Translations under genes and position numbers: made by a program
Shown: positions 1 to 28,737 of the stretch, piece by piece
How the letters are laid out: every line of letters starts with the position of its first letter
How positions within the stretch are numbered: the stretch's first letter is position 1
IMG/VR virus record: IMGVR_UViG_3300009514_001427
Length of the DNA: 28,737 nt
From: a virus
Strand: one strand, 5' to 3'
The notes under the pieces: generated by a model
What the model was told of the DNA's origin: nothing
Seen by the model: the letters and a program-made list of their open reading frames with translations, nothing else
Databases searched by the model: none

Positions 1-105
1 CTGGCCTACTTCTTTCTCTTCAGCTTCAAGTTTTGGATTGGCCTCGGTGTCGGTCTGATGTTTGGCTTCTGGGAAGGGCTTCCAGTAGGACGCAGCAAAG
101 ACTAG
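1..105 (+). CDS. 3' end of a gene entering from the left; hydrophobic C-terminus (…FWIGLGVGLMFGFWEGLPVGRSKD*)
   Basis: Frame 1 is open from base 1 to TAG at 103-105 and the translated residues are membrane-like. Not in the ORF track because it is partial. Confidence 0.3.
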   Translation: MAYFFLFSFKFWIGLGVGLMFGFWEGLPVGRSKD

Positions 106-155
106 CACTGGCACTGCTCCCTGGTCCTCCCAGTTTCACATCTTCTGCTTTCTCC

Positions 156-183
156 TTGACATTTATTGTGTATGTGGTATACT
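156..183 (+). promoter_or_regulatory. sigma70 promoter P1 (TTGACA-16-TGgTATACT)
   Basis: TTGACA at 156-161 and TATACT at 178-183 with TGG immediately upstream. Member of a 33-copy family. Confidence 0.7.
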
Positions 184-217
184 TCAGGTGGAGTGTCTTT
201 CTGTAAGGAGAATTGAC

Positions 218-430
218 ATGAACCTGACTCACAATGATTTGTTGACGGCTCTTCAGCGGATGAGCGCTGAGGAGCTTGCTCAGAATGTGACGATTTATGT
301 TCCGTCCATGGATGAGTTTTTCCCAGTACGGATTATGCTTCGAGCAGGCGAGGTTCATGAGGCTGGAGATACTGATCCAGCACATGGCGTTTTGGACGAC
401 AATCACCCGTATTTGGAGATCAGGGAATGA
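218..430 (+). CDS. hypothetical protein, 70 aa
   Basis: ATG at 218 is preceded by AAGGAG at 205-210. It lies in frame inside track ORF 188..430, and the GTG at 188 falls before the likely TSS. Confidence 0.6.
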   Translation: MNLTHNDLLTALQRMSAEELAQNVTIYVPSMDEFFPVRIMLRAGEVHEAGDTDPAHGVLDDNHPYLEIRE

Positions 431-717
431 GGTATTACGTGAGGGCGGAGGACGGAGACATCTGGGGACCGATGTCTAAGGACGAAGCAGAGGGGATGCG
501 AGATCAACTGGATGATGCGCTGATCTTCCCTGAGACCATTTTTGAGCAGAGGGTGGTCACGGGTTCAGTCGAAGGCGGAGTGTTAGATTTCGACTCAGTT
601 CCTGCTGGAGTTGAGGTACAGATCAATGACTACGATACCGATGGAGTTGATGAGGACCGCCTCTCAGAAGATGAAGACGGTCGTCTCTGTGTTCAGAGCG
701 TTTACGGCAGGGAATAA
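427..717 (+). CDS. hypothetical acidic protein, 96 aa
   Basis: ATGA overlap with the upstream stop; GGAG at 414-417. Confidence 0.5.
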   Translation: MRYYVRAEDGDIWGPMSKDEAEGMRDQLDDALIFPETIFEQRVVTGSVEGGVLDFDSVPAGVEVQINDYDTDGVDEDRLSEDEDGRLCVQSVYGRE

Positions 718-1690
718 GAAGCTGAAACTTTCTTCGCTCATCGGATTAACCCGGGAGAAGAGGAAAGCTCGACTTCTGATTCGGGCTTGTCTTCACTCGG
801 GGGAGATGTTTCCACATACGCTGTTGTACGGTGTGGGTGGGACAGGTAAGACTGAGTTTGCTCGTCGCATTGGCAATGAACTCAGCTGTCATTTCGTGGA
901 GACACACGCGGCTGCCTTTAAGAAGCGGGAGGTCTTATTTTCCGCGCTGATTGATCATTCCAACGAAGCTCGTAGGCAGGGCAAGCCTCTGCTGCTCTTC
1001 ATTGATGAGATTCATCGTTTGAGTTTAGTCCTTCAGGAGGGCTTGTATCAGGCTATGAAGGAGTGGTGGATTCCGACTCCGGGTGGAAAGCTCCGCCTGG
1101 CTCCTTTCACTTTGATTGGTGCAACGACTCGGTTCGATATGTTGGACTCGAATTCTTTCGTCACGCGATTTGAGAATGTTTGGGAGATTCAGAGGTACAA
1201 GGTTGACGAGATCGCGATCATTGTTGCTGATGAACTCAGCAGACATAAGATGCGCTTCAGCGCTGAGGTGGCGACAGACATAGCCAAGCGGTGCCTGGGT
1301 ATTCCTCGTACTGCCATTAATCTGGCCAACAAAGTTCGGCGAGCGGCTCAAGCTGCTGGTCAATCTGAAATAACGTTACAGCATTGCTGTACGACATTTG
1401 CTTTGGAGCAGATCGATGCTCTTGGGCTTCAGCATGTCCATCACAGGTACTTGGAGATCCTCTACGCGACTCGTGTAGATGGGCATTTTAGTCCTTTGGG
1501 CGTAGGGGCTATAGCTGCTAAGATGCGTCAACCTGAAGATGTGATTAAGGGCAGCGTGGAACCGATCCTGCTGGAGCTTGATTTCGTAGCGCCTACACCC
1601 AGAGGTAGAATGATGACTCGCAAGGGTGCCGAATATTTTTCTTCCTTGGGGCTTGACATTTCGAACGGATGTGGTAGACTACGTGCATGA
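626..1690 (+). CDS. ruvB: RuvB-like AAA+ ATPase (Holliday-junction branch-migration ATPase family)
   Basis: Walker A GVGGTGKT, Walker B LLLFIDEIHRL, PFTLIGATTR and a C-terminal EPILLELDFVAPTPRGRMMT winged-helix region all match RuvB motifs recalled from memory. First ATG is at 626 (the track begins at TTG 611); the start is uncertain and 671 is also possible. It overlaps the preceding gene. Confidence 0.85.
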   Translation: MTTIPMELMRTASQKMKTVVSVFRAFTAGNKKLKLSSLIGLTREKRKARLLIRACLHSGEMFPHTLLYGVGGTGKTEFARRIGNELSCHFVETHAAAFKKREVLFSALIDHSNEARRQGKPLLLFIDEIHRLSLVLQEGLYQAMKEWWIPTPGGKLRLAPFTLIGATTRFDMLDSNSFVTRFENVWEIQRYKVDEIAIIVADELSRHKMRFSAEVATDIAKRCLGIPRTAINLANKVRRAAQAAGQSEITLQHCCTTFALEQIDALGLQHVHHRYLEILYATRVDGHFSPLGVGAIAAKMRQPEDVIKGSVEPILLELDFVAPTPRGRMMTRKGAEYFSSLGLDISNGCGRLRA

Positions 1691-1748
1691 TGAGCTTGGG
1701 TTTGGTCCTGAGCTAGATGAAACTCTCAGTTGGATGGAGATACGAGCA

Positions 1749-3185
1749 ATGGCAAAAGCGAAGTCAGCCAAGAAGGCGAAACGCAAGGCATCGGTCAAGA
1801 AGAACAAGACCCCTGCCTTGTCCTGTCCCAACATTGTCGATTTGCGGACCCCGCATTCGACGGAATCGAGTGGGCGTCTTGCCTCCGCATTCACCACGTT
1901 TGCCGAGAAGGTAGCGGCGTGGAAAGCGGAAGTCCGCAAGCATTTTGCGGGTGGGGGCAAGGCGTCTGATCTGCCTCAGTTTGAGGCGAAGCATTTCCTC
2001 GATGCCAACAAGGGCATCATGTCTCAGAAAGCATTTGACAAGCTGGTCGATGCTTGGAATGACAGTGACGGCGTTGTTTTCCCGCCTCGCTACAACCCTG
2101 TCCTTGTGGATTTGATCCACGAGATGAACGCGACCTCGATTCGTCGTGGTTTGCTCTCGAAGCATCCTCGCCAGCCGTCCAATTGGGACGAGAAGCAGTG
2201 GGGTCCGTGGAATCTGCTGGATGAGGACGGGGAGCATACCATCCCGTCTGGCTGGTTCTTTGACAAGGCGATGCCTCGTCGTTGTCACGCCGAGACTGCC
2301 GAGAAGCTGGTCGAGGATCACGCCAAGAACATTCTCACGTTTGGCAACAACCGTTACGTTGTGGGCGACGGTACGACCGTCCGTTGCTCCCCGATGCTTG
2401 TTTGGGCGACGGCTCGTGGCAACTACCGCGCGGGTGATTCGGCTCGCAAGCGTATGTCCATCGCTGGCAACAAGGATGTCACCGACGTTGTTTTCCGCGT
2501 CGAGGATCGTCCCAACAACGGTGGTGGCGTCACGGTCAAGGGCAATTGGGGTGACATTGCCGAGTTGGTATTCCTCCCCGGACAGGCGTTGACGGCAGGT
2601 TTCCTGTTTGACGCCAAGGGCAAGCGTCTGACTGCCAAGGCGATTCGGGCGTTGGATGGCGATACCAAGGGGTTGAAGTTCAAGACGGTACGTCAGGTCT
2701 TGGACGGTCCCATCGTCGGCAAGGCGATTACCCGCGACAAGTTGTGGGCAGAGATTCAGACCATCGAGGGCAACAAGGGCATCAAGCGTCTCCGCGAGCG
2801 TGAGGGGCGTAGCGAGTCTGAGGAAGTTGATTCGACGCCTCAGAACAAGACGATGACCAACCTCAAGGTCACGACGCGCGTCTCTCCGAATGAGGCTTTC
2901 CCGTTTGGTTTGCGGGCTGCCCAATGTGATATGGTCCCGTACATCATCAACGATGAAGAGGGCGATTTCTTGATGGGCATCGTGATTGGGGATCGCTCGA
3001 ATCTGGACCACAACGTCGGCGTGAACGAAGCCAAGGCGGAAGTCGAGGAAGTCGAGGAAGTCGAAGAGACTCCCGCTCCGAAGAAGTCCCGCAAGAAGAA
3101 GCCTTCGGATGCGGCTCCCCCTGTCGAGTCTGATACGTCGGACGACGAAGCGGAAGTCGAGGAAGAGGAAACGGTCGAGGCGTAA
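1749..3185 (+). CDS. hypothetical protein with a lysine/alanine-rich N-terminal tail (MAKAKSAKKAKRK…) and an acidic EVEE-repeat C-terminus
   Basis: The long ORF 1626..3185 starts at GTG. ATG 1749 has GGAG at 1735-1738. The 415-aa antisense ORF is judged spurious. Confidence 0.7.
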   Translation: MAKAKSAKKAKRKASVKKNKTPALSCPNIVDLRTPHSTESSGRLASAFTTFAEKVAAWKAEVRKHFAGGGKASDLPQFEAKHFLDANKGIMSQKAFDKLVDAWNDSDGVVFPPRYNPVLVDLIHEMNATSIRRGLLSKHPRQPSNWDEKQWGPWNLLDEDGEHTIPSGWFFDKAMPRRCHAETAEKLVEDHAKNILTFGNNRYVVGDGTTVRCSPMLVWATARGNYRAGDSARKRMSIAGNKDVTDVVFRVEDRPNNGGGVTVKGNWGDIAELVFLPGQALTAGFLFDAKGKRLTAKAIRALDGDTKGLKFKTVRQVLDGPIVGKAITRDKLWAEIQTIEGNKGIKRLREREGRSESEEVDSTPQNKTMTNLKVTTRVSPNEAFPFGLRAAQCDMVPYIINDEEGDFLMGIVIGDRSNLDHNVGVNEAKAEVEEVEEVEETPAPKKSRKKKPSDAAPPVESDTSDDEAEVEEEETVEA

Positions 3186-3221
3186 GCGAGTTTGGTAATA
3201 CGACCATACGGGGTCGTTTCA

Positions 3222-3256
3222 GCCCGTCACCTTTAGGGGTGGCGGGCTTTTTTTAT
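3222..3256 (+). terminator. rho-independent terminator
   Basis: 10-bp stem gcccgtcacc/ggtggcgggc with one G-U pair and loop tttagg, followed by T8. Confidence 0.75.
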
Positions 3257-3274
3257 ATGAACCAACATTTTCCC

Positions 3275-3302
3275 TTGACATTTATTGCTCATGTGGTATA
3301 CT
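3275..3302 (+). promoter_or_regulatory. sigma70 promoter P2
   Basis: TTGACA 3275-3280, TATACT 3297-3302, family consensus. Confidence 0.7.
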
Positions 3303-3344
3303 CTAGGTGACGAGTTAGTTACTGGTTCACAAGGGAGAAAAACG

Positions 3345-5210
3345 ATGTCCAAAACCACCTTGACTTTTGAGGCTCACGAAGCCCTCATTATCAGCAACAT
3401 CGAGCGTCAAGCTGGCTCGGTTGGCAAGGCAATTCTTGAAGGGACGATGAATGGCATCGAAGCCTGTAACAAGGCGGATGTCTCACCCCAAGTCTGGATT
3501 CACTTCGATTCCAATGGAGCGGCTGTAGGCGAATCTGGAGCGGTCCTGCGGATCAAAGACCTTGGCTGTGGAATTCAGACGAAGCAAGAGATTCTGGATT
3601 GGTGGAAAACCTTTGGTACGCCTCACGCCGAATCCGAGAAAAAGATTTGGGCTAACTTCCGTATGGGGCGTGGGCAGTTATTCACCTACGGTCGCAACAT
3701 CTGGCGTACGGGGACGTTCCGTTTGGAGTATGACCACAATACTCCGCCTGTCGAGAGAAACTACGAATCTGACCAGCGTATCCAATTCGGATTGGAAGAG
3801 AATCTCGATGCGTTTGAAGGTTGTGAAATCGAGATTCACTTTTACAAGAATCCTGTTGGGCCTGGTGGTTCTTATGCTTCCGTTGAGGCATTGAAAGCTG
3901 ACGTAAAGCAGCAGATCGAATTCATGGAGGGAGCGATCTACTTCAATGACGAGCAGATCAATACTCCTGCGAGTTGTTGTAAGTGGGATGACGAGACGGA
4001 CGATGCCTACTTCCTGTGGGGCATTGGTACGGAGCTAACGGTCTACAACATCGGGGCGTACGTTTGTGGTTACTCGATCAGCCGCATGGGCGTTAGTGGC
4101 ATCGTGGTATCGAAGAAACAGATGCGTTTGAATTACCCGCGCAATGCGGTCATGCAAGATGCCTGTCCGATTTGGCGAGACATTCGTGACATCGTGGATT
4201 CCAAAAAGGTCACGAAGATTCGAGCGACATCGCGTCGATTGGAGTATGACGAGAAGGTTGCGAATCTCATTGATTTGCGTGATGGGAAATGCACTCTTAA
4301 AGACATTAACGGCGTTGGTTTGTTGGAAACATCTAGTGGCAAGGCTATGTCACTTCCTGCCTGCAAGTCTATTCGTTCTCATTGGACGTTTGCTCCCAAG
4401 GGCGACATGGTTGCGGATCAGCTTATGCAAGCTGGCAATGCCGTTTGCTTGTCAGACAAAGTTTTGCGGGAAATGAATTATACTGGCGATCCTGCTGGAT
4501 TCTTCGAGTATCTATTGCAGGAGGAAATCCGCAAGGCTCAGCCACGTTGGAGCGATGATACTGATAAGAATCGGGTACTCAAGGCGTGGAAGCATCTACG
4601 CAAGCTGTATCGTCCGTTTGATTCTGGTTGTGACGATGACCTATGCAATCAGTACAACCGCCAGCATACGATCATTCCAACGGAGAAGCTGTCGAAGTTT
4701 GAGCGTCGAGTCATTCGGGTCTTGTCGGCTTATGATTGTTGGCAAGGTCGTACCATCGTGATTGGTCTTAGCGATTGCTACAACGGTTGGACCGATGGAG
4801 ATTCTTACATTGCGATCAACCGCAAATACTTGAAGCGTAACTCCCCGAATTACTATCATGGAGCGTCGGCTATCGTCACGCTAATGTTTCATGAGTTGGC
4901 TCACGACGAAGATAATACCGAGACAGACGTTCATGGTCTTGAGTTTTACAAGGCGTATCATGACCTTACTCGTCATGGGAATACATGGATGATCGCAGAC
5001 ATCTACGAGAAGTTGAAAGCTGCTAAGGTCGAAGATTACGATGAAGAGCAGAAGGCGAAAGCTGCCAAGGCGAAAGAGAAGCGTGACAAGAAACTGCGGG
5101 TAGCTGCTGCCTTGAAGCCGAAAAAGGTGGCGGCGTCGATCACTCACAAGCCGACGAAGAAAGCGGCTCCCAAGACGGCTAAGAAAAAGCGTCGAGTTCG
5201 CAGATTTTAG
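3345..5210 (+). CDS. GHKL-type ATPase domain protein with a C-terminal HExxH motif and a lysine-rich H1-like tail
   Basis: N-box EALIISNIE/EGTMNGIEA, G1 box IKDLGCGI and G2 FRMGRGQLFTYG are consistent with a Bergerat fold. FHELAHDE gives an HExxH motif. The C-terminus is KAKAAKAKEKRDKK…KPKKVAA…KKKRRVRRF. AAGGGAG at 3331-3337 precedes ATG 3345. Confidence 0.75.
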   Translation: MSKTTLTFEAHEALIISNIERQAGSVGKAILEGTMNGIEACNKADVSPQVWIHFDSNGAAVGESGAVLRIKDLGCGIQTKQEILDWWKTFGTPHAESEKKIWANFRMGRGQLFTYGRNIWRTGTFRLEYDHNTPPVERNYESDQRIQFGLEENLDAFEGCEIEIHFYKNPVGPGGSYASVEALKADVKQQIEFMEGAIYFNDEQINTPASCCKWDDETDDAYFLWGIGTELTVYNIGAYVCGYSISRMGVSGIVVSKKQMRLNYPRNAVMQDACPIWRDIRDIVDSKKVTKIRATSRRLEYDEKVANLIDLRDGKCTLKDINGVGLLETSSGKAMSLPACKSIRSHWTFAPKGDMVADQLMQAGNAVCLSDKVLREMNYTGDPAGFFEYLLQEEIRKAQPRWSDDTDKNRVLKAWKHLRKLYRPFDSGCDDDLCNQYNRQHTIIPTEKLSKFERRVIRVLSAYDCWQGRTIVIGLSDCYNGWTDGDSYIAINRKYLKRNSPNYYHGASAIVTLMFHELAHDEDNTETDVHGLEFYKAYHDLTRHGNTWMIADIYEKLKAAKVEDYDEEQKAKAAKAKEKRDKKLRVAAALKPKKVAASITHKPTKKAAPKTAKKKRRVRRF

Positions 5211-5213
5211 TCC

Positions 5214-5241
5214 TTGACATTTATTCAGGATGGAGTATACT
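5214..5241 (+). promoter_or_regulatory. sigma70 promoter P3 (TTGACA-16-TATACT), leaderless
   Basis: TTGACA 5214-5219 and TATACT 5236-5241; the ATG lies 7 nt downstream. Confidence 0.65.
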
Positions 5242-5247
5242 TTAGGC

Positions 5248-5793
5248 ATGACAGATAACACACCCAAACCGAGAGTCGTCATCATCAAGGCTCGCGTACC
5301 TGATTTTTACGAGGGCGCGGATGTCGCGGCAATCGAAGTCACCGAGGATTTGATCCTCATGCTGGACAAGCGTATTGCTCAGACGAAGCGGATGTTTGAG
5401 CAGGATTTCTACGGTACTCGTTGGTGGAGCTACGCCCCGTATTTCGTCCGCTCTGCTGGTCCTGAGACATTTGGCATTCAGATGAGCGAGGAGGACTTCG
5501 AGGCGGCTCTGGATGCAAATGGGTGGGTCGAGGTTCCGGAGGATAGTGATTACGACCCTGCGGAGGATGATTATGCTCCGATAGATACTCTGCTGTTGCA
5601 GATTGGGGCTGTCCTCACGGCGAATGATACCACGTTTGCTGGATGGCAGTGGACTGGTTATGACAAGTACATCGGGGATAGCGCTCGCGTCACGACCTAT
5701 GAGATGGCAGAAGCCACCGTTGACGAGTGGGCTGAGTTGATTGGCTGCACTGAGAAGCTGCGACAGGTACGCAGGCTAAGGGGAGTGAGATGA
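5248..5793 (+). CDS. hypothetical protein, 181 aa, leaderless start
   Basis: ATG 5248 sits 7 nt after the -10 with no SD. It is in frame within ORF 5230..5793. Confidence 0.6.
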   Translation: MTDNTPKPRVVIIKARVPDFYEGADVAAIEVTEDLILMLDKRIAQTKRMFEQDFYGTRWWSYAPYFVRSAGPETFGIQMSEEDFEAALDANGWVEVPEDSDYDPAEDDYAPIDTLLLQIGAVLTANDTTFAGWQWTGYDKYIGDSARVTTYEMAEATVDEWAELIGCTEKLRQVRRLRGVR

Positions 5794-5990
5794 AGGTCAC
5801 AGTAGAGATAGCCGAGATCCATAAATCTATCCGCGAAATTGAAGTTCCGGATGGAGCGACGGATGCAGAGATACGCGCCCTGGCTGAGAAGGACGCAGGT
5901 CAGGCGAATGAGCTTAACTTGGAGTACAGTGACACTCTGCCTGCCGAGCAATGGACGATCCGCAAAGAAAACGGGGATCATATCGCTTGA
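5790..5990 (+). CDS. hypothetical protein, 66 aa
   Basis: ATGA overlap; GGGGAGTGAG RBS. The stop TGA lies inside the next -35 (gcTTGAca). Confidence 0.55.
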   Translation: MKVTVEIAEIHKSIREIEVPDGATDAEIRALAEKDAGQANELNLEYSDTLPAEQWTIRKENGDHIA

Positions 5991-6014
5991 CATTTATTCG
6001 CCATGTGGTATACT
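5987..6014 (+). promoter_or_regulatory. sigma70 promoter P4
   Basis: TTGACA 5987-5992, TATACT 6009-6014. Confidence 0.7.
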
Positions 6015-6034
6015 TACACTGAAAGGAGGCACTG

Positions 6035-6253
6035 ATGCCGGGACCAGAATTTCATCAAACAGGATACGGGCGAGCATTCTTTGAGGGGCAGTTGCCCGCA
6101 CTGATTAGGAATCTCGCACTGCTTACCAACAAGCAAACAGCATGTAACCTTCTTGCCGCAGGAGTTCTCGCGGGCAATGAAAACATGACGGCGGATGGGG
6201 CTGCTCGACGCGCCATCGAGACCTACGAGACCATCGAGAGGAAGTTGAGCTAA
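6035..6253 (+). CDS. hypothetical protein, 72 aa
   Basis: AAGGAGG at 6022-6028 with 6-nt spacing to ATG 6035. Confidence 0.6.
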   Translation: MPGPEFHQTGYGRAFFEGQLPALIRNLALLTNKQTACNLLAAGVLAGNENMTADGAARRAIETYETIERKLS

Positions 6254-6756
6254 TGTACGTCGTAGTTGTCAACGAAGATAACATTCTGCGTGAAGTGGTT
6301 TGCGTCACCAAAGATGCGAAGGTGGCTGAGGATCATTTCCTTGATGCCTGCAAGACCAATAGCAGTAATTGGGATGAGTATGAAATCGAGGATGTGGCTG
6401 CCTTTCTAGAAGATGCGTATTACCAGTTTGGCAATCAGGCTGTCGTACTGATGGATGTCTCGAACGTCAAGAGTGACGCCGAGATACTGGCTGAGCTTGC
6501 CAAGACGCCACCACCGGGCGTCCACAAAATCACCAACTGGATTCGCTCAGGAGAGATTGGCGAAGTCGATACCATCGAGGAAGTGATCGGTCGAGCAGGA
6601 ACCCTACTGGACAAAGCCTGTTCGCATGAAATCTTCGGCGATGTGGTATTTGGGGCTGAGGATGGCAAGGTCTACGTCTTGACCTGCGAGGGACAAGTGG
6701 GTCTTATCGCCAAGGATTACCTTGAACAGATCAGAGATGAGGATAACGATGGCTAA
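6253..6756 (+). CDS. hypothetical protein, 167 aa
   Basis: taATG overlap with the upstream stop; GAGG RBS. Confidence 0.6.
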   Translation: MYVVVVNEDNILREVVCVTKDAKVAEDHFLDACKTNSSNWDEYEIEDVAAFLEDAYYQFGNQAVVLMDVSNVKSDAEILAELAKTPPPGVHKITNWIRSGEIGEVDTIEEVIGRAGTLLDKACSHEIFGDVVFGAEDGKVYVLTCEGQVGLIAKDYLEQIRDEDNDG

Positions 6757-7246
6757 CCGAGTTCCATTAGAATTCACATGCCCGAAATGTGGTGAGCATC
6801 GCATCGAAGAAGTCATGGCAGATGTTGTTGTGGCCTCACGAGTTTGGCTGGCTCAGAACGCAGATGGCAGCGATCCCAGTTACGATCACGGAGAGCAAAC
6901 CAATGAGGGAGGGCACGTTGATCGCTACCAATGTGGAAACTGTGGTTGGACGATCATCAACGATGGGGGCGCTTACGAGAGATATACTCAGGACGGCTTG
7001 GATGGAGACGCCTTGATCGCTCGCATTAAGGCGATGAATGCCCAGAGAGACCTAGAAAATCCGGTCAGCCATGAGGAATTGGTTCTACGCATTGCCGACT
7101 CGTTTTCAGAGATGGACGGCGAGTCTTTGGCAGAGGTTTGGAACATGAACCTCTGTCCCAACAACCCGGTGAAGTATGTAGGAGACAGTATGTATGAGTG
7201 GGTCCAAGAAGATGCGTCCCCTGGAAGTGGCGGTAGCGAAGGGTGA
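6749..7246 (+). CDS. zinc-ribbon protein (CPKCG…CGNCG), 165 aa
   Basis: ATG 6749 with GAGGA at 6738-6742, in frame within ORF 6722..7246. Two CxxC pairs. Confidence 0.6.
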   Translation: MANRVPLEFTCPKCGEHRIEEVMADVVVASRVWLAQNADGSDPSYDHGEQTNEGGHVDRYQCGNCGWTIINDGGAYERYTQDGLDGDALIARIKAMNAQRDLENPVSHEELVLRIADSFSEMDGESLAEVWNMNLCPNNPVKYVGDSMYEWVQEDASPGSGGSEG

Positions 7247-7412
7247 TTACACATGGTACGCAGGCGTCTTTATAGAGATACCTGATGAGACCCCGGAGGA
7301 CAAAATCGAGGCTGCTGCGCTAGAAATAGTCCTGGCGCATCCCTGTTGTCAGGGTGAAGAGATAGCTCACGTTTGGGTGTATAATAGCATGGAGGATTCG
7401 CGGCCAGAATAA
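7194..7412 (+). CDS. hypothetical protein, 72 aa
   Basis: AGGAGA at 7181-7186 precedes ATG 7194. It overlaps the previous gene by ~50 nt. Confidence 0.45.
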   Translation: MSGSKKMRPLEVAVAKGDYTWYAGVFIEIPDETPEDKIEAAALEIVLAHPCCQGEEIAHVWVYNSMEDSRPE

Positions 7413-7426
7413 TTTCAACAAACCGC

Positions 7427-7454
7427 TTGACATTTCGGTAGCATGTGGTATACT
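7427..7454 (+). promoter_or_regulatory. sigma70 promoter P5
   Basis: TTGACA 7427-7432, TATACT 7449-7454. Confidence 0.7.
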
Positions 7455-7498
7455 TCATGCAGAGTTGGACAAGCGAACTACTGAAACGGAGCCAAAGC

Positions 7499-7831
7499 AT
7501 GAAAGTATTCCAGAACATCCAAACCAAACGCAAGGGTCTACGTTGTCCGATCCGAGTGATGAATCATTCGGGCGATGACATTCTCACCACCTACGATACG
7601 GCGGTCGAAGATTCGGTCGCTGTCGCCACGAAAGACCTACAGGACTTTTGGGGTCAATGCGTCGATGAGTTTGCGGGTCGTGGTACGTCGCTCAAACCGA
7701 CCGTCGCGGGCAAGCGTATCGGCTCGACCGATTTCGACCTACTCACAGGGTCCGAGATTGAGTCGCCCGAATTCGACGTGGGCTTGTTTGAGGAAATTCT
7801 GATTCAACCTGTCCCGCTCAGTGGCGGGTAA
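7499..7831 (+). CDS. hypothetical protein, 110 aa
   Basis: GGAG at 7488-7491 with 7-nt spacing to ATG 7499. The track ORF's earlier start lies before the TSS. Confidence 0.55.
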   Translation: MKVFQNIQTKRKGLRCPIRVMNHSGDDILTTYDTAVEDSVAVATKDLQDFWGQCVDEFAGRGTSLKPTVAGKRIGSTDFDLLTGSEIESPEFDVGLFEEILIQPVPLSGG

Positions 7832-7917
7832 CGAGACAGAGCGAGTGATGGACTGCCGCAACCGGGATTAGGTCTACGAAACCGGGGACGTTATGGATAG
7901 CTCGCTCACAAACGGCT

Positions 7918-7985
7918 GGGGCGACAACGGCGTAACGGAGTAGCTTCCGGGTGACGGGTAAGCCCGAAGCGAACCGGGTCGCCCC
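7918..7985 (+). other. 68-nt structured element closed by a perfect 8-bp stem (ggggcgac…gtcgcccc) with an internal cggg-taag-cccg hairpin
   Basis: The inverted repeat is seen directly. It does not fold into a tRNA cloverleaf, having no GTTC T-loop and no D-arm. It is followed by ATTTTT and might be a 3'UTR structure or a small RNA. Confidence 0.3.
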
Positions 7986-8009
7986 GCCTACATTTTTGAG
8001 AGAATCGCC

Positions 8010-8276
8010 ATGCCTACCAAATGTACGCGCCCTGTCTATCGAGAAACTCACGGTGGAATTTTAGAACGTGGCAAGACGCGCCCTGTTATTGTCTCAGTTG
8101 AACCACCGAATGTCATTGGTTTTCGTCTGAAGGGGATGAGGACCACCTACTATCTCACGGCTGAAGGCTGTTTCATGCAAGCAGTGAAAGCCAAGATCGC
8201 TCAGGACAAGAAGGACAAGGCTAAAGCCAAGGGCAAGAAGTCACGCAAACGGAGTGTGACTCGTGGAATAGTTTAG
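8010..8276 (+). CDS. hypothetical small basic protein, 88 aa (C-terminal KKDKAKAKGKKSRKR)
   Basis: ORF with a weak GAGAG RBS. Confidence 0.5.
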   Translation: MPTKCTRPVYRETHGGILERGKTRPVIVSVEPPNVIGFRLKGMRTTYYLTAEGCFMQAVKAKIAQDKKDKAKAKGKKSRKRSVTRGIV

Positions 8277-8290
8277 TTCTGATTTTCTAC

Positions 8291-8318
8291 TTGACATTTC
8301 CTGTGGCCATGGTATACT
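8291..8318 (+). promoter_or_regulatory. sigma70 promoter P6 (class II, TTGACATTTCCTGTGGCCATGGTATACT), leaderless
   Basis: TTGACA 8291-8296, TATACT 8313-8318; ATG at +7. Confidence 0.7.
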
Positions 8319-8324
8319 ATAGGC

Positions 8325-9338
8325 ATGAAAGTTACCTATGAGCTAACCATGAATGAAGATGCCGTAACGGTTATCTCGGCTAAATGCCAGTTGCCGTTGT
8401 ACGGTCGATGGACCGAATTGGTCGTCACGTCTTACGCTCTGCATGAGCGTGACTTCACAACGATGACCGCAGTGAATTTCGGTTTCCGAGCTATCCCGAA
8501 TTCGGAAGTTCGTGGTGACACGTTTGATGCCTCTCAGAATGGTATGCTCAATCTGTCGCGTGGCAAAGGGGCGATGCGACAGCAATTCCAGCAAGCCCTT
8601 CACGTACCGAACATCGTCGGTAATTTGCTCGACTACTCAGACCTGAATGACGGTGGAGTACCCGCTGGCAGGACCGTGACTGGTTCAATTTTGCGGCGAA
8701 TTGAATCCATCGTCGAAACGGCGCGTCAACGTATTCGGGACAATATGTCCACTGATCCCGAAGTACGCGCGATGACGTTGAATCTGATTGATGAGCGTTA
8801 CGGCGATGCAACCGCTAAGGCTATCACAGGTTTTCTTGGCCAGATAGACTGGAAATTGATGCTCGCTAAGTCGGGCTGCGATGATGACCAGTTGAATGTG
8901 GTCGAATTCGCTATGGGGCATAATCCCCCGCGTTTCCACAAGATTCACGATGAGCCAAGCGTTGACATTCCGCTGATCGCATCGGCTCCGCTGAATCGGT
9001 TTGATAGGGCGACGATAGCGAATATCAAAGCTACGGCATTACTCCGCAACGTCTGTGGTGAGAAGCTATTCAATGAGTTTGAATCGACGGGTCAGATAAC
9101 GGTCAATGAGCAAGGCTACGAATTCGTTATCAAACCGGGTGAATTCGTCGGGACTACTGATCCTAACGGCAAGACGGCTCGCCTCTGCATCCATACGATT
9201 GGGTTTCAATGCAACCCGATTGATGAGGTTGTGATAGCGTTTCTGCATATTCGCCACAAGCTCGCGGCGTATCTGCATGAAGCGATTGTCCATAGTCCGC
9301 AACAGGGATTTACGACAAAACTTGCAAAAGCCGCTTGA
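8325..9338 (+). CDS. hypothetical protein, 337 aa
   Basis: Leaderless ATG 6-7 nt after the -10. The stop TGA lies inside the next -35. Confidence 0.7.
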   Translation: MKVTYELTMNEDAVTVISAKCQLPLYGRWTELVVTSYALHERDFTTMTAVNFGFRAIPNSEVRGDTFDASQNGMLNLSRGKGAMRQQFQQALHVPNIVGNLLDYSDLNDGGVPAGRTVTGSILRRIESIVETARQRIRDNMSTDPEVRAMTLNLIDERYGDATAKAITGFLGQIDWKLMLAKSGCDDDQLNVVEFAMGHNPPRFHKIHDEPSVDIPLIASAPLNRFDRATIANIKATALLRNVCGEKLFNEFESTGQITVNEQGYEFVIKPGEFVGTTDPNGKTARLCIHTIGFQCNPIDEVVIAFLHIRHKLAAYLHEAIVHSPQQGFTTKLAKAA

Positions 9339-9362
9339 CATTTATTGTCGATGTGGTATACT
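9335..9362 (+). promoter_or_regulatory. sigma70 promoter P7
   Basis: TTGACA 9335-9340, TATACT 9357-9362. Confidence 0.7.
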
Positions 9363-9397
9363 TAGTGCATTGGAGGGGTGATGAATTGGAGATTGGT

Positions 9398-9601
9398 ATG
9401 GCTAACAGCGTTGATGACAATAGCCCTATGGTGAAGCTCGCCGAAGCGATCTTAGATGATCCGCACGGCATAAGCGAAGAAGCGCTGGAAGCTCTCAAGG
9501 CGGCTTTTGGTTCACGTCCCTGTCCACGATTCGAGAAGATGCTAGGAGCTATCGAGGGCACTGACGGTCGCGTCTACTTACCGGAGGATTGGGATGCCTG
9601 A
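9398..9601 (+). CDS. hypothetical protein, 67 aa
   Basis: GGAG at 9387-9390 precedes ATG 9398. The track ORF 9335.. begins inside the promoter. Confidence 0.5.
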   Translation: MANSVDDNSPMVKLAEAILDDPHGISEEALEALKAAFGSRPCPRFEKMLGAIEGTDGRVYLPEDWDA

Positions 9602-10166
9602 CAGATATAACGCTTCAATCCGAATCGGTGGTACGATTGACAGAACCACCGACAGTCAATGCGATCCCGAGATGAGCGCTTTGAATGTGATGCTCGCCAT
9701 GATAAACGGTGCCGATGTTTCTCACGAGTGGGGAGATGCGGTGGCTGTGATCTGCGAGGGCGAGGACGATGAGTTGTTGCAGTACACCAATGATAACGGC
9801 TTGCTCGAATTCAAAGGAGAATCCGTAATCAATGGTGAGTTCGACGAGCTAGAAACATTTCTCCGCGAGCATGACATTCCGTACAACAGAAGCACCTGCG
9901 CGTATGGAGGGTATCTGGGCGAGGATGTCTACTGGATGCCTGGGATGGAGCAACCCCTGGTTATCCTGGGCGACGATCATGGGACGGATTACGTATCTAG
10001 AGAGGACATAAGCATCCTGTTGCATACGCTCAAGGAGGGGCGAGATGCGGATACGTTTGTGGACATGGCGCGTGAGTTGGTGCATACCGCTATCGAGAAG
10101 CTCGAAGAAGTTTGTCCTGATCCTCCCGACATTCCACCGTTCAAGATTGTCGGGGAAAAGCCTTGA
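9594..10166 (+). CDS. hypothetical protein, 190 aa
   Basis: GGAGG at 9581-9585; ATGccTGA overlap; stop inside the next -35. Confidence 0.65.
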   Translation: MPDRYNASIRIGGTIDRTTDSQCDPEMSALNVMLAMINGADVSHEWGDAVAVICEGEDDELLQYTNDNGLLEFKGESVINGEFDELETFLREHDIPYNRSTCAYGGYLGEDVYWMPGMEQPLVILGDDHGTDYVSREDISILLHTLKEGRDADTFVDMARELVHTAIEKLEEVCPDPPDIPPFKIVGEKP

Positions 10167-10190
10167 CATTTATTCCTCATGTGGTATACT
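10163..10190 (+). promoter_or_regulatory. sigma70 promoter P8, leaderless
   Basis: TTGACA 10163-10168, TATACT 10185-10190, ATG at 10197. Confidence 0.7.
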
Positions 10191-10196
10191 TAGGAC

Positions 10197-10478
10197 ATGG
10201 CAAAGGAAAAGATAGTTTGCAAGGAATGTGGCAGCGAGGAAGTACGCCGAGATGCTTTCGCTTCATGGGATGTGGACAAACAAGAGTGGGTTCTTCACGC
10301 CATATACGATCACTTCGTCTGCGACAGTGACGAGTGTAACGGAGAGCCTTGTGACATAAAGACAATCGAGGGCAAGGCGGGAGATTCGTCGAGCAACGAT
10401 CCGTTTGTGGCGAGCGGTAGCTCCGAGTCTCCCGCCTTGGAGCAGTTAGCTCCATTGGTCGGAGTGGGAAAGAATTAA
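10197..10478 (+). CDS. zinc-ribbon protein (CKECG…CDSDEC), 93 aa
   Basis: Leaderless ATG. Confidence 0.6.
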   Translation: MAKEKIVCKECGSEEVRRDAFASWDVDKQEWVLHAIYDHFVCDSDECNGEPCDIKTIEGKAGDSSSNDPFVASGSSESPALEQLAPLVGVGKN

Positions 10479-10493
10479 ACGCGACAAATTGGC

Positions 10494-10522
10494 TTGACTT
10501 TTACTCGCGTGTAAAGTATATT
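10494..10522 (+). promoter_or_regulatory. sigma70 promoter P9 (TTGACT-17-TATATT), drives a non-coding transcript
   Basis: TTGACT 10494-10499, TATATT 10517-10522. Confidence 0.5.
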
Positions 10523-10639
10523 CTCAGTGTGGGACGCTTCTCTTTCTTCACTGTGACATGATCGCACGCATGTCACAGCCCGTAAGGCGCGAGAGCGGGT
10601 CAACGGAACTGTTTGGGAGGTTCTTCATCCTGCACTGAT

Positions 10640-10651
10640 CTGAAATAAGCC
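10640..10651 (+). repeat. CTGAAATAAGCC motif, copy 1 of 8
   Basis: Exact 12-mer. Confidence 0.6.
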
Positions 10652-10720
10652 CAGACTACCTGCGAAAGTGGGCTCCAGTCTCTCCGATCCAAGAGATGCC
10701 ATAATCCGCGTCGGATCAAA

Positions 10721-10758
10721 ATGCCGTCCGTACGGGCAAATACGGGCGGCATTTTTTC
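10721..10758 (+). terminator. rho-independent terminator
   Basis: atgccg-t-ccgta / tacgg-g-cggcat gives a 12-bp stem with one U-G pair and loop cgggcaaa, followed by T6. Confidence 0.75.
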
Positions 10759-10770
10759 TTGGCCTTTTAC

Positions 10771-10798
10771 TTGACATTTCGTTGGGCCGTGGTATACT
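10771..10798 (+). promoter_or_regulatory. sigma70 promoter P10 (class II)
   Basis: TTGACA 10771-10776, TATACT 10793-10798. Confidence 0.7.
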
Positions 10799-10836
10799 CT
10801 AGACAGTTGGAGGAAACTCGAACCAACAGGAGACAA

Positions 10837-11853
10837 ATGATGGTAGCAGCAGTCAGTACACGACATAATGCCTTGGACAGCTTTGGGTCAACTGTCCGCA
10901 ACAAGAAAGACCCGTATGAAGCCATGAGGAAGGCTAAGGGGCTGTTTGGACTCAAGAAGATGTCCCTTGCTGAATTCTCTGGTACGCCTGCCAACCCCGA
11001 CTTACACGTCGTGGTCCGTACCGATACGGGTGAGGCTATCGGTCAAGTCGGCAACAACTACGAGGTTTTCCCGAACGAGTCATTCTTCGGACCAACAGCA
11101 GAAGCGCTGGTTGAAGCGGGAGCCGAGATCACTAAGTTCCAAATGCTGGATCGTGGGACGCGGTCTTTCATGCGTCTTGCCTGGCCAGACGATGCCAACC
11201 TGCGCATCGGCAAGCCCAAAGTCGGCGACATTGTGGGTCGTCGCGCAACACTCTCCACATCACATGACGGCAAGTACGCAGGCAAGTTCACGCTCATGAT
11301 GCTTCGCCTTGCCTGTGAGAATGGGATGACCGTCCCAGTCGGCAGCTTCGACATGAATATGTTTCATACCGTGGGCGGCAAGCAGCAGCTTGTTGAGTTG
11401 AGCAACATGATCCCCACCGTTGAGACATACGTCCGTCAGTTTCAGGTTGCCGCAGACATGATGGCGGAAGTCCCTGTGAAGGCTGGCAGTGACTTGGCGA
11501 TGAAAATCATCGGCAAGGTTGCTGACCCCAAGGGTGGAGCCAAGGATACTTCGGGTGGAACCCCGAATCTCGCCAAGTCTCGCGTCATGCGCATTGCTGA
11601 GCTTTTCGAGGGAGAGCAACCGCAGGCAGACAATGTGGCGATCAAGGATACTGGCTGGGGTCTTTATAATGCTTGCGTGGACTTTTTCACGCATGACAAG
11701 GGGACTCGTGGACAGAACGAATCGGAGCGGTTGGAGCAGCGTTTTAAGAGCTTGCTTCCGGGTGGACCTGCCCAGCGAGAGATCGTACGGGCATGGGGCG
11801 TCGTGACAGATGGATTGGGGGTCAGTAACGCAATTGCCGCAGCAGTAAACTAA
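10837..11853 (+). CDS. hypothetical protein ~338 aa; resembles the DUF932/TIGR03299 phage/plasmid-related family (from memory; motif STSHDGKYAG)
   Basis: AGGAG at 10828-10832 with tandem ATGs at 10837 and 10840. The track ORF begins upstream inside the promoter. Confidence 0.7.
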   Translation: MMVAAVSTRHNALDSFGSTVRNKKDPYEAMRKAKGLFGLKKMSLAEFSGTPANPDLHVVVRTDTGEAIGQVGNNYEVFPNESFFGPTAEALVEAGAEITKFQMLDRGTRSFMRLAWPDDANLRIGKPKVGDIVGRRATLSTSHDGKYAGKFTLMMLRLACENGMTVPVGSFDMNMFHTVGGKQQLVELSNMIPTVETYVRQFQVAADMMAEVPVKAGSDLAMKIIGKVADPKGGAKDTSGGTPNLAKSRVMRIAELFEGEQPQADNVAIKDTGWGLYNACVDFFTHDKGTRGQNESERLEQRFKSLLPGGPAQREIVRAWGVVTDGLGVSNAIAAAVN

Positions 11854-11878
11854 AGCGGCGACAGCGTTACGACCAAGG

Positions 11879-11912
11879 GGACCGGCTCCGGAGGGGGAGT
11901 CGGTCCTTTCTT
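11879..11912 (+). terminator. rho-independent terminator
   Basis: 11-bp stem ggaccggctcc/ggagtcggtcc with one G-U pair and loop ggaggg, followed by TTTCTT. Confidence 0.6.
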
Positions 11913-11921
11913 GGTTCAGGA

Positions 11922-11933
11922 CTGAAATAACTC
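11922..11933 (+). repeat. CTGAAATAAcTC motif variant, copy 2
   Basis: 9/12 core CTGAAATAA. Sits directly after the terminator at 11879-11912. Confidence 0.4.
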
Positions 11934-11965
11934 GCGGATAATTGAATGCTGGCCAAAGATTCTGC

Positions 11966-11993
11966 TTGACATTTATTGCTCATGTGGTATACT
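11966..11993 (+). promoter_or_regulatory. sigma70 promoter P11, leaderless
   Basis: TTGACA 11966-11971, TATACT 11988-11993, ATG at 12000 (+7). Confidence 0.7.
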
Positions 11994-11999
11994 ATAGAC

Positions 12000-12155
12000 A
12001 TGAGAGAGCAAACCACCCCAATCTTATGGGAACGACTCAAGACCTTGCGAGAGAAACTTGCTCGCTTGGTCAGAGCAGGTAAACGTGGCAAGCTCAGAGA
12101 CTGGCGTGAATACAATCTCGTAGCCCGCGTCATTATGCGACGGAGAAAAGCCTAA
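12000..12155 (+). CDS. small basic protein, 51 aa (MREQTTPILWERLKTLREKLARLVRAGKRGKLRDWREYNLVARVIMRRRKA)
   Basis: Leaderless ATG at +7 from the -10. The stop TAA overlaps the next ATG (taATG). It falls below the track's length cutoff. Confidence 0.45.
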   Translation: MREQTTPILWERLKTLREKLARLVRAGKRGKLRDWREYNLVARVIMRRRKA

Positions 12156-12460
12156 TGCCTAAACCAGAATTCAAAACCGAGTGGGAAAGCGATACATACG
12201 ACAAGGCACACGAAGCCATGTCTGCACTGCTCAACCTTGCCAACGGCATGGGCAGTAGCAAGGCAGTGGTAGCAGGTATGCTCGATGGATTCCTCAGCGA
12301 GCACCGTACACTGCAACAGGCAGGAGTACGCAACTTCGTGGGTATGCTTAAGGAGTGGACGAAGTTTAGCGAGCCTGCTATGACAGACCTGCGTAACCAG
12401 GATGCGTGGAAATTCGCAAAGCAGGTTGTCGAGCTTGACCCAATGTTTGCGAATGTTTAG
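12155..12460 (+). CDS. hypothetical protein, 101 aa
   Basis: GGAG at 12142-12145; taATG coupling. Confidence 0.6.
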   Translation: MPKPEFKTEWESDTYDKAHEAMSALLNLANGMGSSKAVVAGMLDGFLSEHRTLQQAGVRNFVGMLKEWTKFSEPAMTDLRNQDAWKFAKQVVELDPMFANV

Positions 12461-12471
12461 TCCATTTCTTC

Positions 12472-12499
12472 TTGACATTTCTTGTGGCCGTGGTATACT
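12472..12499 (+). promoter_or_regulatory. sigma70 promoter P12 (class II, with upstream TTTCTTC), leaderless
   Basis: TTGACA 12472-12477, TATACT 12494-12499, ATG 12506. Confidence 0.7.
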
Positions 12500-12505
12500 A
12501 TAGAC

Positions 12506-12823
12506 ATGAACGACAACAAGACAATCGACGAAGCGGCTCAGGCAATCGACGATCACCAGTCGATGGTCGAATCCCGCACCGATAGGGAAATCTTCGCGGA
12601 GATGAATGAGATGGACCAGCCCAAAGTAACGGACTTCACCACAACCGTACCAGCAGAAAAGAGCGGCTTCGATGTCCGCGTGAAACTGGATAGCCGATGG
12701 GTCACAGTCGGCAATCATCCTACCCGCGAAGATGCAGAGCGAGCGGAATTGGCTCTTAGCCAAGTGATGATCGAATACAGGACCAAGCGCAACGCATGGG
12801 AGAACAGCCATGCCAACAGTTAG
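12506..12823 (+). CDS. hypothetical protein, 105 aa
   Basis: Leaderless ATG; in frame with track ORF 12482..12823. Confidence 0.6.
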   Translation: MNDNKTIDEAAQAIDDHQSMVESRTDREIFAEMNEMDQPKVTDFTTTVPAEKSGFDVRVKLDSRWVTVGNHPTREDAERAELALSQVMIEYRTKRNAWENSHANS

Positions 12824-12829
12824 AGCGAC

Positions 12830-12857
12830 TTGACATTTCCGCTCTATGAGGTATACT
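12830..12857 (+). promoter_or_regulatory. sigma70 promoter P13, leaderless
   Basis: TTGACA 12830-12835, TATACT 12852-12857, ATG 12864 (+7). Confidence 0.7.
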
Positions 12858-12863
12858 AAAACT

Positions 12864-13088
12864 ATGGGACTAACAGTTGACAAGAAAGACTCGCCTCAAG
12901 CTGAGCGAATCATTAACGCGGGCAAAGAAATAACCAAACTGGTCCGCGAAACGGTCTATGCTGACCGACATTCAAGAAACTGTGCTACCGGGGCGCATCC
13001 CAATCGCTGGACGGATGCAGCGAGGAAACGGGATGACGCCGTGAAGTTTTTGAAGGAGCGACTGCAACAAATAGCAGAAGAAATCTGA
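12864..13088 (+). CDS. hypothetical protein, 74 aa
   Basis: Leaderless ATG in frame in ORF 12846..13088. Confidence 0.55.
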   Translation: MGLTVDKKDSPQAERIINAGKEITKLVRETVYADRHSRNCATGAHPNRWTDAARKRDDAVKFLKERLQQIAEEI

Positions 13089-13097
13089 ACAAACTGC

Positions 13098-13125
13098 TTG
13101 ACATTTATCCCTGATGTGGTATACT
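13098..13125 (+). promoter_or_regulatory. sigma70 promoter P14
   Basis: TTGACA 13098-13103, TATACT 13120-13125. Followed by the conserved leader ggtaacgacggcaagttacttgAAGGGAGCTAAAAATG. Confidence 0.7.
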
Positions 13126-13163
13126 TTGGGTAACGACGGCAAGTTACTTGAAGGGAGCTAAAA

Positions 13164-13625
13164 ATGCCACAAATCAGACGAGATGAAATGGTCGTGGGAA
13201 TGCAGGCGGTTAAAACCGTCCAGTCCGCAACTTGGAGACGCCGTGGCGATAAGGTCGTCAACCGTTGCGTCAACTGTGAGTCTGAGACAGCCACCCATGA
13301 GGGCGAGCGATTCTGCAACCACTGCAACTGCTTTGTCCCAACGTACAAGAGTACGGAAGCTGCCGAGGGCGATCTTGTCACGATGCAGTTTATTCCCCGT
13401 ATCAATCCCAACGGGACCAAAAACTGGACCCCCGCTGGCGGTGAATGCTTCGGCGTAGCAACCAGAGCAGAGGCAGACGCGATCAAGCGTAAGCATGGTC
13501 TGGTTGGCGTCCTCAAGATGTCCGAGACTGCCACTGGCGACATGCGGGCTTTGCCACGAGTTATCCCGGTGGATGATGTGGTGACATGGAAAGCCGAGGG
13601 AGTAGAATACGAAGTAGTCGATTGA
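13164..13625 (+). CDS. zinc-ribbon protein (CVNCESETATHEGERFCNHCNC), 153 aa; paralog of the gene at 22006..22506
   Basis: AAGGGAG at 13151-13157. The two paralogs share MQAVKTVQS.TWRRR.DK.V.RCV.CE.ETATH.G.RFCN.C, MQFIPKINP.GTKNWTPAGG and a …EGVEY.VVD C-terminus. Confidence 0.7.
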   Translation: MPQIRRDEMVVGMQAVKTVQSATWRRRGDKVVNRCVNCESETATHEGERFCNHCNCFVPTYKSTEAAEGDLVTMQFIPRINPNGTKNWTPAGGECFGVATRAEADAIKRKHGLVGVLKMSETATGDMRALPRVIPVDDVVTWKAEGVEYEVVD

Positions 13626-13716
13626 AACTATGGGAGCGTAGGAGAAGCAGGGTAGGCGTACGCAACGCCCTGTGGCGACCGATATGTGATATACGGCACT
13701 GTTGGCAGGACGCTGC

Positions 13717-13728
13717 CAGAAATAAGCA
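13717..13728 (+). repeat. CAGAAATAAGCA motif variant, copy 3
   Basis: 10/12 match. Confidence 0.45.
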
Positions 13729-13931
13729 GTGCAATGTGGGGTTGGCACCCACCGCTCCCAGCCAGAACGCGTCAGAGTTGGCACGGTTCTAGAACGTGTA
13801 ACCGAAGGCATTCGGTGATGGGCATTGCGTAGGATAGGTGGGAGGCGCTGATACCTGCATTCCGGTGTAGATGAGCCATCCTTGAAATACCACCCTTTGC
13901 CCGGCAACTCTTATTTTTGTTCATTTTCTTC

Positions 13932-13959
13932 TTGACATTTCTCCTGGCCGTGGTATACT
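13932..13959 (+). promoter_or_regulatory. sigma70 promoter P15 (class II: gttcattttcttcTTGACATTTCTCCTGGCCGTGGTATACT)
   Basis: TTGACA 13932-13937, TATACT 13954-13959. Confidence 0.7.
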
Positions 13960-13977
13960 ATAGGCAGAAGGGAGACA

Positions 13978-14280
13978 ATGATGAGCCACAAAGTTACATG
14001 CGAAGATTGCGGACAAGAGGTTAGCCACGCCAGTTGTCGCACTGTTGGAGCGACGAAGAAATGGCTCTGTGGCGTCTGTGATGAATCATGCGAGCCTTGT
14101 CGTGGCTGCGACTCACACGATGTGGTATACTCCGATCATGGCGTCGATCTTTGCCAGTCCTGCAAGGATAACGCAACGCCAGAGCAAAAAGCGGACTTGT
14201 ACGAGCGTGACTATATGGACGCGCTGGAAAGTGGGCATCCAATGGCAGACCGCATGCCCATGCCTTCTAACTGGAGATAA
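13978..14280 (+). CDS. Cys-rich, probably zinc-binding, protein, 100 aa (many CxxC)
   Basis: AGGGAG at 13968-13973 with tandem ATGs at 13978 and 13981. Confidence 0.6.
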   Translation: MMSHKVTCEDCGQEVSHASCRTVGATKKWLCGVCDESCEPCRGCDSHDVVYSDHGVDLCQSCKDNATPEQKADLYERDYMDALESGHPMADRMPMPSNWR

Positions 14281-14284
14281 CAAA

Positions 14285-14464
14285 ATGCTAGAACGAGTTG
14301 CCAACCTGTTAAGCGGAGTTACACTAGAAGAAGACCCTGAAGGTCTGCTATTGCTCAACCTTGTTGTTCAGATGCAAGAGCATCCAGAAATCGACTGGAC
14401 CATCGACAAAATCAACACCGTCGTTACTGAGTTTCAAGGGTCGCTTGACGAGATGGAGGAGTAA
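14285..14464 (+). CDS. hypothetical protein, 59 aa
   Basis: GGAG at 14273-14276 precedes ATG 14285, in frame in ORF 14045..14464. Confidence 0.45.
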   Translation: MLERVANLLSGVTLEEDPEGLLLLNLVVQMQEHPEIDWTIDKINTVVTEFQGSLDEMEE

Positions 14465-14670
14465 TGTTTCCTGTCAACGGCAAGTGGTTTCTTGAGTCTA
14501 CCCATGAACCCAACAGGGAGATATTCCTAGTCAACCAAGGCGCTACCTGGCGTACTTTCACCCAGTATGGAGATGCTGAAGCGTTCGCTAAAAGGATGGA
14601 TCAGACGCTCAATGACGTCACTATCTTGACAGTGAAACCCGTCCTGCATTTACCGCAAAAAAGCACTTGA
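14464..14670 (+). CDS. hypothetical protein, 68 aa
   Basis: taATG coupling with GGAGG upstream. Confidence 0.5.
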   Translation: MFPVNGKWFLESTHEPNREIFLVNQGATWRTFTQYGDAEAFAKRMDQTLNDVTILTVKPVLHLPQKST

Positions 14671-14694
14671 CATTTCTCCTGGCCGTGGTATACT
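14667..14694 (+). promoter_or_regulatory. sigma70 promoter P16 (class II)
   Basis: TTGACA 14667-14672, TATACT 14689-14694. Confidence 0.7.
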
Positions 14695-14715
14695 GTAGGT
14701 AGAAAGGACGAAACG

Positions 14716-14880
14716 ATGATCAAAGACGTATCCACTCACAATGTCCTCATTCTCTATGTTTGCCCTGACTGTGGCAACGACGCGGACCAGTGGCTCTGCG
14801 ACATTGTCCACAATGGGACGCTGACTTGCGAATGTGGCGTGGACATGGAACTTAAACCTGATTGCCAAGTAAGGGAGTAG
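14716..14880 (+). CDS. small zinc-ribbon protein, 54 aa (CPDCG…CECG)
   Basis: AAAGGA at 14703-14708 precedes ATG 14716, with stop TAG at 14878-14880. It falls below the track's length cutoff. Confidence 0.45.
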   Translation: MIKDVSTHNVLILYVCPDCGNDADQWLCDIVHNGTLTCECGVDMELKPDCQVRE

Positions 14881-14882
14881 TT

Positions 14883-15149
14883 ATGCCTTGCATGTGCGGA
14901 GATACTTACTGTTACTCATGTGGTCCAGCCCAAGGAAACCACCGCTGCGAAATCTGCGGGAAATGGGATGAGGACGGCGGCTGCACGACACCTGACGAAT
15001 GTACTGCCAAGGCTAACGAAATGTATGCCGAGATGCAGGCAGAGCAACAGCGCTTCGATGAGGAAGCAGATGAACATGGGGAATTAGTCGGCAAAGCCCA
15101 CCCGGCTCAAACTCAAGAGATGTGGGAAGAAATAGGCAGAGGTTCATAA
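14883..15149 (+). CDS. Cys-rich protein, 88 aa (CMCGDTYCYSCG…CEICG)
   Basis: AAGGGAG precedes ATG 14883, in frame in ORF 14862..15149. Confidence 0.55.
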   Translation: MPCMCGDTYCYSCGPAQGNHRCEICGKWDEDGGCTTPDECTAKANEMYAEMQAEQQRFDEEADEHGELVGKAHPAQTQEMWEEIGRGS

Positions 15150-15156
15150 AAAGGAC

Positions 15157-15185
15157 TTGACATTTCCCCCGACGTATGGTATAAT
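15157..15185 (+). promoter_or_regulatory. sigma70 promoter P17, perfect consensus TTGACA-17-TGgTATAAT, leaderless
   Basis: TTGACA 15157-15162, TATAAT 15180-15185, ATG 15192 (+7). Confidence 0.7.
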
Positions 15186-15191
15186 AGAACC

Positions 15192-15347
15192 ATGAAGCAG
15201 GATAAGAGACAACTCATCGGTCGCGACCCAACCAAGGGATTGCTGGCCTTCAAAACAGGTTCGCAGCTAAACCGCAAGGATCGACTGCGCAACCGCAACT
15301 CCAAGGTCGCTCGCGCCACCCTTCGACGCCAGCTTAATGGCGACTGA
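15192..15347 (+). CDS. small basic protein, 51 aa (MKQDKRQLIGRDPTKGLLAFKTGSQLNRKDRLRNRNSKVARATLRRQLNGD)
   Basis: Leaderless ATG. It falls below the track's length cutoff. Confidence 0.4.
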   Translation: MKQDKRQLIGRDPTKGLLAFKTGSQLNRKDRLRNRNSKVARATLRRQLNGD

Positions 15348-15367
15348 TTTTTTCGGACCTCCCAGAT

Positions 15368-15379
15368 CTGAAATAAGCC
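15368..15379 (+). repeat. CTGAAATAAGCC motif, copy 4
   Basis: Exact 12-mer, 20 nt after a gene stop. Confidence 0.6.
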
Positions 15380-15515
15380 TCCACTTTTAGCTAAGGTCAT
15401 TCTTGCGCCTGTCCGACAGACGGGCATGAGAATATACAACGATCCATTCGAGCAATTGCTGGCCGACGTAGTTAAGGAATGCGCGGAAGAATTGAACAAA
15501 ATCCAGCCGCAAGAC

Positions 15516-15543
15516 TTGACATTTATTCCCAATGTGGTATACT
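15516..15543 (+). promoter_or_regulatory. sigma70 promoter P18
   Basis: TTGACA 15516-15521, TATACT 15538-15543. Leader is …gacggataaggatactcacAAGGGAGCAAACAATG. Confidence 0.7.
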
Positions 15544-15582
15544 TAAATCAGACGGATAAGGATACTCACAAGGGAGCAAACA

Positions 15583-16194
15583 ATGCTGGCAAAAACAATC
15601 ACTTTCGCAGACGGACGCAAACTGGAGATTCATAGGGACGAACATCCAGAATCCCCGCGTGAATGGGACAACAACGGTATCATGGTCTGTTTCGCACGTC
15701 GCTACAATCTCGGCGACAAGCATGACCACAAGACGCCAGACGACTTCCGTGAATGGCTGAAAGAGCAAGACGTTATCGCTCAACTGCCGTTGTACTTGTA
15801 CGATCATTCCGGTATCACCATGAGCACCGGACCTTTCTCTTGTCCGTGGGATTCAGGTCAAGTCGGTTGGATCGTCGCTACCCGCGAATCGCTCGAATCT
15901 GGTGGACACGACGTAGACAAGCTGGACGTAGCCAAGGTCGAAACGTGGCTCCGTGGCGAAGTAGAGACTTACGATCAATTCCTTCGCGGGGACATTTACG
16001 GATTCATCCTTCGCAAGCCAATTGATCCACCTTGCGAGACTTGTGGACGGGAAGACGATGAAGGCGAAGAAGAATCATCGTGTTGGGGATTCTACGGCGA
16101 CAATCCGCTTGAGAATGGAATGGCGGATAGCTTCACCGACGAACAGCGTGCAGAATTGAAAGCTGGTACTTGCAAAGAAGTTTGCGCATATTAG
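15583..16194 (+). CDS. hypothetical protein, 203 aa
   Basis: AAGGGAG at 15570-15576. The stop TAG abuts the next -35. Confidence 0.7.
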   Translation: MLAKTITFADGRKLEIHRDEHPESPREWDNNGIMVCFARRYNLGDKHDHKTPDDFREWLKEQDVIAQLPLYLYDHSGITMSTGPFSCPWDSGQVGWIVATRESLESGGHDVDKLDVAKVETWLRGEVETYDQFLRGDIYGFILRKPIDPPCETCGREDDEGEEESSCWGFYGDNPLENGMADSFTDEQRAELKAGTCKEVCAY

Positions 16195-16197
16195 CCC

Positions 16198-16225
16198 TTG
16201 ACATTTTGGGCGTATGTGGTATACT
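16198..16225 (+). promoter_or_regulatory. sigma70 promoter P19, drives a non-coding transcript
   Basis: TTGACA 16198-16203, TATACT 16220-16225. Confidence 0.65.
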
Positions 16226-16412
16226 TCAAGAGAATGAGAGACGGCAATAGGGACAACAAGGTACAGGAGATGAAACCATGAAGTCGTAAACGAACCCCGT
16301 CAAGCAACTGATAATGAGATGAATGAGACAAAACCCAAAGGGCAACCCAGACGCGACCCAATAGTAACGTGATAAAGATCGCACGACTGGATAGCCCTTT
16401 CGGGGCACCGCA

Positions 16413-16442
16413 GCGGGGGCTGAAATAAGCCCCCGCTTTTCT
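16413..16442 (+). terminator. rho-independent terminator (gcgggggc-TGAAATAA-gcccccgc-TTTTCTT)
   Basis: Perfect 8-bp GC stem, 8-nt loop and a T-run. Confidence 0.8.
16420..16431 (+). repeat. CTGAAATAAGCC motif, copy 5 (forms the loop of a terminator)
   Basis: Exact 12-mer. Confidence 0.6.
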
Positions 16443-16464
16443 TGTTCATACACTGATTTTGAAC

Positions 16465-16492
16465 TTGACAATTCCGAAGTATGTGGTATACT
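16465..16492 (+). promoter_or_regulatory. sigma70 promoter P20, leaderless
   Basis: TTGACA 16465-16470, TATACT 16487-16492, ATG 16499. Confidence 0.7.
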
Positions 16493-16498
16493 AAAGGT

Positions 16499-16975
16499 AT
16501 GACAACGACAACAATCAAACCAGATGGACTCGCGTTGGCTGGACTCGGACTCGACAAAGGCTTGCTACTCCGCGTAGCCCGCTGTTTGCTCGCAGACATT
16601 TACTGGGATGATGACCAGGAAACCCAGTATCGAGCAGACTGCAAGGTCCGTAGCGAGCCGTGGATTAGGGAGCTTATGAAGCGCCCAGAAACTCCACAAG
16701 TCCCAGACGAGACAGACGCTCTCATCCGTATGGCTCATATCTGCGGACGAATTGAACAGGCATGGGGCGAGTCATTCTACAGCGTGGCGCGACGTATCTG
16801 TAAGCATGATGAAGTCAAAGAGGAAGTACAAGAGGACTTGGTTTACTACGCTCTCATGGCGGCAATGGGACATGGCGTAGGTCCACAAGATGTAGACGGC
16901 TTCCCAGAGGAGCTTGACGCCAGCCCGATCAATATCGAAAACCCAATGCTCTACCAACTGGCGTTGCTGGAATAG
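16499..16975 (+). CDS. hypothetical protein, 158 aa
   Basis: Leaderless ATG in frame in ORF 16481..16975. Confidence 0.65.
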   Translation: MTTTTIKPDGLALAGLGLDKGLLLRVARCLLADIYWDDDQETQYRADCKVRSEPWIRELMKRPETPQVPDETDALIRMAHICGRIEQAWGESFYSVARRICKHDEVKEEVQEDLVYYALMAAMGHGVGPQDVDGFPEELDASPINIENPMLYQLALLE

Positions 16976-16989
16976 TTCAGATTTTTCCC

Positions 16990-17017
16990 TTGACATTTAT
17001 TGCTCATGTGGTATACT
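16990..17017 (+). promoter_or_regulatory. sigma70 promoter P21
   Basis: TTGACA 16990-16995, TATACT 17012-17017. Confidence 0.7.
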
Positions 17018-17038
17018 TAGAGCAGAAAGGGAGAGACC

Positions 17039-17296
17039 ATGACGCTACTCGGACAAACAGAACGGACGGAACGGACAACGAGCTTTACGCCAGAGCAAAA
17101 GGCAATCGTCGATGAGTTTATTCCCCAGTTGGCGGATAAAATCAGCCAGATAATCAATGAGGTTGCTCCCGGTCTCAGAGCGATGGACGACCGCCCACGA
17201 CAGACATACAGCCCAGAGCAGCCCGATGTATATTTCCCGTACGTTGCTCAGGCGTTGCTCGAAGATTTGATCGCTGAATTACAGGAGCGAGTCTAA
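17039..17296 (+). CDS. hypothetical protein, 85 aa
   Basis: AAGGGAGAG RBS. Confidence 0.6.
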   Translation: MTLLGQTERTERTTSFTPEQKAIVDEFIPQLADKISQIINEVAPGLRAMDDRPRQTYSPEQPDVYFPYVAQALLEDLIAELQERV

Positions 17297-17529
17297 TGCA
17301 ATCAGTCGAGACATTCAGGACCATCAGCAACGACACACTGGATACGATGGTTGCCAACTTCACCGAGACAATCGGCAACCTACAAGCGATGGAAACCAGC
17401 GACATGGACGAGCTTATTCGAGCTTGCGAAGTGATCGGACGCCGAGTACGCGCAGGACTCATCCCAGAGGGACGCGGACTGCTACTGTTTGCGAAGATCA
17501 TCGTTGACGACGCCAATCGGAGTGACTAA
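17296..17529 (+). CDS. hypothetical protein, 77 aa
   Basis: taATG coupling; AGGAG RBS. Confidence 0.55.
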   Translation: MQSVETFRTISNDTLDTMVANFTETIGNLQAMETSDMDELIRACEVIGRRVRAGLIPEGRGLLLFAKIIVDDANRSD

Positions 17530-17733
17530 CGTGACACTGATACCATTTCTGACATTTTTTGCACTGCCGAAACTTGAGCTAAGTGGGGCACTGCCTACTT
17601 CCCGATTGAGGCGACGGGAATGCCCAAATGCTCGCCGATGGAGTGTAGACCTGAATACCCAATGGCGGACAGCAGTAAGGGGTGCATTGGGTTAGCGAAA
17701 GAAATAACAGGCAGCCCACTATATATTGAGGCA

Positions 17734-17775
17734 GCCGCTCCGATTCACCCTAAAGTGAGTGTGGATCGGAGCGGC
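17734..17775 (+). other. long hairpin (11-bp stem gccgctccgat/atcggagcggc, 20-nt loop with inner tcac/gtga) in a 365-nt untranslated spacer
   Basis: The inverted repeat is seen directly. A weak T-tract (ttgcgtgttt) follows, so it may be a leaky terminator or an RNA element. Confidence 0.4.
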
Positions 17776-17819
17776 TTGCGTGTTTGCCCAGCTTAACACA
17801 AAAAATGTCAGAATTGTCC

Positions 17820-17847
17820 TTGACAAACGCACCTCATGTGGTATACT
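17820..17847 (+). promoter_or_regulatory. sigma70 promoter P22
   Basis: TTGACA 17820-17825, TATACT 17842-17847. Leader is tagacggtagcgaacaaccttacgccaCAAGGAGCAAACAATG. Confidence 0.7.
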
Positions 17848-17894
17848 TCTTATGTAGACGGTAGCGAACAACCTTACGCCACAAGGAGCAAACA

Positions 17895-18182
17895 ATGGCA
17901 ACCACGCGAAACGGAAAGAAACGCCACAACTGGGTCACGAACTCGACAATCGTTGACGACGAAACAAACAAGACCGCCGCTCGCTTCATCGACTCATGCG
18001 TCCACTTGACGCCAGCCCGTGAAGCAGAGCTTGACAACTTGATCGGCGTCGGGACCGACAAGACCGATCATGAACCAGACCCCGAAATTGTCGGGGCGAT
18101 GGAGGATGAGGACTGGGGCGATAGCTGGATGGATCAGGAGCCAACCGCAGCGGACCTGCGAGCTATTGAGACGGGCAAATAG
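17895..18182 (+). CDS. hypothetical protein, 95 aa
   Basis: CAAGGAGC RBS. Confidence 0.6.
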   Translation: MATTRNGKKRHNWVTNSTIVDDETNKTAARFIDSCVHLTPAREAELDNLIGVGTDKTDHEPDPEIVGAMEDEDWGDSWMDQEPTAADLRAIETGK

Positions 18183-18230
18183 ACCCGCTCAAAACCAAAC
18201 TAGGAGCGGCAGCCGCAAGCGGATTAACTC

Positions 18231-18258
18231 GCCCCCGAGAAATCGGGGGCTTTCTTTT
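18231..18258 (+). terminator. rho-independent terminator with a GNRA tetraloop (gcccccga-GAAA-tcgggggc-TTTCTTTT)
   Basis: Perfect 8-bp stem plus T-run. Confidence 0.8.
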
Positions 18259-18302
18259 GGCCTGTGAGAAAAGAAATAACCTCACGAACTCAAGTTAAAC
18301 CC

Positions 18303-18330
18303 TTGACATTTGCTGGGAAAGAGGTATACT
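18303..18330 (+). promoter_or_regulatory. sigma70 promoter P23, leaderless
   Basis: TTGACA 18303-18308, TATACT 18325-18330, ATG 18338. Confidence 0.7.
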
Positions 18331-18337
18331 ATAAACG

Positions 18338-18769
18338 ATGAAACTGAATGACCGACAACAGGAAAAGGCAATCGGACTGCGCCAGCTTATCAAGTCACCA
18401 AGACCATGTGACGAAAAGGGCTGGTCCGCTCACATCGACTTCACCAGGGCTTTGGCGAAGATGCTCGATGGCATCGACGTAATACAAAGCCCCGTGGCGA
18501 TGAAAGAGACGTTCGACAGGGCTTGGAGAGCTTATGCCCATTACTGGGCAAACGAAAACGACAGGGTTCTGTTTGAAGCACTGGGCAGCGATGAGATACT
18601 GGTCGCAAAGGTCAAGGAGCATGAAAACGGACGGCGAATTGTCAACCGTATTCTTGCCCGAGTGAAAGAACAGTATGGGGGAATTAACCCCGAAGTAAAC
18701 GCCAGCTCCGTCGAAATCACAGACATTCTCACCGAAGAGATGGACGGCGAATGGTCCGAAGAGGTATAA
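18338..18769 (+). CDS. hypothetical protein, 143 aa
   Basis: Leaderless ATG. Confidence 0.65.
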   Translation: MKLNDRQQEKAIGLRQLIKSPRPCDEKGWSAHIDFTRALAKMLDGIDVIQSPVAMKETFDRAWRAYAHYWANENDRVLFEALGSDEILVAKVKEHENGRRIVNRILARVKEQYGGINPEVNASSVEITDILTEEMDGEWSEEV

Positions 18770-18815
18770 TGAGAGGCTTACCTTGATCCCTTGTGGGGTT
18801 GAGTAACTACCGTCA

Positions 18816-18853
18816 GACATAAGGCGCTGTCCGAAAGGGCAACGCCTTATGTC
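18816..18853 (+). terminator. terminator-like hairpin (11-bp stem gacataaggcg/cgccttatgtc, 16-nt loop) with a weak T tract
   Basis: Perfect inverted repeat, then gTTcc. Confidence 0.4.
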
Positions 18854-18877
18854 GTTCCAAATTAGTTCATTTTTCAT

Positions 18878-18906
18878 TTGACATTTATTGCTGGCCGTGG
18901 TATACT
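18878..18906 (+). promoter_or_regulatory. sigma70 promoter P24 (17-nt spacer)
   Basis: TTGACA 18878-18883, TATACT 18901-18906. Leader is tagaacaacggtaagttactctaagccaCAAAGGAGCAAACAATG. Confidence 0.7.
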
Positions 18907-18948
18907 TAGAACAACGGTAAGTTACTCTAAGCCACAAAGGAGCAAACA

Positions 18949-19407
18949 ATGTCAAAGATCAGCTATGTTGGAACTCGCGTCACTCGTAACGCCAAATACA
19001 CTCCAGCCGCCAAGAATGGAATGCTCGACGCCGCTGAACGTGAATTGCGACGATTCACAAAGCCACAGCGTATCAATGAGAATTGGTGGAGCCGACAACT
19101 CGGGTTCCGTGAGGACTACGGGAAACTAACCAACGGGGAAACTCCGTGGGCAACGCTCCGAGTTATGATGACTCGCAACGCCGACGATGGACGCGGCAAA
19201 GGTACGAGATTCGTCCGATTCGAGGCGGGATTCGTCGCAAGATCGAAATTCGATCAAGACCCGGCATGGTATCGACGCGAATACGGCAAGCCCGTCACCA
19301 GCAAGAGAAAACCAGCGCTCAAGAAACAAGGCGTACTCACAGTCTGTACCACAACCTGTCAATGTTGCGGCAGAAAAAATGACCACGTTTGGTACGAAGC
19401 CGCTTGA
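18949..19407 (+). CDS. hypothetical protein, 152 aa (C-terminal CTTTCQCCGRKNDH)
   Basis: AAAGGAGC RBS. The stop TGA lies inside the next -35. Confidence 0.65.
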   Translation: MSKISYVGTRVTRNAKYTPAAKNGMLDAAERELRRFTKPQRINENWWSRQLGFREDYGKLTNGETPWATLRVMMTRNADDGRGKGTRFVRFEAGFVARSKFDQDPAWYRREYGKPVTSKRKPALKKQGVLTVCTTTCQCCGRKNDHVWYEAA

Positions 19408-19431
19408 CTTTTCTCGTGGCCGTGGTATACT
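19404..19431 (+). promoter_or_regulatory. sigma70 promoter P25 (TTGACT, class II)
   Basis: TTGACT 19404-19409, TATACT 19426-19431. Confidence 0.65.
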
Positions 19432-19472
19432 CTAGACAGTGAAGGACAACGAACTCAAACGGAGCTAAGACA

Positions 19473-19661
19473 ATGGCAAAGATGACCAAAAAGAAAATCG
19501 ACGCGGCAGTGGAAGCAGCGTACCAACGCCACTTTGACCGCGTACCCGTCAATATGATGGACCTGCCCAAAATCATGAACATCGGCAGAAACGCCCTTGC
19601 CAACGGTGAGGACTTGGACGCTGCAATGGCAGCAGCAGTCCCCCAGTTTCGGAAGGACTAA
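19473..19661 (+). CDS. hypothetical protein, 62 aa
   Basis: GGAG at 19461-19464. Confidence 0.5.
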   Translation: MAKMTKKKIDAAVEAAYQRHFDRVPVNMMDLPKIMNIGRNALANGEDLDAAMAAAVPQFRKD

Positions 19662-19662
19662 C

Positions 19663-19887
19663 ATGCCAACGCAACAGCGCAAAGACGAATTGTGGGGCAA
19701 GGCGTATGGTGGACCTTGCCCCGAAGATGGACCCGGTAGCATCGAGGACTTGGAAGCCGCAGAAATAATCTACGACCGCGTCACCGCTGGCAACTGCCAA
19801 AACTGCGGAAAGAACGAAGACTGTACTTGCGTCTTTGTCGATCCAAACAACCCGGGCAAAACTGTTGTCGGTTTCCAAAACGGCTAA
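19663..19887 (+). CDS. small Cys-containing protein, 74 aa (CQNCGKNEDCTC)
   Basis: GAAGGA precedes ATG 19663, in frame in ORF 19597..19887. Confidence 0.55.
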   Translation: MPTQQRKDELWGKAYGGPCPEDGPGSIEDLEAAEIIYDRVTAGNCQNCGKNEDCTCVFVDPNNPGKTVVGFQNG

Positions 19888-19906
19888 AGAAAAGTTCATT
19901 TTCTAC

Positions 19907-19934
19907 TTGACAATTCTTGTGGCCGTGGTATACT
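19907..19934 (+). promoter_or_regulatory. sigma70 promoter P26 (class II, upstream AAAGAAAAGTTCATTTTCTAC)
   Basis: TTGACA 19907-19912, TATACT 19929-19934. Confidence 0.7.
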
Positions 19935-19976
19935 ATAGACAGTTGAACAACGCCACGAACACAGGGAGATAAACCG

Positions 19977-20258
19977 ATGAGGACTTACGATAACGGTAGC
20001 GGCTTTACGGTGTCATTCAGCGAGTCTGACGCTGACGAATTTAATGCGTCCTGGCCTTGCAGTACCGTAAACGGACCCGGTTGGTTTGCTTACGATAATA
20101 ACGGCGACCTGACCGATTGTGGAGGCGAAGCCGATCACGGTGACGGGGCGGACTGGCTTGCATTTTCGCAGGACTGCCAAAAGTACGGCGAGCAACGTAT
20201 CGGAGCGCTGAGAAAACGTCACGAGCGAGCCGAAAAGAAAAGTTCATTTTCTTCTTGA
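19977..20258 (+). CDS. hypothetical protein, 93 aa
   Basis: CAGGGAGA RBS. The C-terminus is translated from the promoter UP-region, and the stop TGA is the -35 (cTTGAca). Confidence 0.55.
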   Translation: MRTYDNGSGFTVSFSESDADEFNASWPCSTVNGPGWFAYDNNGDLTDCGGEADHGDGADWLAFSQDCQKYGEQRIGALRKRHERAEKKSSFSS

Positions 20259-20283
20259 CAACCTCTGGAGTATGGGGTATACT
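20255..20283 (+). promoter_or_regulatory. sigma70 promoter P27 (class II)
   Basis: TTGACA 20255-20260, TATACT 20278-20283. Confidence 0.65.
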
Positions 20284-20326
20284 ATAGACAGTTGAGAGTG
20301 AAACACACTTTTCAGGAGCTACTACG

Positions 20327-20551
20327 ATGCCATGTGAAGATGCCCCTTGCTGCGGTTGCTGCACCGTCCCGACCATGCAGGACCAGTACGACGCCGAGGA
20401 AGCCTATTGGGAAGCCGAGGAAGCGGGATTGCTCCCCGGCGAGGATATGGACGGAGACTTTGACTCCGCTATGGCGTCAGCCGGTCACGGCATGGACGAG
20501 GACTACGGCTTTGCAGAGGATATGCACTGCGAAGGATACGACGAATACTAA
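20327..20551 (+). CDS. small acidic Cys-rich protein, 74 aa (CEDAPCCGCC)
   Basis: AGGAG at 20313-20317. Confidence 0.55.
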   Translation: MPCEDAPCCGCCTVPTMQDQYDAEEAYWEAEEAGLLPGEDMDGDFDSAMASAGHGMDEDYGFAEDMHCEGYDEY

Positions 20552-20559
20552 GGAGAGAA

Positions 20560-20577
20560 GGGCGGCGAAAGCCGTCC
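20560..20577 (+). other. small hairpin with a GNRA loop (gggcggc-GAAA-gccgtcc)
   Basis: 7-bp stem with one G-U pair and no T-run. Possibly an RNA stability or processing element. Confidence 0.3.
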
Positions 20578-20593
20578 GCTCCCCGCACTGGAA

Positions 20594-20605
20594 CTGAAAT
20601 AAGCC
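20594..20605 (+). repeat. CTGAAATAAGCC motif, copy 6
   Basis: Exact 12-mer, flanked by a direct repeat of cccgcact. Confidence 0.6.
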
Positions 20606-20628
20606 CGCACTAATTGTTCATTTTCTTC

Positions 20629-20657
20629 TTGACAACTCCCGTGGCATGTGGTATACT
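20629..20657 (+). promoter_or_regulatory. sigma70 promoter P28 (class II), leaderless
   Basis: TTGACA 20629-20634, TATACT 20652-20657, ATG 20664. Confidence 0.7.
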
Positions 20658-20663
20658 TTAGAC

Positions 20664-20909
20664 ATGTTTGAATGGCTCAACAATCTAAAGCCCGGCGATC
20701 AAGTGACTGTCCGTGACCGAGACCACAACAGGCTCGGACAATTCCCAGAAAGACAATGGGCAGAAGTGGTCAGCGAAATCACAGCAGACCATATCAAAAC
20801 TCTGCCCGTTGGATATGTACCGGGATCGAAAACTATCGAGCCATTCAGACTGTTTGACCGACGATTCGGCAGCAGCAATACAGAGGAGCTAAGACCATGT
20901 TCGCAATAG
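20664..20909 (+). CDS. hypothetical protein, 81 aa
   Basis: Leaderless ATG in frame in ORF 20646..20909. Confidence 0.55.
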   Translation: MFEWLNNLKPGDQVTVRDRDHNRLGQFPERQWAEVVSEITADHIKTLPVGYVPGSKTIEPFRLFDRRFGSSNTEELRPCSQ

Positions 20910-21184
20910 TCCTATCAGATGTCAGAGCCAACAGAAACGAACTCGTAGGCTGGAAAGCTACAGTCTATCCCGTCGATGGTTACGACCGTTGCGACGGATG
21001 CCAAGACCACAGCAAGCCCGCTCTAGGCTGTCAATACGTCGAGTCACAAATCCACAAAGACCCCAAAGACGCAATCGACGAAGTTGCAAGGATTGCCGCG
21101 CGACGAGCAGAAAGACGCGAAGGCTCCGAAGTATTCCACGTCCCCCATGAAGAAGTTCAGAAATTTGCTGAACAAATCGCTTGA
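20897..21184 (+). CDS. hypothetical protein, 95 aa
   Basis: GAGGAG RBS. The stop lies inside the next -35. Confidence 0.55.
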   Translation: MFAIVLSDVRANRNELVGWKATVYPVDGYDRCDGCQDHSKPALGCQYVESQIHKDPKDAIDEVARIAARRAERREGSEVFHVPHEEVQKFAEQIA

Positions 21185-21208
21185 CATTTATTCCCCATGT
21201 GGTATACT
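21181..21208 (+). promoter_or_regulatory. sigma70 promoter P29
   Basis: TTGACA 21181-21186, TATACT 21203-21208. Leader is gtaagtgacggcaagagaaaaccaCAAAGGAGCTAAGCCGATG. Confidence 0.7.
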
Positions 21209-21248
21209 GTAAGTGACGGCAAGAGAAAACCACAAAGGAGCTAAGCCG

Positions 21249-21686
21249 ATGGCAAAATGTAACAAACTCTGGACCAAAACCGCGTTTGCAAAAGTCCCTC
21301 CAATCGGAGCGACCGAGAAAATCGCGGCAGAAAATAAGGTCGCACTAGTCAAAATCTTCTGCGCCCTGTCCGATCATCGTCACTATGTACTAGAGTACGA
21401 CCCAGAAACAACCGAAGCGTTCGTCTTGACCACAAACGGCGACGTCTGCGAGCTTGGATATATCCTACTGTCCGAGCTTCAAGAGATGAACGACAACTGG
21501 AATCAACGAAACCCAGAAACAGGACGCCGACGCTTCCTATTCCCACCGTGGGAACGAGAGCTTCACGGTACGCCCTCAGCAGGCTACAACATCGGCAAGG
21601 TACAAGAAGCCCACGCGCGACAATGGAATCAACCCGTATGGAACGCCGCAATCGCAGACGGCAGAGCGGAGGTTATCCCAACATGA
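21249..21686 (+). CDS. hypothetical protein, 145 aa
   Basis: GGAG at 21237-21240, in frame in ORF 21213..21686. Confidence 0.65.
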   Translation: MAKCNKLWTKTAFAKVPPIGATEKIAAENKVALVKIFCALSDHRHYVLEYDPETTEAFVLTTNGDVCELGYILLSELQEMNDNWNQRNPETGRRRFLFPPWERELHGTPSAGYNIGKVQEAHARQWNQPVWNAAIADGRAEVIPT

Positions 21687-21907
21687 CAGCCCAAGAAAAA
21701 GCAGACCAAGCAGCAACCGACAGAGATAAGCAGGCGAGAGAGTACGCCACAAGCTACATTCAAGGCAACCGAAAGAGCGTCTGTCTGGAGATACTCAACG
21801 GACCAAACCCGGCAATCATGGCGTCACTCGTCACAAGGAAACTATGCCGTCAGCATTTTGGAACGGCAGACGAATTCATCCGGATCTTGGCGGCTCAAGT
21901 GGACTGA
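21683..21907 (+). CDS. hypothetical protein, 74 aa
   Basis: ATGA overlap with GAGCGGAGG upstream. In frame in ORF 21548..21907. Confidence 0.5.
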   Translation: MTAQEKADQAATDRDKQAREYATSYIQGNRKSVCLEILNGPNPAIMASLVTRKLCRQHFGTADEFIRILAAQVD

Positions 21908-21915
21908 AATAAGCC
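21904..21915 (+). repeat. CTGAAATAAGCC motif, copy 7 (overlaps the stop codon of the gene ending at 21907)
   Basis: Exact 12-mer. Confidence 0.6.
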
Positions 21916-21937
21916 GACAAAATTGTTCCTTTTTCGT

Positions 21938-21965
21938 TTGACTATTCCGTCTCATGTAGTATACT
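21938..21965 (+). promoter_or_regulatory. sigma70 promoter P30 (TTGACT-16-TATACT)
   Basis: TTGACT 21938-21943, TATACT 21960-21965. Leader is ctatgtagacgacggttactcaaacAAAGGGAGCTAGACAATG. Confidence 0.6.
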
Positions 21966-22005
21966 CTATGTAGACGACGGTTACTCAAACAAAGGGAGCT
22001 AGACA

Positions 22006-22506
22006 ATGCCAAACATCAGCCGACAAGACTTTATCGCAGGGACACAAGCGGTTAGGACGATTCAGTCGATAACGTGGCGTAGACGATCCGACAAGATTGT
22101 CAAGCGTTGCGTACAATGCGAAGCCGAAACCGCTACGCATCGGGGACAACGATTCTGCAACGCTTGTGACGAATTCGTCGCAACGTATGACGCCAAAGAA
22201 GCCGAAGCGGGCGACGTAGTACGGATGCAATTCATCCCGAAAATCAACCCCGAAGGCACGAAAAATTGGACGCCCGCAGGTGGCTTTATTTTCAACGCTC
22301 CGACCCGCGAAGCCGCCGAAGCTATCAAACGTCGCAAGGGCTTGATTCAATGCCTGAAAATGGGCGAGCAAATGCCCACAAACGACGCGGACGAGATTAG
22401 GGCAATGATCGACGCTGGCGACCTGAAAGCCTTACCGCGTTGTTTCGGAGCGTATGACGTAGAAACATGGACCGCCGAAGGCGAAACGTATACCGTCGTG
22501 GATTAG
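22006..22506 (+). CDS. zinc-ribbon protein, 166 aa; paralog of the gene at 13164..13625
   Basis: AAAGGGAGC RBS. CVQCEAETATHRGQRFCNACDEF. Confidence 0.7.
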   Translation: MPNISRQDFIAGTQAVRTIQSITWRRRSDKIVKRCVQCEAETATHRGQRFCNACDEFVATYDAKEAEAGDVVRMQFIPKINPEGTKNWTPAGGFIFNAPTREAAEAIKRRKGLIQCLKMGEQMPTNDADEIRAMIDAGDLKALPRCFGAYDVETWTAEGETYTVVD

Positions 22507-22524
22507 CTCCCACAAACGAGCGTA

Positions 22525-22560
22525 AGCGGGGGACGGTCCCCCGCTCGCTCCGCTCGCTTT
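22525..22560 (+). terminator. terminator-like hairpin (agcggggg-acggt-cccccgct) with a weak T tract
   Basis: 8-bp GC stem, then …cgcTTTcc. Confidence 0.4.
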
Positions 22561-22596
22561 CCTCAGAACTGACATAACCACATCCGCTCGTCAGCG

Positions 22597-22608
22597 CAGA
22601 AATAAGCC
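22597..22608 (+). repeat. CAGAAATAAGCC motif, copy 8
   Basis: 11/12 match. Confidence 0.55.
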
Positions 22609-22661
22609 CCGATCCAACCTGTTAGTTCCCGAAAATAATCTTACTGGGCCCGATTTTTTTC

Positions 22662-22689
22662 TTGACATTCGCTCCCTATGTAGTATACT
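22662..22689 (+). promoter_or_regulatory. sigma70 promoter P31
   Basis: TTGACA 22662-22667, TATACT 22684-22689. Leader is tatattgacgacggtaggaaactcgaaccAAAAGGGAGCTAACAATG. Confidence 0.7.
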
Positions 22690-22733
22690 TATATTGACGA
22701 CGGTAGGAAACTCGAACCAAAAGGGAGCTAACA

Positions 22734-23672
22734 ATGACAAAGCAACGCAAAACAAAAGGCGACGTTTACCAGTGGATCACCGAACGAATGATCGCGGCAT
22801 TGGAAGCGGGAACGGTCCCGTGGCGGCGTCCGTGGTTGCTGATGAACGCCCCGGCGAATCTCATATCGGGCAAAACGTATCGCGGCGTCAATCTGTTTTC
22901 GCTCGCTATCGCTGGCGAAAAATACACTAGCCGATGGTGGCTGACTGCCAAGCAAGCCCGCGACCGTGGCGGTCACGTCCGCAAGGGCGAACGGTCGTCG
23001 ATGGTGGTTCGTCCGCTAGTCGGTGAGAAAACGAAAAACGGTCAGCCCGTACTCGACGCCAACGGCAAGCCACAAAAATACTTCGGTATGCGATACTCGA
23101 ATGTTTTCAACGTCGAGCAATGCGAGGGAATCGAGTATCCCAAGCCCGAAACCGGCAAGCCCGTCGATACGCTGGAAGTCTGCGAAAACATCATCGGCAA
23201 TTGGACCGATTGCCCGCCAATTGGTTACGGTGGCGACCGGGCGTATTATTCGCAAAGCGACGACCGTATCCAAATGCCAATGCGTGACACTTTCGAGGGA
23301 TCGGAACGATTCTACTCGGTCCTATTCCACGAATGTATTCACGCGACCGGACATAAGTCTCGGCTCAATCGTGACCTAACTGGACACTTCGGAACGTCGG
23401 ACTATGCCCGCGAGGAACTCGTTGCCGAAATGGGCGCAGCTTTCCTATGCGGCGTGGCGGGAATCGAATGCAAGACGGTCGATAACTCGGCAGCGTATAT
23501 CGCTAACTGGTTGCAGCGATTAAAAAACGATCATAAGCTAGTCGTCACTGCCGCCAAGCAAGCGCAAGCGGCGGCGGAGAGTATCCAAGGCATCGAAGCT
23601 CCGAAGTATGACAGCGAACCGCAAGATGGAAACGAGAGTGCCAACGCGATGGCACAAACCGTAGCGGCGTAA
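22734..23672 (+). CDS. ardC: ArdC-like antirestriction protein (N-terminal ssDNA-binding DUF1738-like domain plus C-terminal zincin metalloprotease, HExxH = FHECIHATGH)
   Basis: N-terminal …VPWRRPW…GKTYRGVNLFSL… and C-terminal HECIHATGH…ELVAEMGAAFLC are typical of ArdC/TraC1-N proteins as recalled from memory. Confidence 0.8.
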   Translation: MTKQRKTKGDVYQWITERMIAALEAGTVPWRRPWLLMNAPANLISGKTYRGVNLFSLAIAGEKYTSRWWLTAKQARDRGGHVRKGERSSMVVRPLVGEKTKNGQPVLDANGKPQKYFGMRYSNVFNVEQCEGIEYPKPETGKPVDTLEVCENIIGNWTDCPPIGYGGDRAYYSQSDDRIQMPMRDTFEGSERFYSVLFHECIHATGHKSRLNRDLTGHFGTSDYAREELVAEMGAAFLCGVAGIECKTVDNSAAYIANWLQRLKNDHKLVVTAAKQAQAAAESIQGIEAPKYDSEPQDGNESANAMAQTVAA

Positions 23673-23982
23673 GACTCACCACCGAGGCGGGCGGGTGCCA
23701 GACCAGTGGCACCCCGCTCGCCGCATACCTTAGACAGTGCCACGAGCATGGCACGCAAAGCGCGGAATTGAATAAGAACAAAAACCAAACAAAAAGTGTT
23801 CAAAATTTTTTGCAAATGACATACATTCTCCCACCCCTTTTGAACTTTCGGTTCCATATTTGCTCGCCGGGGGGTGTCCCCATCTGAAGCAAGCTAGCTG
23901 TGTGCATAAGGGGTATGGGTATGTCCTCCGGTGCAAACGCGGGTCCCTTTTTGCGTAGCCGAGGGTGCCCTGGCTGATGGTA

Positions 23983-24023
23983 CCAAAAAATAGGAGCCGC
24001 TCCATTGGTCAGAGACGGCTCCT
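23983..24023 (-). terminator. rho-independent terminator on the minus strand
   Basis: On the + strand the sequence reads ccAAAAAAT-aggagccg-N16-cggctcct. On the - strand the 8-bp stem is followed by ATTTTTTGG. Confidence 0.5.
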
Positions 24024-24156
24024 GGTGATGCTGCCACTCGGGCAGATGGGCTAGTGGTGTAGTAGGCAGTATGACTGGGGCTGGTGGTGATGTCAATAAA
24101 AAAGCGCGGATAAAATATGGCTGTTTTTGTGAAGTTTTCGCGGAAAATTGGCGTCC

Positions 24157-24184
24157 TTGACATTTCTGTGAGATGTGGTAGAAT
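24157..24184 (+). promoter_or_regulatory. sigma70 promoter P32 (TTGACATTTCTGTGAGATGTGGTAGAAT), leaderless
   Basis: TTGACA 24157-24162, TAGAAT 24179-24184, ATG 24191 (+7). Confidence 0.55.
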
Positions 24185-24190
24185 TTTGGC

Positions 24191-24814
24191 ATGATAGATC
24201 ACTCGATAGATGAATTGCGTGGCCACGCGGATTATCATGGCGTGAGGAAAATTGCCGATCTGATGTTGGATGATCCTCGCTTTATCGTATGGAGTGGTTC
24301 ATCTCATGAGGGTCAGCATCATCACGGTACTGGGGGATTGGTCACTCATGTCTCTGAAGTTGTACATATGTGCATGCTCTTGAAAAACGAATGCTATCCA
24401 GATCTGGATGAGAAGGTATTGTTCTTATCAGCTCTGTTGCATGACTGGGGCAAGCTTTGGGATTACGAGCCTTGGGATTACGGTTCCACAGCAAAACCAT
24501 TGAAGGCATGCGTGATAACTGACCCGAAACTAATCGATCAGCATACCAAATGGCGCGGGGCTCCTCACAAGCGGAACATTCATCATATCAGTCGATCTGC
24601 CATTGAGTGGAGCAAGGCGGTTGCTCTCACTGGGGAATGCAAAGACATTGAGGAGCAGGTCACTCATGCGATTCTGGCTCATCATGGTCAGAGGGCATGG
24701 GGATCACCAGTGGCTCCCAACAGTCGTATTGCATGGCTCTTGCATTGTTGCGACATTATAAGTGCTCGCATGGCAGATTGTGAAACGCTGGATTATCTCA
24801 AGTTCCGGAAGTAG
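24191..24814 (+). CDS. HD-domain metal-dependent phosphohydrolase, 207 aa
   Basis: The H…HHHG…H / LLHDWGK / ILAHHGQ motifs are consistent with the HD superfamily. Confidence 0.75.
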   Translation: MIDHSIDELRGHADYHGVRKIADLMLDDPRFIVWSGSSHEGQHHHGTGGLVTHVSEVVHMCMLLKNECYPDLDEKVLFLSALLHDWGKLWDYEPWDYGSTAKPLKACVITDPKLIDQHTKWRGAPHKRNIHHISRSAIEWSKAVALTGECKDIEEQVTHAILAHHGQRAWGSPVAPNSRIAWLLHCCDIISARMADCETLDYLKFRK

Positions 24815-25007
24815 TAACTACATCTCCTGGTTGCGGGTCCAGGAGGGTGACGTCTTCGACAGATGCTTGGGCAAACGTAGCTTCAGGGACAAGCGTTGTT
24901 TGTTTGAGGGTTTCTTCGATATCGGCTCTGACGGCTCCAGCGAGTCCGAGGCATCCTTGATCTTTCTCTAGTTTGACGGTCACTTCGTACTTAACGATTC
25001 TGCTCAT
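24798..25007 (-). CDS. hypothetical protein, 69 aa
   Basis: On the minus strand AAGGAG lies 8 nt upstream of the ATG (rc of 25008-25025). Convergent with the HD gene. Confidence 0.5.
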   Translation of the reverse strand: MSRIVKYEVTVKLEKDQGCLGLAGAVRADIEETLKQTTLVPEATFAQASVEDVTLLDPQPGDVVTTSGT

Positions 25008-25099
25008 ATCTGGGTCTCCTTTGAGGGGAAGTATACGACATGAGAGAGAAATGTCAAAAGGGGTGTTCTAAAAAATTTCGCGGGTAATAGAGGGCTGTT

Positions 25100-25771
25100 T
25101 TAAGCGTTTGAGGGGTGGTTTTGTCCTGTGTCAAAACGCTTTTGGGTGTGGCCGAGGATTCCTTCACGGGCATGGCAGAGGAATGAGAGTTTCTTACCAT
25201 TTTGGAGTCTTTGGATGATATTGAGTTTTTCTCGTTGGAAGTTCTTTTCCCACCAGTGGACGGATCGTCTTGTGGTGAGTAGGGAGAAGTCTTTGTAGGG
25301 GGTATTCTTGAGATACTTATCTTCTTCGGTTCCATCGCAATCGCTGACCAGAATCCAGACATAGCCTACCCCGACTCGCTTCAGTTCAGCGATTGCTTTT
25401 TGGGTATCTGGTTCTGGTATACGATCTAGCAGATGGGTACAGATCACGAGATCGAATTGGTCATCGGGGTATGGTAGTTCTTGAGCATTGGCTAGTTTGA
25501 GATCTACGTCTTTGATATCGACTTTGTTCAGGGCTTCTTGTGAGAAGTCTACGCCATGGCATTGGACTTGTGGTCTTGTATGTTTGACCCATTTGATAAG
25601 TTGTCCTGAGCCGCAACCGACATCGATCATGGAGTTAAAGGCGAGTGGTTGAATGACTTGTACGTACTCGAATGCTCTGAGTGGGCTATTGCCATAACTG
25701 GGGCATTGTGCATGTACATGGTCATAGAGTTGTTTCAGATCTGGTGGTGGTTGGTTTCTTTTGGTTCTCAT
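25100..25771 (-). CDS. class I SAM-dependent methyltransferase, 223 aa
   Basis: Motif I IDVGCGSGQL, HGVDFS and FDLVICTHLL. A TATAAT lies immediately upstream of its ATG on the minus strand. Confidence 0.8.
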   Translation of the reverse strand: MRTKRNQPPPDLKQLYDHVHAQCPSYGNSPLRAFEYVQVIQPLAFNSMIDVGCGSGQLIKWVKHTRPQVQCHGVDFSQEALNKVDIKDVDLKLANAQELPYPDDQFDLVICTHLLDRIPEPDTQKAIAELKRVGVGYVWILVSDCDGTEEDKYLKNTPYKDFSLLTTRRSVHWWEKNFQREKLNIIQRLQNGKKLSFLCHAREGILGHTQKRFDTGQNHPSNA

Positions 25772-25776
25772 ATGAG

Positions 25777-25799
25777 ATTATACACGAAGCGCGTATAAT
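25777..25799. promoter_or_regulatory. divergent promoter region with inverted repeat ATTATACACG-aag-CGCGTATAAT (9/10 match); each arm carries a TATAAT
   Basis: Seen directly. Face-to-face -10 boxes for the MTase (-) and the gene at 25819 (+). Candidate operator. Confidence 0.4.
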
Positions 25800-25818
25800 G
25801 ATGGGAAGGAGATTTGAG

Positions 25819-26508
25819 ATGCCACAAATACTTGAAAAGCAGCTTCATGCGGATGGTACTGAGGTTGAGGATATAGAGACGTTGAATCCAGCGGTGGAAT
25901 CGATGGAGGATTTCATTCGTGACAGTGGGTTGCGCATGGAGGTATTGCCAGTTCACGAGAATCCGTATCGTCATCCAGCGGATCAGGCTACGGCGTATCA
26001 TTATTCATGCAAGCTAATAAACGCGGAAAATAGATGGTTTGTTGTTTATTTTTCCAAGGGTCCTGGGTTGCGTTTGTGGCAGTCTCCTCCGGACGAGTTT
26101 GAGGCATCGGGTAAGCCGTTGCATGTTCCGTTGGTGAATGTTGGGACTCAGTACGATGGTCCGTTGCCTCCATTTGAGGGGGAGAATGCGGAATATGATG
26201 AGAACATTTACACTAAGTGTTCTGTACCTGCTCCACCGAATATTTTTGAGGTTTTGGATTGTGTAGCGAATGATTGTTATACGGTGGAGATCACTGGGGT
26301 ATTTGAGGGTTGGTGCAATTTGATGCGGGCTCACATTGACAGTATTCATGCCAAGAAGACTTTTGAGACATGTTCACAGCATCGTTTGAAGTTGTTGGCG
26401 TTGTTGGGTGAGGAGTTGTATCACCGTTTGATTCATGAGATGGACCGCAAAGTAGTTGTTCCTGAGACTGAAGAAGAAGAAGAAGAGGGGTCTGATGAAG
26501 ATAATTGA
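25819..26508 (+). CDS. hypothetical protein, 229 aa (C-terminal acidic EEEEEEGSDEDN)
   Basis: AGGAG at 25806-25810 precedes ATG 25819, in frame in ORF 25681..26508. Confidence 0.6.
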   Translation: MPQILEKQLHADGTEVEDIETLNPAVESMEDFIRDSGLRMEVLPVHENPYRHPADQATAYHYSCKLINAENRWFVVYFSKGPGLRLWQSPPDEFEASGKPLHVPLVNVGTQYDGPLPPFEGENAEYDENIYTKCSVPAPPNIFEVLDCVANDCYTVEITGVFEGWCNLMRAHIDSIHAKKTFETCSQHRLKLLALLGEELYHRLIHEMDRKVVVPETEEEEEEGSDEDN

Positions 26509-27034
26509 GTATACTCAAGCGGATCTGGATTACATTTGGGATTTAGCGGAGAAGCGCAACAATCCTAAAGAGGCGAACAATGTCAAGAGCAAGAAGCATG
26601 ATGACAAGAAGAGTGAGATTCAGGTCAATTATGACGGTTTGCACGGGGAGTTAGGTTTCAGCAAGCTCTCAGGAATTCCTATTAGAACAGATACAAGTTT
26701 GAGTGGAGAGGCTCCATTGGGCAGATGGGATTTCAAGCTTGTTAATGGGAAGACGGTGGAAGTACGTTATCGATGCAAGCGGTATTACGAGTTTGCATTA
26801 AACAGTGACAAGATTGAGGATTTCGTAACGGATTACGGGGTTTTAGTTCATCCTGGGGTTAAGCCTTGGACATTTCAGATAACGGGGTGGTGTACGCGCG
26901 AACAATTCGTGAAGGATCATCACGTTGACAACTTTGGATTTGGTGATCGTCTGGTTATTGCGAACATCAAGTTGAATAAGACTGGTTGGGAGATTTTTCA
27001 GAACCAGGACATGTTTGCTGGTATTGGCGTTTAG
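26495..27034 (+). CDS. hypothetical protein, 179 aa
   Basis: ATG 26495 overlaps the end of the upstream gene; AGAGGGG upstream. In frame in ORF 26456..27034. Confidence 0.55.
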   Translation: MKIIEYTQADLDYIWDLAEKRNNPKEANNVKSKKHDDKKSEIQVNYDGLHGELGFSKLSGIPIRTDTSLSGEAPLGRWDFKLVNGKTVEVRYRCKRYYEFALNSDKIEDFVTDYGVLVHPGVKPWTFQITGWCTREQFVKDHHVDNFGFGDRLVIANIKLNKTGWEIFQNQDMFAGIGV

Positions 27035-27321
27035 TCTTCTGGCAGATCAAGATCTCCATAGACGTCTTCCATTTCGTCTTTTGGGGTCCACTTCATAGCG
27101 AATTCGGTTTGACCGATTTTGCCATATCCAGCTTGTTCGGTCATGATGAGTGCTTGTTCTAAGCCATGACGATCACGCAAGACTTGCATAAACGTAGCAA
27201 TGATGAACAGGATGATATAGTCATCGAGTGCGCTGGGGTTTGGGAGTATACCTATTCCTGTAGGGAGTGTATGACTAGGATCATCATAGTGAAATGAAAA
27301 CGTCAGTTGTTTTTCCTGCAT
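27031..27321 (-). CDS. hypothetical protein, 96 aa
   Basis: Protein-like ORF convergent with the upstream + gene. Weak RBS. Confidence 0.4.
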   Translation of the reverse strand: MQEKQLTFSFHYDDPSHTLPTGIGILPNPSALDDYIILFIIATFMQVLRDRHGLEQALIMTEQAGYGKIGQTEFAMKWTPKDEMEDVYGDLDLPED

Positions 27322-27478
27322 TAGAGGGGAACCCTTCTCGCATGCCGCAAGAAAAGCAGTCGGCTCTCCATCTTGGAGATCTTCCCTGTGACCGACTGCC
27401 TCTCGTTGTGATCGCCTTACTGATAAGGATGGGCCAGAATTGAAGTTACGTCAAGGACAAATTGGGAAAAATTACATC

Positions 27479-27506
27479 TTGACATTTCTATCAAATGTGA
27501 TAGGGT
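27479..27506 (+). promoter_or_regulatory. degenerate member of the promoter family (TTGACATTTCTATCAAATGTGATAGGGT)
   Basis: Perfect -35 TTGACA 27479-27484 but a degraded -10 (TAGGGT). ATG 27513 lies 7 nt downstream. Confidence 0.35.
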
Positions 27507-27512
27507 TGATTC

Positions 27513-27998
27513 ATGTCACGTGTAGGGCTGCGACTTGGTTCTGGTGTCAAGGCTATGCACTTTCACGAATTGGTTGAACGATGTAAAAATCACAGGAGTA
27601 AACTCATGGGCGGATCGAATCAAGCCACCTGTCCACCAGCCTCAAAATCGCAGCCTTCCACTTCACCGCGTAGTCCTTCAACCGCGCCAACGGTTGCGTC
27701 GAACCCTATACGCTTTCACGAGAATACGCAACAGGGCGAAGTCCACTTCCATGATGATACAGCAGGACTGAAATGCGCGGTAGAAAATACCGTCTTTTTC
27801 GACAGATATCACAGATGGCGAGCCCAAATGATGGATGAGCTGACATTTGCTGGTCATGACGGGAGTGGTGGTCACGCTGCGGTAAGGTTAATCCCGTATG
27901 TTGACGATAATGGAGAGATGCAGGTAGAGATGTCTGTCACGAAGGCGTCTATGGGACAGACTGTTCTTGATCTTGATAAGATGGCATCGTATCCATGA
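27513..27998 (+). CDS. hypothetical protein, 161 aa
   Basis: ORF following the degenerate promoter. Confidence 0.5.
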   Translation: MSRVGLRLGSGVKAMHFHELVERCKNHRSKLMGGSNQATCPPASKSQPSTSPRSPSTAPTVASNPIRFHENTQQGEVHFHDDTAGLKCAVENTVFFDRYHRWRAQMMDELTFAGHDGSGGHAAVRLIPYVDDNGEMQVEMSVTKASMGQTVLDLDKMASYP

Positions 27999-28201
27999 AG
28001 CTCAACTTCGTTATCGTGATAATGATTGTGATTTTCGGTTCTTTTCTCATGGGGGTATTGCGCGAGAAATTGGGCTTTAAGATCACATCTGAGTTGTTTG
28101 GCGAGTTTAGTGGTTTCATTATCACTCTCGGATACATGATTTGGGGATCTTTCTTGGGCGTTACTTTGTGGCGTTCTGGTGGAGATGAGTTCGTTGGCTA
28201 G
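27995..28201 (+). CDS. small membrane protein, 68 aa, two predicted TM helices
   Basis: ATGA overlap. Hydrophobic stretches VIVIMIVIFGSFLMGVL and GFIITLGYMIWGSFLGV. Confidence 0.45.
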   Translation: MKLNFVIVIMIVIFGSFLMGVLREKLGFKITSELFGEFSGFIITLGYMIWGSFLGVTLWRSGGDEFVG

Positions 28202-28589
28202 TGTCTATCAAGAATTCTATTGTGCCGAGTCTGGTGGTGGTTGTGGTGGTTACATCACTGTTCGTCTCAACATGGCGTTAAATGGCGTGGTTGAGGTAAT
28301 TTGTCCGAACTGTGATCACAAGCATCAGCGGATGTTGAAGGATGGGGCATTGAAGGAGCAGGGTCGTCATACGGATAAGCCGACTCAGGAGTTGATGCCG
28401 ACGATAGCTGCCTGGAGTAAGGAGCCGAAGCATCCAGAGAGTAAGCGCTCTCGTGAAGACGGCTGGAATCATGAGCGTGATGCTCAGGTGATACCAGAGA
28501 TGACGCTGGTCGATTCAGATAAATCGCGGGGAAAAGGGATTCGTCCTTTTCTTTCTGATTTGTGGCATGAGCGGTTTGGAGGCAGATGA
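28185..28589 (+). CDS. hypothetical protein with CPNC…H.H zinc-binding-like motif, ~135 aa
   Basis: ORF 28179..28589 begins at GTG with the first ATG at 28185; the start is uncertain. Confidence 0.4.
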   Translation: MSSLASVYQEFYCAESGGGCGGYITVRLNMALNGVVEVICPNCDHKHQRMLKDGALKEQGRHTDKPTQELMPTIAAWSKEPKHPESKRSREDGWNHERDAQVIPEMTLVDSDKSRGKGIRPFLSDLWHERFGGR

Positions 28590-28737
28590 TTTTCGAGTAT
28601 GAAGGGACAGACCAGCATGGTGCTGTGGTACAGGGTACTATTGATGCTTCATGTCCCGAGGATGCTCTAGTCGAGATACGCAAGCTTGGTCACTTTCCCT
28701 TGCGCATTCGTGAGATAGGTGAGTCTGAGCGTATAGG
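28586..28737 (+). CDS. 5' end of a gene running off the window; N-terminus resembles GspF/PilC-type platform proteins (MIFEYEGTDQHGAVVQGTIDASCPEDALVEIRKLGHFPLRI)
   Basis: GGAGG at 28577-28581 and ATGA coupling. The pattern F-Y-x-A/G-x-D-x-G…G-x-I-x-A-S…A…L…G-x-P matches GspF/PilC N-termini as recalled from memory. Confidence 0.35.
   Translation, partial: MIFEYEGTDQHGAVVQGTIDASCPEDALVEIRKLGHFPLRIREIGESERI

Follow-up and report, generated by a model that had tools for sequence, protein, structure and literature searches.

Promoter arrays in described systems

The early promoters of T4 and the host-takeover module of SPO1 comprise many strong sigma-70/sigma-A promoters that are conserved past the hexamers and cluster before small, non-essential early genes of one orientation. 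Both genomes are A+T-rich, the promoters have been mapped experimentally, the modules have few leaderless genes, and ADP-ribosylation of the polymerase favours the early promoters of T4. In the Thermus phages phiYS40 and P23-45 many genes have a TG-extended −10 and a transcript that begins with the start codon itself; the promoters of this leaderless class, which belongs to middle or late expression, have no −35 element. The stoperators of cluster A mycobacteriophages (L5) are 13-bp repressor sites, mostly not promoters, which occur in ~20–30 copies as short asymmetric sequences built around a core resembling TTGACA, facing one way with respect to transcription and placed in short intergenic gaps.

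For the Kayvirus vB_SauM-515A1, 58 early promoters have been mapped, with TTGACW, a 17-bp spacer, TRTGN and TATANT (PMC7698491). TATACT is among the variants, transcription starts ~6 nt past the −10, and the promoters are used by the unmodified host polymerase and serve host-takeover and other early genes; one weak promoter was ascribed to a 16-bp spacer (PMC7698491). The Frpo element of plasmid leading regions consists of a few hundred nt of single-stranded DNA folded into a hairpin, and each region has one or a few of them (PMC11541004).

The window analyzed here is a stretch of 28,737 nt from an uncultivated sediment element (IMG/VR record IMGVR_UViG_3300009514_001427), with an array block of 24 kb of small, mostly unknown genes. 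Its nearest precedents are the arrays of early promoters in Kayvirus, T4 and SPO1. With T4 and SPO1 it shares strong predicted promoters conserved beyond the hexamers and small same-facing genes, and with Kayvirus dozens of copies close to the host promoter consensus and carrying a TRTGN extension. The spacer is, however, mostly 16 nt here as opposed to 17 bp in Kayvirus, where the 58 promoters serve 31 transcription units over ~140 kb, whereas our copies stand in a single block at a density of one per 0.83 kb. The Kayvirus host is a Firmicute (Staphylococcus), while a relative of our element encodes a Phenol_MetA_deg-family protein, which we take to be an outer-membrane channel and thus a hint of a two-membrane host. 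We found no report of leaderless units for Kayvirus (PMC7698491), against 11 predicted here. Unlike in the leaderless class of phiYS40 and P23-45, the −35 of the copies here is perfect, and a single promoter type precedes leaderless and leadered units alike.

The block also resembles Frpo/ssi leading regions in being a one-orientation block of anti-defence type (ArdC-like), which would be expressed at entry. Yet the copies are plain 28-nt duplex promoters in more than 30 repeats and have no complementary arm. We rejected a single-strand promoter of this kind, as a repeat search of the window found no inverted-repeat partner near any copy; the sole inverted pairs are formed by plus-strand copies and the single minus-strand copy, 0.8–11 kb apart.

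Copies of the repeated motif

Between positions 156 and 27506 we identified 31 strong and two to three degenerate plus-strand copies of the motif cTTGACAttt-N7-(A/C)(T/C)GTGG-TATACT. Scanning the window for TTGACA and TATACT (at most one mismatch each) separated by 15–19 nt gave 34 plus-strand matches versus 5 on the minus strand. The same element makes up 31 of the 34; its hexamers are 16 nt apart in 27 copies and 17 nt apart in 4, and these 31 copies match the housekeeping consensus at 10–12 of 12 positions. A sigma-70 scan returned 30 plus-strand sites with 11–12 of 12 matches and three more with 10 of 12 (1653, 19404, and 21938), and flagged the TG extension in most copies. In positions 1–20000 there were 49 sigma-70 sites against 16.0 ± 4.1 in shuffles, and less than one copy of the full motif is found in shuffled sequence. 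A repeat finder collected one family of 29 copies, each 31 nt long. The observed repeat array is confirmed.

The first-pass annotation had counted 33 near-identical copies, of which 31 are strong; two degenerate copies (24157 and 27479) account for the remainder of the count and for its end coordinate of 27506. It had also described all copies as pointing rightward, which is contradicted by a full minus-strand copy at 25057–25030. Candidate promoter copies (leaderless where so predicted) and flanking features are listed below, with distances given from the −10 to the ATG.

156–183, +, copy with 16-nt spacer; 34 nt to ATG of gene 218–430
1653–1680, +, copy with −10 TAGACT, within the 3′ end of RuvB-like gene 626–1690; for ~480-aa gene 1749–3185; orthologous copies in L171, L165, L283
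3221–3258, +, intrinsic-terminator-like hairpin and T run just upstream of copy 3275
3275–3302, +, copy; 42 nt to ATG; GHKL ATPase gene 3345–5210; orthologous copies in L171, L283
5214–5241, +, leaderless copy; ATG at 5248, 6 nt past −10; gene 5248–5793
5987–6014, +, copy; 20 nt to ATG of gene 6035–6253; upstream gene's TGA stop inside −35
7427–7454, +, copy; 44 nt to ATG of gene 7499–7831
8291–8318, +, leaderless copy, spacer end GGCCATGG; gene 8325–9338; orthologues in L241, L252, L283 also leaderless
9335–9362, +, copy; gene 9398–9601; upstream stop codon inside −35
10163–10190, +, leaderless copy; gene 10197–10478; upstream stop codon inside −35
10494–10522, +, weak copy (TTGACT, 17 nt, TATATT); no ORF ahead of hairpin and T run at ~10721–10764
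10771–10798, +, class II copy (GGGCCGTGG); DUF932 gene 10837–11853
11966–11993, +, leaderless copy; gene 12000–12155
12472–12499, +, leaderless class II copy; gene 12506–12823; L227 orthologue also leaderless
12830–12857, +, leaderless copy; gene 12864–13088
13098–13125, +, copy; 38 nt to ATG of gene 13164–13625, a paralogue of 22006–22506
13932–13959, +, class II copy; 18 nt to ATG of gene 13978–14280
14667–14694, +, class II copy; 21 nt to ATG of gene 14716–14880; upstream stop codon inside −35
15157–15185, +, leaderless copy, 17-nt spacer, TATAAT, 12/12 matches; gene 15192–15347
15516–15543, +, copy; 39 nt to ATG of gene 15583–16194
16198–16225, +, copy with no ORF of at least 35 aa downstream; predicted ~215-nt transcript to terminator 16412–16446
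16465–16492, +, leaderless copy; gene 16499–16975
16990–17017, +, copy; 21 nt to ATG of gene 17039–17296
17820–17847, +, copy with atypical AAC after −35, common to orthologous copies; gene 17895–18182
18303–18330, +, leaderless copy (7 nt); gene 18338–18769; L178, L169 orthologues also leaderless
18878–18906, +, class II copy, 17-nt spacer; gene 18949–19407
19404–19431, +, class II copy, −35 TTGACT; gene 19473–19661; upstream stop codon inside −35
19907–19934, +, class II copy; gene 19977–20258
20255–20283, +, copy, 17-nt spacer; gene 20327–20551; upstream stop codon inside −35
20629–20657, +, leaderless copy, 17-nt spacer; gene 20664–20909; L169/L279 orthologue with 20-nt leader at another map position
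21181–21208, +, copy; gene 21249–21686; upstream stop codon inside −35
21938–21965, +, copy, −35 TTGACT; gene 22006–22506
22662–22689, +, copy; ArdC gene 22734–23672
24157–24184, +, degenerate leaderless copy, −10 TAGAAT, TG present; HD-domain gene 24191–24814
25030–25057, −, full copy TTGACATTTCTCTCTCATGTCGTATACT; ~22 nt upstream of minus-strand ORF 25007–24798
27479–27506, +, degenerate copy, −10 TAGGGT; homologues suggest gene start 27606, not the leaderless ATG 27513

Motif anatomy

Across the 31 copies the information is concentrated at C-1, TTGACA, TTT, ATGTGG, TATACT and a C/A 6–7 nt past the −10. TTT follows the −35 in 25–28 of 31 copies, and A-T-G-T-G-G precedes the −10 in 22–31 of 31. 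In the extended −10, counted from the −10 start, position −4 is G in 29 of the 31 copies, position −3 is T in 27 and position −2 is G in 28; the seventh nt past the −10 is A in 23. The main spacer of 16 nt is one below the E. coli optimum, a point against reading the copies as housekeeping promoters.

Of three earlier claims about the sequence around the hexamers, that of a conserved spacer was not supported, and the other two hold in part. Within the spacer only the TTT and A-T-G-T-G-G ends carry information; the central 8 nt are 38% identical between copies in the window. The upstream element ascribed to class-II copies (spacer as in copy 10771) exists as GTTCATTTTCT(T/A)C at five copies (13932, 18878, 19907, 20255, and 20629), but two of these lack the class-II spacer. 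The upstream region is A/T-rich as claimed, with 64% A+T in the 21 nt upstream of the copies versus 49% overall, and an A or T tract of at least 4 nt in 23 of 33 copies versus 11% of random windows, which partly supports an UP-like region.

Leaders, start codons and terminators

In 11 copies an ATG lies 6 nt (once 7) past the −10, where ~0.5 would be expected by chance, and this fixed distance predicts leaderless mRNAs. These ATGs open long ORFs, the orthologue alignments start at residue 1–3, and the leaderless geometry is kept in orthologues. A twelfth ATG at the same distance (copy 27479) is doubtful. The distance is trimodal across the family (6, ~21, and ~41 nt), and the leadered copies (~21 or ~41 nt) have strong AAGGAG-type Shine-Dalgarno sites.

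With 33 copies for ~50 genes, each promoter would serve one or a few genes, as originally proposed. In seven copies the −35 contains the TGA stop of the preceding gene, so the elements are packed into minimum intergenic space. Convincing terminators were seen at only ~4 places (3221, ~10721, 16412, and 18231), compared with promoters at nearly all units.

Conservation in relatives

In syntenic relatives from deep-sea sediment (L171+L241, L252, L169/L279, L280, and L283; 40–85% protein identity) the motif is found at orthologous sites, also where the proteins are only 40–60% identical. In 11 orthologous copy pairs the −35 block is 93–98% and the extended −10/−10 block 91% identical, while identity is 38–55% in the spacer core, 37–49% upstream and 50–60% downstream. 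The conserved blocks match the contacts of RNA polymerase while core and flanks drift. Together with the ATG at 6–7 nt in 11 copies, this supports the first-pass view that the copies are promoters and not another kind of repeat. The gene content between conserved anchor genes varies among the relatives, and one promoter-gene unit has moved; the MFEWLNNL gene retains its unusual TTGACAAC promoter at another map position in SDBT01000399.1. Judging from these comparisons, promoter and gene appear to move jointly as units over long times.

The cassettes had also been proposed to have spread by recombination; a recent spread of this kind is not supported. In our view it is improbable that the copies arose by recent amplification of a mobile cassette, moron-like or through repeats, and resemble each other through common descent and not through selection. 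Such a history could explain why copies 3275, 11966, and 16990 are mutually identical over 28 nt and 13932 is identical to 14667, why the paralogous pair 13164–13625/22006–22506 kept similar promoters and leaders, why one gene was relocated with its own promoter variant in a relative, and why the leader lengths are quantized. It fits poorly with the orthologous positions of the copies at 40–60% protein identity and with a spacer-core identity that is the same within the window as between genomes (38%); in a relative with 76–83% identity the cores have diverged more than the adjoining coding DNA. Furthermore, the paralogous pair is the only one among 53 window proteins, repeats between copies never extend past ~50–80 nt, and identity ends at the edges of the 28–31 nt core.

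Proposed function of the repeats

Many co-oriented copies of one promoter type thus stand before small genes and are conserved in relatives. We consider it likely (probability roughly 0.8) that the repeats are near-consensus promoters for the host housekeeping sigma factor (sigma-70/sigma-A) that drive an entry/anti-defence block. Each would consist of a −35 (TTGACA), a 16–17 nt spacer, an extended −10 (TGTGG, TRTG type) and a −10 (TATACT), preceded by A/T-rich sequence, with transcription predicted to start at the A 7 nt past the −10. We infer that the host polymerase recognizes the copies, and likewise infer their strength, start site and early timing. The arrangement would allow strong expression of at least 24 kb of small genes without an element-encoded factor, each gene or short gene group having its own promoter. 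Transcription of 11 units would begin at the A of the ATG, making the mRNA leaderless, and the remaining units would have leaders of two standard lengths with a strong AAGGAG-type ribosome-binding site. As there are few terminators, transcripts probably read through into the genes that follow and overlap one another. We see in the array a conspicuous instance of an already known way to express entry genes fast, and not a new kind of element.

The copies might also, or mainly, be operators for one element-encoded repressor or activator, comparable to L5-like stoperators or the KorB sites of IncP, although we find this rather unlikely. Operators would account for the conservation beyond the hexamers: the TTT after the −35, the G before the −10 (G at −13) and the C at the fifth −10 position are near-invariant, 30 of 35 occurrences of the palindrome GTATAC lie inside motif copies, and a distinct spacer class that ends in GGCCGTGG reappears in several relatives at copies that are not orthologous. 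All conserved blocks are, however, known polymerase contact regions; no extra conserved block or dyad across the spacer was found in the 31 copies and the orthologous pairs, and no regulator or repressor gene for the motif was identified. Stoperator-type repressor sites were rejected as a match, as stoperators are mostly non-promoters whereas each copy here is a complete candidate promoter, its two hexamers spaced as in promoters and its distance from the start codon fixed. The near-invariance of the G and C exceeds ordinary sigma-70 preferences, which counts against the housekeeping reading, and could reflect a host-specific factor, an element-encoded factor or a second protein binding GTATAC. 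That an element-encoded sigma factor or RNA polymerase recognizes the motif in place of the host primary holoenzyme seems very improbable. Transcription factors of their own are common among huge phages, and both TATACT with its invariant C and the 16-nt spacer deviate slightly from the canonical consensus, but 11–12 of 12 housekeeping matches with a TG extension argue for the host enzyme, as does the occurrence of the 19-base pattern singly in many unrelated bacterial genomes; the window holds no sigma or polymerase gene.

Gene content and nature of the element

The window encodes ArdC, DUF932, GHKL ATPase, RuvB-like ATPase and HD proteins and ~40 orphan genes, a content that would suit the entry/anti-defence module of a giant phage or megaplasmid. 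That these genes form an early or entry regulon is plausible, with the timing read from gene content only. In two relatives the array ends shortly past ArdC, and the genes beyond are close-packed and without the motif. No virion or packaging hallmark genes were seen in the window or in ~100 kb of sequence from relatives.

It is possible, though not what we would expect, that the block represents the leading (establishment) region of an ICE or a conjugative megaplasmid, whose promoters fire after second-strand synthesis on the incoming DNA. Plasmids typically carry ArdC and DUF932 as establishment genes, full-length homologs of the GHKL ATPase occur in 190 plasmid records (91 typed as conjugative) versus 2 phage records, and relatives encode PcfJ, Lar-like and ProQ-like proteins. 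The single gene orientation is also that of leading regions (PMC11541004), and a motif scan of IMG/VR gave no matches to the family there. On the other hand, the plasmid GHKL homologs are only 25–28% identical, while closer GHKL relatives (37–40%) lie on 298–461 kb IMG/VR contigs with 17–27 tRNA genes adjoining, like huge phages, and a tRNA gene is located inside the array of relative L241. The small-gene block exceeds 40 kb, no relaxase, oriT, T4SS or SSB/PsiB genes were seen in ~100 kb of sequence from relatives, and there is no hairpin able to form an Frpo-type single-strand promoter. A huge phage appears more likely than a megaplasmid.

A more far-reaching proposal, which we regard as doubtful, is an undescribed family of giant sediment elements with host-independent standard expression units that draw host RNA polymerase off host genes, and with non-coding parts acting on host translation (a stand-alone copy of the 23S rRNA L1 stalk and ORF-less promoter-to-terminator units). 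If so, the standard units would be a consensus promoter plus either a leaderless start or one of two fixed leader lengths, and they would be expressed in very different bacteria.

Copies and conserved positions of the putative promoter

A relaxed scan of the window for TTGACA and TATACT, with at most one mismatch in each and 15–19 nt between them, gave 34 matches on the + strand vs five on the − strand. All but three of the + strand matches (31/34) represent one element of the form cTTGACAttt, seven variable bases, (A/C)(T/C)GTGG and TATACT. The hexamers are 16 nt apart in 27 of these ~28-nt copies, which are named here by their start coordinates, and 17 nt apart in four. A repeat finder returned a single family (29 copies of 31 nt), and a scan with the consensus gave 30 + strand sites matching at 11–12 of 12 positions, three more at 10 of 12, and 49 sites within 1–20000 compared with 16.0 ± 4.1 in shuffles. 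The total of 33 in the first-pass annotation, and its end coordinate, are accounted for by two degenerate copies. Its statement that all copies point rightward does not hold, since a full copy lies on the − strand. Outside the promoters GTATAC is neither avoided nor in excess (five sites vs ≈7 expected).

Weak, degenerate and − strand copies
10494, + strand, weak copy
24157, + strand, degenerate copy with −10 TAGAAT
27479, + strand, degenerate copy with −10 TAGGGT
25057–25030, − strand, full copy overlooked in the first-pass annotation

TTGACA and TATACT are both high in information content, and a C precedes the −35 hexamer in 29 of 31 copies. TTT follows it directly in 25–28 copies, the positions A-T-G-T-G-G preceding the −10 are kept in 22–31, and bases 6 and 7 after the −10 are C in 19 and A in 23. 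As the mid-spacer holds 0.2–0.7 bit per position and the 8-nt spacer core is 38% identical among copies, what had been described as a conserved spacer reduces to the TTT and the extended −10. The TGTGG-TATACT of the copies corresponds to the TRTGN-TATANT extended −10 of the mapped early promoters of Kayvirus (PMC7698491). The 21-nt stretch ahead of the −35 has 64% A+T vs 49% window-wide, and a run of at least four A or T is found upstream in 23 of the 33 copies vs 11% of random windows. The proposed UP-like region is thus borne out in composition only.

Predicted leaders and start sites, and packing of the genes

About 50 + strand genes lie behind the 33 copies. An ATG that opens a long ORF stands at a distance of exactly 6 nt downstream of the −10 (7 nt in one case) in 11 copies (5214, 8291, 10163, 11966, 12472, 12830, 15157, 16465, 18303, 20629, and 24157), whereas ≈0.5 cases would be expected by chance. 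These 11 mRNAs would be leaderless, starting at the start codon itself, if transcription begins at the seventh base after the −10. A leaderless reading of copy 27479 is doubtful because homologues span only the C-terminal 80% of its ORF. In the window and relatives combined, the −10-to-ATG distance is trimodal, at 6 nt (19 of 77 copies), ∼21 nt and ∼41 nt, with AAGGAG-type ribosome-binding sites in both longer classes. No shared structure was found in 22 long leaders with RNAalifold (0 pairs).

The genes are tightly packed: seven copies have the upstream gene's TGA stop within their −35 hexamer, and 12 further copies start less than 20 nt from the stop before them. The window has few convincing terminators (3221, ∼10721, 16412, and 18231). 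An (A/T)CTGAAATAAGCC motif occurs on the + strand at or just past gene 3′ ends (10639, 15367, 16418, 20593, and 21903); the loop and 3′ arm of the terminator hairpin at 16412–16437 consist of this motif.

Relatives and the comparative footprint

No close DNA match was found among GenBank phages or PLSDB plasmids. Metagenomes scanned with the motif yielded contigs with clustered, co-oriented copies, several of them from the Loki's Castle deep-sea sediment metagenome (SDBT01). The relatives compared were SDBT01004098.1 (L241 and L171), SDBT01000003.1 (L252, a 389-kb contig), SDBT01000399.1 (L169/L279) and four further sequences (L280, L281, L282, and L283). Their proteins are 40–85% identical to those of the window, and the common gene order is RuvB-like ATPase, a ∼500-aa protein, GHKL ATPase, small genes, a 337-aa protein, DUF932, more small genes, and ArdC.

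Annotated genes of the window
626–1690, RuvB-like AAA+ ATPase
3345–5210, GHKL ATPase
10837–11853, DUF932 protein
22734–23672, ArdC
24191–24814, HD protein
25100–25771, − strand, methyltransferase

The remaining genes are orphans, with a few matches to PHROG families of unknown function. The trio of RuvB-like, ∼500-aa and GHKL proteins is present in all relatives (window 626–5210; L252, L281, L282, and L283); its GHKL member (∼620 aa, HATPase_c_3) has invariant HExxH-like and other motifs, and the ∼500-aa member is unannotated.

Orthologous positions carry the motif in the relatives, including the copy that lies within the RuvB-like gene at its 3′ end, and the leaderless geometry is retained in the orthologues of 8325–9338, 12506–12823, and 18338–18769. 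In L279 and L280 the array stops roughly where ArdC lies, and past that point the genes are close-packed, with no copy of the motif.

Identity by block over 11 orthologous promoter pairs
−35 block, 93–98%
Extended −10 and −10 block, 91%
Spacer core, 38–55%
Upstream flank, 37–49%
First 7 nt downstream, 50–60%

A search of species-representative genomes for ArdC gave no confirmed relative. Scanned for the motif, genomes and viral contigs gave mostly single generic matches, spread over many phyla (Oscillospiraceae, Omnitrophota, Planctomycetota, and Anaerolineae), and no host assignment. A search with a PcfJ fragment to extend the contig of one relative found only one unrelated short contig.

Function and origin of the array

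We propose that on entry the host holoenzyme with its primary sigma factor would bind these promoters, with no need for an element-encoded factor, and that the A 7 nt downstream of the −10 would be the first base transcribed. Some products would be leaderless mRNAs; in others a short, unstructured leader would carry a strong ribosome-binding site. Read-through would boost the expression of genes further downstream. With one promoter per gene every unit would be independent of its neighbors, consistent with the observed gene turnover. Less probably, the copies are operator sites or are read by a sigma factor that the element encodes. The block-wise identity among orthologous pairs is the pattern expected under purifying selection at promoter positions that contact the polymerase. 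Single-strand promoters of the Frpo type (PMC11541004) are excluded because the window holds no complementary arm.

A further alternative is a recently amplified cassette, and the first-pass annotation had likewise ascribed the near-identical copies to spread by recombination. Spacer cores are 38% identical within the window and 38% identical between the window and SDBT01004098.1, and this comparison gave no sign of within-genome homogenization. Similarity stops at the core edges, also for copies identical over 28 nt, and the 53 proteins include only one paralogous pair (13164–13625 and 22006–22506, 56% identity), each member with a long-leader promoter. These results argue against recent recombinational spread, and selection rather than recent amplification probably explains the similarity of the promoters. 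Turnover of modules is real, as gene content between the anchor genes varies among relatives and the MFEWLNNL gene occupies another map position in SDBT01000399.1. There it retains its unusual TTGACAAC promoter, with a leader of 20 nt vs none in the window, so that promoter and gene do move together as units over long times.

The copies could also be part of a plasmid leading region. For a plasmid speak the ArdC, DUF932, PcfJ and Lar-like genes, the failure of an IMG/VR motif scan to find the family, and GHKL homologues of 25–28% identity in 190 plasmid records vs two phage records. Closer GHKL relatives (37–40% identity) on IMG/VR contigs of 298–461 kb with 17–27 adjoining tRNA genes, a tRNA within the array of L241 and a small-gene block of >40 kb speak for a huge phage. 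Capsid, terminase, relaxase and T4SS genes were all absent from ≈50 window and 10 flanking proteins of relatives searched against PHROG and Pfam, most of which are orphans. On balance we favor a phage, with a probability of about 0.6. Many megaplasmids of Pseudomonas, Acinetobacter and Xanthomonas encode the 25–28% homologues. In the contigs L253, L254, and L261 the 10 kb directly upstream of the GHKL homologue hold the tRNA genes.

The array belongs with the known early-promoter arrays of large phages and leaves the understanding of early expression in phages or plasmids unchanged; what sets it apart is its density, its very tight packing and a leaderless third that is conserved. It provides a clean comparative promoter definition for an uncultivated lineage. 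As conservation is confined to exactly two blocks with a fixed predicted start site, the array offers a means of annotating transcription units and true start codons, leaderless ones among them, in related giant elements. The array can also delimit entry modules rich in unknown candidate anti-defense genes, and the 28–31 nt units with three standard 5′ ends are candidate compact, possibly broad-host expression parts.

Two unrelated phage-like contigs, L129 (IMGVR_UViG_3300021387_000299, 178 kb) and L204 (Ga0164313_10002936), have their own dense, co-oriented consensus promoters, so that one promoter per small gene appears widespread. Each has a genome-specific conserved leader, e.g., TATAAT-aataatgtaaagagagg, and L129 has >20 promoters in 10 kb.

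Candidate non-coding parts

Four stretches of the window may be non-coding.

23673–24156, 485-nt gap behind ArdC
16198–16446, + strand, candidate small RNA
10494–10764, + strand, candidate second non-coding unit
13816–13906, + strand, isolated 91-nt copy of the bacterial 23S rRNA L1-stalk region

The gap behind ArdC has no + strand ORF of at least 40 codons and several GC-rich hairpins, and gave only sub-threshold matches in Rfam; a non-coding RNA, an origin and a module boundary are possible readings. Beyond it gene orientation is mixed. Between the full promoter copy at 16198 and a strong terminator (16412–16446) there is no ORF >15 codons, and the predicted 215-nt transcript folds better than 200 of 200 shuffles (z = −3.56). 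The weak copy 10494 precedes ∼240 nt without an ORF, with a perfect 10-bp hairpin (CTGTGACATG...CATGTCACAG) and a hairpin plus T run at the end.

The L1-stalk copy lies in the stretch that separates a gene from promoter copy 13932 and matches positions 2125–2216 of the Rfam LSU model (51.4 bits, E 1e-12), with near-consensus loops and compensating stem differences. Its RNA might serve as a decoy for ribosomal protein uL1 or as a site to which that protein binds. The IMG/VR contigs L275 and L276 have a comparable stand-alone fragment (58 bits, positions 2129–2212) 5.4 kb upstream of the GHKL homologue.

Follow-up and report, generated by a model that had tools for sequence, protein, structure and literature searches.

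RuvB is the textbook case of a motor dependent on a partner protein, RuvA. Spartan (SprT) and Wss1 are DNA-dependent zincins that cleave DNA-protein crosslinks, and in eukaryotes these proteases cooperate with the AAA+ ATPase Cdc48/p97. The partnership between the two Ruv proteins is established through a β-hairpin in the N-domain of RuvB, which recruits domain III of RuvA (PMC10272136). A protease domain resembling that of Spartan is also found in ArdC, which counters restriction in the recipient (PMC7213743).

The locus described here lies in a window of 28,737 nucleotides, i.e., the whole stretch of DNA that was analyzed, and brings together (i) a RuvB-like ATPase (gene 1), (ii) an orphan protein (gene 2), and (iii) a GHKL ATPase fused to a putative zincin (gene 3). 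The three ORFs are located on the + strand at 626-1690, 1749-3185, and 3345-5210, as given in a first-pass annotation made from the sequence alone.

Genetic setting and transcription

The window is part of a large uncultured bacterial mobile element that is probably closer in kind to a plasmid or ICE than to a phage. Genes for a T4SS, a relaxase, a capsid, or a terminase are absent from the window. The related elements are uncultured, span 150-560 kb, and carry Lar-like, PARP, ThiF, and KorA-like genes.

The promoter motif TTGACA-N16-TAKACT has 26 exact matches in the window and none in shuffled sequences, and it is shared by the related elements. This number of near-identical consensus promoters marks the 150-560 kb elements as an unusual, coordinately controlled expression system. 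The first-pass annotation assigned the genes to an early or leading region, and the setting does look early, with its stereotyped sigma-70 promoters and with ArdC (22734-23672; both ArdC domains found) and DUF932 downstream.

The first promoter listed in Table 1 heads a unit of small ORFs that is closed by gene 1. The start codon of gene 1 is uncertain (ATG 626, ATG 671, or GTG 686; homologues are 305-335 amino acids long), and an ORF at 427-717 overlaps its 5′ end. Genes 2 and 3 each follow a promoter and a Shine-Dalgarno sequence of their own, the latter being GGAGA 9 nt upstream of ATG 1749 and GGGAG 8 nt upstream of ATG 3345, respectively. The same promoter type is present directly upstream of the gene 2 homologues in loci L010-L013 and upstream of the GHKL homologues in L005, L010, and L011. 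The start of gene 3 at 3345 is backed by both its Shine-Dalgarno sequence and the alignment of homologues; a longer ORF of 641 amino acids, like the public gene call of 639 amino acids, extends upstream through the gene's own promoter. The trio does not form one transcription unit, given the separate promoters of genes 2 and 3 and the strong terminator between them. For the same reasons, the three genes are best described as a tight pair and a frequent, separable neighbor rather than as an operon.

Gene 4 shows weak conservation after the GHKL gene in some related elements (27-28% identity by tblastn in L004, L010, and L011) and matches no family in Pfam, PHROGs, NCBIfam, or PADLOC. Translation probably begins at ATG 5248, from which the message may be leaderless; a promoter at 5214-5241 overlaps the alternative ATG 5230.

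Table 1. Coordinates of the features of the locus within the window
Feature	Position	Strand	Basis or remark
Sigma-70-type promoter, TTGACA-16-TATACT, extended -10	156..183	+	One of 26 exact matches
Gene 1, RuvB-family AAA+ ATPase, mobile-element clade	626..1690	+	Pfam, NCBIfam, PDB, alignment
Gene 2 own promoter, TTGACA-16-TAGACT	1653..1680	+	Within the 3′ end of the RuvB-like gene
Gene 2, orphan 478-aa protein	1749..3185	+	Basic N-tail 1-27, folded core ~28-440, C-tail
Intrinsic terminator, 12-bp stem, 8 G-C pairs, T7 tail	3221..3248	+	Between genes 2 and 3
Gene 3 own promoter, TTGACA-16-TATACT	3275..3302	+	Consensus match
Gene 3, N-terminal Bergerat-fold (GHKL) ATPase domain, residues 1-~210	3345..3974	+	Boundary approximate
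Gene 3, middle region, residues ~211-437	3975..4655	+	Foldseek; boundaries approximate
Gene 3, putative small zincin domain, residues ~438-545	4656..4979	+	Motif, weak profiles
Gene 3, long helix and disordered lysine/arginine-rich tail, ending ...KKKRRVRRF	4980..5210	+	Composition, pLDDT
Gene 4, acidic neighbor protein	5248..5793	+	Module membership uncertain

The RuvB-like ATPase and its orphan neighbor

The clear RuvB signatures reported for gene 1 at first pass are borne out by Pfam and by solved RuvB structures. The models RuvB_N (3.4e-20), AAA_lid_4 (4.6e-7), and RuvB_C (9.9e-14) together make up the three-domain RuvB architecture, and the PDB profile match to RuvB reaches 4e-39. Walker A reads GVGGTGKT in place of the usual GPPGLGKT, whereas Walker B (DEIH), sensor 1, the Arg finger, and sensor 2 are kept. 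The alignment with cellular RuvB shows no variation at K75, D127/E128, T167/T168, R181, or R228. Judged by this alignment, gene 1 encodes a true RuvB homologue in which all of the predicted catalytic residues are present.

The protein scores below the cut-offs of both NCBIfam equivalog models for RuvB (NF000868/TIGR00635; 195.4 bits versus 282 and 168.8 versus 299). Its homologue list holds ~100 clusters at ≥40% identity, followed by a drop to 33-36% for cellular RuvB. By sequence comparison, gene 1 belongs to a separate clade that is specific to mobile elements. Relative to six cellular RuvB proteins, every member of the clade lacks 8 residues from the β-hairpin that lies between Walker B and sensor 1, i.e., the predicted RuvA-binding hairpin is truncated. 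In gene 1, a 7-residue insertion is found ahead of Walker B. The reported absence of ruvA and ruvC extends to all 30 ORFs scanned in the window and to the genes called in the related loci, none of which contains a RuvA or RuvC domain. The concern that gene 1 might be a host ruvB is answered by its mobile-element clade and by the lack of ruvA and ruvC. Against PADLOC, gene 1 gives weak matches at the level of the P-loop (IetA, 1e-5 over 30 residues).

Gene 2 has the basic N-terminus and acidic C-terminus previously ascribed to it: the first 27 residues are 37% K+R and the last 53 are 38% D+E. The core contains a winged-helix-like element, invariant Arg, His, and Asn residues are present, and the acidic or mixed C-tail bears the conserved motif DAAPPVExDT. 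The protein has no match in Pfam, PHROG, NCBIfam, or PADLOC, and its confident structure model finds no significant PDB fold match except winged-helix domains; the model suggests a novel fold with a winged-helix element. Two identities were considered and rejected, namely RuvA, which is defined by an OB-fold domain I, a helix-hairpin-helix domain II, and a RuvB-binding domain III, and linker histone H1/H5, which is defined by a GH5 winged-helix domain of ~80 residues with long lysine-rich tails. Gene 2 displays neither an enzyme-like nor a RuvA-like signature, and a role as "loader" is therefore just one possibility.

In each of the 12 distinct loci examined, gene 2 follows the RuvB-like gene, in some of them with small ORFs in between that differ among the loci. 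Because this arrangement recurs throughout at identities down to 42% for the RuvB-like protein and 26% for gene 2 (some gene 2 proteins are only 26-29% identical), it is not due to chance. The same order is seen in a Chlamydiae MAG contig without the shared promoter motif, and no gene 2 relative has been observed without the RuvB-like gene. A single family of related elements (same promoter motif, DUF932 downstream) accounts for most of the 12 loci, so the conserved order may partly reflect common descent rather than selection. The GHKL gene follows the pair in 9 of the 12 loci. Co-occurrence of the trio, proposed at first pass as a check, is seen in these 9 loci. Elsewhere the GHKL-zincin gene mostly stands apart from the other two, in most genomes and plasmids and in three huge IMG/VR contigs.

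A GHKL ATPase fused to a putative zincin

Gene 3 was originally described as joining a Bergerat-fold ATPase, an HExxH motif, and a basic tail; the ATPase and HExxH motifs named then are genuine and do not vary among 39 members of the family. Nucleotide-binding motifs I (ExxxN), II (DxGxG), III (glycine-rich lid), and IV are all present, with E32, N36, D72, G74, G76, F105-R-M-G-R-G-Q111, and G159 conserved in every member, as are WTDG and H516-E517-x-x-H520-x9-H530-G-x-E-F. The Pfam family HATPase_c_3 is matched by 33 of the 39 members (best 6.9e-11), the protein of the window itself being below every Pfam threshold, and the family profile matches TRAP1 (2e-4) and MutL (0.02). In Foldseek searches against the PDB, the N-terminal and middle regions of the structure model (pLDDT 82.7) match TRAP1 N-M (3.7e-13), MORC2 (1.2e-7), MORC4 (2.8e-6), and topo VI-B (2e-5), and the model also superposes on Hsc82 and HtpG. 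On this model, gene 3 is a Bergerat-fold ATPase with a predicted Hsp90/MORC-like fold in its N-terminal and middle regions. It was rejected as Hsp90 proper, given an identity of 11-14%, no dimerization domain, and no NCBIfam Hsp90/HtpG model reported.

The HELAHDx..HGxEF motif of gene 3 aligns with HEMIH...HGPEF of Spartan. Pfam WLM is matched by 6 of the 39 members (best 1.6e-3), and a profile of the domain gives weak PDB matches to proabylysin (0.045), Spartan SprT (0.17), and S. pombe WLM (0.49), all of which cover HExxH...HGxEF. The invariant motif and weak profile scores (E 0.002-0.5) point to a zincin of the SprT/WLM type. The last 76 residues are 34% K+R, and residues 587-621 have a pLDDT <50. 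This basic tail is variable or missing in distant family members.

The gene 3 family is widespread on plasmids yet uncharacterized. It occurs without genes 1 and 2 on 190 sequenced plasmids (PLSDB), and its plasmids include those of Pseudomonas (P. aeruginosa), Acinetobacter, Aeromonas, and Xanthomonas. The homologues are everywhere annotated just as "ATP-binding protein". On a Photobacterium plasmid the gene comes after ssb and topB, on a Xanthomonas plasmid it comes after topB, with which the locus begins, and on a Mesorhizobium contig it adjoins NurA, HerA, PhoH, and a RuvB. The architecture had been called unrecognized, which stands insofar as no search places the protein in a characterized family and no description of the GHKL ATPase-zincin fusion was found in the literature; the fusion is, on the other hand, common on sequenced plasmids. 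PADLOC, PHROGs, and the literature provide no functional anchor for the three genes, and the defense-component models of PADLOC match none of genes 2, 3, and 4.

Proposed function and alternatives

From the domain identities, motif conservation, linkage, and promoter and terminator layout, activities, an interaction, and targets may be proposed. The reading favored here, which is put forward tentatively, is that the locus comprises two linked units whose proteins are expressed early, act in DNA transactions, and would remodel the DNA of the element or clear it of bound proteins during establishment. The part in DNA remodeling, DNA-protein crosslinks, or anti-defense that was suggested at first pass is plausible on this view. 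One unit would be the obligate pair, in which gene 1 acts as a catalytically intact, hexameric double-stranded-DNA translocase of the RuvB family and gene 2 replaces RuvA as the factor that targets this motor to DNA and loads it. Docking between the two may involve a clade-specific EWWIPT surface on gene 1 or the DAAPPVExDT tail motif of gene 2. The other unit would be gene 3, separately transcribed and widespread by itself, which may combine ATP-controlled clamping or binding of DNA with cleavage of proteins on DNA, a working principle like that of ArdC and Spartan/Wss1. Both units would most likely remodel branched or protein-laden element DNA just after entry or at an early point of the element's cycle, with restriction complexes, silencing proteins, recombination intermediates, and covalently attached relaxase as candidate targets. 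Given the separate promoters, the terminator, and the usual occurrence of the GHKL-zincin gene alone, the trio need not act together. A stricter version, in which all three form a counter-defense or establishment machine whose DNA pump and ATP-gated, DNA-bound protease destroy host proteins on incoming DNA, is distinctly unlikely. If true, such a machine could act on restriction or Cas complexes, on silencers, or on covalently bound relaxase, and it would constitute a mobile-element counterpart of eukaryotic crosslink proteolysis by Cdc48/p97 and Wss1/SPRTN. The GHKL-zincin on the PLSDB plasmids would then be an unrecognized ArdC-like factor influencing host range.

Several alternatives assign the genes differently. 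The RuvB-like protein and gene 2, a non-homologous RuvA analogue, may branch-migrate Holliday junctions or reverse forks in the element's own genome for recombination-dependent replication, multimer resolution, or repair, with the GHKL-zincin as an unrelated neighbor. This explanation is somewhat unlikely; it draws on the closest homologues of gene 1 being true branch-migration motors whose catalytic and DNA-domain features are retained, on the NurA, HerA, PhoH, and RuvB neighbors in Mesorhizobium, and on the DNA-metabolism genes topB and ssb beside the plasmid GHKL genes. Elements of 150-560 kb also plausibly require junction processing of their own. In the manner of Orc/Cdc6 and plasmid Rep proteins, gene 2 could instead be a winged-helix, origin-binding initiator and the RuvB-like protein a loader or remodeler in replication initiation or helicase loading, which is very improbable.

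It is unlikely that the three genes have no joint function and are independent accessory genes co-travelling through the shared ancestry of the elements, their lysine-rich tails being generic nucleic-acid-binding or low-complexity appendages. Such independence agrees with the separate promoters and terminator, with the GHKL gene standing alone in most genomes, plasmids, and the three huge contigs, with basic tails that vary or are absent in distant members, and with the wider synteny, including gene 4 and DUF932, that the closest relatives also conserve. It is, however, difficult to reconcile with the RuvB-like gene preceding gene 2 in every locus down to 26% identity amid differing small ORFs, with the same order in the Chlamydiae contig without the promoter motif, or with gene 2 relatives never being seen apart from the RuvB-like gene. 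A motor that has lost its RuvA-binding hairpin also needs a substitute partner.

A RuvB clade that has shed its RuvA-docking hairpin and gained an unrelated obligate neighbor would show how an AAA+ DNA pump is retargeted and would give the gene 2 family a testable role. The GHKL-zincin fusion may carry greater practical weight. Should gene 3 act as a DNA-directed protease while plasmids become established, it would have consequences for their host range and for the spread of resistance plasmids, and its role is directly testable in cultivable hosts.

Relation to described systems

Gene 1 shares with the motor of RuvAB(C) the AAA+ N domain, lid, and C-terminal winged helix, the conserved Walker A and B, sensor 1, Arg finger, and sensor 2, and 33-36% identity. 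It differs in its mobile-element clade, its scores below the equivalog cut-offs, the hairpin shortened by 8 residues, and the 7 residues added before Walker B. Unlike RuvB, it occurs without ruvA and ruvC and is always paired with an unrelated protein of 450-560 amino acids.

Gene 3 resembles Hsp90/TRAP1 and MORC in having all four GHKL motifs and a model whose N-terminal and middle regions superpose on theirs. The identity is 10-16%, however, and the MORC CW and coiled-coil modules are missing, as is the C-terminal dimerization domain of Hsp90, the C-terminal third being taken up by the putative zincin and basic tail. In contrast to Hsp90 and MORC, gene 3 is encoded by plasmids and mobile elements.

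With SprT/Spartan and Wss1, gene 3 appears to share a small zincin with HExxH and a third His followed by G-x-E-F, attached to basic sequence of a DNA-binding type. The similarity is at the level of the motif, the domain is fused to a GHKL ATPase, and no Zn-binding subdomain or SHP/VIM or UBZ motifs are seen. The cooperation of Cdc48/p97 with such proteases is echoed by the AAA+ neighbor of gene 3, but that neighbor would be a DNA pump, not an unfoldase. Like the ArdC of conjugative plasmids, which joins a single-stranded-DNA-binding domain to a Spartan-like metalloprotease, gene 3 would be a mobile-element product that combines a nucleic-acid-directed module with a zincin and works in the cell just entered. 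It was rejected as a member of the ArdC family, having neither ArdC-N nor MPTase-PolyVal, both of which are present in the ArdC of the window, and it is set apart from ArdC by three histidines in place of His-His-Glu and by its additional ATPase.

A RuvB-type motor and its orphan partner

Gene 1 encodes an AAA+ ATPase that carries the RuvB P-loop, lid, and C-terminal winged-helix domains (Pfam) and, judged by sequence, is a genuine RuvB homologue (best E against solved RuvB structures, 4e-39), with a score well under both NCBIfam RuvB equivalog cut-offs. Its homologues form about 100 clusters at 40-86% identity, metagenome-derived without exception, followed by a clean drop to cellular RuvB at 33-36%; we refer to these mobile-element relatives as the clade. 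An alignment of 14 clade members and six cellular RuvB proteins displays (i) a Walker A lysine, Walker B Asp-Glu, sensor 1, arginine finger, and sensor 2 that are invariant throughout, (ii) a 7-residue insertion upstream of Walker B in all 14 clade members, and (iii) an 8-residue deletion, also in all clade members, in the hairpin of the Walker B-sensor 1 interval (LDIIIGKGPSARSVRLDL becomes IPT--------PGGKLRL). It is via that hairpin that RuvB recruits domain III of RuvA (PMC10272136). The predicted gene 1 product is a RuvB-type motor with intact catalytic residues that lacks the hairpin for RuvA docking.

RuvA and RuvC domains are absent from the 30 window ORFs scanned and from the called genes of related loci. 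A host ruvB operon, against which the first-pass annotation had already argued, is ruled out by the distinct clade, the lack of ruvA and ruvC, and the mobile-element context. The start of gene 1 is uncertain: the candidate ATG at 626 has GAGG upstream, yet it creates a 92-nt overlap with the ORF at 427-717, and homologues suggest a start at about 671-686.

Gene 2 encodes a 478-residue protein that has no match in Pfam, PHROGs, NCBIfam, or PADLOC, whether queried as the protein itself, as 32 aligned relatives, or as 10 distant representatives. A profile search retrieves only 113 relatives among 1.84 billion cluster representatives, and none occur in GTDB species genomes or IMG/VR. The AlphaFold model (pLDDT 85, pTM 0.81) is confident except for residues 1-14 and 440-478 and finds no Foldseek match at E<1. 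The residues that never vary have either a structural character (Pro, Gly, Trp, Tyr) or a basic/polar one (R177, H180, R351, R354, N371, R377), with no acidic catalytic sets among them. The charged ends noticed at first reading are borne out by composition, the N-terminal tail being 37% K+R and the C-terminal tail 38% D+E with a conserved DAAPPVExDT motif. Gene 2 is an orphan with a winged-helix element, encoded close downstream of gene 1 in every locus examined.

Coordinates of the genes and regulatory features
Feature	Position	Strand	Basis or remark
Gene 1, RuvB-like AAA+ ATPase	626-1690	+	
Gene 2 promoter	1653-1680	+	
Gene 2, orphan partner	1749-3185	+	
Strong terminator after gene 2	3221-3248		
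Gene 3 promoter	3275-3302	+	
Gene 3, GHKL-zincin fusion	3345-5210	+	
DUF932 protein	10759-11853		
ArdC anti-restriction	22734-23672		ArdC-N + MPTase-PolyVal; PHROG anti-restriction 2e-74
HD-domain protein	24191-24814		
SAM methyltransferase	25100-25771	-	
Promoter sites	156-25057	+ and -	Motif scan; + e.g. 156, 1653, 3275, 5214, 5987, 7427 ... 22662; - 25030-25057

The GHKL-zincin fusion

Gene 3 combines a GHKL ATPase, a zincin with three histidines, and a basic tail, much as the first-pass annotation read from its motifs. In a family alignment of 39 sequences (36-84% identity), two sets of residues are invariant: the GHKL motifs E32/N36, D72xGxG76, FRMGRGQ, and G159 and, towards the C-terminus, WTDG together with H516-E517-x-x-H520-x9-H530-G-x-E-F. 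The protein from the window falls under every Pfam threshold; among the 39 relatives, HATPase_c_3 is detected in 33 and a WLM (Wss1-like) zincin in six (best E 1.6e-3). Foldseek aligns the model (pLDDT 82.7) with the N and middle domains of TRAP1/Hsp90 (E 3.7e-13), then with MORC2/4 and topo VI-B, and the family profile matches TRAP1 (2e-4) and MutL (0.02). Used on its own, a C-terminal domain profile gives weak matches to proabylysin (0.045), the SprT domain of Spartan (0.17), and a WLM protease from S. pombe (0.49), and each alignment spans the metal-binding motif. The final 76 residues form a long helix and a disordered tail, 34% K+R, that ends KKKRRVRRF, as it does in closer relatives; others have ...RRMPxGA instead, and distant members have no tail.

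A T4 rIIA-like GHKL identity (a lead from PMC7824862) was rejected, there being no PHROG match at all, as were ArdC, MutL, Hsp90, and topo VI-B proper, for each of which a defining feature is missing.

A tight pair and a separable neighbour

Linkage was assessed by tblastn with the window proteins against DNA around homologues from independent samples. The RuvB-like gene precedes gene 2 in 12/12 distinct loci (the window and the comparison loci L004-L007, L010/11, L012/13, L015, L034, L045, L046/47, and L048), a count that overstates the independent evidence because most of them come from a single family of related elements. One to four small ORFs separate the two genes in some loci. Their order is kept at the edge of the clade, where identity is 42-44% for the RuvB-like protein and 26-29% for gene 2, and also in a Chlamydiae MAG contig without the shared promoter motif. 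In nine of the 12 loci, the GHKL gene comes third. The arrangement is one of a tight pair with a frequent, separable neighbour.

The mobile elements that carry these genes (L004-L013, L045-L048; contigs of 15-557 kb) are very large and unclassified and make up a diverse family; arrays in relatives include PARP, ThiF, Lar-like, DnaJ, acetyltransferase, sulfotransferase, and KorA-like genes. On different contigs of a single metagenome (NCBI GCA_004196315.1 and ENA ERZ23486238, with contigs in common), the module is present in five or more divergent copies.

The GHKL family is distributed far more widely than the pair, with 311 matches in a protein search and members in 28 GTDB genomes that span many bacterial phyla, in 190 PLSDB plasmids versus 2 phage records, and, usually, no RuvB-like neighbour. 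In Photobacterium plasmid pFPPDNB1-1 (L049, 9486-16289), the run ssb - DUF2726 - thermonuclease - topB - GHKL is followed downstream by genes for an LPD7 protein and a T4SS, and in Xanthomonas pLMG930.1 (L050, 353-5272) the GHKL gene directly follows topB. These homologues are 768-812 aa long, and their cultivable hosts make both plasmids good systems for genetics. The GHKL/RuvB association may recur outside the clade, since GHKL-zincin genes of greater divergence also have RuvB-type genes nearby: Mesorhizobium sp. SP-1A contig2 (L021, 633-12938) reads Rep3 - ? - NurA - HerA - GHKL ... PhoH - RuvB, and a Verrucomicrobiia MAG (L016, 1995-6581) reads GHKL - 357-aa unknown - RuvB-like - tyrosine integrase, its RuvB-like gene having a different hairpin insertion.

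Promoters and the type of element

The window (~51% G+C), whose proteins derive from a 153-kb JGI contig, is made up of a unidirectional array of genes, most of them small and impossible to annotate. It contains 26 exact matches to TTGACA-N16-TAKACT (shuffles, 0), 25 of them on the + strand at about one per gene. Their extended consensus, including a conserved spacer, is TTGACATTTATT....ATGTGGTATACT or the variant ...TGGCCGTGG, and the same motif is present in related loci from other metagenomes. Such a spacer might serve as the operator of a global repressor, which would permit zygotic induction. The setting resembles the early or leading region suspected at first reading, with stereotyped promoters in an early-region-like architecture and anti-restriction genes, including ArdC, nearby.

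Several long ORFs that start ...(W)YTLG or MWYTKG do so in a translated -10 region, GTGGTATACT (3285-3344, 5230-5247, 16481-16498); therefore, mechanical ORFs and public gene calls begin inside the promoter. The public calls concerned include P0001 and P0121; gene 3 is called at 639 aa and gene 2 at 500 aa. Gene 4, the acidic neighbour, probably starts at ATG 5248, and its mRNA is possibly leaderless because that codon lies only ~7 nt past the -10.

Likewise, L004, L006, L010, and L048 have a DUF932 gene at a distance of 5-9 kb downstream from the module. Two small CxxC...CxxC zinc-ribbon-type proteins without a family match (13164-13625 and 22006-22506; 56% identity, E 8e-68) reflect duplication within the array. 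Many small, strongly acidic proteins, likewise without a family match (427-717, 6253-6756, and others between 5800 and 22000), are reminiscent in composition of the DNA-mimic/inhibitor proteins of anti-restriction islands. The last stereotyped + promoter is at 22662. Over ~24000-28737, G+C shifts from ~0.51-0.54 to 0.44-0.49, AT skew flips sign, and GC skew reaches 0.25-0.32; this stretch could represent a separate module or an inserted segment.

Consensus sigma-70 promoters with an extended -10 and Shine-Dalgarno sequences indicate a bacterial host. An archaeal host, raised by two homologues in Asgard-labelled MAGs, is unlikely given these 26 promoters, the Shine-Dalgarno sequences, and the bacterial taxonomic spread. 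Phage origin is disfavoured because IMG/VR contains neither RuvB-like clade members nor gene 2 relatives and because plasmid records of the GHKL family so outnumber phage ones, although three IMG/VR contigs (300-460 kb) do carry the GHKL gene, on its own. No plasmid match was obtained when the first 12 kb were queried by megablast.

Proposed function and relation to known systems

We propose that gene 2 takes the place of RuvA as a targeting or loading factor for the RuvB-like motor, that the GHKL-zincin may be a DNA-directed, ATP-controlled protease, and that both units would act on element DNA soon after entry. The main rival assigns the pair a housekeeping role in recombination or replication and holds the GHKL gene to be unrelated. 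As to recurrence of the trio, raised in the first-pass annotation, the pair held in all loci and the GHKL gene followed in nine of the 12; across its wider family, that gene usually occurs without a RuvB-like neighbour. Less likely are an initiator or loader role and, beside the order kept at the clade edge, plain non-functional synteny. A known defence system was rejected, PADLOC giving no meaningful match.

The domain superfamilies of the three genes are each already known. The literature and libraries searched hold no description of a RuvB clade that does without RuvA and has an obligate orphan partner, of the gene 2 family, or of a GHKL-zincin fusion, and all three appear undescribed. ArdC has a Spartan-like protease domain and acts in the recipient (PMC7213743); the likeness of the GHKL-zincin to ArdC and to Spartan/Wss1 that we propose would lie in this logic of a DNA-directed protease.

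Follow-up and report, generated by a model that had tools for sequence, protein, structure and literature searches.

Introduction

Single leaderless genes occur in phages and transposons of hosts that use Shine-Dalgarno (SD) sequences; lambda cI, expressed from PRM, is an example. The 5'-terminal codon of such mRNAs is AUG or, rarely, GUG. Early or takeover arrays of large virulent phages are exemplified by the T4 early promoters and the SPO1 host-takeover module. The accepted mark of a bacterial leaderless gene is a -10 box 6-8 nt upstream of its start codon (PMC6028130, PMC3160421). Leaderless mRNAs need no SD pairing: 70S ribosomes with initiator tRNA bind them directly. They are translated in E. 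coli too, and lambda cI is cited as a model (PMC9031893). The leaderless fraction reaches 25-50% in the group C genomes of GeneMarkS-2 (PMC6028130), and 'phage transcripts ... are often leaderless' (PMC5312081).

Here we analyzed a stretch of 28,737 nt (IMG/VR record IMGVR_UViG_3300009514_001427), hereafter the window. A sequence-only reading had proposed that at least eleven of its genes start at a fixed short distance behind a -10 box and are expressed as leaderless mRNAs.

Results

The window forms part of a large mobile element, covering 28.7 kb of the 153-kb metagenomic contig on which the ArdC protein is recorded. The recognisable genes are of the kinds found on plasmids or ICEs: an ArdC with N-terminal (E 1e-41) and metallopeptidase (E 6e-26) domains and the PHROG label 'anti-restriction protein', a DUF932 protein, and a protein homologous to an ATP-binding protein of a megaplasmid. 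There was no structural PHROG match among the ten largest window proteins and no phage hallmark gene in the window, and no relative of it turned up in INPHARED (50,697 phage records) or IMG/VR. No oriT, relaxase or T4SS gene was visible within the window, nor were relaxase or T4SS Pfam families found on the parts of the related loci L156 and L158 examined. A mimic of the 23S rRNA L1 stalk lies at 13816-13906.

About 32 near-consensus promoters are found on the plus strand of the window, nearly one per gene. They form an array of ~24 kb in which all genes lie on the plus strand and nearly every small gene has its own promoter; a methyltransferase gene on the opposite strand adjoins it. The promoters share a T-rich tract at their upstream side, a TTGACA box, a spacer of 16-17 bp and a mostly TG-extended -10 box, TATACT, and display the sigma-70/sigma-A features of a TTGACA -35, a 16-18 bp spacer, a TATAAT-like -10 and an optional TG. 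Between 5000 and 24900, 28 plus-strand sites score 11-12 of 12, and promoter-like sites numbered 57 against 15.9 expected. Eleven promoters lead directly into an ATG, and the following units and terminators were assigned (gap between -10 and ATG 6 nt unless given):

5214-5793, plus strand: predicted leaderless unit 1; -35 at 5214-5219, -10 TATACT at 5236-5241, ATG 5248, 181 aa
5232-5235, plus strand: GGAG of unit 1, within the spacer of its promoter and 5' of the predicted start
8291-9338, plus strand: predicted leaderless unit 2; -10 at 8313-8318, ATG 8325, 337 aa
10163-10478, plus strand: predicted leaderless unit 3; -10 at 10185-10190, ATG 10197, Cys-rich ORF of 93 aa
11966-12155, plus strand: predicted leaderless unit 4; -10 at 11988-11993, ATG 12000, 51 aa, very basic
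12472-12823, plus strand: predicted leaderless unit 5; -10 at 12494-12499, ATG 12506, 105 aa
12830-13088, plus strand: predicted leaderless unit 6; -10 at 12852-12857, ATG 12864, 74 aa
15157-15347, plus strand: predicted leaderless unit 7; 17-bp spacer, -10 TATAAT at 15180-15185, ATG 15192, 51 aa, basic
16412-16437, plus strand: intrinsic terminator upstream of unit 8, which it insulates; 10-bp stem with 8 GC pairs, T tract
16465-16975, plus strand: predicted leaderless unit 8; -10 at 16487-16492, ATG 16499, 158 aa
18231-18250, plus strand: intrinsic terminator upstream of unit 9, which it insulates; hairpin kept by compensatory changes in six relatives
18303-18769, plus strand: predicted leaderless unit 9; -10 at 18325-18330, 7-nt gap, ATG 18338, 143 aa
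20629-20909, plus strand: predicted leaderless unit 10; 17-bp spacer, -10 at 20652-20657, ATG 20664, 81 aa
24157-24814, plus strand: predicted leaderless unit 11; -10 TAGAAT at 24179-24184, ATG 24191, HD-domain protein of 207 aa

The fixed distance claimed for these eleven genes was confirmed. The gap measures 6 nt in ten units and 7 nt in one (ATG 18338, TATACTataaacgATG), all within the 6-8 nt typical of leaderless genes. Eight sites carry the exact motif TATACTNNNNNNATG (ATG at 5248, 8325, 10197, 12000, 12506, 12864, 16499 and 20664), while ATG 15192 (TATAAT) and ATG 24191 (TAGAAT) keep the 6-nt gap behind a variant -10. We counted TATACT-N6-ATG in the window, with shuffled sequence as control, and obtained nine matches, all on the plus strand, versus 0.06 expected; none of 100 shuffles reached nine. 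The ninth match, at 14126-14140 (plus strand) and absent from the earlier list, is a chance match without a -35: it falls within the conserved CDS 13978-14280 but out of frame with it, and the L242 orthologue lacks it (TCTACT...ACG). All eleven start codons are ATG, giving a 5'-terminal AUG on the predicted transcripts, open ORFs of 51-337 aa and are preceded by a full TTGACA/16-17 bp/TATACT-type promoter, TG-extended in seven. As the sequence-only reading had noted, there is no SD between -10 and ATG at any of the eleven sites, where only a discriminator of 6-7 nt is present.

The remaining promoters and the starts behind them are:

156-183, plus strand: leadered promoter, ATG 218, SD AGGAG
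1653-1680, plus strand: promoter with TAGACT; the ATG at +1 (1687) opens a 9-codon ORF only
ATG 1749, plus strand: start, with GGAG, of the 478-aa gene after promoter 1653; an in-frame ATG at 1734 is without SD
3275-3302, plus strand: leadered promoter, ATG 3345, ATPase-like protein of 621 aa
5987-6014, plus strand: leadered promoter, ATG 6035, SD GGAGG
7427-7454, plus strand: leadered promoter, ATG 7499
9335-9362, plus strand: leadered promoter, ATG 9398
10771-10798, plus strand: leadered promoter, ATG 10837, DUF932 protein (10837-11853)
13098-13125, plus strand: leadered promoter, ATG 13164
13932-13959, plus strand: leadered promoter, short leader, ATG 13978
14667-14694, plus strand: leadered promoter, short leader, ATG 14716
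15516-15543, plus strand: leadered promoter, ATG 15583
16198-16225, plus strand: promoter with no ORF >15 codons before the terminator at 16412-16437; candidate RNA of ~205 nt
16990-17017, plus strand: leadered promoter, short leader, ATG 17039
17820-17847, plus strand: leadered promoter, ATG 17895
18878-18906, plus strand: leadered promoter, ATG 18949
19404-19431, plus strand: leadered promoter with TTGACT, ATG 19473
19907-19934, plus strand: leadered promoter, ATG 19977
20255-20283, plus strand: leadered promoter, ATG 20327
21181-21208, plus strand: leadered promoter, ATG 21249
21938-21965, plus strand: leadered promoter with TTGACT, ATG 22006
22662-22689, plus strand: leadered promoter, ATG 22734, ArdC-type anti-restriction protein (22734-23672)

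The earlier remark that genes behind other copies of the promoter have a good SD holds for 19 of these 21 promoters (exceptions 1653 and 16198): they precede leaders of 12-41 nt, counted from the predicted start site, with an SD of the GGAG, AGGAG or GGAGG type, or AAGGA in the sole case of promoter 14667. Leaderless-type starts thus account for 11/32 promoter-proximal genes in the window and for 21/78 family-wide.

Both classes share the sequence around the predicted transcription start. Base 6 after the -10 box is a pyrimidine in 31/32 promoters and base 7 a purine in 32/32, which points to one fixed start site common to leaderless and leadered promoters. Ten of the eleven ATGs sit at position 7 and one is shifted by one base, whereas chance would place an ATG at the start position of only ~0.5 of 32 promoters. 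We infer that the host RNA polymerase with its housekeeping sigma would start at the purine 7 nt after the -10 box, a prediction by rules that derive for the most part from E. coli-type RNA polymerase. In 19 units such a transcript would contain the leader and its GGAG-type SD. In the other eleven the start purine would be the A of the ATG (in one case the base before it), and the mRNA would open with the start codon.

The arrangement is conserved. Across the window and seven related loci on metagenomic contigs, the class of a gene (leaderless or SD-led) is constant in 11 of 12 orthologue groups. The class-switching group is that of unit 5, whose orthologue is leaderless in L156 and SD-led in L158, the most distant relative. 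Unit 7 has orthologues at L242:3202 (identical TATAATagaaccATG) and L156:2605 (TATAATaccccATG). For unit 9, the window and six relatives all display a GC hairpin, a T tract, TTGACA, 16 bp, TATA(C/T)T and then the ATG (7/7), with a gap of 6 nt in the six relatives and of 7 nt in the window. Since gene 18338 has a terminator upstream and no SD, leaderless expression is its only evident route.

Terminator-like sites are rare on the plus strand (about four in 20 kb), so that read-through from promoters farther upstream probably yields additional transcripts of every gene. The eleven genes might be translated mainly from such transcripts in an SD-independent manner, possibly by termination-reinitiation, 70S scanning or protein S1 acting on the AU-rich TATACT region, and the tight spacing would then merely reflect the packing of promoters into gaps of 30-50 nt. 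Upstream genes indeed mostly end just 30-66 nt before the leaderless ATGs. Moreover, GGAG or GAGG is located just 5' of the -10 box in three units (5214, 12830 and 18303), 12-14 nt before the ATG; it precedes the predicted start site, yet is present on read-through transcripts. However, packing fails to explain why the gap is exactly 6 nt in 10/11 units and in the nine inspected of the ten leaderless starts found in relatives, the tenth being in L158, and it gives no reason for the ATG to fall on the very purine that leadered promoters conserve as their start site. Units 8 and 9 lie behind strong terminators, so read-through is not their main source. We regard translation mainly from read-through as unlikely, although some could occur by re-initiation, 70S scanning or use of the AU-rich -10 region as a standby site.

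We also asked whether the true starts are downstream in-frame codons, the ATG at +1 being coincidental and the mRNAs having short untranslated, coding-like leaders. A later in-frame ATG, GTG or TTG exists in most ORFs and nothing specific supports its use: in none of the eleven is there an in-frame start with a preceding SD within 100 nt downstream. The eleven ATGs at a position where chance predicts ~0.5 each open a long ORF. In the orthologue groups of 12506, 15192 and 18338, the three of the eleven genes with orthologues in the set, the proteins can be aligned from their first residue onward and the -10/ATG junction is retained. The 18338 protein has five database homologues, all 139-142 aa in length, as expected if they share its N-terminus. 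Over their first 30 nt the eleven ORFs have a mean folding energy of -1.25 kcal/mol, versus -4.5 for windows taken inside these genes (p<1e-4), a low 5' structure that fits real starts and resembles that of the SD-led ones (-1.6). Downstream starts are thus highly improbable.

Equally remote is the idea that the repeated 28-29 bp sequence acts as operator or repeat for a factor encoded by the mobile element, or is read by a different sigma factor or polymerase with another start site: its spacer subfamilies (..cATGTGG and ..GGCCGTGG) are kept at orthologous positions beyond strict promoter need, but hexamers, 16-17 bp spacing, TG (21/28) and pyrimidine-purine start are sigma-70 consensus, all copies but one are co-oriented with the gene they precede and most are intergenic, and, as operators commonly overlap promoters, both readings are compatible.

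Discussion

We consider it likely that the eleven genes are expressed as leaderless mRNAs from their own near-consensus promoters at the predicted start sites. The start dinucleotide, the ATG position, the unstructured 5' ends and the conservation among orthologues give this earlier prediction strong in silico support. SD-led genes would be translatable from any transcript carrying them, read-through included. In contrast, leaderless genes have no ribosome-binding site when internal, and we infer that their output should depend on the firing of their own promoter. The mix of both classes may plausibly be a way to set expression levels, as also proposed earlier.

The suggestion of an actinobacterial or Deinococcus-Thermus host found no support, as we saw no sign of either phylum. 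GC content is intermediate (44-57% per kb in the window, 42-51% in the relatives), and among the genes of the relatives are one for an outer-membrane protein (Phenol_MetA_deg) and one for an Hc1 histone-like protein. PstS of L158 shares 67-71% identity with PstS of Phycisphaerae/Planctomycetota MAGs, and all six matches bearing an organism name are Planctomycetota. Outer-membrane gene, Hc1 and PstS are indirect clues which, short of a host assignment, suggest a diderm, possibly one of the Planctomycetota. In 21 kb of chromosome sampled from the organism whose PstS is nearest, all starts are of the SD type, and leaderless genes may therefore not be abundant in the host. Because mobile elements of SD-using hosts carry leaderless genes and E. 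coli translates leaderless mRNAs, the leaderless fraction is a weak host marker.

A more far-reaching and rather doubtful proposal is that these large elements of marine sediment, a family possibly of Planctomycetota, run a hard-wired two-channel entry programme, in which each gene has its own constitutive consensus promoter and a conserved third is offered as 5'-terminal AUG only. If so, the leaderless third would be translated only when its own promoter fires and 70S-type initiation is available, and SD-led genes from any transcript. This could provide timing, dosage or a host-independent expression that resists interference with SD-dependent initiation, and the programme might work in concert with the L1-stalk mimic, a ribosome-directed RNA of the element itself.

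Compared with known systems, group C genomes (Actinobacteria, Deinococcus-Thermus; PMC6028130, PMC3160421) share the -10 box 6-8 nt upstream, the lack of an SD and the mixture of leaderless and SD-led genes, with their leaderless fraction set against about a third of promoter-proximal genes here. They differ in being chromosomes, those of high GC typically with a loose TANNNT, whereas this mobile element has a full -35, a mostly extended, near-consensus -10, a GC content of 42-51% in its relatives and host clues toward a diderm. Lambda cI shares a mobile-element transcript that begins with AUG and direct 70S binding, but it is a single regulatory gene, while here a class of eleven in one array is conserved gene by gene. 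In the T4 and SPO1 arrays, as here, very strong promoters of host type occur by the tens, share an extended consensus specific to the element, each precede one or two small ORFan genes and all point the same way; the difference is that the recognisable genes in the 28.7 kb seen here are of plasmid or ICE types, with no phage hallmark among them.

The leading or establishment regions of conjugative plasmids, which have many anti-defence genes (Samuel et al. 2024, PMC11541004), resemble the window in their one-directional array of small genes with known anti-defence genes, here ArdC, and strong immediate expression on entry would make sense for such an array. A full-text literature search found no published link between leading regions and leaderless genes. 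The promoters of the window differ from single-strand hairpin promoters in being of the ordinary double-strand sigma-70 type. Leaderless expression is a known phenomenon, of which this element provides a well-supported new example.

Eleven genes begin at their predicted transcription start

A sequence-only reading had proposed that eleven genes start directly behind the -10 box of their promoters. We inspected 70 nt upstream of every claimed start (genes are named after the window position of the predicted ATG) and found a complete promoter each time, composed of a T-rich tract, cTTGACAttt, a 16-17 bp spacer and TATACT. The spacer usually ends in (a)tgtgg or gccgtgg and so supplies the TG of an extended -10. 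The proposed geometry held: eight sites read exactly TATACT-N6-ATG, 15192 and 24191 keep the 6-nt gap behind a variant -10 (TATAAT and TAGAAT, respectively), and at 18338 the gap is 7 nt. TATACT-N6-ATG occurs nine times in the window, always on the + strand, where 0.06 matches are expected, and none of 100 dinucleotide-preserving shuffles reached nine.

The ninth exact match (-10 at 14126), which would have added a twelfth leaderless gene with its ATG at 14138, was rejected as a promoter. It lacks a -35, sits out of frame within CDS 13978-14280 and is not conserved, as the related metagenomic locus L242 reads TCTACT...ACG there. The CDS itself and its L242 orthologue share 84% identity.

Scanning for TTGACA / 16-17 bp / TATACT with at most two mismatches, together with a separate promoter-prediction scan, identified about 32 strong + strand promoters between 156 and 24184, nearly one per gene, and only one comparable site on the - strand. 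Base 6 after the -10 is a pyrimidine in 31 of the 32 promoters and base 7 a purine in all of them (A 24, G 8), and this dinucleotide is common to genes with and without a leader. A pyrimidine at -1 followed by a purine at +1, 7 nt after the -10, is the classic start of sigma-70 RNA polymerase. In ten leaderless units the A of the ATG coincides with this conserved purine, and at 18338 the purine is the G directly before the ATG.

One core promoter serves leaderless and SD-led genes

The first plausible start downstream of each promoter divides the set cleanly into 11 leaderless, 19 leadered (led by a Shine-Dalgarno sequence, SD) and two odd promoters, which are named after the start of their -35:

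Leaderless class, 11 promoters, + strand: ATG 6 nt, in one case 7 nt, downstream of the -10, at 5248, 8325, 10197, 12000, 12506, 12864, 15192, 16499, 18338, 20664 and 24191; ORFs of 51-337 aa
Leadered class, 19 promoters, + strand: leader of 12-41 nt from the predicted start, with GGAG, AGGAG or GGAGG (AAGGA at 14667)
1653-1716, + strand: odd promoter 1653 with TAGACT; an ATG at +1 opens a 9-codon ORF (1687-1716) ahead of a 478-aa gene
16198-16437, + strand: odd promoter 16198, followed by about 205 nt without an ORF of more than 15 codons and then a strong terminator (16412-16437)

Both further parts of the original proposal, namely that the eleven genes lack an SD and that other genes behind the same promoters carry one, agree with this division: no SD was found between promoter and ATG in the leaderless class, and all 19 leadered units have a GGAG-type motif or AAGGA. 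The true starts might instead have been downstream in-frame codons with an SD, an objection raised at the outset, yet none lies within 100 nt in the eleven ORFs. Consistent with accessible starts, folding is very weak over the opening 30 nt of the leaderless ORFs (mean -1.25 kcal/mol) compared with internal windows of the same genes (-4.5 kcal/mol; Mann-Whitney p<1e-4). SD-led gene starts are at -1.6 kcal/mol.

As to the odd promoters, 16198-16437 may encode a small RNA or, alternatively, a tiny near-leaderless peptide (MRDGNRDNKVQEMKP, with its ATG at +3) and has no Rfam match, and 1687-1716 may be a leaderless upstream mini-ORF.

The long leaders (28-41 nt; promoters 3275, 13098, 15516, 17820, 18878, 21181, 21938 and 22662) form one sequence family with GACGG, AACGG or GACGA in the first 8 nt and CACAAAGGAGCwAAnCA ahead of the ATG. 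The short leaders, of 12-15 nt, have the sequence AGAAAGGGAGA. Together, promoter and leader appear to be a reusable cassette that exists in three versions. Spacers of the 32 promoters fall into subfamilies as well, ending in ..cATGTGG (17), in ..GGCCGTGG or GGCCATGG (8) or otherwise (7), and these are retained at orthologous positions in L242 and L156, with identical spacers for instance at 13932 and L242:2130. Because this conservation exceeds what a promoter needs, the spacers may serve as operators through which global repressors act on the array.

The spacer (cATGtggTATACT...) also places in-frame ATGs at 5230, 12846, 16481 and 20646, 18 nt upstream of four leaderless starts. A mechanical ORF list begins four ORFs at exactly these positions, and gene callers would probably pick them too, adding six false residues.

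In searches of Pfam, PHROGs and NCBIfam, ten of the eleven leaderless products received no function; only that of 24191 matches a domain, HD. Two leaderless genes (12000-12155 and 15192-15347) encode 51-aa, very basic, Arg/Lys-rich proteins without a family match, which may bind nucleic acid or the ribosome. The 15192 product shares 74.5% identity with its L156 orthologue, the highest value for any window-L156 gene pair in that search.

The initiation class is conserved gene by gene

Related metagenomic loci were reached through the ArdC protein of the window (L156, 68% ArdC identity; L157, 86%; L158, 57%; L161, 51%) and through homologues of the 18338 protein (L241, L242/L243, L244, L250 and L251). 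The promoter-per-gene layout recurs in L156, L157, L158 and L161, and with the family loci taken together, 21 of 78 promoter-proximal genes belong to the leaderless type. We clustered the promoter-proximal genes from all loci into twelve orthologue groups, and in 11 of these the class, leaderless or SD-led, is uniform across members. The exception is the 12506 group, which is leaderless in the window and L156 and SD-led in L158, the most distant locus. The promoter-start junction of the 15192 orthologue (TATAATagaaccATG) is identical in L242 and the window, and L156 has TATAATaccccATG. Such gene-specific conservation of the class on a mobile element implies that the mode of initiation is itself under selection, in addition to the protein.

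Alignment of the 18338 region with six relatives revealed a constant order of GC hairpin with T tract, TTGACA, 16 bp, TATA(C/T)T, ATAAGC or ATAGGC, and ATG. Compensatory changes preserve the hairpin, and one inserted base is the only difference of the window.

Leaderless genes may be tied to their own promoters

The geometry, its statistics and its conservation are direct observations, and established knowledge of such promoters suggests how they might operate. The conserved purine would be the point at which host RNA polymerase initiates. 70S ribosomes together with initiator tRNA bind mRNAs that have AUG at their 5' end; such mRNAs require neither an SD nor protein S1, and they are favoured or disfavoured by the level of IF3, the level of initiator tRNA and stress (PMC9031893). 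Since only about four terminator-like sites are present on the + strand in 20 kb, we further infer that genes also ride on read-through transcripts, from which SD-led genes could be translated. Leaderless genes would be silent when internal to such a transcript, and their output would therefore track their own promoter.

It is possible that leaderless genes are instead translated from read-through RNA in an SD-independent manner. This applies to the nine units without an upstream terminator, and GGAG or GAGG is present 12-14 nt ahead of the ATG in three leaderless units. For 18338, a terminator just upstream (18231-18250) and the lack of an SD leave the leaderless transcript as the only evident route of expression.

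A mimic of the ribosomal L1 stalk lies within the array

The non-coding gap 13626-13931, in the 3' region of gene 13164-13625, contains a structure of another kind:

13816-13906, + strand: 91 nt that copy the L1-stalk three-way junction of 23S rRNA (helices 76-78), with a T-rich tract behind them

It matches positions 2125-2216 of the Rfam LSU model (E 1e-12) with a score of 51.4 bits, which exceeds the gathering score. The loops GUAGGAUAGGUGGGAGGC and GAGCCAUCCUUGAAAUACCACCC follow the family consensus at nearly every base, and the stems diverge yet still pair. The surrounding 300-nt structured stretch folds with -111.8 kcal/mol (z -2.0). The stalk-like RNA may act as a decoy for ribosomal protein uL1 or tRNA elbows. 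We found no counterpart in the examined parts of the relatives, only genuine 23S genes (at most 80% identity) in plasmids and phages, and no literature on such a mimic.

Host clues do not point to leaderless-rich phyla

The leaderless starts had been read as a clue to a host such as Actinobacteria or Deinococcus-Thermus, where 19-39% of genes (PMC3160421) or 25-50% of operons (PMC6028130) are leaderless. The family's other features point elsewhere. GC content is about 50% in the window and 42-51% in relatives, an outer-membrane-protein gene (Phenol_MetA_deg) is present in both L156 and L158, and an Hc1 histone-like gene in L158. L158 PstS shares 67-71% identity with PstS from Phycisphaerae and Planctomycetota MAGs, and all six of its organism-named matches are Planctomycetota. 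From these clues the host would be a diderm, possibly a member of the Planctomycetota. Only SD-type starts occur in 21 kb of chromosome (GC 58.6%) sampled from the organism with the nearest PstS, and this sample is too small to decide. The leaderless fraction of the element is therefore no dependable host marker.

The element and its likeness to known systems

Few window proteins could be assigned, and no family was found for most remaining ORFs:

611-1690: divergent RuvB-like ATPase
3345-5210: 621-aa protein resembling megaplasmid 'ATP-binding proteins' (about 27% identity)
10837-11853: DUF932
22734-23672: ArdC
24191-24814: HD protein
minus strand: SAM methyltransferase

Among the window proteins we found no phage hallmark, and phage collections yielded no relative; 25 kb of the window had no megablast match in phage records. 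Searches of IMG/VR with DUF932 and ArdC, and of metagenome contigs with DUF932, likewise retrieved nothing. When IMG/VR and GTDB genomes were scanned for TTGACATTT-N10-TGGTATACT, the matches were single promoters of a generic kind, most of them in Clostridia MAGs and others in Omnitrophota, Brocadiia and CPR, and no relatives emerged. Among 80 loci from an ArdC alignment search (identity up to 52%), a comparable promoter array was present in L161 only. There (Ga0105050_10055958, 34-1672) five near-identical copies of ataaccccTTGACAaaacatgc.ccatgaacTATACT, all leadered, lie within 1.7 kb upstream of the ArdC gene. The promoter seems to exist in a signature version specific to each element of the family.

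The array stops after 24184. A single - strand consensus promoter (-35 from 25057) precedes a 69-aa ORF (25007-24798), and beyond about 25.7 kb + strand genes overlap or abut without consensus promoters while GC drops to 44-47%. GC skew rises to 0.25-0.32 across 25-27 kb. This suggests that 24800-28737 is a different functional module.

Leaderless genes, the spacing between -10 and ATG and their occurrence on phages are already known. An unrelated 33-kb viral contig (IMGVR_UViG_3300000553_000168, GC 35%) carries nine TTGACA-16/17-TATAAT-like promoters in 5.9 kb (- strand, 1192-5486), seven of which have an ATG 5-9 nt after the -10 (ORFs of 59-225 aa), and this array is even richer in the leaderless type than the window. 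The novelty lies in a gene-specific and conserved division into cassettes that are leaderless or have a short or a long leader, all of which share one near-consensus promoter, in a family of large elements so far uncharacterised. We found no paper that joins such arrays or plasmid leading regions to leaderless genes, and none on leaderless genes in Planctomycetes. The family supplies rules for annotating gene starts on these uncharacterised large mobile elements and a compact natural set of promoter, leader and leaderless cassettes with a common core promoter, suited to tests of leader type against expression. If the host belongs to the Planctomycetota, it would be early evidence of leaderless expression in a group whose transcription and translation signals are little known. 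In its layout the array resembles the establishment region of a plasmid or ICE and the early region of a phage, and the window alone fits both likenesses.

Follow-up and report, generated by a model that had tools for sequence, protein, structure and literature searches.

The viral DNA analysed here (IMG/VR virus record IMGVR_UViG_3300009514_001427; 28,737 nt, referred to below as the window) contains, at positions 10494-10758, a stretch that runs from a promoter to a terminator and has no obvious protein-coding gene. This raises the question of whether the stretch is a gene for a structured RNA and, if so, how such an RNA might act. A preliminary description had proposed it as a candidate structured small RNA of approximately 200 nt with a plausible regulatory or anti-defence role, and had allowed that its palindrome could instead be a DNA operator. 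Comparison with homologous loci leads us to conclude that it is very probably a real gene, and a new one, which represents a previously undescribed family of structured RNAs; a regulatory or anti-defence role of this RNA is conjecture.

The window has a G+C content of 51% and resembles the early portion, devoted to host takeover, of a large phage or phage-like element that has not been cultivated. It contains approximately 32 near-identical plus-strand promoters (TTGACAttt...TGTGGTATACT), each located ahead of 1-3 small genes. At many of the genes served by these standard promoters the ATG lies 6-7 nt past the -10 box, a spacing which suggests that they may give rise to leaderless mRNAs. Scanning of ten of the larger proteins of the window, including those encoded by the genes that flank the RNA, against Pfam and PHROG revealed (i) a RuvB-like AAA+ ATPase, (ii) an ArdC-type anti-restriction protein and (iii) a DUF932 protein; none of the remaining proteins of the ten could be assigned to a family of known function, and four had no match at all. 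A protein identical to the DUF932 protein is present on a 153-kb JGI contig. Our search of the literature on DUF932 found no functional study, and a PDB fold search with a good AF2 model of the protein (pLDDT 82) returned no match and no clue to an RNA partner. The window also contains, at 13816-13906, a mimic of the 23S L1 stalk (LSU covariance model, 45-51 bits). Neither tRNA nor tmRNA was detected by ARAGORN in the window or in the related loci, with the exception of one tRNA-Met in L003.

The RNA unit fills a gap of 292 nt, which extends from the stop codon of a gene encoding 93 aa to the next -35 box. The components of the unit and its neighbours are as follows:

10197-10478: gene encoding a 93-aa protein, upstream of the RNA unit
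10494-10522, plus strand: sigma-70-type promoter TTGACT-17-TATATT (-35 box at 10494-10499, -10 box at 10517-10522; score 10/12)
10529-10550, plus strand: variable, pyrimidine-rich 5′ leader of approximately 22 nt
10721-10757, plus strand: intrinsic terminator with a 12-bp stem (10721-10732/10741-10752; one G-U pair), an 8-nt loop and a U run, preceded by an A run
10771-10798: promoter of the DUF932 gene, TTGACA-16-TATACT, of the standard type of this phage, separating the RNA terminator from the DUF932 gene
10837/10840-11853: DUF932 gene, downstream of the RNA unit and served by the promoter at 10771

Both ends of the unit agree with the preliminary description, which had named this promoter and a 12-bp terminator whose T run (to 10757) ends 13 nt before the next -35 box (10771). 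Transcription is predicted to start at approximately 10527-10530, which gives a predicted transcript of approximately 225-230 nt, longer than the approximately 200 nt estimated earlier. The promoter of the RNA has neither the TGTGG extended -10 sequence nor the ATTT found after the approximately 32 other promoters of the window.

Seven further copies of the element were identified in metagenomic or viral contigs: L010, L011, L032 (identical to L033), L035 (identical to L036), L038, L039 and L025. The first six of these are located upstream of DUF932 genes, and the copies share the motif CCCGTAAG....GAGAGCGGG as well as the same order of elements. The relatives were fetched by means of the DUF932 protein of the window, and seven of the eight copies were found in this way, so the link with DUF932 is partly a matter of ascertainment; the RNA may nevertheless have a functional tie to DUF932. 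The divergent copy L025, which was found by a motif scan of IMG/VR, lies between a gene for a tyrosine integrase and a convergently oriented gene encoding 496 aa. No DUF932 match was present within the 12.5 kb fetched around it, and the window and the L025 locus have no protein in common within view. Two other loci (L008 and L044) hold only the 3′ half of the element, and either the 3′ domain is useful alone or these are decaying copies. The element is missing from the DUF932 loci L001, L002, L003, L012, L040, L042 and L043; since so many DUF932 loci lack it, it is best regarded as an accessory cassette.

We also searched for the element more widely. A pattern scan of 185,579 reference genomes yielded six matches, all of them to the 21-nt pattern only and in coding or terminator contexts, which are attributable to chance, and no host-encoded homologue was found in this set. 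A looser pattern returned thirteen loci in IMG/VR, of which L025 alone is convincing; L048, which has a high GC content and ORFs in several frames, is ambiguous. Comparison by blastn with GenBank phages and PLSDB plasmids gave short chance matches only, and a DUF932 search in IMG/VR revealed no close relatives. Exact-protein look-ups returned no record for the flanking genes of the window, with the start codons as chosen here, or for P0007 from one relative.

Alignment of the eight copies yielded a common fold, in which the variable leader is followed by P1, P2 and a helix, Pa, that encloses P3, P4 and P5; two pseudoknots, PKa and PKb, complete it. In the window its elements are:

10551-10578, plus strand: P1 hairpin, formed by a perfect 10-bp palindrome, CTGTGACATG-N8-CATGTCACAG (arms 10551-10560 and 10569-10578)
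10579-10599, plus strand: P2 hairpin, CCCG/CGGG, with a near-invariant 13-nt loop, L2, UAAGGCGCGAGAG (10583-10595); the motif is kept in 8 copies
10586-10590 with 10708-10712, plus strand: PKa, GGCGC of L2 paired with GCGUC; the pairs covary
10605-10607 with 10705-10707, plus strand: Pa helix, GGA/UCC, closing the junction that holds P3, P4 and P5
10611-10656, plus strand: P3, a variable hairpin (arms 10611-10617 and 10650-10656)
10657-10677, plus strand: junction UA, then P4, CCUGC-GAAA-GUGGG (10659-10672), then the single strand CUCCA (10673-10677)
10678-10697, plus strand: P5 hairpin (arms 10678-10683 and 10692-10697)
10686-10690 with 10713-10717, plus strand: PKb, GAUCC of the P5 loop paired with GGAUC
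10698-10717, plus strand: J5/a, GCCAUAA, and the 3′ strand with the blocks UCC (Pa), GCGUC (PKa) and GGAUC (PKb)

The palindrome noted in the preliminary description is thus the P1 hairpin of the RNA. This hairpin is present in every copy, always with a different sequence and with a loop of 4-32 nt, and it includes a U-G pair in one of them; P3 likewise ranges from 18 to 57 nt. Compensatory changes affect 5/5 outer pairs of P1 and 5/5 pairs of P3, in both cases partly through the construction of the curated alignments. The second hairpin, P2, carries the near-invariant motif CCCGUAAGRCRYGAGAGCGGG. The 3′ strand (AUCC, GCGUC, GGAUC) pairs block by block with three upstream segments. In PKa the covariation comprises C-G/U-A/U-G, G-C/A-U and G-U/A-U/C-G, and in PKb 5/5 pairs show compensatory changes, with seven versions: GAUCC/GGAUC, GGUCC/GGAUC, GACUC/GAGUC, UGACU/AGUCA, GGCCC/GGGCC, GCCC/GGGC and GGUGG/CCACC. 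One pair of P4 varies (G-U/U-A/C-G), and its loop is of the GNRA type (GAAA, GUAA or GCAA) in three copies, while P5 occurs as UCUC/GAGA, CCCC/GGGG or CUGCG/CGCAG. Helix Pa is 100% paired yet nearly invariant, which leaves it with weak covariation support; it was first drawn with 4 bp (CGGA/UCCG), but the outer pair fits PKa better (paired in 8/8 versus 6/8 copies). Several unpaired stretches are also invariant, namely UAA and AGAG of L2 (UAAG..GAGAG) and the CUCC between P4 and P5, whereas the GCC after P5 is kept in 6/8 copies. The core comprises approximately 150 nt. The frequency of G-U pairs in P4, P5 and PKa identifies the plus strand as the transcribed one and argues that selection acts on RNA rather than on DNA.

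Some local complementarities pointed out earlier find a different place in this fold. The pseudoknot suggested at first (gccca/tgggc interleaved with agact/agtct) does exist as complementary segments in the window, but the pairing is not kept in the homologues, and in the conserved model its bases lie in the 3′ arms of P3 and P4 and in the 5′ arm of P5. The small hairpin AUCCGCGUCGGAU can form as an alternative local fold, but it is impossible in L010 and L039, and the conserved role of this segment is that of the 3′ strand of Pa, PKa and PKb. The single copy of CTGAAATAAGCC is indeed present, at 10640-10651, in the apical part of P3.

A single sigma-70-like promoter (9-11/12) precedes the fold in each of the eight copies and ends 5-39 nt before P1. 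A strong intrinsic terminator occupies the same place in 7/8 copies, 3-13 nt past PKb, and was not found in L025. The leader has no motif common to all eight copies; the sequence CUUUCUUCAC is shared only by the window and its closest relative, L032. Taken alone, a promoter match of 10/12 is unremarkable (in shuffled sequences, approximately 16 matches scoring 9/12 or better turn up per 20 kb), and the fold z-score of the RNA is only -2.9. The unit is considered real because promoter, fold and terminator recur at seven other loci, and not on account of the promoter score or the fold energy. With the exception of L032 and L039, the upstream genes are unrelated between loci, and the RNA therefore cannot be explained as the 3′ UTR of a given gene.

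The pairing was evaluated in a curated alignment (A8; 8 rows), for which, as for A5 and A7, condensed rows were registered to the model by hand, with trimming of the variable loops and removal of one bulge; the counts therefore lean towards the structure. Of its 304 pair cells, 97.4% are standard pairs, compared with 76.0% after shuffling and 36-47% when the partners are slid by 1-3 columns. Compensatory changes were found in 26/38 pairs, both pseudoknots included, a count reached by 0/500 shuffles; it refers to eight sequences, of which those of the window and L032 are close, and covariation is no test of P2 and Pa, as these are nearly invariant. An unedited alignment of the 3′ domain (MAFFT, RNAalifold) predicted P4 and P5 independently, and in it P4, P5 and PKb are 87.8% paired, compared with 36-68% when slid. 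A covariance model (R1), built from condensed sequences of six copies with L038 left out, scores all of the DUF932-linked copies, L038 included, at 45-68 bits and detects only one copy in the window. R1 misaligns P1, and on L025 it aligns P1 and P2 only (21 bits); the 3′ domain of this copy was placed by hand alignment. As judged from these alignments, selection maintains the pairing of bases and a small number of unpaired stretches that do not vary, and does not act on the palindrome sequence or on a reading frame. The earlier proposal of a structured, non-protein-coding small RNA is therefore supported by eight copies with a promoter, terminators in 7/8 of them, strong covariation and the lack of a conserved ORF, and the recommended folding and covariation analysis of homologous regions gave a positive result.

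The RNA has no counterpart among the known families that we searched, which include riboswitches, ribozymes, ribosomal-protein leaders and the GOLLD, ROOL, raiA and HEARO RNAs. With Rfam 15 at the gathering score, no match was obtained for the RNA region or in 15 related loci, and at E ≤ 10 there were three matches of chance level only, which fell on the palindrome and the terminator. The models of rRNA, tRNA, tmRNA, RNase P, SRP and 6S RNA (E ≤ 10) did not match the RNA, and the LSU model gave nothing at 10400-10900. A likeness to 5S rRNA, the sarcin-ricin loop or RNase P that had been noticed by eye (GCGAGAG..GGAACUG and similar) was not supported by the models.

GOLLD, ROOL, raiA, HEARO and OLE are stand-alone RNA genes, often carried by phages, which were recognised through covariation before their function. 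The RNA of the window resembles them in being a stand-alone gene, in its large number of conserved helices and in having pseudoknots and unpaired bases that do not vary. It differs from them in having no sequence or structure match in Rfam 15, in its smaller core (approximately 150 nt, versus their 200-800 nt) and in being confined so far to a few environmental phage contigs. It would be filed beside the orphan complex-folded non-coding RNAs of bacteria and phages, the group to which these five belong (PMC12286853).

The reading that we favour is that positions 10494-10758 constitute a self-contained non-coding RNA gene whose product probably acts in trans, as a binder or decoy that is recognised by its shape, and is possibly catalytic; for the binder or decoy role itself, the comparative evidence leaves the chances close to even, or slightly below. 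The RNA, of approximately 225-230 nt, would be transcribed from its own sigma-70 promoter by a host-type RNA polymerase, and the intrinsic terminator would end the transcript just ahead of the separate DUF932 promoter. What is conserved would be a three-dimensional core, with the leader, P1 and P3 free to vary; as conservation is concentrated in this tertiary core while the leader and the peripheral hairpins drift, the RNA most likely works by shape. In L025 the RNA occurs in an unrelated phage context, where no protein within view is shared with the window, and its partner is consequently more likely to come from the host or to be a ligand than to be a phage protein encoded nearby. Candidates for this partner are a protein encoded by the host or otherwise common, a factor of defence or of RNA processing, and a small ligand; the RNA, expressed from a region for host takeover or accessory functions, would serve as a decoy, a sponge or an RNP scaffold. 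The position in an early or accessory region, together with ArdC and the L1-stalk mimic, points loosely to a decoy role in takeover or counter-defence.

Decoy and mimic RNAs of phages include tRNA-like decoys, pseudo-ToxI antitoxin mimics and RNA anti-CRISPRs. The present RNA is similar to these in that it is small and lies in an accessory or early region, near genes of the anti-restriction type. It is unlike them in that it has no detectable likeness to any host RNA, so that mimicry on its part would be hypothetical. The L1-stalk mimic at 13816-13906 is a candidate for a decoy or mimic RNA of this phage kind.

Among the other explanations, an RNA that acts by base pairing, in the manner of a guide, is unlikely, though it has some points in its favour. 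On this view the variable leader would provide the seed or guide, and the conserved body would hold a protein or stabilise the molecule. The arrangement, with a leader that varies and is apparently unstructured ahead of a scaffold that is conserved, does resemble guide RNAs, and the leader of the window has a perfect 13-nt complement at 5072-5084, in a gene encoding 621 aa (p approximately 0.006-0.012, by shuffling). The other seven loci (4-12 kb, hence of low power) gave nothing, however, and one p of approximately 0.01 in 16 tests is what chance would produce. Moreover, no nuclease gene or guide-using gene (IscB/TnpB/Cas/IS110, the effectors of omega RNA, tracrRNA and bridge RNA) is adjacent, according to the Pfam and PHROG scans of ten of the larger window proteins, and the RNA body is far more elaborate than that of a small RNA composed of a hairpin and a terminator.

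We consider it quite unlikely that the RNA is a riboswitch-like attenuator acting in cis, with the core as an aptamer that senses a ligand or protein and the 3′ pseudoknot strand deciding on read-through into DUF932. The co-oriented position of the RNA directly upstream of DUF932 at seven loci agrees with such a device, as does its aptamer-like architecture, a pseudoknotted junction with invariant unpaired bases and with a terminator directly after the last paired block. Pseudoknotted riboswitch aptamers, including orphan riboswitches that act as small RNAs, have the same multi-helix junction with a short closing helix, pseudoknots between a loop and the 3′ tail, invariant junction bases and a terminator directly downstream. 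They differ from the present RNA, which has its own promoter, leaves DUF932 to be driven separately, has no antiterminator that we could find and matches no known aptamer model. In every locus a strong promoter of the standard type, often duplicated, is located between the terminator and DUF932. Inspection for a conserved complement of the terminator arm, which could act as an antiterminator, found none. The element is entirely missing at many DUF932 genes of this phage group. The constant presence of this separate promoter before DUF932, together with the L025 copy, which lacks a terminator and is followed by a convergent gene instead of a co-oriented one, makes control in cis unlikely.

Much the same low probability is assigned to a catalytic RNA, whether self-cleaving or of another kind, that would process transcripts or carry out some other reaction. 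The cores of the HDV, glmS and twister ribozymes are double pseudoknots with invariant joining strands, and small ribozymes are common in phage genomes. The RNA of the window shares several traits of such cores, namely a double pseudoknot, short invariant joining strands and a GNRA-capped peripheral helix. As in the double-pseudoknot ribozymes of the HDV-like and glmS types, two pseudoknots pack the core and one 3′ strand pairs with several upstream segments. The order of the helices and the conserved bases are different, however, no ribozyme model of Rfam 15 matches, and no cleavage site can be deduced from the sequence; with a promoter and a terminator of its own, the RNA would not need processing for its release.

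An element that functions as DNA, i.e. an operator palindrome, a single-strand promoter of the Frpo/ssi type or an attachment site, is very improbable. The perfect 10-bp palindrome, the integrase gene adjoining the L025 copy and the presence of ArdC and DUF932 genes, which are characteristic of conjugative leading regions, could be cited in its support. The palindrome differs in each copy, though, as does the length of its loop (4-32 nt), and the U-G pair of one copy would be a mismatch in DNA; together with the frequent G-U pairs throughout the conserved helices, this speaks for an RNA helix, and the operator proposed earlier was abandoned. Folding of both strands as single-stranded DNA gave short local hairpins only and no long hairpin carrying promoter boxes, and a normal double-strand promoter is conserved upstream.

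The coding potential of the region was inspected as well. The preliminary description had stated that no ORF exceeded 25 aa and that there was no RBS. The latter is correct, but the region is overlapped by a GTG-started ORF of 44 aa (10668-10802, plus strand) and by minus-strand ORFs of 42, 50 and 88 aa, which have neither an RBS nor any conservation. In the seven DUF932-linked copies the ORFs have no peptide or frame in common, and indels of 1-2 nt in the junctions disrupt every frame. A 79-aa ORF placed by the gene caller over the element in L038 (2677-2916) is an artefact. A small protein gene, such as the ORF of 25/26 aa (MIARMSQPVRRESGSTELFGRFFILH) that is present at 10560-10640, whose conservation and translation had been named in advance as a finding that would speak against an RNA, is hardly conceivable, as this ORF has no RBS and no homologue in the other copies, the 1-2-nt junction differences shift its frame, and the substitutions track base pairing and not codon position.

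To our knowledge, nearly all of the phage factors described so far for anti-defence and takeover are proteins. The well-supported, elaborately folded phage RNAs known to us are few, and each of those studied (GOLLD, ROOL and HEARO/omega RNA) proved structurally or mechanistically unexpected. It is a tentative idea, which we hold to be improbable on balance, that the element is a counter-defence or takeover effector consisting of RNA only (its double-pseudoknot core binding with high affinity, as decoy or sponge, a host factor of defence or RNA metabolism, or else a nucleotide of immune signalling) or a new class of ribozyme, carried as a mobile cassette between unrelated phages and accompanied in the window by the L1-stalk mimic as a second RNA decoy.

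A small double-pseudoknot RNA that is supported by covariation and has a defined promoter and terminator is easy to synthesise, to probe, to solve and to assay for self-cleavage, the binding of ligands or the capture of proteins. Loci of this kind are overlooked by gene callers or, as in L038, are mis-called as small ORFs. The findings suggest the presence of several devices that operate at the level of RNA in the early regions of this group of uncultivated phages.

The window carries numerous near-identical strong promoters, a recurrent short motif and several individual features outside the structured non-coding RNA encoded upstream of its DUF932 gene (hereafter, the RNA).

Features of the window (all on the + strand)
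156, 3275, 5214, 5987 ... 22662 (window-wide), strong promoters, TTGACAttt-N-TGTGGTATACT, about 32
626-1690, RuvB-like AAA+ ATPase
10640, 15368, 16420, 20594, 21904, exact copies of CTGAAATAAGCC
11922, 13717, 22597, copies of CTGAAATAAGCC with one or two mismatches
13816-13906, 23S rRNA-like segment matching an Rfam model, in the non-coding gap 13626-13977
22734-23672, ArdC-type anti-restriction protein (ArdcN and zincin-like MPTase-PolyVal domains)

At approximately 10 of the roughly 32 promoters an ATG lies 6-7 nt beyond the -10 box (e.g. 10197, 5230, 8325, 15192 and 24191), and this spacing implies that the mRNAs transcribed from them would be leaderless. The promoter of the RNA is plainer and of another type. 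The protein encoded at 22734-23672 matches the PHROG annotation "anti-restriction protein" (E 2e-74). Together, the ArdC-type, RuvB-like AAA+ and DUF932 genes resemble the gene set of the leading region of conjugative elements; in the window they are located in a phage-like early region.

The motif CTGAAATAAGCC occurs far more frequently than expected by chance (10 occurrences with up to two mismatches, versus 2.0 ± 1.6 expected). It is found mostly at the ends of transcription units, 35-65 nt upstream of the following promoter, and at 16420 it constitutes the loop of a terminator hairpin. Variants are present in related loci, e.g. tcccGAAATAAGtg, which occurs three times in L011, another locus with a DUF932-linked copy of the RNA. 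The apical part of hairpin P3 of the RNA contains one CTGAAATAAGCC copy in the window and in the DUF932-linked locus L032; the motif is absent from the other copies. It may act as a signal for RNA processing, termination or protein binding.

Several other loci contain divergent, truncated or doubtful forms of the RNA, or a different conserved spacer near DUF932.

Features of the other loci
L025 9753-11004 (IMG/VR UViG_3300044511_000089), region containing the divergent copy of the RNA
L044 2763-2905 and L008 3375-3531, 5'-truncated copies of the RNA
L048 2940-3080 (IMG/VR UViG_3300042452_000842), stretch resembling hairpins P1 and P2, GGCGGCCG...CGGCCGC, CCCGUGAGCCGUGAGAGCGGG
L004 ~3775-3912 and L040 ~2505-2600, a second structured spacer conserved close to DUF932, GACAGGGCAGyCGUUGAGUAG...CUCCGGCUGUCCUGUC

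The L025 copy is located immediately past a tyrosine integrase gene. This is the usual position of attP sites, which raises the question of whether a homologous RNA gene of some host is the integration target; a scan of reference genomes with an exact 18-base pattern found no such gene. The truncated copies have been reduced to P4-P5, the 3' strand and the terminator, the L008 copy being the more decayed. In L044, a small ORF resembling a membrane protein and a tRNA-like 3' fragment (GTCAGTTCAAATCTGGCCCCCGCTA), at which ARAGORN called no tRNA, take the place of the lost 5' half. The L048 stretch, followed downstream by a CCACGUC motif, scores 20.6 bits and lies in a region of 72% G+C with ORFs in several frames; it could be either a distant member of the family or a chance match. 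The L004/L040 spacer folds as a long hairpin, placed in L004 within a terminator-like stem (AUGCCG...CGGCAUUUUUU), and may represent another RNA family occupying the slot otherwise held by the RNA of the window. The public 79-aa protein call at L038 2677-2916 overlaps the RNA (59-bit model match, 2721-2864) and illustrates how a structured RNA can enter annotation as a hypothetical protein.

Within the RNA leader, bases 10534-10546 are perfectly complementary to GAAAGAGAAGCGT (5072-5084, + strand), situated within the gene of a 621-aa protein (3345-5210); the match (p ~0.006-0.012 by shuffling) loses significance when all 16 leader-versus-locus tests are counted.

The segment 13816-13906 corresponds to positions 2125-2216 of the 23S rRNA model for bacteria (E ~1e-12; 51.4 bits, against a gathering score of 50). 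We interpret this part of the rRNA as the L1 stalk, formed by helices 76-78. Rfam detected no copy of it among 15 related loci. In the window the L1-binding consensus GUAGGAUAGGUGGGAGGC...GAGCCAUCCUUGAAAUACCACCC is nearly complete, and such a phage-borne mimic of the L1 stalk could titrate the ribosomal protein uL1, or a factor recognising the stalk.

Follow-up and report, generated by a model that had tools for sequence, protein, structure and literature searches.

The window analysed here, a stretch of 28,737 nucleotides that makes up about 19% of a 153-kb contig, carries on its + strand, from position 10163 to 22689, an array of sigma70-type promoters, about 25 in number and near-identical, with the consensus sequence (TTGACA-N16-TGnTATACT), each leading into one to three tiny genes. 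The promoters, the UP-like regions and the 5' UTRs are near-identical repeats. Copies of a short motif, CTGAAATAAGCC, lie at the ends of these units. As an earlier note on this DNA had described, the motif occurs five times in exact form (10640, 15368, 16420, 20594 and 21904) and three times as a variant (11922 and 13717 with two mismatches each, 22597 with one), always on the + strand.

The settings of these eight copies differ. The first exact copy (10640..10651) belongs to a conserved non-coding transcription unit that precedes the DUF932 gene. The non-coding RNA of this unit is structured, with a promoter and a terminator of its own, and the copy falls in a variable, lineage-specific insertion of it. 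The second, CTGAAATAACTC (11922..11933, hereafter slot A), begins 6 nt past a hairpin of -33 kcal/mol (11871-11916) that follows the DUF932 stop, with the next -35 element at 11966, 44 nt on. The third, CAGAAATAAGCA (13717..13728), shares a non-coding gap of 300 nt with a domain resembling the L1 stalk of rRNA and is found 92 nt past the stop of gene 13164-13625, and the fourth, again exact (15368..15379, slot B), is flanked by two small genes, the basic X (15192-15347) and the acidic Y (start 15426). The fifth, exact (16420..16431, slot C), is the loop of a terminator-like hairpin that spans 16412-16437 (previously placed at 16413-16442) and precedes TTTTCTTG. Both of the next two are exact: copy 6 (20594..20605) lies 43 nt past the stop of gene 20327-20551, is preceded by a GAAA-tetraloop hairpin and has a -35 at 20629, 35 nt on, while copy 7 (21904..21915) supplies with its own TGA the stop codon of gene 21683-21907 and has a -35 at 21938, 34 nt on. 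The last, CAGAAATAAGCC (22597..22608), is 91 nt past the stop of gene 22006-22506, a paralogue of gene 13164-13625, and 65 nt before the -35 of the ArdC promoter. From first to last the distances to the next -35 are 131, 44, 215, 148, 45, 35, 34 and 65 nt, in agreement with the range of 35-220 nt to the next promoter given earlier.

The motif is real and far above chance. Allowing up to two mismatches, the window holds 10 matches to CTGAAATAAGCC where 2.0 are expected, a number reached by none of 100 dinucleotide-preserving shuffles (0/100). The 9-mer CTGARATAR occurs seven times against 0.76 expected, all seven on the + strand, and the 7-mer GAAATAA is divided 13:0 between the + and - strands. 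Seven of the eight main copies are non-coding on a gene map whose coding fraction is 0.76 across 10.1-22.7 kb. Several copies had been missed at first reading, namely the weaker variants AAGAAATAACAG (17699..17710, +), in the non-coding spacer 17530-17820, and AAGAAATAACCT (18271..18282, +), in a spacer 20 nt past the terminator 18231-18250 and 32 nt before a -35 at 18303, together with copies or variants that lie in frame within genes (1365, 12925, 15127, 19760 and 21721). The first of these, CTGAAATAA (1365..1373, +), lies in a RuvB-like gene and reads S-E-I-T in the only open frame. Across the element family 19 in-frame copies within genes were observed against 3.75 expected, and these use the rarer ATA codon. 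The description of the motif as wholly intergenic thus holds for the eight copies originally listed but is too strong for the motif family.

Nine relatives were found via the neighbouring DUF932 gene, and the check in relatives proposed in the earlier note showed the motif to be conserved and enriched in all nine loci, with clade-specific variants. The common core is C[T/C]GA[A/G]ATA[A/G], on the gene strand, and ATA is always followed by a purine. Enrichment ranges from about 9- to 800-fold depending on the locus and the pattern, with eight copies against 0.06 expected in L191 and eight against 0.01 in L184, all on the gene strand; the minus-strand copies of L192 fall in minus-strand gene blocks. 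Gene content is highly mosaic between the relatives. Within one genome the copies are uniform and the similarity of their flanks ends beyond about 12 nt, while the spelling differs by clade and tracks the DUF932 tree (CTGAAATAAGCC, CTGAAATARC, CTGAGATAG and CCGAAATAAGTG). At orthologous sites the motif is invariant and the flanks have diverged; the copy at 10640, for instance, is the same in the window and in L177 with differing flanks, and the insertion that holds it is absent from the homologous RNA of L186, L189, L192, L184 and L202. Clade-specific spelling combined with unrelated flanks points to a trans-acting factor that co-evolves with its sites, since uniform copies spelled by clade are what would be expected if every copy had to fit one such reader. 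A host housekeeping signal or inert relics do not fit this pattern.

No shared hairpin was found among the seven window copies other than slot C, and a stem is present only at this orthologous terminator-loop copy, in line with the earlier view that sequence rather than structure is conserved. The slot C terminator stem shows compensatory changes in 7 of its 13 pairs across six lineages, while the loop keeps the spelling of each lineage as a GARAU pentaloop or a GAAAUA hexaloop with U-A closing; its distance to the -35 is 45 nt in the window versus 33-37 nt in the orthologues. Slot A has an orthologue 3' of DUF932 in L177, L186, L190, L192, L194 and L195, and the slot B position is also occupied in L182 (by a tandem pair), L186, L180 and L190; in L182 and L186 gene X ends on the TGA of the motif.

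The position of the motif within the units is strongly skewed and offers the best clue to its role. With promoters predicted by consensus and sites that are partly orthologous and hence non-independent, the last fifth of the interval from one sigma70-type promoter to the next contains 41 of 61 copies and the first two fifths only one (KS p = 8e-14). Copies inside genes are skewed alike (1/18 in the first 40% of the interval, p = 0.0013), and a predicted start site is nearer than 100 nt for just 2/61 copies, compared with 18% of random positions in the same loci. A strong hairpin occupies the 55 nt upstream of 24% of intergenic copies versus 5.6% of random positions, and copies lie 0-20 nt past a terminator T-tract at slot A (seven lineages), at 17172 and 20430 in L184, at 1302 in L190 and at 587 in L191, where the motif abuts the T-tract.

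The earlier note had offered, without choosing, a binding site for an element-encoded regulator, an RNA processing or 3'-end signal and a promoter for a non-sigma70 polymerase, and each of these has its counterpart among the explanations weighed here. The observations are best explained, at a probability of roughly 0.35, if the motif is a duplex-DNA site for a protein encoded by the element that would, in the manner of a stoperator, form a polar barrier or insulator where one unit meets the next. A sequence-specific factor, encoded by the element family and co-evolving with it, would recognise the motif, most likely on duplex DNA, where it would mark the downstream end of small units within a dense tandem array of very strong sigma70-type promoters. 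Its action on RNA polymerase arriving from upstream would be polar, and the barrier would back up intrinsic terminators that are often imperfect and shield the next promoter. We infer all three components, protein binding, a DNA rather than an RNA reading and a block to elongation. Copies past T-tracts would be missing from a properly terminated RNA, which favours a DNA-level reading or one that concerns read-through polymerases only, and the tandem pair of L182, exactly 10 bp apart and so on the same helix face, was also counted in favour of this explanation, as was the most frequent spacing to the next -35, 33-35 nt. Against reading on DNA, the slot C loop and the variable arm of the non-coding RNA at 10640 look designed for display on RNA. 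Against a barrier, the slot B copy separates two genes of one operon, and copies inside genes would truncate messages. Moreover, only about 13% of the family's promoters have a copy within 70 nt upstream (87% have none) and the unit ends at 3250, at 18860 and past ArdC carry no copy, so the motif cannot be a general insulator. Among the 33 small proteins of the window and the larger ones no match to a helix-turn-helix or repressor family was found.

The closest known parallel is provided by the cluster A mycobacteriophages, in which asymmetric stoperators with bound repressor stop elongation. A genome carries more than 20 stoperators of the L5 type; these asymmetric sites of 13 bp occupy short intergenic spaces, have an orientation that correlates with the direction of transcription and lose their function when reversed (PMC9283540). 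Like these, our motif is short (12-13 bp), asymmetric and dispersed at about one per 1-2 kb, lies in short intergenic spaces and at stop codons, follows transcription in orientation and varies in sequence between relatives (PMC9283540). Unlike them, it has an unrelated sequence, no gp71-like repressor was found among the window proteins, no copy overlaps a promoter as an operator would, each tiny unit has its own consensus promoter, and some copies lie in RNA hairpin loops. The C1 operators of phage P1 are likewise asymmetric and scattered (about 17 bp, versus 12 bp for the motif) and are all read by one element-encoded protein, as we propose for the motif, but they overlap the promoters that they control whereas copies of the motif are either upstream of a promoter or remote from any.

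A possible though rather less probable explanation is that the motif works in the transcript, where a sequence-specific RNA-binding protein or an endoribonuclease would read it. Its task would then be to set 3' ends, to divide cistrons, to free small RNAs located at the 3' side, or to tag or titrate a factor. The covarying stem that always presents the slot C motif in a terminator loop, and the presumably exposed insertion that holds copy 10640, both suit this explanation, as do orientation with the genes and avoidance of 5' UTRs. A short structured segment and a terminator follow the copies at 10640, 13717, 17699 and 17135 of L189, as a processing site upstream of a 3'-derived small RNA might require, and RNase E prefers RN|WUU with U at +2, to which GA[A/G]AUA is close. 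The core is predicted to be unpaired in 7/8 window copies, yet the accessibility of the 12-mer (0.56) does not differ from that of A/T-matched controls (0.50 +/- 0.19). A host RNase would need neither 9-12 specified bases nor clade-specific spellings, the many copies directly past T-tracts would be lost from terminated RNAs, and the motif has no complementary partner in the window (TTATTTC is absent from the + strand). The lambda/P22 nut boxB, the site of N/Nun, offers an RNA-level likeness: the core CUGAAAUAG is one position off the lambda nutR boxB core CUGAAAAAG, slot C has a comparable U-A-closed loop, and a small arginine-rich protein (X) is encoded beside one copy. However, 7/8 window copies are stemless, there is no boxA, copies lie past terminators rather than between promoter and terminator, and a U at loop position 5 breaks the GNRA-like fold. 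We regard as unlikely a compact promoter of a middle or late class, used by a sigma-like factor or an RNA polymerase that the element encodes. Such a promoter would give selected units a second start independent of host sigma70. Sites after terminators or in the 3' end of the upstream gene, away from fresh start sites and co-oriented with genes, are typical of promoters; specificity that changes by clade is typical of phage polymerase-promoter pairs, and the invariable purine after ATA is a possible start. The motif lies 58 nt upstream of gene Y, which lacks a sigma70 promoter, in four lineages (44 nt in L190), and 100 nt upstream of the L1-stalk-like RNA at 13816-13906, for which there is no good sigma70 promoter; terminator-loop promoter elements occur in L289, an unrelated jumbo-phage contig. 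Promoters can be this short, as in T4 late genes (TATAAATA, 8 bp) and yeast mitochondria (ATATAAGTA, 9 nt), the latter matched by the L184 form AAATAAGTG at 7/9 positions. The resemblance to T4 late elements raised in the earlier note is nevertheless weak and otherwise unsupported (GAAATA versus TAAATA; 5/8 positions match TATAAATA). Both signals are compact, A/T-rich and asymmetric (8-9 nt), without a -35, co-oriented with genes and placed intergenically or in upstream gene 3' ends. T4 late promoters depend on gp55, gp33 and gp45, however, and no gp55- or gp33-like gene was seen; the motif lies in an apparent early region, upstream of host-type promoters rather than near start codons. Furthermore, 13 of the 33 promoter-proximal copies precede leaderless genes (ATG 6 nt past the -10, no Shine-Dalgarno), from which a longer transcript starting at the motif would probably go untranslated. 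A strong terminator (10722-10757) separates copy 10640 from the next gene, a tandem pair at 10 bp would be odd for a promoter, no further conserved element keeps a constant distance from the motif, and neither the window nor the relatives' flanks yielded a sigma or polymerase gene.

It is improbable that the motif is an upstream site of the next sigma70 promoter, which would then be activated or repressed by a factor, or by the alpha C-terminal domain of RNA polymerase, sitting at about -65. The spacing from motif to -35 has a sharp mode at 33-35 nt (12/33 promoter-proximal copies), which recurs in several clades at non-orthologous sites with unrelated sequence between and puts the motif just outside the footprint of the UP element and RNA polymerase. 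Smaller groups at 22-23 and 44-46 nt lie about one helical turn off the mode, and a -35-like element of gene Y follows the slot B copies after 23-24 nt (after 20 nt in L190). However, for about half of the copies no promoter is nearer than 90 nt, the slot A orthologue distances (14, 22, 29, 33, 34 and 44 nt) are not quantised, and a single mode dominates the periodicity test. The promoters already match consensus and mostly lack a copy, and copies inside genes and the non-coding RNA do not fit. Already disfavoured, and very unlikely, is an inert by-product, either a relic of duplicated intergenic cassettes or a junction of cassette-shuffling recombination. The near-identical repeats and mosaic gene content speak for it and recall the promoter-stem-loop (PeSL) cassettes of T4-type phages, where the small novel genes of a hyperplastic, mosaic region stand between repeated near-identical early promoters and stem-loops, with recombination junctions at promoters. 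Those cassettes lack a separate conserved 9-12-mer, whereas the motif is an addition conserved independently of promoter and hairpin. It is invariant amid unrelated or diverged flanks, uniform per genome yet clade-specific, and five-fold enriched in frame despite the rarer ATA codon; where the window and L177 lose synteny after slot A, the break falls at the promoter and start site, not at the motif.

Taken as a polar barrier on duplex DNA or otherwise, the motif is a new unit-end signal of this element family. The family consists of large uncultured mobile elements in which a signal of 9-12 bases ends tiny transcription units, and a factor encoded by the element, which would control transcription at unit ends, probably docks at the motif.

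A scan of the window recovered the five exact copies of CTGAAATAAGCC (at 10640, 15368, 16420, 20594 and 21904) and the three variants of it (at 11922, 13717 and 22597) that the earlier note had reported, all eight on the + strand. When up to two mismatches were allowed, CTGAAATAAGCC gave 10 matches against 2.0 expected, a number equalled in none of 100 shuffles; the degenerate 9-mer CTGARATAR occurs seven times against 0.76 expected, and the GAAATAA core shows a strand ratio of 13:0. The 9-12-nt core has no dyad symmetry. Seven of the eight are non-coding on the gene map of a region whose coding fraction is 0.76, and from the copy at 21904 gene 21683-21907 takes its TGA stop. The description of the copies as all intergenic is too strong for the motif family, which has in-frame copies inside genes at 1365, 12925, 15127, 19760 and 21721. 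Weaker variants are present at 17699 and 18271, each in a further long spacer. Within the window the motif keeps to the small-gene array, with 8-11 copies in 12 kb, nearly none in 1-10 kb and none in 23-28.7 kb.

The earlier note had called for a count in relatives. Their loci around homologues of the window's DUF932 protein (labelled L177 to L195 here) are syntenic, have the same promoter arrays and contain the same kind of motif, enriched on the gene strand at a density of 5-8 copies per 20 kb and with the family core C[T/C]GA[A/G]ATA[A/G]. Each locus carries 2-8 gene-strand copies of CTGARATAR against about 0.1-0.4 expected, statistics that overstate independence because many of the sites are orthologous. 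Opposite-strand copies were absent from all loci except L192, where they sit within minus-strand gene blocks; since these blocks may be inherited inversions, the strand evidence from this locus is weak.

The spelling of the motif is clade-specific and tracks the DUF932 tree. Specifically, CTGAAATAAGCC is used in the window, L177, L182 and L186, CTGAAATA[A/G]C in L180 and L190, CTGAGATAG in L189, L191, L192, L194 and L195, and CCGAAATAAGTG in L184, with eight copies in L191 against 0.06 expected and eight in L184 against 0.01 expected. When 73 instances were aligned on the motif, similarity ended at about 10-12 nt, and at sites orthologous between the window and L177 core positions 1-9 are identical, while the flanks and the last bases differ. 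Copies that are spelled alike in one genome but differently from clade to clade, and whose flanks are unrelated, point to selection by a co-evolving reader, that is, a hypothetical trans factor recognising the motif, and speak against inert relics as well as against a host signal of universal use.

We then considered position relative to units, each running from one predicted sigma70-type promoter to the next and holding tiny genes; promoters, genes and terminators are all consensus-based predictions. The last fifth of this interval contains 41 of 61 copies and the first two fifths only one (KS p = 8e-14), and a predicted start is within 100 nt of just two of the 61, compared with 18% of positions picked at random in those loci. 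About a quarter to a third of the family's copies are inside genes, where they are enriched (19 in-frame versus 3.75 expected from codon usage), and only one of 18 such copies falls in the first 40% of its unit (p = 0.0013). For a third of the copies a -35 follows at 14-70 nt, and these distances have their mode at 33-35 nt; an apparent helical signal in this phasing stems from that single mode, the distances at one set of orthologous copies (slot A, described below) being unquantised. All copies lie clear of -35 and -10 elements, the nearest being 14 nt upstream of a -35 in L195, and only about 13% of promoters bear a copy. A strong hairpin is present in the 55 nt upstream of 24% of intergenic copies versus 5.6% of random positions, and many copies lie 0-20 nt past a terminator's T-tract. 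For units predicted from consensus, these results establish the motif as a transcription-linked, polar, end-of-unit element whose reader differs in specificity between clades.

Three of the window copies have orthologous copies in relatives. Slot A (11922) lies 3' of the DUF932 terminator in seven lineages. Slot B (15368) separates X, a small gene for an arginine-rich product, from Y, a small acidic one, and sometimes gives X its stop codon. Slot C (16420) is the loop of a terminator (hairpin 16412-16437), as the earlier note had seen, along with the lack of any common hairpin at the other seven copies; across six lineages 7 of the 13 stem pairs show compensatory changes, and each lineage keeps its own spelling in the loop. 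Copy 10640 lies inside a lineage-specific insertion of a conserved structured non-coding RNA upstream of DUF932. This RNA (10530-10757, +) has its own promoter (10494-10522) and its own terminator, an invariant CCCGUAAGNCGYGAGAGCGGG hairpin region, a long-range CGGA/UCCG helix and a covarying CUCU/AGAG helix; it occurs in seven lineages and matches no Rfam family.

Other local arrangements were seen. In the region 16198-16445 (+) a promoter precedes a Shine-Dalgarno and a 3-codon mini-ORF, with the slot C terminator about 120 nt further on, a layout resembling a leader-peptide/attenuator unit; the mini-ORF has 3-9 codons in five of six lineages examined and its sequence is unconserved. The paralogous genes 13164-13625 and 22006-22506, both with CxxC...CxxC, are followed by the variant CAGAAATAAGC 92 and 91 nt after their respective stops, the sequence between being unalignable by eye. 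A tandem pair exactly 10 bp apart (CTGAAATAGACTGAAATAAGCC) is found at L182 14380-14401, and pairs 37-44 nt apart at L191 (18284 and 18328), L192 (2093 and 2132) and L190 (13916 and 13953). In three lineages TAAAC-N15/16-GCCGATA, which matches the sigma28 (FliA) consensus well, stands before gene Y (L191 12330-12365; L189 14800-14836; L192 minus strand, near forward 19550); the Y ATG is 8-9 nt past this site, so Y may be leaderless.

The array itself comprises, at 10.1-22.7 kb, about 25 near-identical consensus sigma70-type promoters (TTGACA-N16-TGnTATACT), all on the + strand and each with one to three tiny genes; a promoter scan found 47 promoter-like sites against 11.6 expected, with eight more promoters in 1-10 kb. 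Over 150-24200 (+), densest at 10100-22700, about 33 near-identical promoters (TTGACATTT...GTGGTATACT) lie on one strand in two recurring spacer classes, and the promoter is conserved across relatives of 41-52% G+C. Synteny between relatives breaks at the promoter/start site, suggesting promoter-mediated cassette shuffling comparable to the T4 promoter-stem-loop cassettes. Many window genes have their ATG exactly 6-7 nt past the -10 hexamer and no Shine-Dalgarno (for example at 10197, 12000, 12506, 12864, 15192, 16499, 18338, 20664 and 24191), and their mRNAs are therefore probably leaderless, a type that accounts for about 40% (88/217) of the family promoters with an assignable gene. On inspection of the window map, an upstream copy or variant of the motif accompanied five of eight leaderless promoters versus two of 14 Shine-Dalgarno-led ones, a link that was gone across the family (13/88 versus 17/129, p = 0.84). 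A 500-nt non-coding stretch (23680-24190) follows the ArdC gene, and beyond 24000 GC and AT skew change, a methyltransferase gene lies on the minus strand (25100-25771) and there are zero motif copies; the array appears to end around 24 kb. The family promoter pattern gave nothing but unrelated matches in GTDB genomes and no relatives in IMG/VR, where one match was the low-GC L289 (contig 3300021387_000299, 178 kb, 38% G+C). Within 10 kb this contig, viral but unrelated, carries 23 consensus promoters, several of which have their -35 hexamer in the loop of the terminator hairpin before them (GGGGG-TTGACAAAA-CCCCC); it is an independent case of promoter elements packed into terminator loops.

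The few recognisable window proteins are a RuvB-like AAA+ ATPase, the DUF932 protein, an ArdC-like anti-restriction protein and an HD-domain protein. A 621-aa GHKL-type ATPase has relatives mostly on conjugative megaplasmids and hardly ever in phages. A 153-kb JGI contig carries a protein 100% identical to the DUF932 protein, which has more than 50 relatives, some of them on contigs as long as 580 kb; its subfamily lacks relatives on plasmids, and those in actinophages are distant. On this evidence the family could be either a huge phage or a megaplasmid. Megablast against phage and plasmid collections found no DNA nearly identical to the window. The window belongs to an uncharacterised family of large uncultured mobile elements (contigs of 150-580 kb). 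A 91-nt segment in a non-coding gap (13816-13906, +), with its own closing stem, matches positions 2125-2216 of the bacterial 23S rRNA model with 51.4 bits (gathering score 50; E = 9.6e-13), the only Rfam match in the window, relatives giving none. These positions form the L1 stalk (helices 76-78), the domain that binds uL1 and contacts the tRNA elbow, and the segment gives the impression of a discrete mimic of an rRNA domain, carried by a mobile element, for which a quick literature search found no precedent. The match is absent from eight relatives, and the nearest relative's contig stops just short of that point.

The closest known system is the stoperator, the repressor site of cluster A mycobacteriophages. 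Like stoperators, the motif is short and asymmetric, has many dispersed copies, is oriented with transcription and lies in short intergenic spaces or at a stop codon (in the window, seven of eight copies non-coding and one at a stop codon). Unlike stoperators, which also include an operator over the early lytic promoter, no copy overlaps a -35 or -10; the stoperator repressor, which when bound stops elongation in one orientation of the site, is monomeric, with an HTH and a second DNA-binding domain, and no HTH or repressor family was found in the proteins of the 28.7-kb window (of a 153-kb contig). The earlier note's likeness to the T4 late promoter did not survive comparison: CTGAAATA agrees with TATAAATA, the T4 late consensus at about -10, at five of eight positions at best, the first base of TAAATA is G in all clades, and no gp55/gp33-like factors were found in the window or the relatives' flanks. 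Lambda nut boxB, a 5-bp stem with a GNRA-like pentaloop, was also rejected, as only the slot C copy has a stem and the loop is GARAU or GAAAUA; moreover, boxB has a boxA nearby and sits past a promoter but ahead of the terminators to be overridden, whereas the motif is scarce in the first 40% of units, its copies mostly come after terminators, and no boxA-like conserved flank was found near them. The motif is not an intrinsic terminator, as it forms no hairpin itself, one copy being a terminator loop and about a quarter of intergenic copies following a strong hairpin. Nor is it a sigma70 -10 or extended -10 (TGnTATAAT-like, A at -11, T at -7), as the window form, when read as TGn and a hexamer, yields AATAAG without the T at -7, and the L184 form has no TG. 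We rate it as a new variety of dispersed, asymmetric, transcription-polar site in an undescribed element family.

Further readings were discarded. RNA accessibility of the motif is the same as that of A/T-matched controls; a three-frame stop cluster fails because stops occur in two frames only and the L184 variant has no TGA; a Chi-, KOPS- or packaging-type polarity signal does not suit a motif that is limited to the small-gene array and switches strand with the local genes; Type III restriction avoidance would deplete the motif, which is enriched; and the synteny break expected of a recombination junction falls at the promoter rather than the motif. No antisense or complementary partner was found within the window, and a motif-plus-TTGACA scan of IMG/VR and a full-text literature search for the motif sequence returned only unrelated single matches and unrelated primer matches, respectively.

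The reading we prefer, with a probability of roughly one in three, is that the motif is a duplex-DNA site for an element-encoded barrier or insulator protein acting against polymerases arriving from upstream. It is suggested by the many copies just past T-tracts, which would be absent from the terminated RNA, by a preferred spacing that puts the motif just outside the footprint of the next promoter, and by the match of the whole pattern to documented mycobacteriophage stoperator properties (PMC9283540). Against it, no binding protein was found in the window (a search of its proteins against Pfam, PHROG and PDB sequences gave no DNA- or RNA-binding family, sigma factor or polymerase), no copy is a promoter-overlapping operator, few promoters have a copy, and the copies in the terminator loop and the non-coding RNA look like RNA display. 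Those two copies, and several arrangements of motif, short structure and terminator, would instead suit a signal read in the transcript, a rather unlikely alternative that the post-terminator copies misfit.

The positions fit equally well a compact promoter for an element-encoded sigma or polymerase, which would also suit gene Y and the L1-stalk-like RNA, both without sigma70 promoters; this we consider unlikely given the leaderless genes downstream of 13 of 33 promoter-proximal copies, the strong terminator after copy 10640, and the lack of a visible sigma or polymerase enzyme in the window or the relatives' flanks. An upstream site acting on the next promoter would account for the 33-35-nt mode but leaves distant and in-gene copies unexplained, and is improbable. 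Least probable by far are inert cassette remnants, disfavoured by the spelling and flank pattern. More broadly, it is possible, and we propose it tentatively, that this element family has its own sequence-specific unit-boundary system outside actinobacteriophages. In one form, a polar tag of 9-12 nt, set behind intrinsic terminators or in their loops within a consensus-promoter array, would serve as the docking site of a new termination or insulation factor that reads DNA or RNA; in the other, an unrecognised polymerase or sigma encoded by the element would use the motif as its 9-nt promoter. In either form, tag and reader would co-evolve clade by clade.

Almost all proteins of these elements lack recognisable domains, none of the 33 small window proteins matching a Pfam family, and the tiny genes of the array are probably host-takeover or anti-defence genes. 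The polar, clade-spelled motif offers a handle on how dozens of them are timed or insulated, and a practical signature for recognising family members in metagenomes. A reader protein, if found, would reveal either a block to elongation of the stoperator type, outside mycobacteriophages, or a minimal promoter-polymerase pair of a new kind, and either outcome, if true, would provide a useful orthogonal transcription part.

Follow-up and report, generated by a model that had tools for sequence, protein, structure and literature searches.

An interval of the phage DNA analysed here (28,737 nt, hereafter the window) is tentatively best read as a gene, transcribed on its own, for an early non-coding RNA; this small RNA would measure about 214 nt, from roughly 16232 to 16445, and its gene lies in a hyperplastic cassette slot. 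The window represents the early region of an uncultured phage, carried on a 153-kb contig. In the proposed scheme the host sigma-70 RNA polymerase starts at the promoter P19 and stops at a strong intrinsic terminator; the transcript would open with a leader in the style of an ordinary phage mRNA, which carries a Shine-Dalgarno sequence and a mini-ORF of three codons, and would close with the terminator hairpin and its U-tail, preceded by a long irregular hairpin (Table 1). The RNA itself would be the product, acting most likely as a stable decoy or as a protein- or ribosome-binding RNA that is abundant early; antisense control of phage genes seems the less likely mode. Its discrete transcription, the function of the window copy and its mode of action are what we infer from these features.

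Table 1. Features of the unit and its surroundings (positions of the window; for the units of relatives, positions of the locus named)
Feature	Position	Strand	Remarks
Promoter P19	16198-16225	+	-35 TTGACA 16198-16203; extended -10 TGTGGTATACT 16215-16225
mRNA-like 5' leader	16232-16269	+	begins GAGACGGCAAUAGGGACAACAAGG; ends in Shine-Dalgarno AGGAG 16265-16269
Near-leaderless 15-codon ORF MRDGNRDNKVQEMKP	16234-16281	+	start 8 nt past the -10 hexamer
Mini-ORF AUG AAG UCG UAA (Met-Lys-Ser-stop)	16278-16289	+	8 nt past the Shine-Dalgarno; putatively translated
Long irregular hairpin	16340-16397	+	GGGC/GCCC, 16340-16343 with 16394-16397; CCAG/CUGG, 16347-16350 with 16387-16390
9-mer GATCGCACG	16377-16385	+	in the 3' strand of the long hairpin
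GCCC-UUUCG-GGGC hairpin	16394-16406	+	alternative pairing of the GCCC strand in the long hairpin
Intrinsic terminator	16412-16447	+	10-bp stem, 16412-16421 with 16428-16437; loop GAAAUA; U-rich tail 16438-16447
Lineage motif CTGAAATAAGCCC	16420-16432	+	makes up the loop and descending arm of the terminator
Spacer and next family promoter	16448-16498	+	promoter 16465-16492; serves a leaderless gene, ATG 16499
Unit of L258, promoter to terminator	5704-5958		190-260 nt without credible ORF (range for the four relatives)
Unit of L260, promoter to terminator	5610-5900		as above
Unit of L261, promoter to terminator	4407-4655		as above
Unit of L286, promoter to terminator	716-945		as above

The boundaries of the unit are its best-defined parts, and here the preliminary description of this DNA, which had reported a perfect family promoter and a perfect terminator with a motif in its loop, was confirmed. 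P19 agrees without a mismatch (16198-16225) with the sigma-70 family pattern of the window, TTGACA-N11-TGTGGTATACT, which is found at 29 sites against 0.02 expected; it fits the sigma-70 consensus at 11 of 12 positions and has TG ahead of the -10 element. Since the leaderless genes of the window put their ATG exactly 6 nt past TATACT, the transcription start of P19 is placed near G16232 or A16233. Judging by these genes, leaderless translation is apparently common in the phage. The terminator stem (16412-16437) has 10 pairs, 8 of them G-C, with the loop GAAATA within CTGAAATAAG and the tail TTTCTTGTTC. It was the top-ranked terminator-like site in a scan of positions 9000-28737, and among the plus-strand sites listed by that scan, which missed the hairpin ending a second candidate unit at 10.5 kb, only those at 16412 and 18231 had at least seven G-C pairs. 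Together with the next family promoter the terminator forms a composite terminator/promoter junction (16412-16492), whose layout is the same in three related loci (L258, L260 and L261). The terminator stems of these relatives are of wholly different sequence with the pairing kept, and the loop is preserved as CUGAAAUAG or CUGAAAAAG; most of the pairs that have changed on both sides are found in this stem.

The interval between promoter and terminator is about 212 nt long. It had been described as holding only peptide ORFs of 17 aa or fewer, which is correct for ATG starts, whereas a GTG start gives 19 aa. An own promoter and a Rho-independent terminator, both sequence predictions, bracketing 50-400 nt that lack a conserved protein-coding frame are the features expected of an sRNA gene, and all of them are present here. 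That the unit is instead a very small protein gene, using the 15-aa ORF at 16234-16281, the 17-aa MNETKPKGQPRRDPIVT, the 19-aa GTG ORF or a minus-strand ORF, appears very improbable. ORFs of 15-19 aa do occur, leaderless translation is apparently common in this phage, and open minus-strand frames (ORFs of 56-99 aa) run across the unit. None of these ORFs, however, is conserved in any relative. The 15-aa ORF starts 8 nt, not 6 nt, past the -10 hexamer, and it is probably fortuitous because it is absent from L258, L260 and L261; the 17- and 19-aa ORFs lack a Shine-Dalgarno sequence. Antisense ORFs like those crossing the unit span the whole window, as is expected opposite a purine-rich strand: the plus strand is purine-rich here (positive AT skew), which leaves few stop codons in its complement. 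The only minus-strand promoter signal at the unit is the mirror image of the plus-strand promoter, and the 81-aa minus-strand translation had no relative among 5.8 billion proteins. A 61-aa ORF call in the L260 unit, used as a query to find more members, gave no match.

The 5' part of the unit looks like that of a messenger. Its leader resembles the one common to the leadered genes of the window, GACGGCAAG...ACAAAGGGAGC, and the units of relatives have GGAUCAACAAAG...GGGAG at the equivalent position, followed after 7-8 nt by an ATG in L258, L260 and L261. The short ORFs opened in this way have 8 codons in L258 (MTHRYVTC), 7 in L260 (MRPNTRR) and 9 in L261 (MRYRNYGHC), while L286 carries a 23-codon ORF behind a Shine-Dalgarno sequence. 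This arrangement recalls a minigene RNA of the lambda bar type, in which the Shine-Dalgarno and the 3-codon ORF would load ribosomes, abortive or very short translation would release peptidyl-tRNA and sequester ribosomes and specific tRNAs (Lys, Ser), contributing to the shut-off of host translation, and the structured 3' domain and terminator would do nothing but stabilise the RNA. We consider this improbable, although the sequence layout is as required (AGGAG, an 8-nt spacer and AUG AAG UCG UAA behind a promoter that is among the strongest consensus types), and in all units a Shine-Dalgarno is followed by an ATG that opens a very short ORF (3, 8, 7, 9 and 23 codons) whose peptide is not conserved. 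Through a build-up of peptidyl-tRNA, minigenes of 3-8 codons inhibit translation, an effect that falls with length and was demonstrated in Pth-deficient cells or extracts (PMC2490762); the phage precedent is lambda bar (EMBO J 1998, PMC1170711, reference 20 of PMC2490762). Like bar, the unit combines a strong promoter (predicted here), a Shine-Dalgarno and an ORF of a few codons in a phage transcript, a likeness at the level of sequence. In bar, a Shine-Dalgarno and a 2-codon ORF lead to peptidyl-tRNA drop-off (PMC2490762, PMC1170711), whereas the ORFs of the relatives, at 7-23 codons, are longer than the most effective minigenes (PMC2490762). Moreover, the conserved structured 3' domain of the relatives has no counterpart in bar, the minigene reading leaves their conserved core of about 95 nt unexplained, and the Shine-Dalgarno and ATG may persist merely as a shared leader module.

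In the 3' part, the long hairpin appears in both the minimum-free-energy and the centroid fold, and L258, L260 and L261 share its basal helices and its span (58-59 nt). In a four-sequence alignment 85% of cells pair and there are 0 compensatory changes, covariation being confined to the terminator stem; the alignment is compatible with the structure but leaves it unproven. The gccc-UUUCG-gggc hairpin noted earlier could be read from the sequence at 16394-16406; it is not kept in relatives, in which GCCCUAGAAGGAGA... stands instead. Without the terminator the fold energy of the window body is no better than that of shuffles (z = -1.26), that of the L261 body gives z = +0.36, and the z of -3.05 for the window unit with its terminator is owed to the latter. 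The 7-nt string AATGAGA was counted by eye three times in the unit.

A mini-ORF resembling a leader peptide, a GCCC strand that may pair with 16340-16343 or 16403-16406 and a terminator make up a classical attenuator layout, and transcripts from the promoter at 15516 must traverse the unit. It might be a cis-acting element, either a leader or attenuator dosing read-through from P19 and the 15516 promoter into the downstream gene, or simply a long 3' UTR of the upstream gene (w15583) that contains a promoter; the lambda pR'-tR' '6S' leader of 194 nt is a precedent for a promoter, some 200 nt and a terminator in this order. We regard such a role as quite improbable. The downstream gene is leaderless and has its own perfect promoter 28 nt past the terminator stem, different genes lie downstream of the L261 unit, the alternative hairpin is not conserved, and in L258 the upstream gene apparently has its own terminator-like hairpin before the unit promoter (read by eye).

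The slot itself lies between two conserved genes, 15583-16194 (w15583) and 16499-16975 (w16499). The gene order DUF932 gene ... w15192 ... w15583 ... unit ... w16499 ... w17895 ... w18338 is kept in L258 and L260, and also in L261 except that no match to w15583 was found there. The relatives compared are metagenomic phages, and only four or five sequences were available for comparison of the unit. Promoter-to-terminator units lacking a credible ORF fill this syntenic slot in L258, L260 and L286, and in L261 such a unit lies two small genes upstream, which bears out the earlier view that the gap is not due to chance. In L264 and L285 the slot holds ORFs of about 80 aa that are not detectably related to the unit, and in L262 it is empty; by this comparison it is a hyperplastic cassette slot, the contents of which differ among relatives. 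The gene w16499 is also present in relatives lacking the unit. Its AlphaFold model is confident (pLDDT 88.6) and gave no PDB fold match at E <=0.001 (best E 2.6), and the nine neighbour genes tested had no match in Pfam.

Such a hot spot, whose contents in one phage are unrelated to those in another, is where a cassette might have been emptied. The coding body would have been lost by deletion or by recombination between the repeated promoter/terminator modules, leaving a decaying unit that is still transcribed and functionless; promoter and terminator would persist through homogenisation with neighbours or through service to them, e.g. by ending the w15583 transcript. This is the main rival to the small-RNA gene, and we judge it possible though unlikely. 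In the window no terminator stands between w15583 and P19, so the terminator at 16412 is needed anyway, and the w15583 mRNA and the P19 transcript share their 3' end. The 5' end of the unit, too, is indistinguishable from that of a normal leadered mRNA, with a well-spaced Shine-Dalgarno and ATG and a stop after 3 codons, and the stability of the fold is ordinary. Composite terminator/promoter modules drive such indels in T4-type phages (PMC4122927, PMC2839356). Against an emptied cassette, no frame of the unit is similar to any protein of the relatives or of the window. An intact protein in the homologous region of relatives had been named as the finding that would indicate a pseudogenised cassette; the relatives were checked for it and provided no such case, nor any residual frame similarity. 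Compared by blastx with every open frame in 21 related loci and elsewhere in the window, the unit gave a best E-value of 0.27, and tblastn with the L264 slot ORF against all units gave nothing better than E 0.3. Furthermore, ORF-less units persist at the slot in four further lineages with saturated synonymous sites, P19 is a perfect consensus rather than a degraded one, and phage genomes usually delete junk.

The conservation of the body bears on both readings. The units of L258, L260 and L261 are clearly homologous, their local alignments scoring 30-79 where the best shuffles gave 25-31, and they share a core of about 95 nt in which the mean column identity is 80%, while identity at four-fold sites of the adjacent gene is 28-58%, near saturation. 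Such identity in three relatives is not expected of neutral remnants. Since the core alignment contains gaps of 1, 2 and 4 nt, which break the frame, and there are stops in every plus-strand frame, the pattern points to selection on RNA or DNA and not on protein. The window copy shows the same order of blocks as the relatives: leader, Shine-Dalgarno and ATG, GAUAAUGAG, AAAGGGCA-CCAGACG, CUGGA-GCCCU and a terminator with the CUGAAAUA loop. In collinear global alignment it scores a summed z of about 3 against them, reached by 1-3 of 400 shuffles, and its 3' half alone a z of about 2 (36 of 1000 shuffles). Local alignment of the window body with the relatives' units was not significant; nhmmer, run with the conserved family, recovered the terminator alone (E 0.79, not significant), and a covariance model of the relatives' core (R1) had no match at window positions 16340-16400. 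The neutral-site distance from the window to L260 and L261 equals that between L260 and L261, yet the window body is far less conserved, so the window unit has diverged much faster. Relaxed constraint would produce this, and a body not detectably conserved where three equally distant relatives conserve theirs counts in favour of an emptied cassette.

The small-RNA gene proposed here had been viewed as one of two similar units, the other being the candidate at 10.5 kb, and the two as possible related sRNAs sharing the 9-mer GATCGCACG. The 9-mer is indeed present in the unit, but at chance level: it has two copies in the window, and at least two copies arise in 6 of 100 shuffles. The similarity of the units did not hold up, as their best local alignment consists of the 13-mer CTGAAATAAGCCC alone. 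With the 13-mer removed, the local score was reached by 33 of 500 shuffles, and the global score of the intact sequences by 53 of 500. A kinship as paired sRNAs is therefore not supported, the 9-mer being at chance and the sole significant shared string being a lineage-wide motif. On the plus strand CTGAAATAA occurs 7 times against 1.15 expected, and five of the seven are intergenic CTGAAATAAGCC. The 13-mer is found as well where no hairpin can form; from its distribution, it is a strand-specific intergenic signal throughout the phage lineage and not a mark of these units.

Database searches placed neither the unit nor its neighbourhood in a known family. At the gathering threshold of Rfam 15 there was no family for the unit or for the relatives' units, the sole match in the window being an LSU rRNA fragment at 13816-13906; at E-values up to 10 the segment 16150-16520 gave only noise (10-17 bits against thresholds of 48-100). 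The rRNA-like fragment, a look-alike of the 23S L1 stalk, is encoded 2.4 kb upstream of the unit. A collection of isolated phages had no DNA match to the window; by protein, w15583 had only distant matches (<60% identity) in diverse large phages and w16499 none. Searches of IMG/VR with the terminator sequence, the promoter pattern, protein and the core motif yielded no relatives, and the flanking protein had none in reference bacterial genomes. The core motif GAACCGNCCGCTGGAGCCCT has 19 exact matches in the latter genomes, which we consider coincidental: most lie in one repeated coding sequence translating as ...WQNRPLEPCYP..., which we take to be an IS256-type transposase, and the rest are scattered in G+C-rich genomes. 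A promoter scan of metagenomes found distant relatives in the SDBT01 project, none of them covering this slot.

Several modes of action were tried and rejected. Complementarity to the phage's own plus strand reaches 10-11 nt in the window and L260 and nowhere 10 nt in L258 or L261; by our estimate chance alone would give about six such 10-mers in the window, and the complementary targets are not orthologous between phages. A base-pairing (antisense or seed) regulator of phage genes was rejected on account of this chance-level complementarity. A CsrA sponge was dismissed after a hand count, with 8-9 GGA repeats in relatives and only 3 in the window. For a ToxI-like type III antitoxin, no tandem repeats of about 36 nt were seen by eye, and the downstream gene has its own promoter; 6S-RNA-like, retron-like and riboswitch readings found no supporting feature.

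Phage sRNAs with their own promoter and terminator include lambda OOP RNA, phi29 pRNA (from an early promoter), the stable RNAs C and D of T4, and prophage sRNAs such as DicF. The unit shares with them a length of about 200 nt without ORF, predicted transcription by the host polymerase and a 3' end made of a G+C-rich hairpin and U-tail. Unlike them, it matches no curated family, has no identified antisense partner or seed, and carries an mRNA-like leader with a Shine-Dalgarno and a mini-ORF. Another type, represented by MicL and DapZ, comprises sRNAs embedded in 3' UTRs that have an internal promoter and a terminator in common with the mRNA. The shared 3' end with the upstream gene is similar, but P19 lies past the stop codon, not within the coding sequence, and the L258 unit is apparently insulated by its separate upstream hairpin. 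The terminator tops of the relatives also resemble the boxB hairpins of lambda nut (GCCCUGAAAAAGGGC / GCCCUGAAGAAGGGC), being pentaloops closed by U-A: CU-GAAAA-AG in L260 is the nutR boxB 9-mer, and L258 and L261 have CU-GAAAU-AG. In contrast to boxB, they cap a terminator stem of 10-17 bp with a U-tail, the window loop has 6 nt (GAAAUA), the 13-mer is also present where no hairpin forms, and neither a boxA nor an N-like protein was identified.

In design, the unit and its junction come close to the PeSLs, composite terminator/early-promoter modules of T4-type phages (Arbiol et al. 2010, PMC2839356; Comeau et al. 2014, PMC4122927). In both cases a stem-loop precedes a repeated, near-identical early promoter, and such modules delimit the small variable cassettes of a hyperplastic early region; related phages carry different cassettes at one and the same junction. 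The 29 family promoters, the terminator and promoter junctions and the variable slot all agree with such cassette boundaries; this is a resemblance of design, and no homology is claimed. The differences are that the phage lineage and the sequences are others, that a stem-loop is found at only some junctions here, that the invariant 13-mer is an extra element, and that PeSLs are junctions and not an ORF-less cassette with a conserved body.

Three things merged in the preliminary description are now separated, namely the unit, the unrelated 10.5-kb candidate and the lineage-wide 13-nt intergenic signal; the last, together with the L1-stalk look-alike, is probably more interesting than the unit. 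A speculative reading, which we regard as a long shot, would join the unit to both of these: it may belong to a set of early 'translation-decoy' RNAs made by large phages of an undescribed lineage, and would reprogram host translation alongside the L1-stalk look-alike. The abundant RNA would load host ribosomes on its Shine-Dalgarno and minigene, its conserved structured 3' domain would bind a host or phage factor, and a phage factor for RNA binding or for termination/antitermination would recognise the lineage-wide CUGAAAUAAGCCC box.

The small RNAs of virulent phages have been poorly catalogued so far, and the lineage to which the unit belongs is uncultured (contigs of 153 to 557 kb), with no relative in the isolated-phage collection or by the IMG/VR searches. 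A functional RNA would be a further early RNA effector made by the host polymerase, the core of which (in three relatives) matches no curated family. If the unit is an emptied cassette, it would be a clear case of repeated promoter/terminator modules churning the early region of a large phage.

In the early region of this uncultured phage (1-24200), 29 sigma-70 promoters fit the consensus, have an extended -10 and are nearly identical to one another (TTGACATTT...ATGTGGTATACT; 0.02 expected by chance); 28 of them lie on the plus strand. Many window genes (about a third) open at an ATG that follows TATACT by exactly 6 nt, and their mRNAs are probably leaderless; the remaining ones share a common leader, GACGGCAAG...AAGGGAGC (also given as GACGGCAAGTTACT...AAGGGAGC), which may form a 5' hairpin. 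Between the conserved genes w15583 (15583-16194) and w16499 (16499-16975), promoter P19, a perfect member of this family as the preliminary description had it, and a strong terminator, the top terminator-like site in a scan of 9000-28737, enclose 212 nt. The earlier claim that this unit holds only peptide ORFs of 17 aa or fewer is correct for ATG starts, while a GTG start opens a plus-strand ORF of 19 aa; that such a micro-protein is the product seems very improbable. The GCCC-UUUCG-GGGC hairpin noted earlier was also found.

Neither the isolated-phage collection nor IMG/VR searches yielded a near relative of the phage, and nearly all of the 20 window proteins compared with Pfam were without a match, the exceptions being a DUF932 protein, an ArdC-like antirestriction protein and one protein with weak, sub-threshold zinc-finger matches. 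The w16499 protein is identical to one on a 153-kb JGI contig. Protein P0003 is common to locus L258 (Ga0452210_000013, 256,855 bp) and a 557,248-bp contig; with relatives on contigs of 256 and 557 kb, the lineage may comprise jumbo or mega-phages; alternatively, such contigs could be integrated elements or products of mis-assembly.

Features of the P19 unit, of the corresponding slot in relatives (L-numbers denote their loci) and of other non-coding stretches
Feature	Position	Strand	Description
P19 promoter	16198-16225	+	0 mismatches to family pattern
GATCGCACG	16377-16385	+	read from sequence
GCCC-UUUCG-GGGC hairpin	16394-16406	+	read from sequence
Terminator hairpin	16412-16437	+	10 pairs, 8 G-C; U-rich tail
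L258 slot	5704-5958		family promoter, ~225 nt without ORF, terminator with loop CUGAAAUAG
L260 slot	5610-5900		family promoter, ~260 nt without ORF, terminator with loop CUGAAAAAG
L261 unit	4407-4655		promoter, ORF-less stretch, terminator; two extra small genes between unit and w16499 homologue
L286 slot			promoter, ~190 nt with 23-codon ORF only, terminator; sequence unrelated
L264, L285 slot			unrelated ~80-aa ORFs
L262 slot			empty; 370-nt non-coding stretch one gene upstream
10.5-kb candidate	10494-10762	+	weaker promoter-like site TTGACT-17-TATATT (10/12); 10-bp palindrome around GATCGCACG; 13-mer box mid-body; 15-bp terminator ~10716-10754
L1-stalk look-alike	13816-13906	+	91 nt, within ~300-nt non-coding stretch 13625-13930
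Intergenic CTGAAATAAGCC	10640, 15368, 16420, 20594, 21904	+	5 of the 7 window copies of CTGAAATAA
CTGAAATAAGCC(C) box in relatives	L258 4369, 5934, 8634; L261 3200, 4632, 8511; L262 634, 3572, 5169, 5952		also L184, L171
Further non-coding stretches	L262 4840-5250; window 15347-15516, 21686-21938, 23672-24157
Match to covariance model R1	23894-23975		marginal, E 0.03; in 485-nt gap after ArdC-like gene

Relatives were found as homologues of the w16499 protein (60-75% identity), on contigs with conserved gene order. Because its content differs from one relative to the next, we take the slot to be hyperplastic; it is bounded by composite terminator/promoter junctions whose design is like that of PeSL modules in T4-type phages (PMC4122927, PMC2839356). 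The units of L258, L260 and L261 are clearly homologous (local scores of 30-79 versus a shuffle maximum of 25-31) and share a ~95-nt core with a mean column identity of 80%, against just 28-58% at four-fold degenerate sites of the adjacent gene. Since the gaps in the core alignment measure 1, 2 and 4 nt and every plus-strand frame of the units contains stops, selection appears to act on RNA or DNA, not on protein. In the RNAalifold prediction the terminator is preceded by a long, irregular hairpin (GGGC...CCAG.CGGCGG / CCG.CCGCUGG.GCCC); compensatory changes occur in the terminator stem only, none in the long hairpin. One conserved core string, GAACCGNCCGCTGGAGCCCT, has an exact match in one repeated protein-coding sequence of bacterial genomes (L266-L284, mostly Alphaproteobacteria), translating ...WQNRPLEPCYP... 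and presumably an IS256-type transposase; we judged the match coincidental and amplified by copy number.

The window unit has the same order of parts as these three: an mRNA-like leader, AGGAG followed after 8 nt by AUG AAG UCG UAA, an GAUAAUGAG block, AAAGGGCAACCCAGACG (corresponding to AAUGGGCACGCCAGACG in the relatives), CUGGAUAGCCCU (corresponding to CUGGAGCCCU) and the terminator. In the relatives the Shine-Dalgarno sequence lies 7-8 nt from the start and the ORFs run for 8, 7 and 9 codons; the distance from the hairpin start to CUGGAUAGCCCU is 58 nt in the window and 59 in L261. With such a short ORF, a lambda-bar-like minigene (PMC2490762), a special case of an RNA gene, is conceivable, albeit unlikely. 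The sequence similarity of the window copy to these units is statistically weak: nhmmer, run with a model built on the three relatives, recovered the terminator and nothing else (E 0.79), 16340-16400 was missed by a covariance model of the core (R1), and local alignment was not significant. Collinear global alignment gave a summed z of ~3 (reached by 1-3 of 400 shuffles), and the 3' half by itself a z of ~2 (36 of 1000). Judged by neutral sites, L260 and L261 are as near to the window as to each other, so the poor similarity would reflect either unusually fast divergence or a different allele with the end modules alone in common.

Our tentative preference is for a small early RNA gene, because promoter and terminator are both of top quality, strong plus-strand terminators are few in the scan (another strong hairpin closes the 10.5-kb candidate, also ORF-less), units lacking a credible ORF have been kept at the slot in four other lineages, and a non-coding core is conserved in three of the four. 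The main rival, which we regard as less likely, is an emptied cassette, produced when repeated modules recombined; it would account for a 5' end like that of an mRNA, a stop so soon after the start, the poor conservation and an unremarkable fold energy (the unit body is not more stably folded than shuffles, z = -1.26). As to a protein remnant, no frame of the unit resembles any protein of the relatives, and a search of the protein collection with its antisense translation gave no relative. An intact protein at the homologous region, which the preliminary description had named as a sign of a pseudogenised cassette, was looked for in the relatives and no such case was found. The unit stands as a real feature, and sRNA versus decayed cassette is still the right question. 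A role as a cis-acting attenuator or 3' UTR is decidedly unlikely.

A pair of related sRNAs, proposed from the 9-mer GATCGCACG common to this unit and the 10.5-kb candidate, was not supported. The 9-mer is at chance level (at least two copies in 6 of 100 shuffles) and CTGAAATAAGCCC is the sole significant string in common; with it removed, 33 of 500 shuffles attain the local alignment score, and 53 of 500 attain the global score of the intact sequences. The two candidates are unrelated, and in L260, where an 85-nt gap precedes the DUF932 gene, the 10.5-kb candidate is seemingly absent.

The 13-mer common to both candidates is a lineage-wide, strand-specific signal. All seven copies of CTGAAATAA in the window are on the plus strand (1.15 expected), and in relatives, some of which read CTGAAATAG or CTGAAAAAG in place of CTGAAATAAGCC(C), the box follows gene orientation, typically ~25 nt upstream of the next early -35. 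The box is followed by TTGTTCATTTT and often provides the TGA stop codon of the ORF before it; in three phages it does not vary at one orthologous junction, where its upstream flank is nonetheless scrambled. Only in the ORF-less units does it sit in a hairpin loop, no stem being possible at the other copies, and the 'TGAAATAA loop' therefore belongs to the junction module, not to the unit RNA. Candidate roles are a second promoter class, an RNA processing or protein site, or a cassette boundary. The promoter-led 370-nt stretch of L262 contains a Shine-Dalgarno sequence followed by an 11-codon ORF, as well as a hairpin enclosing CTGAAATAG, and a conserved block, ...CTCAAGTCAC...CCGACAA, follows homologues of the window gene w15192.

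The same phage also carries a sequence that convincingly resembles the bacterial 23S rRNA L1 stalk (model positions 2125-2216, H76-H78; 51.4 bits, gathering threshold 50, E ~1e-12). It retains the conserved L1-binding sequences, GUAGGAUAGGUGGGAGGC and GAGCCAUCCUUGAAAUACCACCC, intact and may serve as a decoy or regulatory site to which ribosomal protein L1 binds. A limited literature search turned up no phage precedent; the match is absent from L258, L260, L261 and L262, but those loci appear to be without the region. Complementarity of the unit to the phage's own transcripts is at chance level. Given this lack of target complementarity, the retained ribosome-loading site and the L1-stalk look-alike, which makes RNA mimicry plausible here, a small early RNA would more likely act as a decoy or a protein- or ribosome-binding RNA than as an antisense regulator. 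From its sequence, the unit is a predicted ORF-less early transcript, a kind already known in phages.

Follow-up and report, generated by a model that had tools for sequence, protein, structure and literature searches.

A full-length ArdC gene in an array of small, promoter-bearing genes of a large unclassified mobile element

The 312-residue product of a plus-strand gene in the window, i.e., the whole 28,737-nucleotide stretch of viral DNA analyzed here (IMG/VR record IMGVR_UViG_3300009514_001427), is a bona fide full-length member of the ArdC family with both domains and a complete active site. With its own promoter and leader, a strong Shine-Dalgarno sequence, and hairpins on both sides, the gene (ardC) appears to be a monocistronic unit and not the tail of an operon. 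On balance, we favor the reading in which this is a true ArdC gene, expressed immediate-early in a large mobile element, likelier a huge phage, and shielding the incoming element from type I restriction. The ArdC assignment itself is ordinary, adding one more environmental homolog to a family already known in plasmids and reported in large phages. The value lies in the setting, which comprises about 45 self-contained promoter-plus-ORF cassettes with conserved anchors and variable content, found on at least five related metagenomic contigs.

Domains, fold, and active site of ArdC

The sequence-only reading that preceded this analysis described an ArdC-type antirestriction gene encoding an ssDNA-binding domain and a HExxH protease, and profile searches bore out both parts; the outcome that this reading named as refuting it, no match to ArdC family profiles, did not arise. 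Pfam locates the ArdcN domain (DUF1738, PF08401) at residues 10-125 (5.8e-26, 91.6 bits against a cutoff of 22.6) and the MPTase-PolyVal domain (PF18818) at residues 163-276 (1.6e-41, 141.8 bits against a cutoff of 27.5), and finds no TOPRIM or primase domain in the 312 residues. PHROG 7245, "anti-restriction protein", covers residues 6-304 (2.1e-74). The sole match of a phmmer search of the PDB with the 312-residue ORF is the ArdC protein of plasmid R388 (6I89/6SNA, E 1e-47), whose residues 3-286 align with residues 5-286 here. The N-terminal domain corresponds to the one with which R388 ArdC binds ssDNA, and the C-terminal domain is a Spartan/SprT-like zincin with an intact HExxH motif.

We modeled the protein with AF2 (pLDDT 86.5, pTM 0.84). 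Foldseek returned R388 ArdC as the best match to the model (6I89 and also 6SNA, E 2.6e-22, TM 0.71/0.79, 35% identity), the next match reaching an E-value of only 0.075. Residues H199, E200, H203, E227, and E228 align with H201, E202, H205, E228, and E229 of R388 ArdC, and the metal-binding and catalytic residues are invariant in 14 relatives and also in a set of 58 relatives. The C-terminal tail (residues 297-312) is acidic and predicted to be disordered (pLDDT <50 in the AF2 model). An identical protein (P0001) is encoded on a 153,040-bp JGI contig.

The ardC unit within the promoter array

The features of ardC and its surroundings are collected in Table 1. The GACGACGGTA box and the leader type of ardC are also found before the ArdC(-like) genes of the related loci L001 and L112 and before seven other genes of the window, and the leader of the DUF932 gene has GGAAACTCGAACCAA in common with that of ardC. 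The hairpin upstream of the ardC promoter is possibly a terminator, with no clear U-tract, and the one downstream of the gene is probably a terminator, with no U-tract on the plus strand.

Table 1. Positions of the features in the window.
Feature	Positions	Strand	Details or basis
Promoter array	156..24184	+	32 near-identical promoters, ahead of about 45-50 mostly small genes
DUF932/TIGR03299 "phage/plasmid-like protein"	10837..11853	+	338 aa; Pfam 4e-21, TIGR03299 2.4e-22
Second zinc-ribbon/beta-barrel copy	13164..13625	+	153 aa; 61% identity to the copy at 22006 (paralog)
Zinc-ribbon/beta-barrel gene with promoter, directly upstream of ardC	21938..22506	+	166 aa; small beta-barrel (Sm/WYL-like) core with an inserted CxxC...CxxC zinc ribbon
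GC-rich hairpin 5' of the ardC promoter, after the upstream gene's stop	22527..22545	+	GCGGGGG-ACGGT-CCCCCGC, from sequence
Sigma70-type promoter of ardC	22662..22689	+	TTGACA-16 nt-TATACT; 11/12 consensus matches; one of 33 near-identical promoters in the window
5' leader of ardC	22690..22733	+	44 nt; GACGACGGTA box by the predicted start; Shine-Dalgarno GGGAGC 7 nt before the ATG
ardC coding sequence	22734..23672	+	ATG-started ORF, Pfam, PHROG, PDB, AF2/Foldseek
ArdcN domain of ardC	22761-23108	+	Pfam
Zincin (MPTase-PolyVal) domain of ardC	23220-23561	+	Pfam
HECIH of ardC	23328-23342	+	Sequence and R388 alignment
E227/E228 codons of ardC	23412-23417	+	Sequence and R388 alignment
Strong GC-rich hairpin 3' of ardC	23686..23722		14 nt past the ardC stop; in both MFE and centroid folds
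Conserved non-coding block, single-copy	23818..23906	+	GACATA-N20-ACTTTCGGTTCCATATTTG-hairpin-...TAGCTGTGTG
Last array unit	24157..24814	+	Promoter TTGACA-16-TAGAAT at 24157-24184; leaderless ATG 6 nt on; HD protein, 207 aa
Minus-strand module bounding the array	24798..25771	-	Methyltransferase gene and 69-aa gene
69-aa gene with the sole minus-strand promoter copy (25057-25030)	24798-25007	-	Promoter motif
Class I SAM-dependent methyltransferase	25100-25771	-	Profile searches

The window contains 33 near-identical sigma70-type promoters (TTGACA-N16-TGG-TATACT), where Markov simulations with the strict motif predict about 0.07. Thirty-two of them lie on the plus strand, about one per small gene at a median spacing of 682 nt, and the array consensus reads C-TTGACA-TTT..N..A-TGTGG-TATACT-nTAGnCA. 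Eleven genes of the array, or one third of its units, lack a leader, and their ATG follows the -10 hexamer at a distance of exactly 6 nt. According to the sequence-only reading, ardC closes a long run of early small genes. The gene does stand toward the far end of a long series of small genes that share its strand, as the second-last unit; the HD gene follows as one more. Since nearly every gene of the run has its own near-consensus host-type promoter, the array is plausibly an early region, a timing read from the promoter sequences. With a copy of one promoter ahead of nearly all the small genes, host RNA polymerase would transcribe the entire array, ardC included, from the moment double-stranded DNA of the element is in the cell, which would make the array an immediate-early region. 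The excess of near-consensus promoters given above is strong evidence at the sequence level that expression may begin upon entry.

The "many zinc ribbons" of the earlier reading are indeed present, as CxxC...CxxC pairs occur, for example, in the ORFs starting at 6722, 10197, 13164, 13978, 14716, 14862, 19597, 22006, and 28179. The zinc-ribbon/beta-barrel family to which the gene upstream of ardC belongs has 31 members, all metagenomic; two of these are on contigs of 10,427 and 5,376 bp, sizes equal to those of the contigs of two ArdC homologs. The DUF932-like 338-residue protein is likewise real, with its ATG at 10837 as claimed. The HD hydrolase placed at 24191 (24191-24814) stands more weakly, with 23 bits for the Pfam HD profile against a cutoff of 22; the gene also matches the YhaM model of NCBIfam (7e-13) and the YhaM structure 9h3f in the PDB (1.2e-7). 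The methyltransferase of the minus-strand module is of the class I small-molecule/RNA type, not a recognized DNA methyltransferase. Long minus-strand ORFs within 12-22 kb (e.g., 12152-12883 and 13158-13907) were rejected as genes because of their low codon-usage scores, the A-rich plus strand, and the homologs found for plus-strand ORFs.

An isolated mimic of the 23S rRNA L1 stalk was observed at 13816-13906. The flanks of its H77 are common only to three Alcaligenaceae 23S genes; because the H78 of these genes differs, the fragment is not a recent capture, and an attempt to infer a host from it failed on these three matches. Apart from the window, isolated L1-stalk mimics were found only on contigs that have a terminase-like ORF, so labeled from its translation, which is a phage-leaning clue.

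The 484-nt gap downstream of ardC (23673-24156) has no convincing ORF and contains a conserved block. A single copy of this block follows the ArdC(-like) gene in the window, L001, L107, L108, L112/L113, and L027, and 28 of its columns are invariant. Its only consensus structure is a 4-bp hairpin, with almost no covarying structure in the core, so the block looks like a DNA site or promoter, not a folded RNA. The gap matched no known RNA family and folds somewhat better than shuffled sequences on both strands (z -2.5 and -2.7). We rejected TGGTNCC-N5-TTGC within the block as a sigma54 promoter because the GC at -12 is not conserved in four of the six aligned copies. A comparison of the block with plasmids gave no significant similarity (best E 0.4), and a 32-nt likeness to the ssb upstream region of the Sphingomonas plasmid p150 is no better than expected by chance (E 0.4). 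By position only, the block is a candidate oriT.

Relatives and nature of the element

Gene cassettes turn over between close relatives around conserved anchors. Promoter arrays like that of the window occur in L001, L108, L112/L113, and L114, with 14-17 copies in the longer loci. An ArdC(-like) gene lies at the distal end in L001, L108, and L112/L113, followed in L001 and L112/L113 by the minus-strand methyltransferase gene in a syntenic arrangement. In the closest relative, L112, this ArdC slot is occupied by an ArdC-like allele with only 25% identity and the same type of promoter and leader, whereas the neighboring genes are 50-72% identical; the slot promoter and the GACG(AC)GGT leader box are kept even at this protein divergence. 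Just 13-15 of about 50 proteins are common to the window and its closest relatives, L001 and L112. The zinc-ribbon gene, which adjoins ardC in the window, is separated from the ArdC slot by four to five extra cassettes in L112 and L001, and a homolog of the gene at 25681 is found upstream of the slot, inside the array, in L001, L112, and L114.

The window belongs to a contig of 153 kb, and those of its close relatives measure 256 and 557 kb. The element is a large unclassified mobile one, for which a huge phage is the more likely reading. Genes of the relatives, as a phage-leaning clue, include those for ribosomal protein S21, a cold-shock protein, a PstS-like binding protein, and an intein-containing helicase. 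Walking along the 256-kb and 67.8-kb relative contigs revealed helicase, phosphatase, Hc1, ParB_N, PcfJ, S21, and cold-shock genes, and no virion or transfer genes were seen there; a PHROG scan of the larger ORFs of these contigs gave no further information. Capsid, terminase, and tail genes were not seen in about 130 kb of the window and lineage loci; searches of the window with Pfam and PHROGs, and of the readable parts of the relatives' contigs, found no terminase, major capsid, portal, or tail genes. Relaxase and T4SS Pfam families were not seen in the window, L001, L107, L108, L112, L114, L115, or L117, of which about 20 kb was read per 43-257-kb contig. Peptide-pattern scans with three families (ArdC, zinc-ribbon, and OMP-like) found no lineage members in IMG/VR, nor did an ArdC peptide scan among GTDB genomes, and none turned up among cultured phages. 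Metagenome scanning with the ArdC alignment gave at most 51% identity, with L027 the sole lineage member, among the matches listed.

A megablast comparison of 25 kb with deposited phages found nothing similar; tblastn of the concatenated ORFs gave, among the matches listed, RuvB-like matches only against phages, and against plasmids only homologs of the ORF at 15583-16194 (PHROG 6186). ArdC homologs annotated in phiCbK-like phages are a phage-leaning clue, and 102 ArdC homologs have been reported in huge phages (bioRxiv 10.1101/2025.02.27.640493). However, the identity of the window ArdC to plasmid homologs (47%) equals that to phage homologs (46.5%), and ArdC, DUF932, ParB_N, and PcfJ are typical of conjugative elements too, which counts against the phage reading.

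Function of ArdC and comparison with known systems

By homology with the ArdC proteins of R388, pSa, and RP4, the window ArdC would protect the incoming element from type I (HsdRMS-type) restriction; antirestriction is its most likely activity, and type I systems its most likely target. Relief of type I (HsdRMS/EcoKI) restriction in vivo has been demonstrated for plasmid ArdC proteins, and R388 ArdC, which is needed in the recipient cell, acts against HsdRMS both in P. putida and in E. coli (PMC7213743). R388 ArdC binds ssDNA independently of sequence in gel-shift assays, and its protease is dispensable for antirestriction, as the E229A variant indicates (PMC7213743). It works during conjugative ssDNA entry, which counts against an antirestriction role in a dsDNA phage, and we found no experimental test of any phage ArdC in the literature searched. 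The strict conservation of an active site that is dispensable in R388 points to a further activity of ArdC. The neighbors of ardC would be early cassettes of fast turnover, which may include host-takeover and anti-defence genes.

The element could also be a giant conjugative plasmid or ICE, the window being its leading (first-transferred) region and not a phage early region. ArdC would then shield entering ssDNA, the small-gene array would serve establishment or anti-defence, and the block at 23818-23906 would be the oriT/nic region, with the leading genes oriented toward it. This accords with the presence of ArdC in 3169 PLSDB plasmids, 1778 of them conjugative, with the "phage/plasmid-like" nature of the DUF932/TIGR03299 family, and with PcfJ and ParB_N in the relatives. 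Leading-region anti-defence genes are reported to lie exclusively on one strand relative to oriT (PMC11541004), which the strand bias of the promoters (32 of 33) fits, and the single-copy block, a small inverted repeat followed by the conserved ...TAGCTGTGTG, always stands beside the ArdC slot. The absence of the lineage from the IMG/VR pattern scans and the unseen virion genes point the same way. We nevertheless consider such a leading region unlikely, as none of the loci read showed a gene for a relaxase, coupling protein, T4SS, or SSB, the promoters are ordinary double-stranded sigma70 sites and not Frpo-type hairpin ssDNA promoters, and the block has no significant plasmid similarity. More than 24 kb with 32 near-identical strong promoters and 11 leaderless genes comes closer to a lytic-phage early region, such as those of T4, T5, and T7, than to the described leading regions, and the S21, cold-shock, PstS-like, and intein-containing helicase genes of the relatives also speak against this reading. 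A bolder reading, to which we assign only a small chance, takes the window as the immediate-early region of a previously unrecognized lineage of giant elements (153, 256, and 557 kb), most likely huge phages, possibly with Planctomycetota/PVC hosts. The roughly 45 promoter-plus-gene cassettes would shuffle, the ArdC slot would be a fast-evolving anchor by a conserved DNA site (an origin, entry end, or oriT), and the L1-stalk mimic would be a non-protein weapon, possibly one that titrates ribosomal protein L1 or acts as a decoy for a host factor aimed at ribosomes. If this were true, ArdC would be the only recognizable member of a largely new set of tools for host takeover and anti-defence.

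Regarding function, the sequence-only reading suggested that the run of small genes upstream of ardC forms an anti-defence island; taken in full, this would make defence inhibitors of the DUF932 gene, the HD gene, or several of the ORFs with zinc ribbons. The searches did not support this claim: ArdC alone is recognizable, where two or more clustered anti-defence genes would mark an island, and none of the roughly 50 other ORFs matched a known anti-defence protein or a decoy-type defence component (Pfam, PHROGs, and PDB phmmer on all ORFs as concatenated pseudo-proteins; NCBIfam and PADLOC on the larger ORFs). We know of no established anti-defence role for the DUF932, HD, and methyltransferase genes. 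Zinc ribbons also occur outside anti-defence proteins, the HD protein is nearest to the HD domain of the YhaM exoribonuclease, the methyltransferase is not of a recognized DNA type, and genes for host takeover, transcription shutoff, and nucleotide metabolism are likewise found in the early regions of lytic phages. Points in favor of an island are the small size of the genes, the strong immediate-early-type promoter of each cassette, and the one bona fide antirestriction homolog among them. Turnover and diversification between close relatives are high; the gain and loss of cassettes between conserved anchors and the two very divergent alleles in the fast-diverging ArdC slot are the only indirect support for an island, which we consider rather doubtful. 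It is quite improbable, in our view, that the protein is an ArdC by descent with another role here, i.e., an ssDNA-binding accessory to replication or priming, a Spartan/SprT-like protease clearing DNA-crosslinked or DNA-bound proteins, or a protease acting on a host protein outside restriction-modification. The closest structural relatives of the R388 C-terminal domain are Spartan and IrrE, DNA-dependent proteases, and the TraC1 primase contains the same N-terminal domain (PMC7213743). Several phage homologs are annotated as "DNA primase", the WYL/Sm-like fold of the upstream neighbor is of a type known for ssDNA or RNA binding, and an active site that is invariant in 58 relatives, yet unnecessary for antirestriction in R388 (E229A), would be selected for another purpose. 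However, the 312-residue protein lacks a TOPRIM or primase domain, an immediate-early-type promoter of its own is more in keeping with a conflict gene than with a housekeeping replication factor, and ardC sits among fast-turnover cassettes in a slot that is far more divergent between close relatives (25%) than its neighbors (50-72%).

Since the cassettes are short, have their own strong promoters, and are clonable as they are, they provide a ready list of candidates for early host-takeover and anti-defence functions. The invariant protease site, dispensable in R388, together with the 25%-identical slot allele makes the lineage suited to asking what the ArdC protease targets.

Among known systems, the protein is closest to ArdC of the IncW plasmid R388 (PDB 6I89, 6SNA; PMC7213743), with which it has full-length collinear homology (E 1e-47, about 35% identity, TM 0.71-0.79), the same two-domain build, and matching metal ligands and catalytic Glu (H199/E200/H203/E228 here, with E227 orienting the second His). 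In contrast to R388, a small conjugative plasmid, the carrier here is an unclassified element of at least 153 kb in which no transfer genes were seen. The gene itself is served by its own consensus promoter, one of 32 in the array, and the protein ends in the acidic disordered tail. The ArdC proteins of phiCbK-like Caulobacter/Brevundimonas phages and of huge phages (bioRxiv 10.1101/2025.02.27.640493) are likewise stand-alone proteins of about 300 residues with the key residues kept, occur in large phages of many habitats, and have an antirestriction role by homology only, as here. However, the window ArdC is just 37-47% identical to that of any deposited phage, and no other window gene is in common with these phages, except for RuvB-like and DUF932 homologs elsewhere.

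The leading regions of plasmids, with their anti-defence islands, resemble the window in having small, mostly uncharacterized genes on one strand with an antirestriction gene among them, presumably expressed first (Samuel et al., 2024, PMC11541004). In contrast to them, no oriT, relaxase, SSB, PsiB, ArdA, KlcA, anti-CRISPR, or Frpo-type ssDNA promoter was found here; the promoters of the window are plain double-stranded sigma70 sites, and it has one recognizable anti-defence gene. The immediate-early region of T4, the pre-early region of T5, and the class I region of T7 (with Ocr) are early regions transcribed by the host RNA polymerase. Like the window, they have many strong and similar sigma70-type promoters and small uncharacterized ORFs, with an antirestriction function among them. 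The window differs from these early regions, to which no sequence similarity was found, in its nearly one-to-one pairing of promoters and genes, in the unusual uniformity of the extended promoter consensus, and in the fixed 6-nt geometry of the leaderless third of its units.

An ArdC family protein with an intact zincin site

The sequence-only reading had assigned an ArdC-type gene to the ORF at 22734-23672, and this assignment is borne out by domain profiles, structural comparison and active-site residues; the product is almost certainly a member of the ArdC family. Both Pfam domains that define ArdC match far over their curated cutoffs, ArdcN at residues 10-125 (5.8e-26) and MPTase-PolyVal at residues 163-276 (1.6e-41), so the claim stands after the profile search, and PHROG 7245 ("anti-restriction protein") matches the protein end to end (2.1e-74). 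Among all PDB sequences searched, the sole matches were the two crystal forms of ArdC from plasmid R388, collinear over residues 5-286 with an E-value of 1e-47. A Foldseek search with the AlphaFold model (58 homologues as input, pLDDT 86.5, pTM 0.84) retrieved 6I89 and 6SNA at an E-value of 2.6e-22 with TM-scores of 0.71-0.79, the next match having an E-value of 0.075. In R388 ArdC, the metal is bound by H201, H205 and E229, with E202 serving as the catalytic base and E228 orienting H205 (PMC7213743). These residues align to H199, H203, E228, E200 and E227 of the window protein, respectively, and alignments of 14 and of 58 relatives show no variation at any of them.

ArdC homologues abound (6785 scored matches), and an identical protein was found on a 153,040-bp JGI contig. 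The best identities are 46.5% to a phage record versus 47% to Hymenobacter plasmids, and ArdC itself therefore does not discriminate the type of element.

The promoter array and the ardC transcription unit

The window contains 33 near-identical sigma70-type promoters with the consensus C-TTGACA-TTT...A-TGTGG-TATACT-nTAGnCA, where first-order Markov simulations of the window gave a mean of 0.07 copies and a maximum of 2. All but one of them (32/33) lie on the plus strand, from 156 to 24184; their median spacing is 682 nt, which amounts to approximately one promoter per gene. Eleven of the 32 plus-strand units have the ORF-opening ATG exactly 6 nt past the -10 hexamer, which places the predicted start site at the A of the ATG, and the mRNAs of these units are thus predicted to be leaderless; in the remaining units, a leader of 18-47 nt carries a strong Shine-Dalgarno site. 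Long minus-strand ORFs in the 12-22 kb region were rejected as genes by codon-usage scoring and homology, both favouring the plus-strand ORFs, and are artefacts of the A-rich plus strand.

ardC had been described as closing a long run of early small genes. The layout is essentially correct, except that ardC is the second-last unit of the array and the leaderless HD gene (promoter 24157-24184) the last, and the early timing would be a reasonable inference from the host-type promoters. Past the array, a 69-aa gene and a class I SAM methyltransferase gene form a minus-strand module; the 69-aa gene has the sole promoter copy on that strand. The region 24798-28737 represents a change of module, with plus-strand genes from about 25.7 kb that have no promoter copies, a lower G+C content (0.44-0.47) and a GC skew of up to 0.32.

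With its own promoter, leader and flanking hairpins, ardC is a unit of its own and not the tail of an operon. Eight leaders, among them that of ardC and those of the two zinc-ribbon paralogues, contain a GACG(AC)GG / ACGGTA box approximately 5-15 nt past the -10 hexamer; the box also precedes the ArdC genes of the related metagenomic loci L001 and L112. It may serve as an operator or 5'-UTR element that marks a co-regulated subset. The ardC and DUF932 leaders have GGAAACTCGAACCAA in common.

Elsewhere in the array, a consensus promoter (16198-16225, plus strand) and a canonical terminator (16412-16437) bracket about 210 nt (region 16198-16445) with no plus-strand ORF of at least 20 aa inside. 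A Shine-Dalgarno site and ATG are conserved at this unit in two relatives (L112 and L114), which appear to have an ORF there; in the window that ORF is shortened to just three codons. The unit represents a cassette that has decayed or, alternatively, a small RNA.

Coordinates of features in the window and in related loci
Feature	Location	Strand	Details
RuvB homologue	611-1690	+	divergent, full-length; probable start 731; P-loop, lid and winged-helix domains
621-aa protein	3345-5210	+	family-less
L1-stalk mimic of 23S rRNA	13816-13906	+	91 nt; Rfam LSU_rRNA_bacteria
Boxed leaders (GACG(AC)GG / ACGGTA)	starts 3303, 13126, 15544, 17848, 18907, 21209, 21966, 22690
GC-rich hairpin	22527-22545		ahead of ardC promoter
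ardC promoter	22662-22689	+	TTGACA-16 nt-TATACT, near-consensus; ends 45 nt upstream of ATG
ardC leader	22690-22733	+	44 nt; GACGACGGTA box at start; GGGAGC 7 nt before ATG
ardC ORF	22734-23672	+	ATG start; 312 aa
GC-rich hairpin	23686-23722		14 nt past ardC stop codon
Conserved non-coding block	23818-23906	+	single-copy; inside ORF-poor gap 23673-24156
Only minus-strand promoter copy	25057-25030	-
ArdC-slot protein, divergent	L112 12128-13057 = L113 4317-5246		309 aa
ArdC-like gene, similarly divergent	L117 2157-3029
32-nt block match	L118 6001-6034		Sphingomonas sp. AAP5 plasmid p150, NZ_CP037915.1
Relative L115	94.9-115.7 kb		JGI Ga0452210_000013
Relative L117			SDBT01000399.1; more distant relative

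Array content, gene turnover and non-coding elements

The presence of ArdC had been taken as a cue for an anti-defence island. When concatenated translations of all other window ORFs were compared with Pfam, PHROGs and the PDB, and the larger ORFs also with NCBIfam and PADLOC, no known anti-defence protein besides ArdC was detected. Beyond the ArdC, DUF932 and HD families, the scans gave just a RuvB-like AAA+ ATPase, similarity to class I methyltransferases, YhaM-like HD similarity and four further PHROG families of unknown function. Since the sensitivity of such searches to small, fast-evolving proteins is limited, the negative screen leaves the island unsupported rather than refuted.

Concerning the individual neighbours named in the sequence-only reading, the DUF932-like gene at 10837 is real and matches the DUF932/TIGR03299 profiles, and many window ORFs do have CxxC pairs. 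The HD hydrolase at 24191 is a real plus-strand gene with weak support for its family, the Pfam HD score being barely over the cutoff; among named relatives, the YhaM exoribonuclease has the closest HD domain. The 166-aa zinc-ribbon protein encoded upstream of ardC (22006-22506) is 61% identical to its paralogue at 13164-13625. Its family comprises only 31 members, all metagenomic, some without the CxxC...CxxC insert, and two of them reside on contigs equal in size to those of two ArdC homologues. There is a hint, not a strong one, of ssDNA or RNA binding by this neighbour. The RuvB homologue, which has no RuvA in its vicinity, occupies the 5' end of the array and scores 193 bits (E 5e-57) with the NCBIfam RuvB model, under the equivalog cutoff of 282. 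The 621-aa protein matched nothing in Pfam, PHROGs, NCBIfam, PADLOC or the PDB; by eye, it shows a C-terminal HELAH zincin-like motif and an N-terminal "DLGCGI" recalling GHKL ATPases.

Gene turnover in the array is compatible with a conflict region. Just 13-15 of about 50 proteins are common to the window and L001 or L112, with cassettes gained or lost between conserved anchors: the zinc-ribbon gene adjoins ardC in the window, and 4-5 cassettes intervene in L112 and L001. The homologue of 25681-26508 is located upstream of ArdC in L001, L112 and L114 and on the opposite side of ardC in the window, indicating rearrangement. In the closest relative (L112/L113), the protein at the ArdC position shows 25% identity to the window ArdC (E 6e-8), the flanking genes being 50-72% identical. 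It retains an HELMH motif and a sub-threshold ArdcN match (E 8e-4), has no MPTase-PolyVal match, and lies behind the same promoter and GACGACGGT leader as ardC. The slot being conserved, its protein has either diverged very fast or been replaced by another allele.

Downstream of ardC, a non-coding block (GACATA-N20-ACTTTCGGTTCCATATTTG-small hairpin-...TAGCTGTGTG) occurs once after the ArdC(-like) gene in every relative of the lineage (L001, L027, L107, L108, L112/L113). In its alignment, 28 columns are invariant and covarying structure is almost absent, and the surrounding gap folds with a z of about -2.5 on both strands. The block may be an origin, oriT, pac site or special promoter. Its sole database similarity, a 32-nt match of 88% identity to plasmid p150, is at chance level (E 0.4) and probably a coincidence. 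In the same gap, a minus-strand promoter-like site (TTGACA-17-CATACT, 24096-24068, within 23999-24096) faces a hairpin (~23999-24037) with a T-run on the minus strand; the predicted transcript would be just ~70 nt, antisense to nothing annotated. The equivalent bidirectional terminator in L001 ends a 208-aa minus-strand gene.

A further element lies in ~300 nt of non-coding sequence that separates the zinc-ribbon paralogue at 13164-13625 from the promoter at 13932; it matches the bacterial LSU rRNA model with 51.4 bits (E about 1e-12), confined to positions 2125-2216, presumably the L1 stalk (helices 76-78). The universally conserved strings GUAGGAUAGGUGGGAGGC and UUGAAAUACCACCC are intact. 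When the window copy was compared with a second phage-borne copy and with four real 23S genes, pairing was seen in 89.8% of cells versus 34-46% in slid controls. Compensatory changes in 14/28 pairs, including 7/8 in the terminal hairpin (helix 4 of the count, which we take to be H78), indicate that the helices are kept. Part of an rRNA gene or a recent capture of host rRNA was ruled out. Three IMG/VR contigs (L002-L004) carry a comparable isolated element beside an ORF that appears terminase-like from its translation by eye. Our literature search found no report of an isolated L1-stalk element, which may be an L1 sponge or a ribosome-related decoy.

Nature of the element and the role of ArdC

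Parts of five related metagenomic contigs were read. L001, a 42.7-kb contig, encodes an ArdC 68% identical to that of the window; L001, L108 and L112/L113 have a run of small plus-strand ORFs with the ArdC(-like) gene at its end, and these loci and L114 share the promoter motif, with 14-17 copies in the longer loci (16 in L001, 17 in L112, 14 each in L114 and L108). A minus-strand methyltransferase follows the ArdC position in L001 and L112/L113. L112, collinear with the window over 14.8-28.6 kb, and L115 belong to a contig of 256,855 bp, whose proteins were also found on another of 557,248 bp; contigs of the lineage (L107, L117, L115) measure 54, 68 and 257 kb. Downstream, the relatives encode ParB_N, a 1488-aa helicase split by a LAGLIDADG intein, an OMP-like Phenol_MetA_deg protein, an Hc1-like histone and a dual-specificity phosphatase, and the lineage contigs also carry a PNK-like kinase. 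L117 additionally encodes PcfJ, S8 peptidases, ribosomal protein S21 and a cold-shock protein. A Planctomycetota/PVC host is weakly hinted at by the source names of some ArdC matches, by the Hc1 domain and by Candidatus Laterigemmans, which has a cellular homologue of the OMP-like protein with 30% identity.

Neither the window nor the portions of the relatives that were read showed a terminase, capsid, tail, relaxase or T4SS gene. Pattern scans found no lineage member in IMG/VR (three protein families) or GTDB genomes (ArdC), and deposited phages and plasmids had nothing in common with the window beyond homologues of the RuvB-like, DUF932 or PHROG-6186 proteins. We favour a huge phage as the reasonably probable source: strong promoters form a dense, uniform array, the relatives encode S21, cold-shock and PstS-like proteins as well as the helicase with an intein, and ArdC genes have been published from huge phages. 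A giant conjugative element is a serious if rather unlikely rival, in which the one-strand gene array would be a leading region of the kind described in PMC11541004 and the conserved block after ardC would be oriT.

We found ardC to combine family membership, fold and an intact zincin site with a promoter, a leader and hairpins of its own, in a slot that is conserved. By analogy with R388, pSa and RP4, ArdC would be made in the newly entered cell, bind ssDNA and relieve type I restriction. The antirestriction function taken alone is slightly favoured, and these features together with the proposed mechanism make a fairly probable whole. Entry of a dsDNA phage exposes little ssDNA, a caveat for an R388-like mode of action in a phage. 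The protease of R388 ArdC is dispensable for antirestriction, as E229A demonstrated (PMC7213743), which together with the strict conservation of the site here implies a second activity or target.

In phiCbK-like phages, stand-alone ArdC genes have been annotated before, and ArdC genes have been reported in 101 huge-phage genomes (bioRxiv 10.1101/2025.02.27.640493). The window ArdC therefore adds a member to a known kind, and the surroundings of ardC are more unusual than the gene itself.
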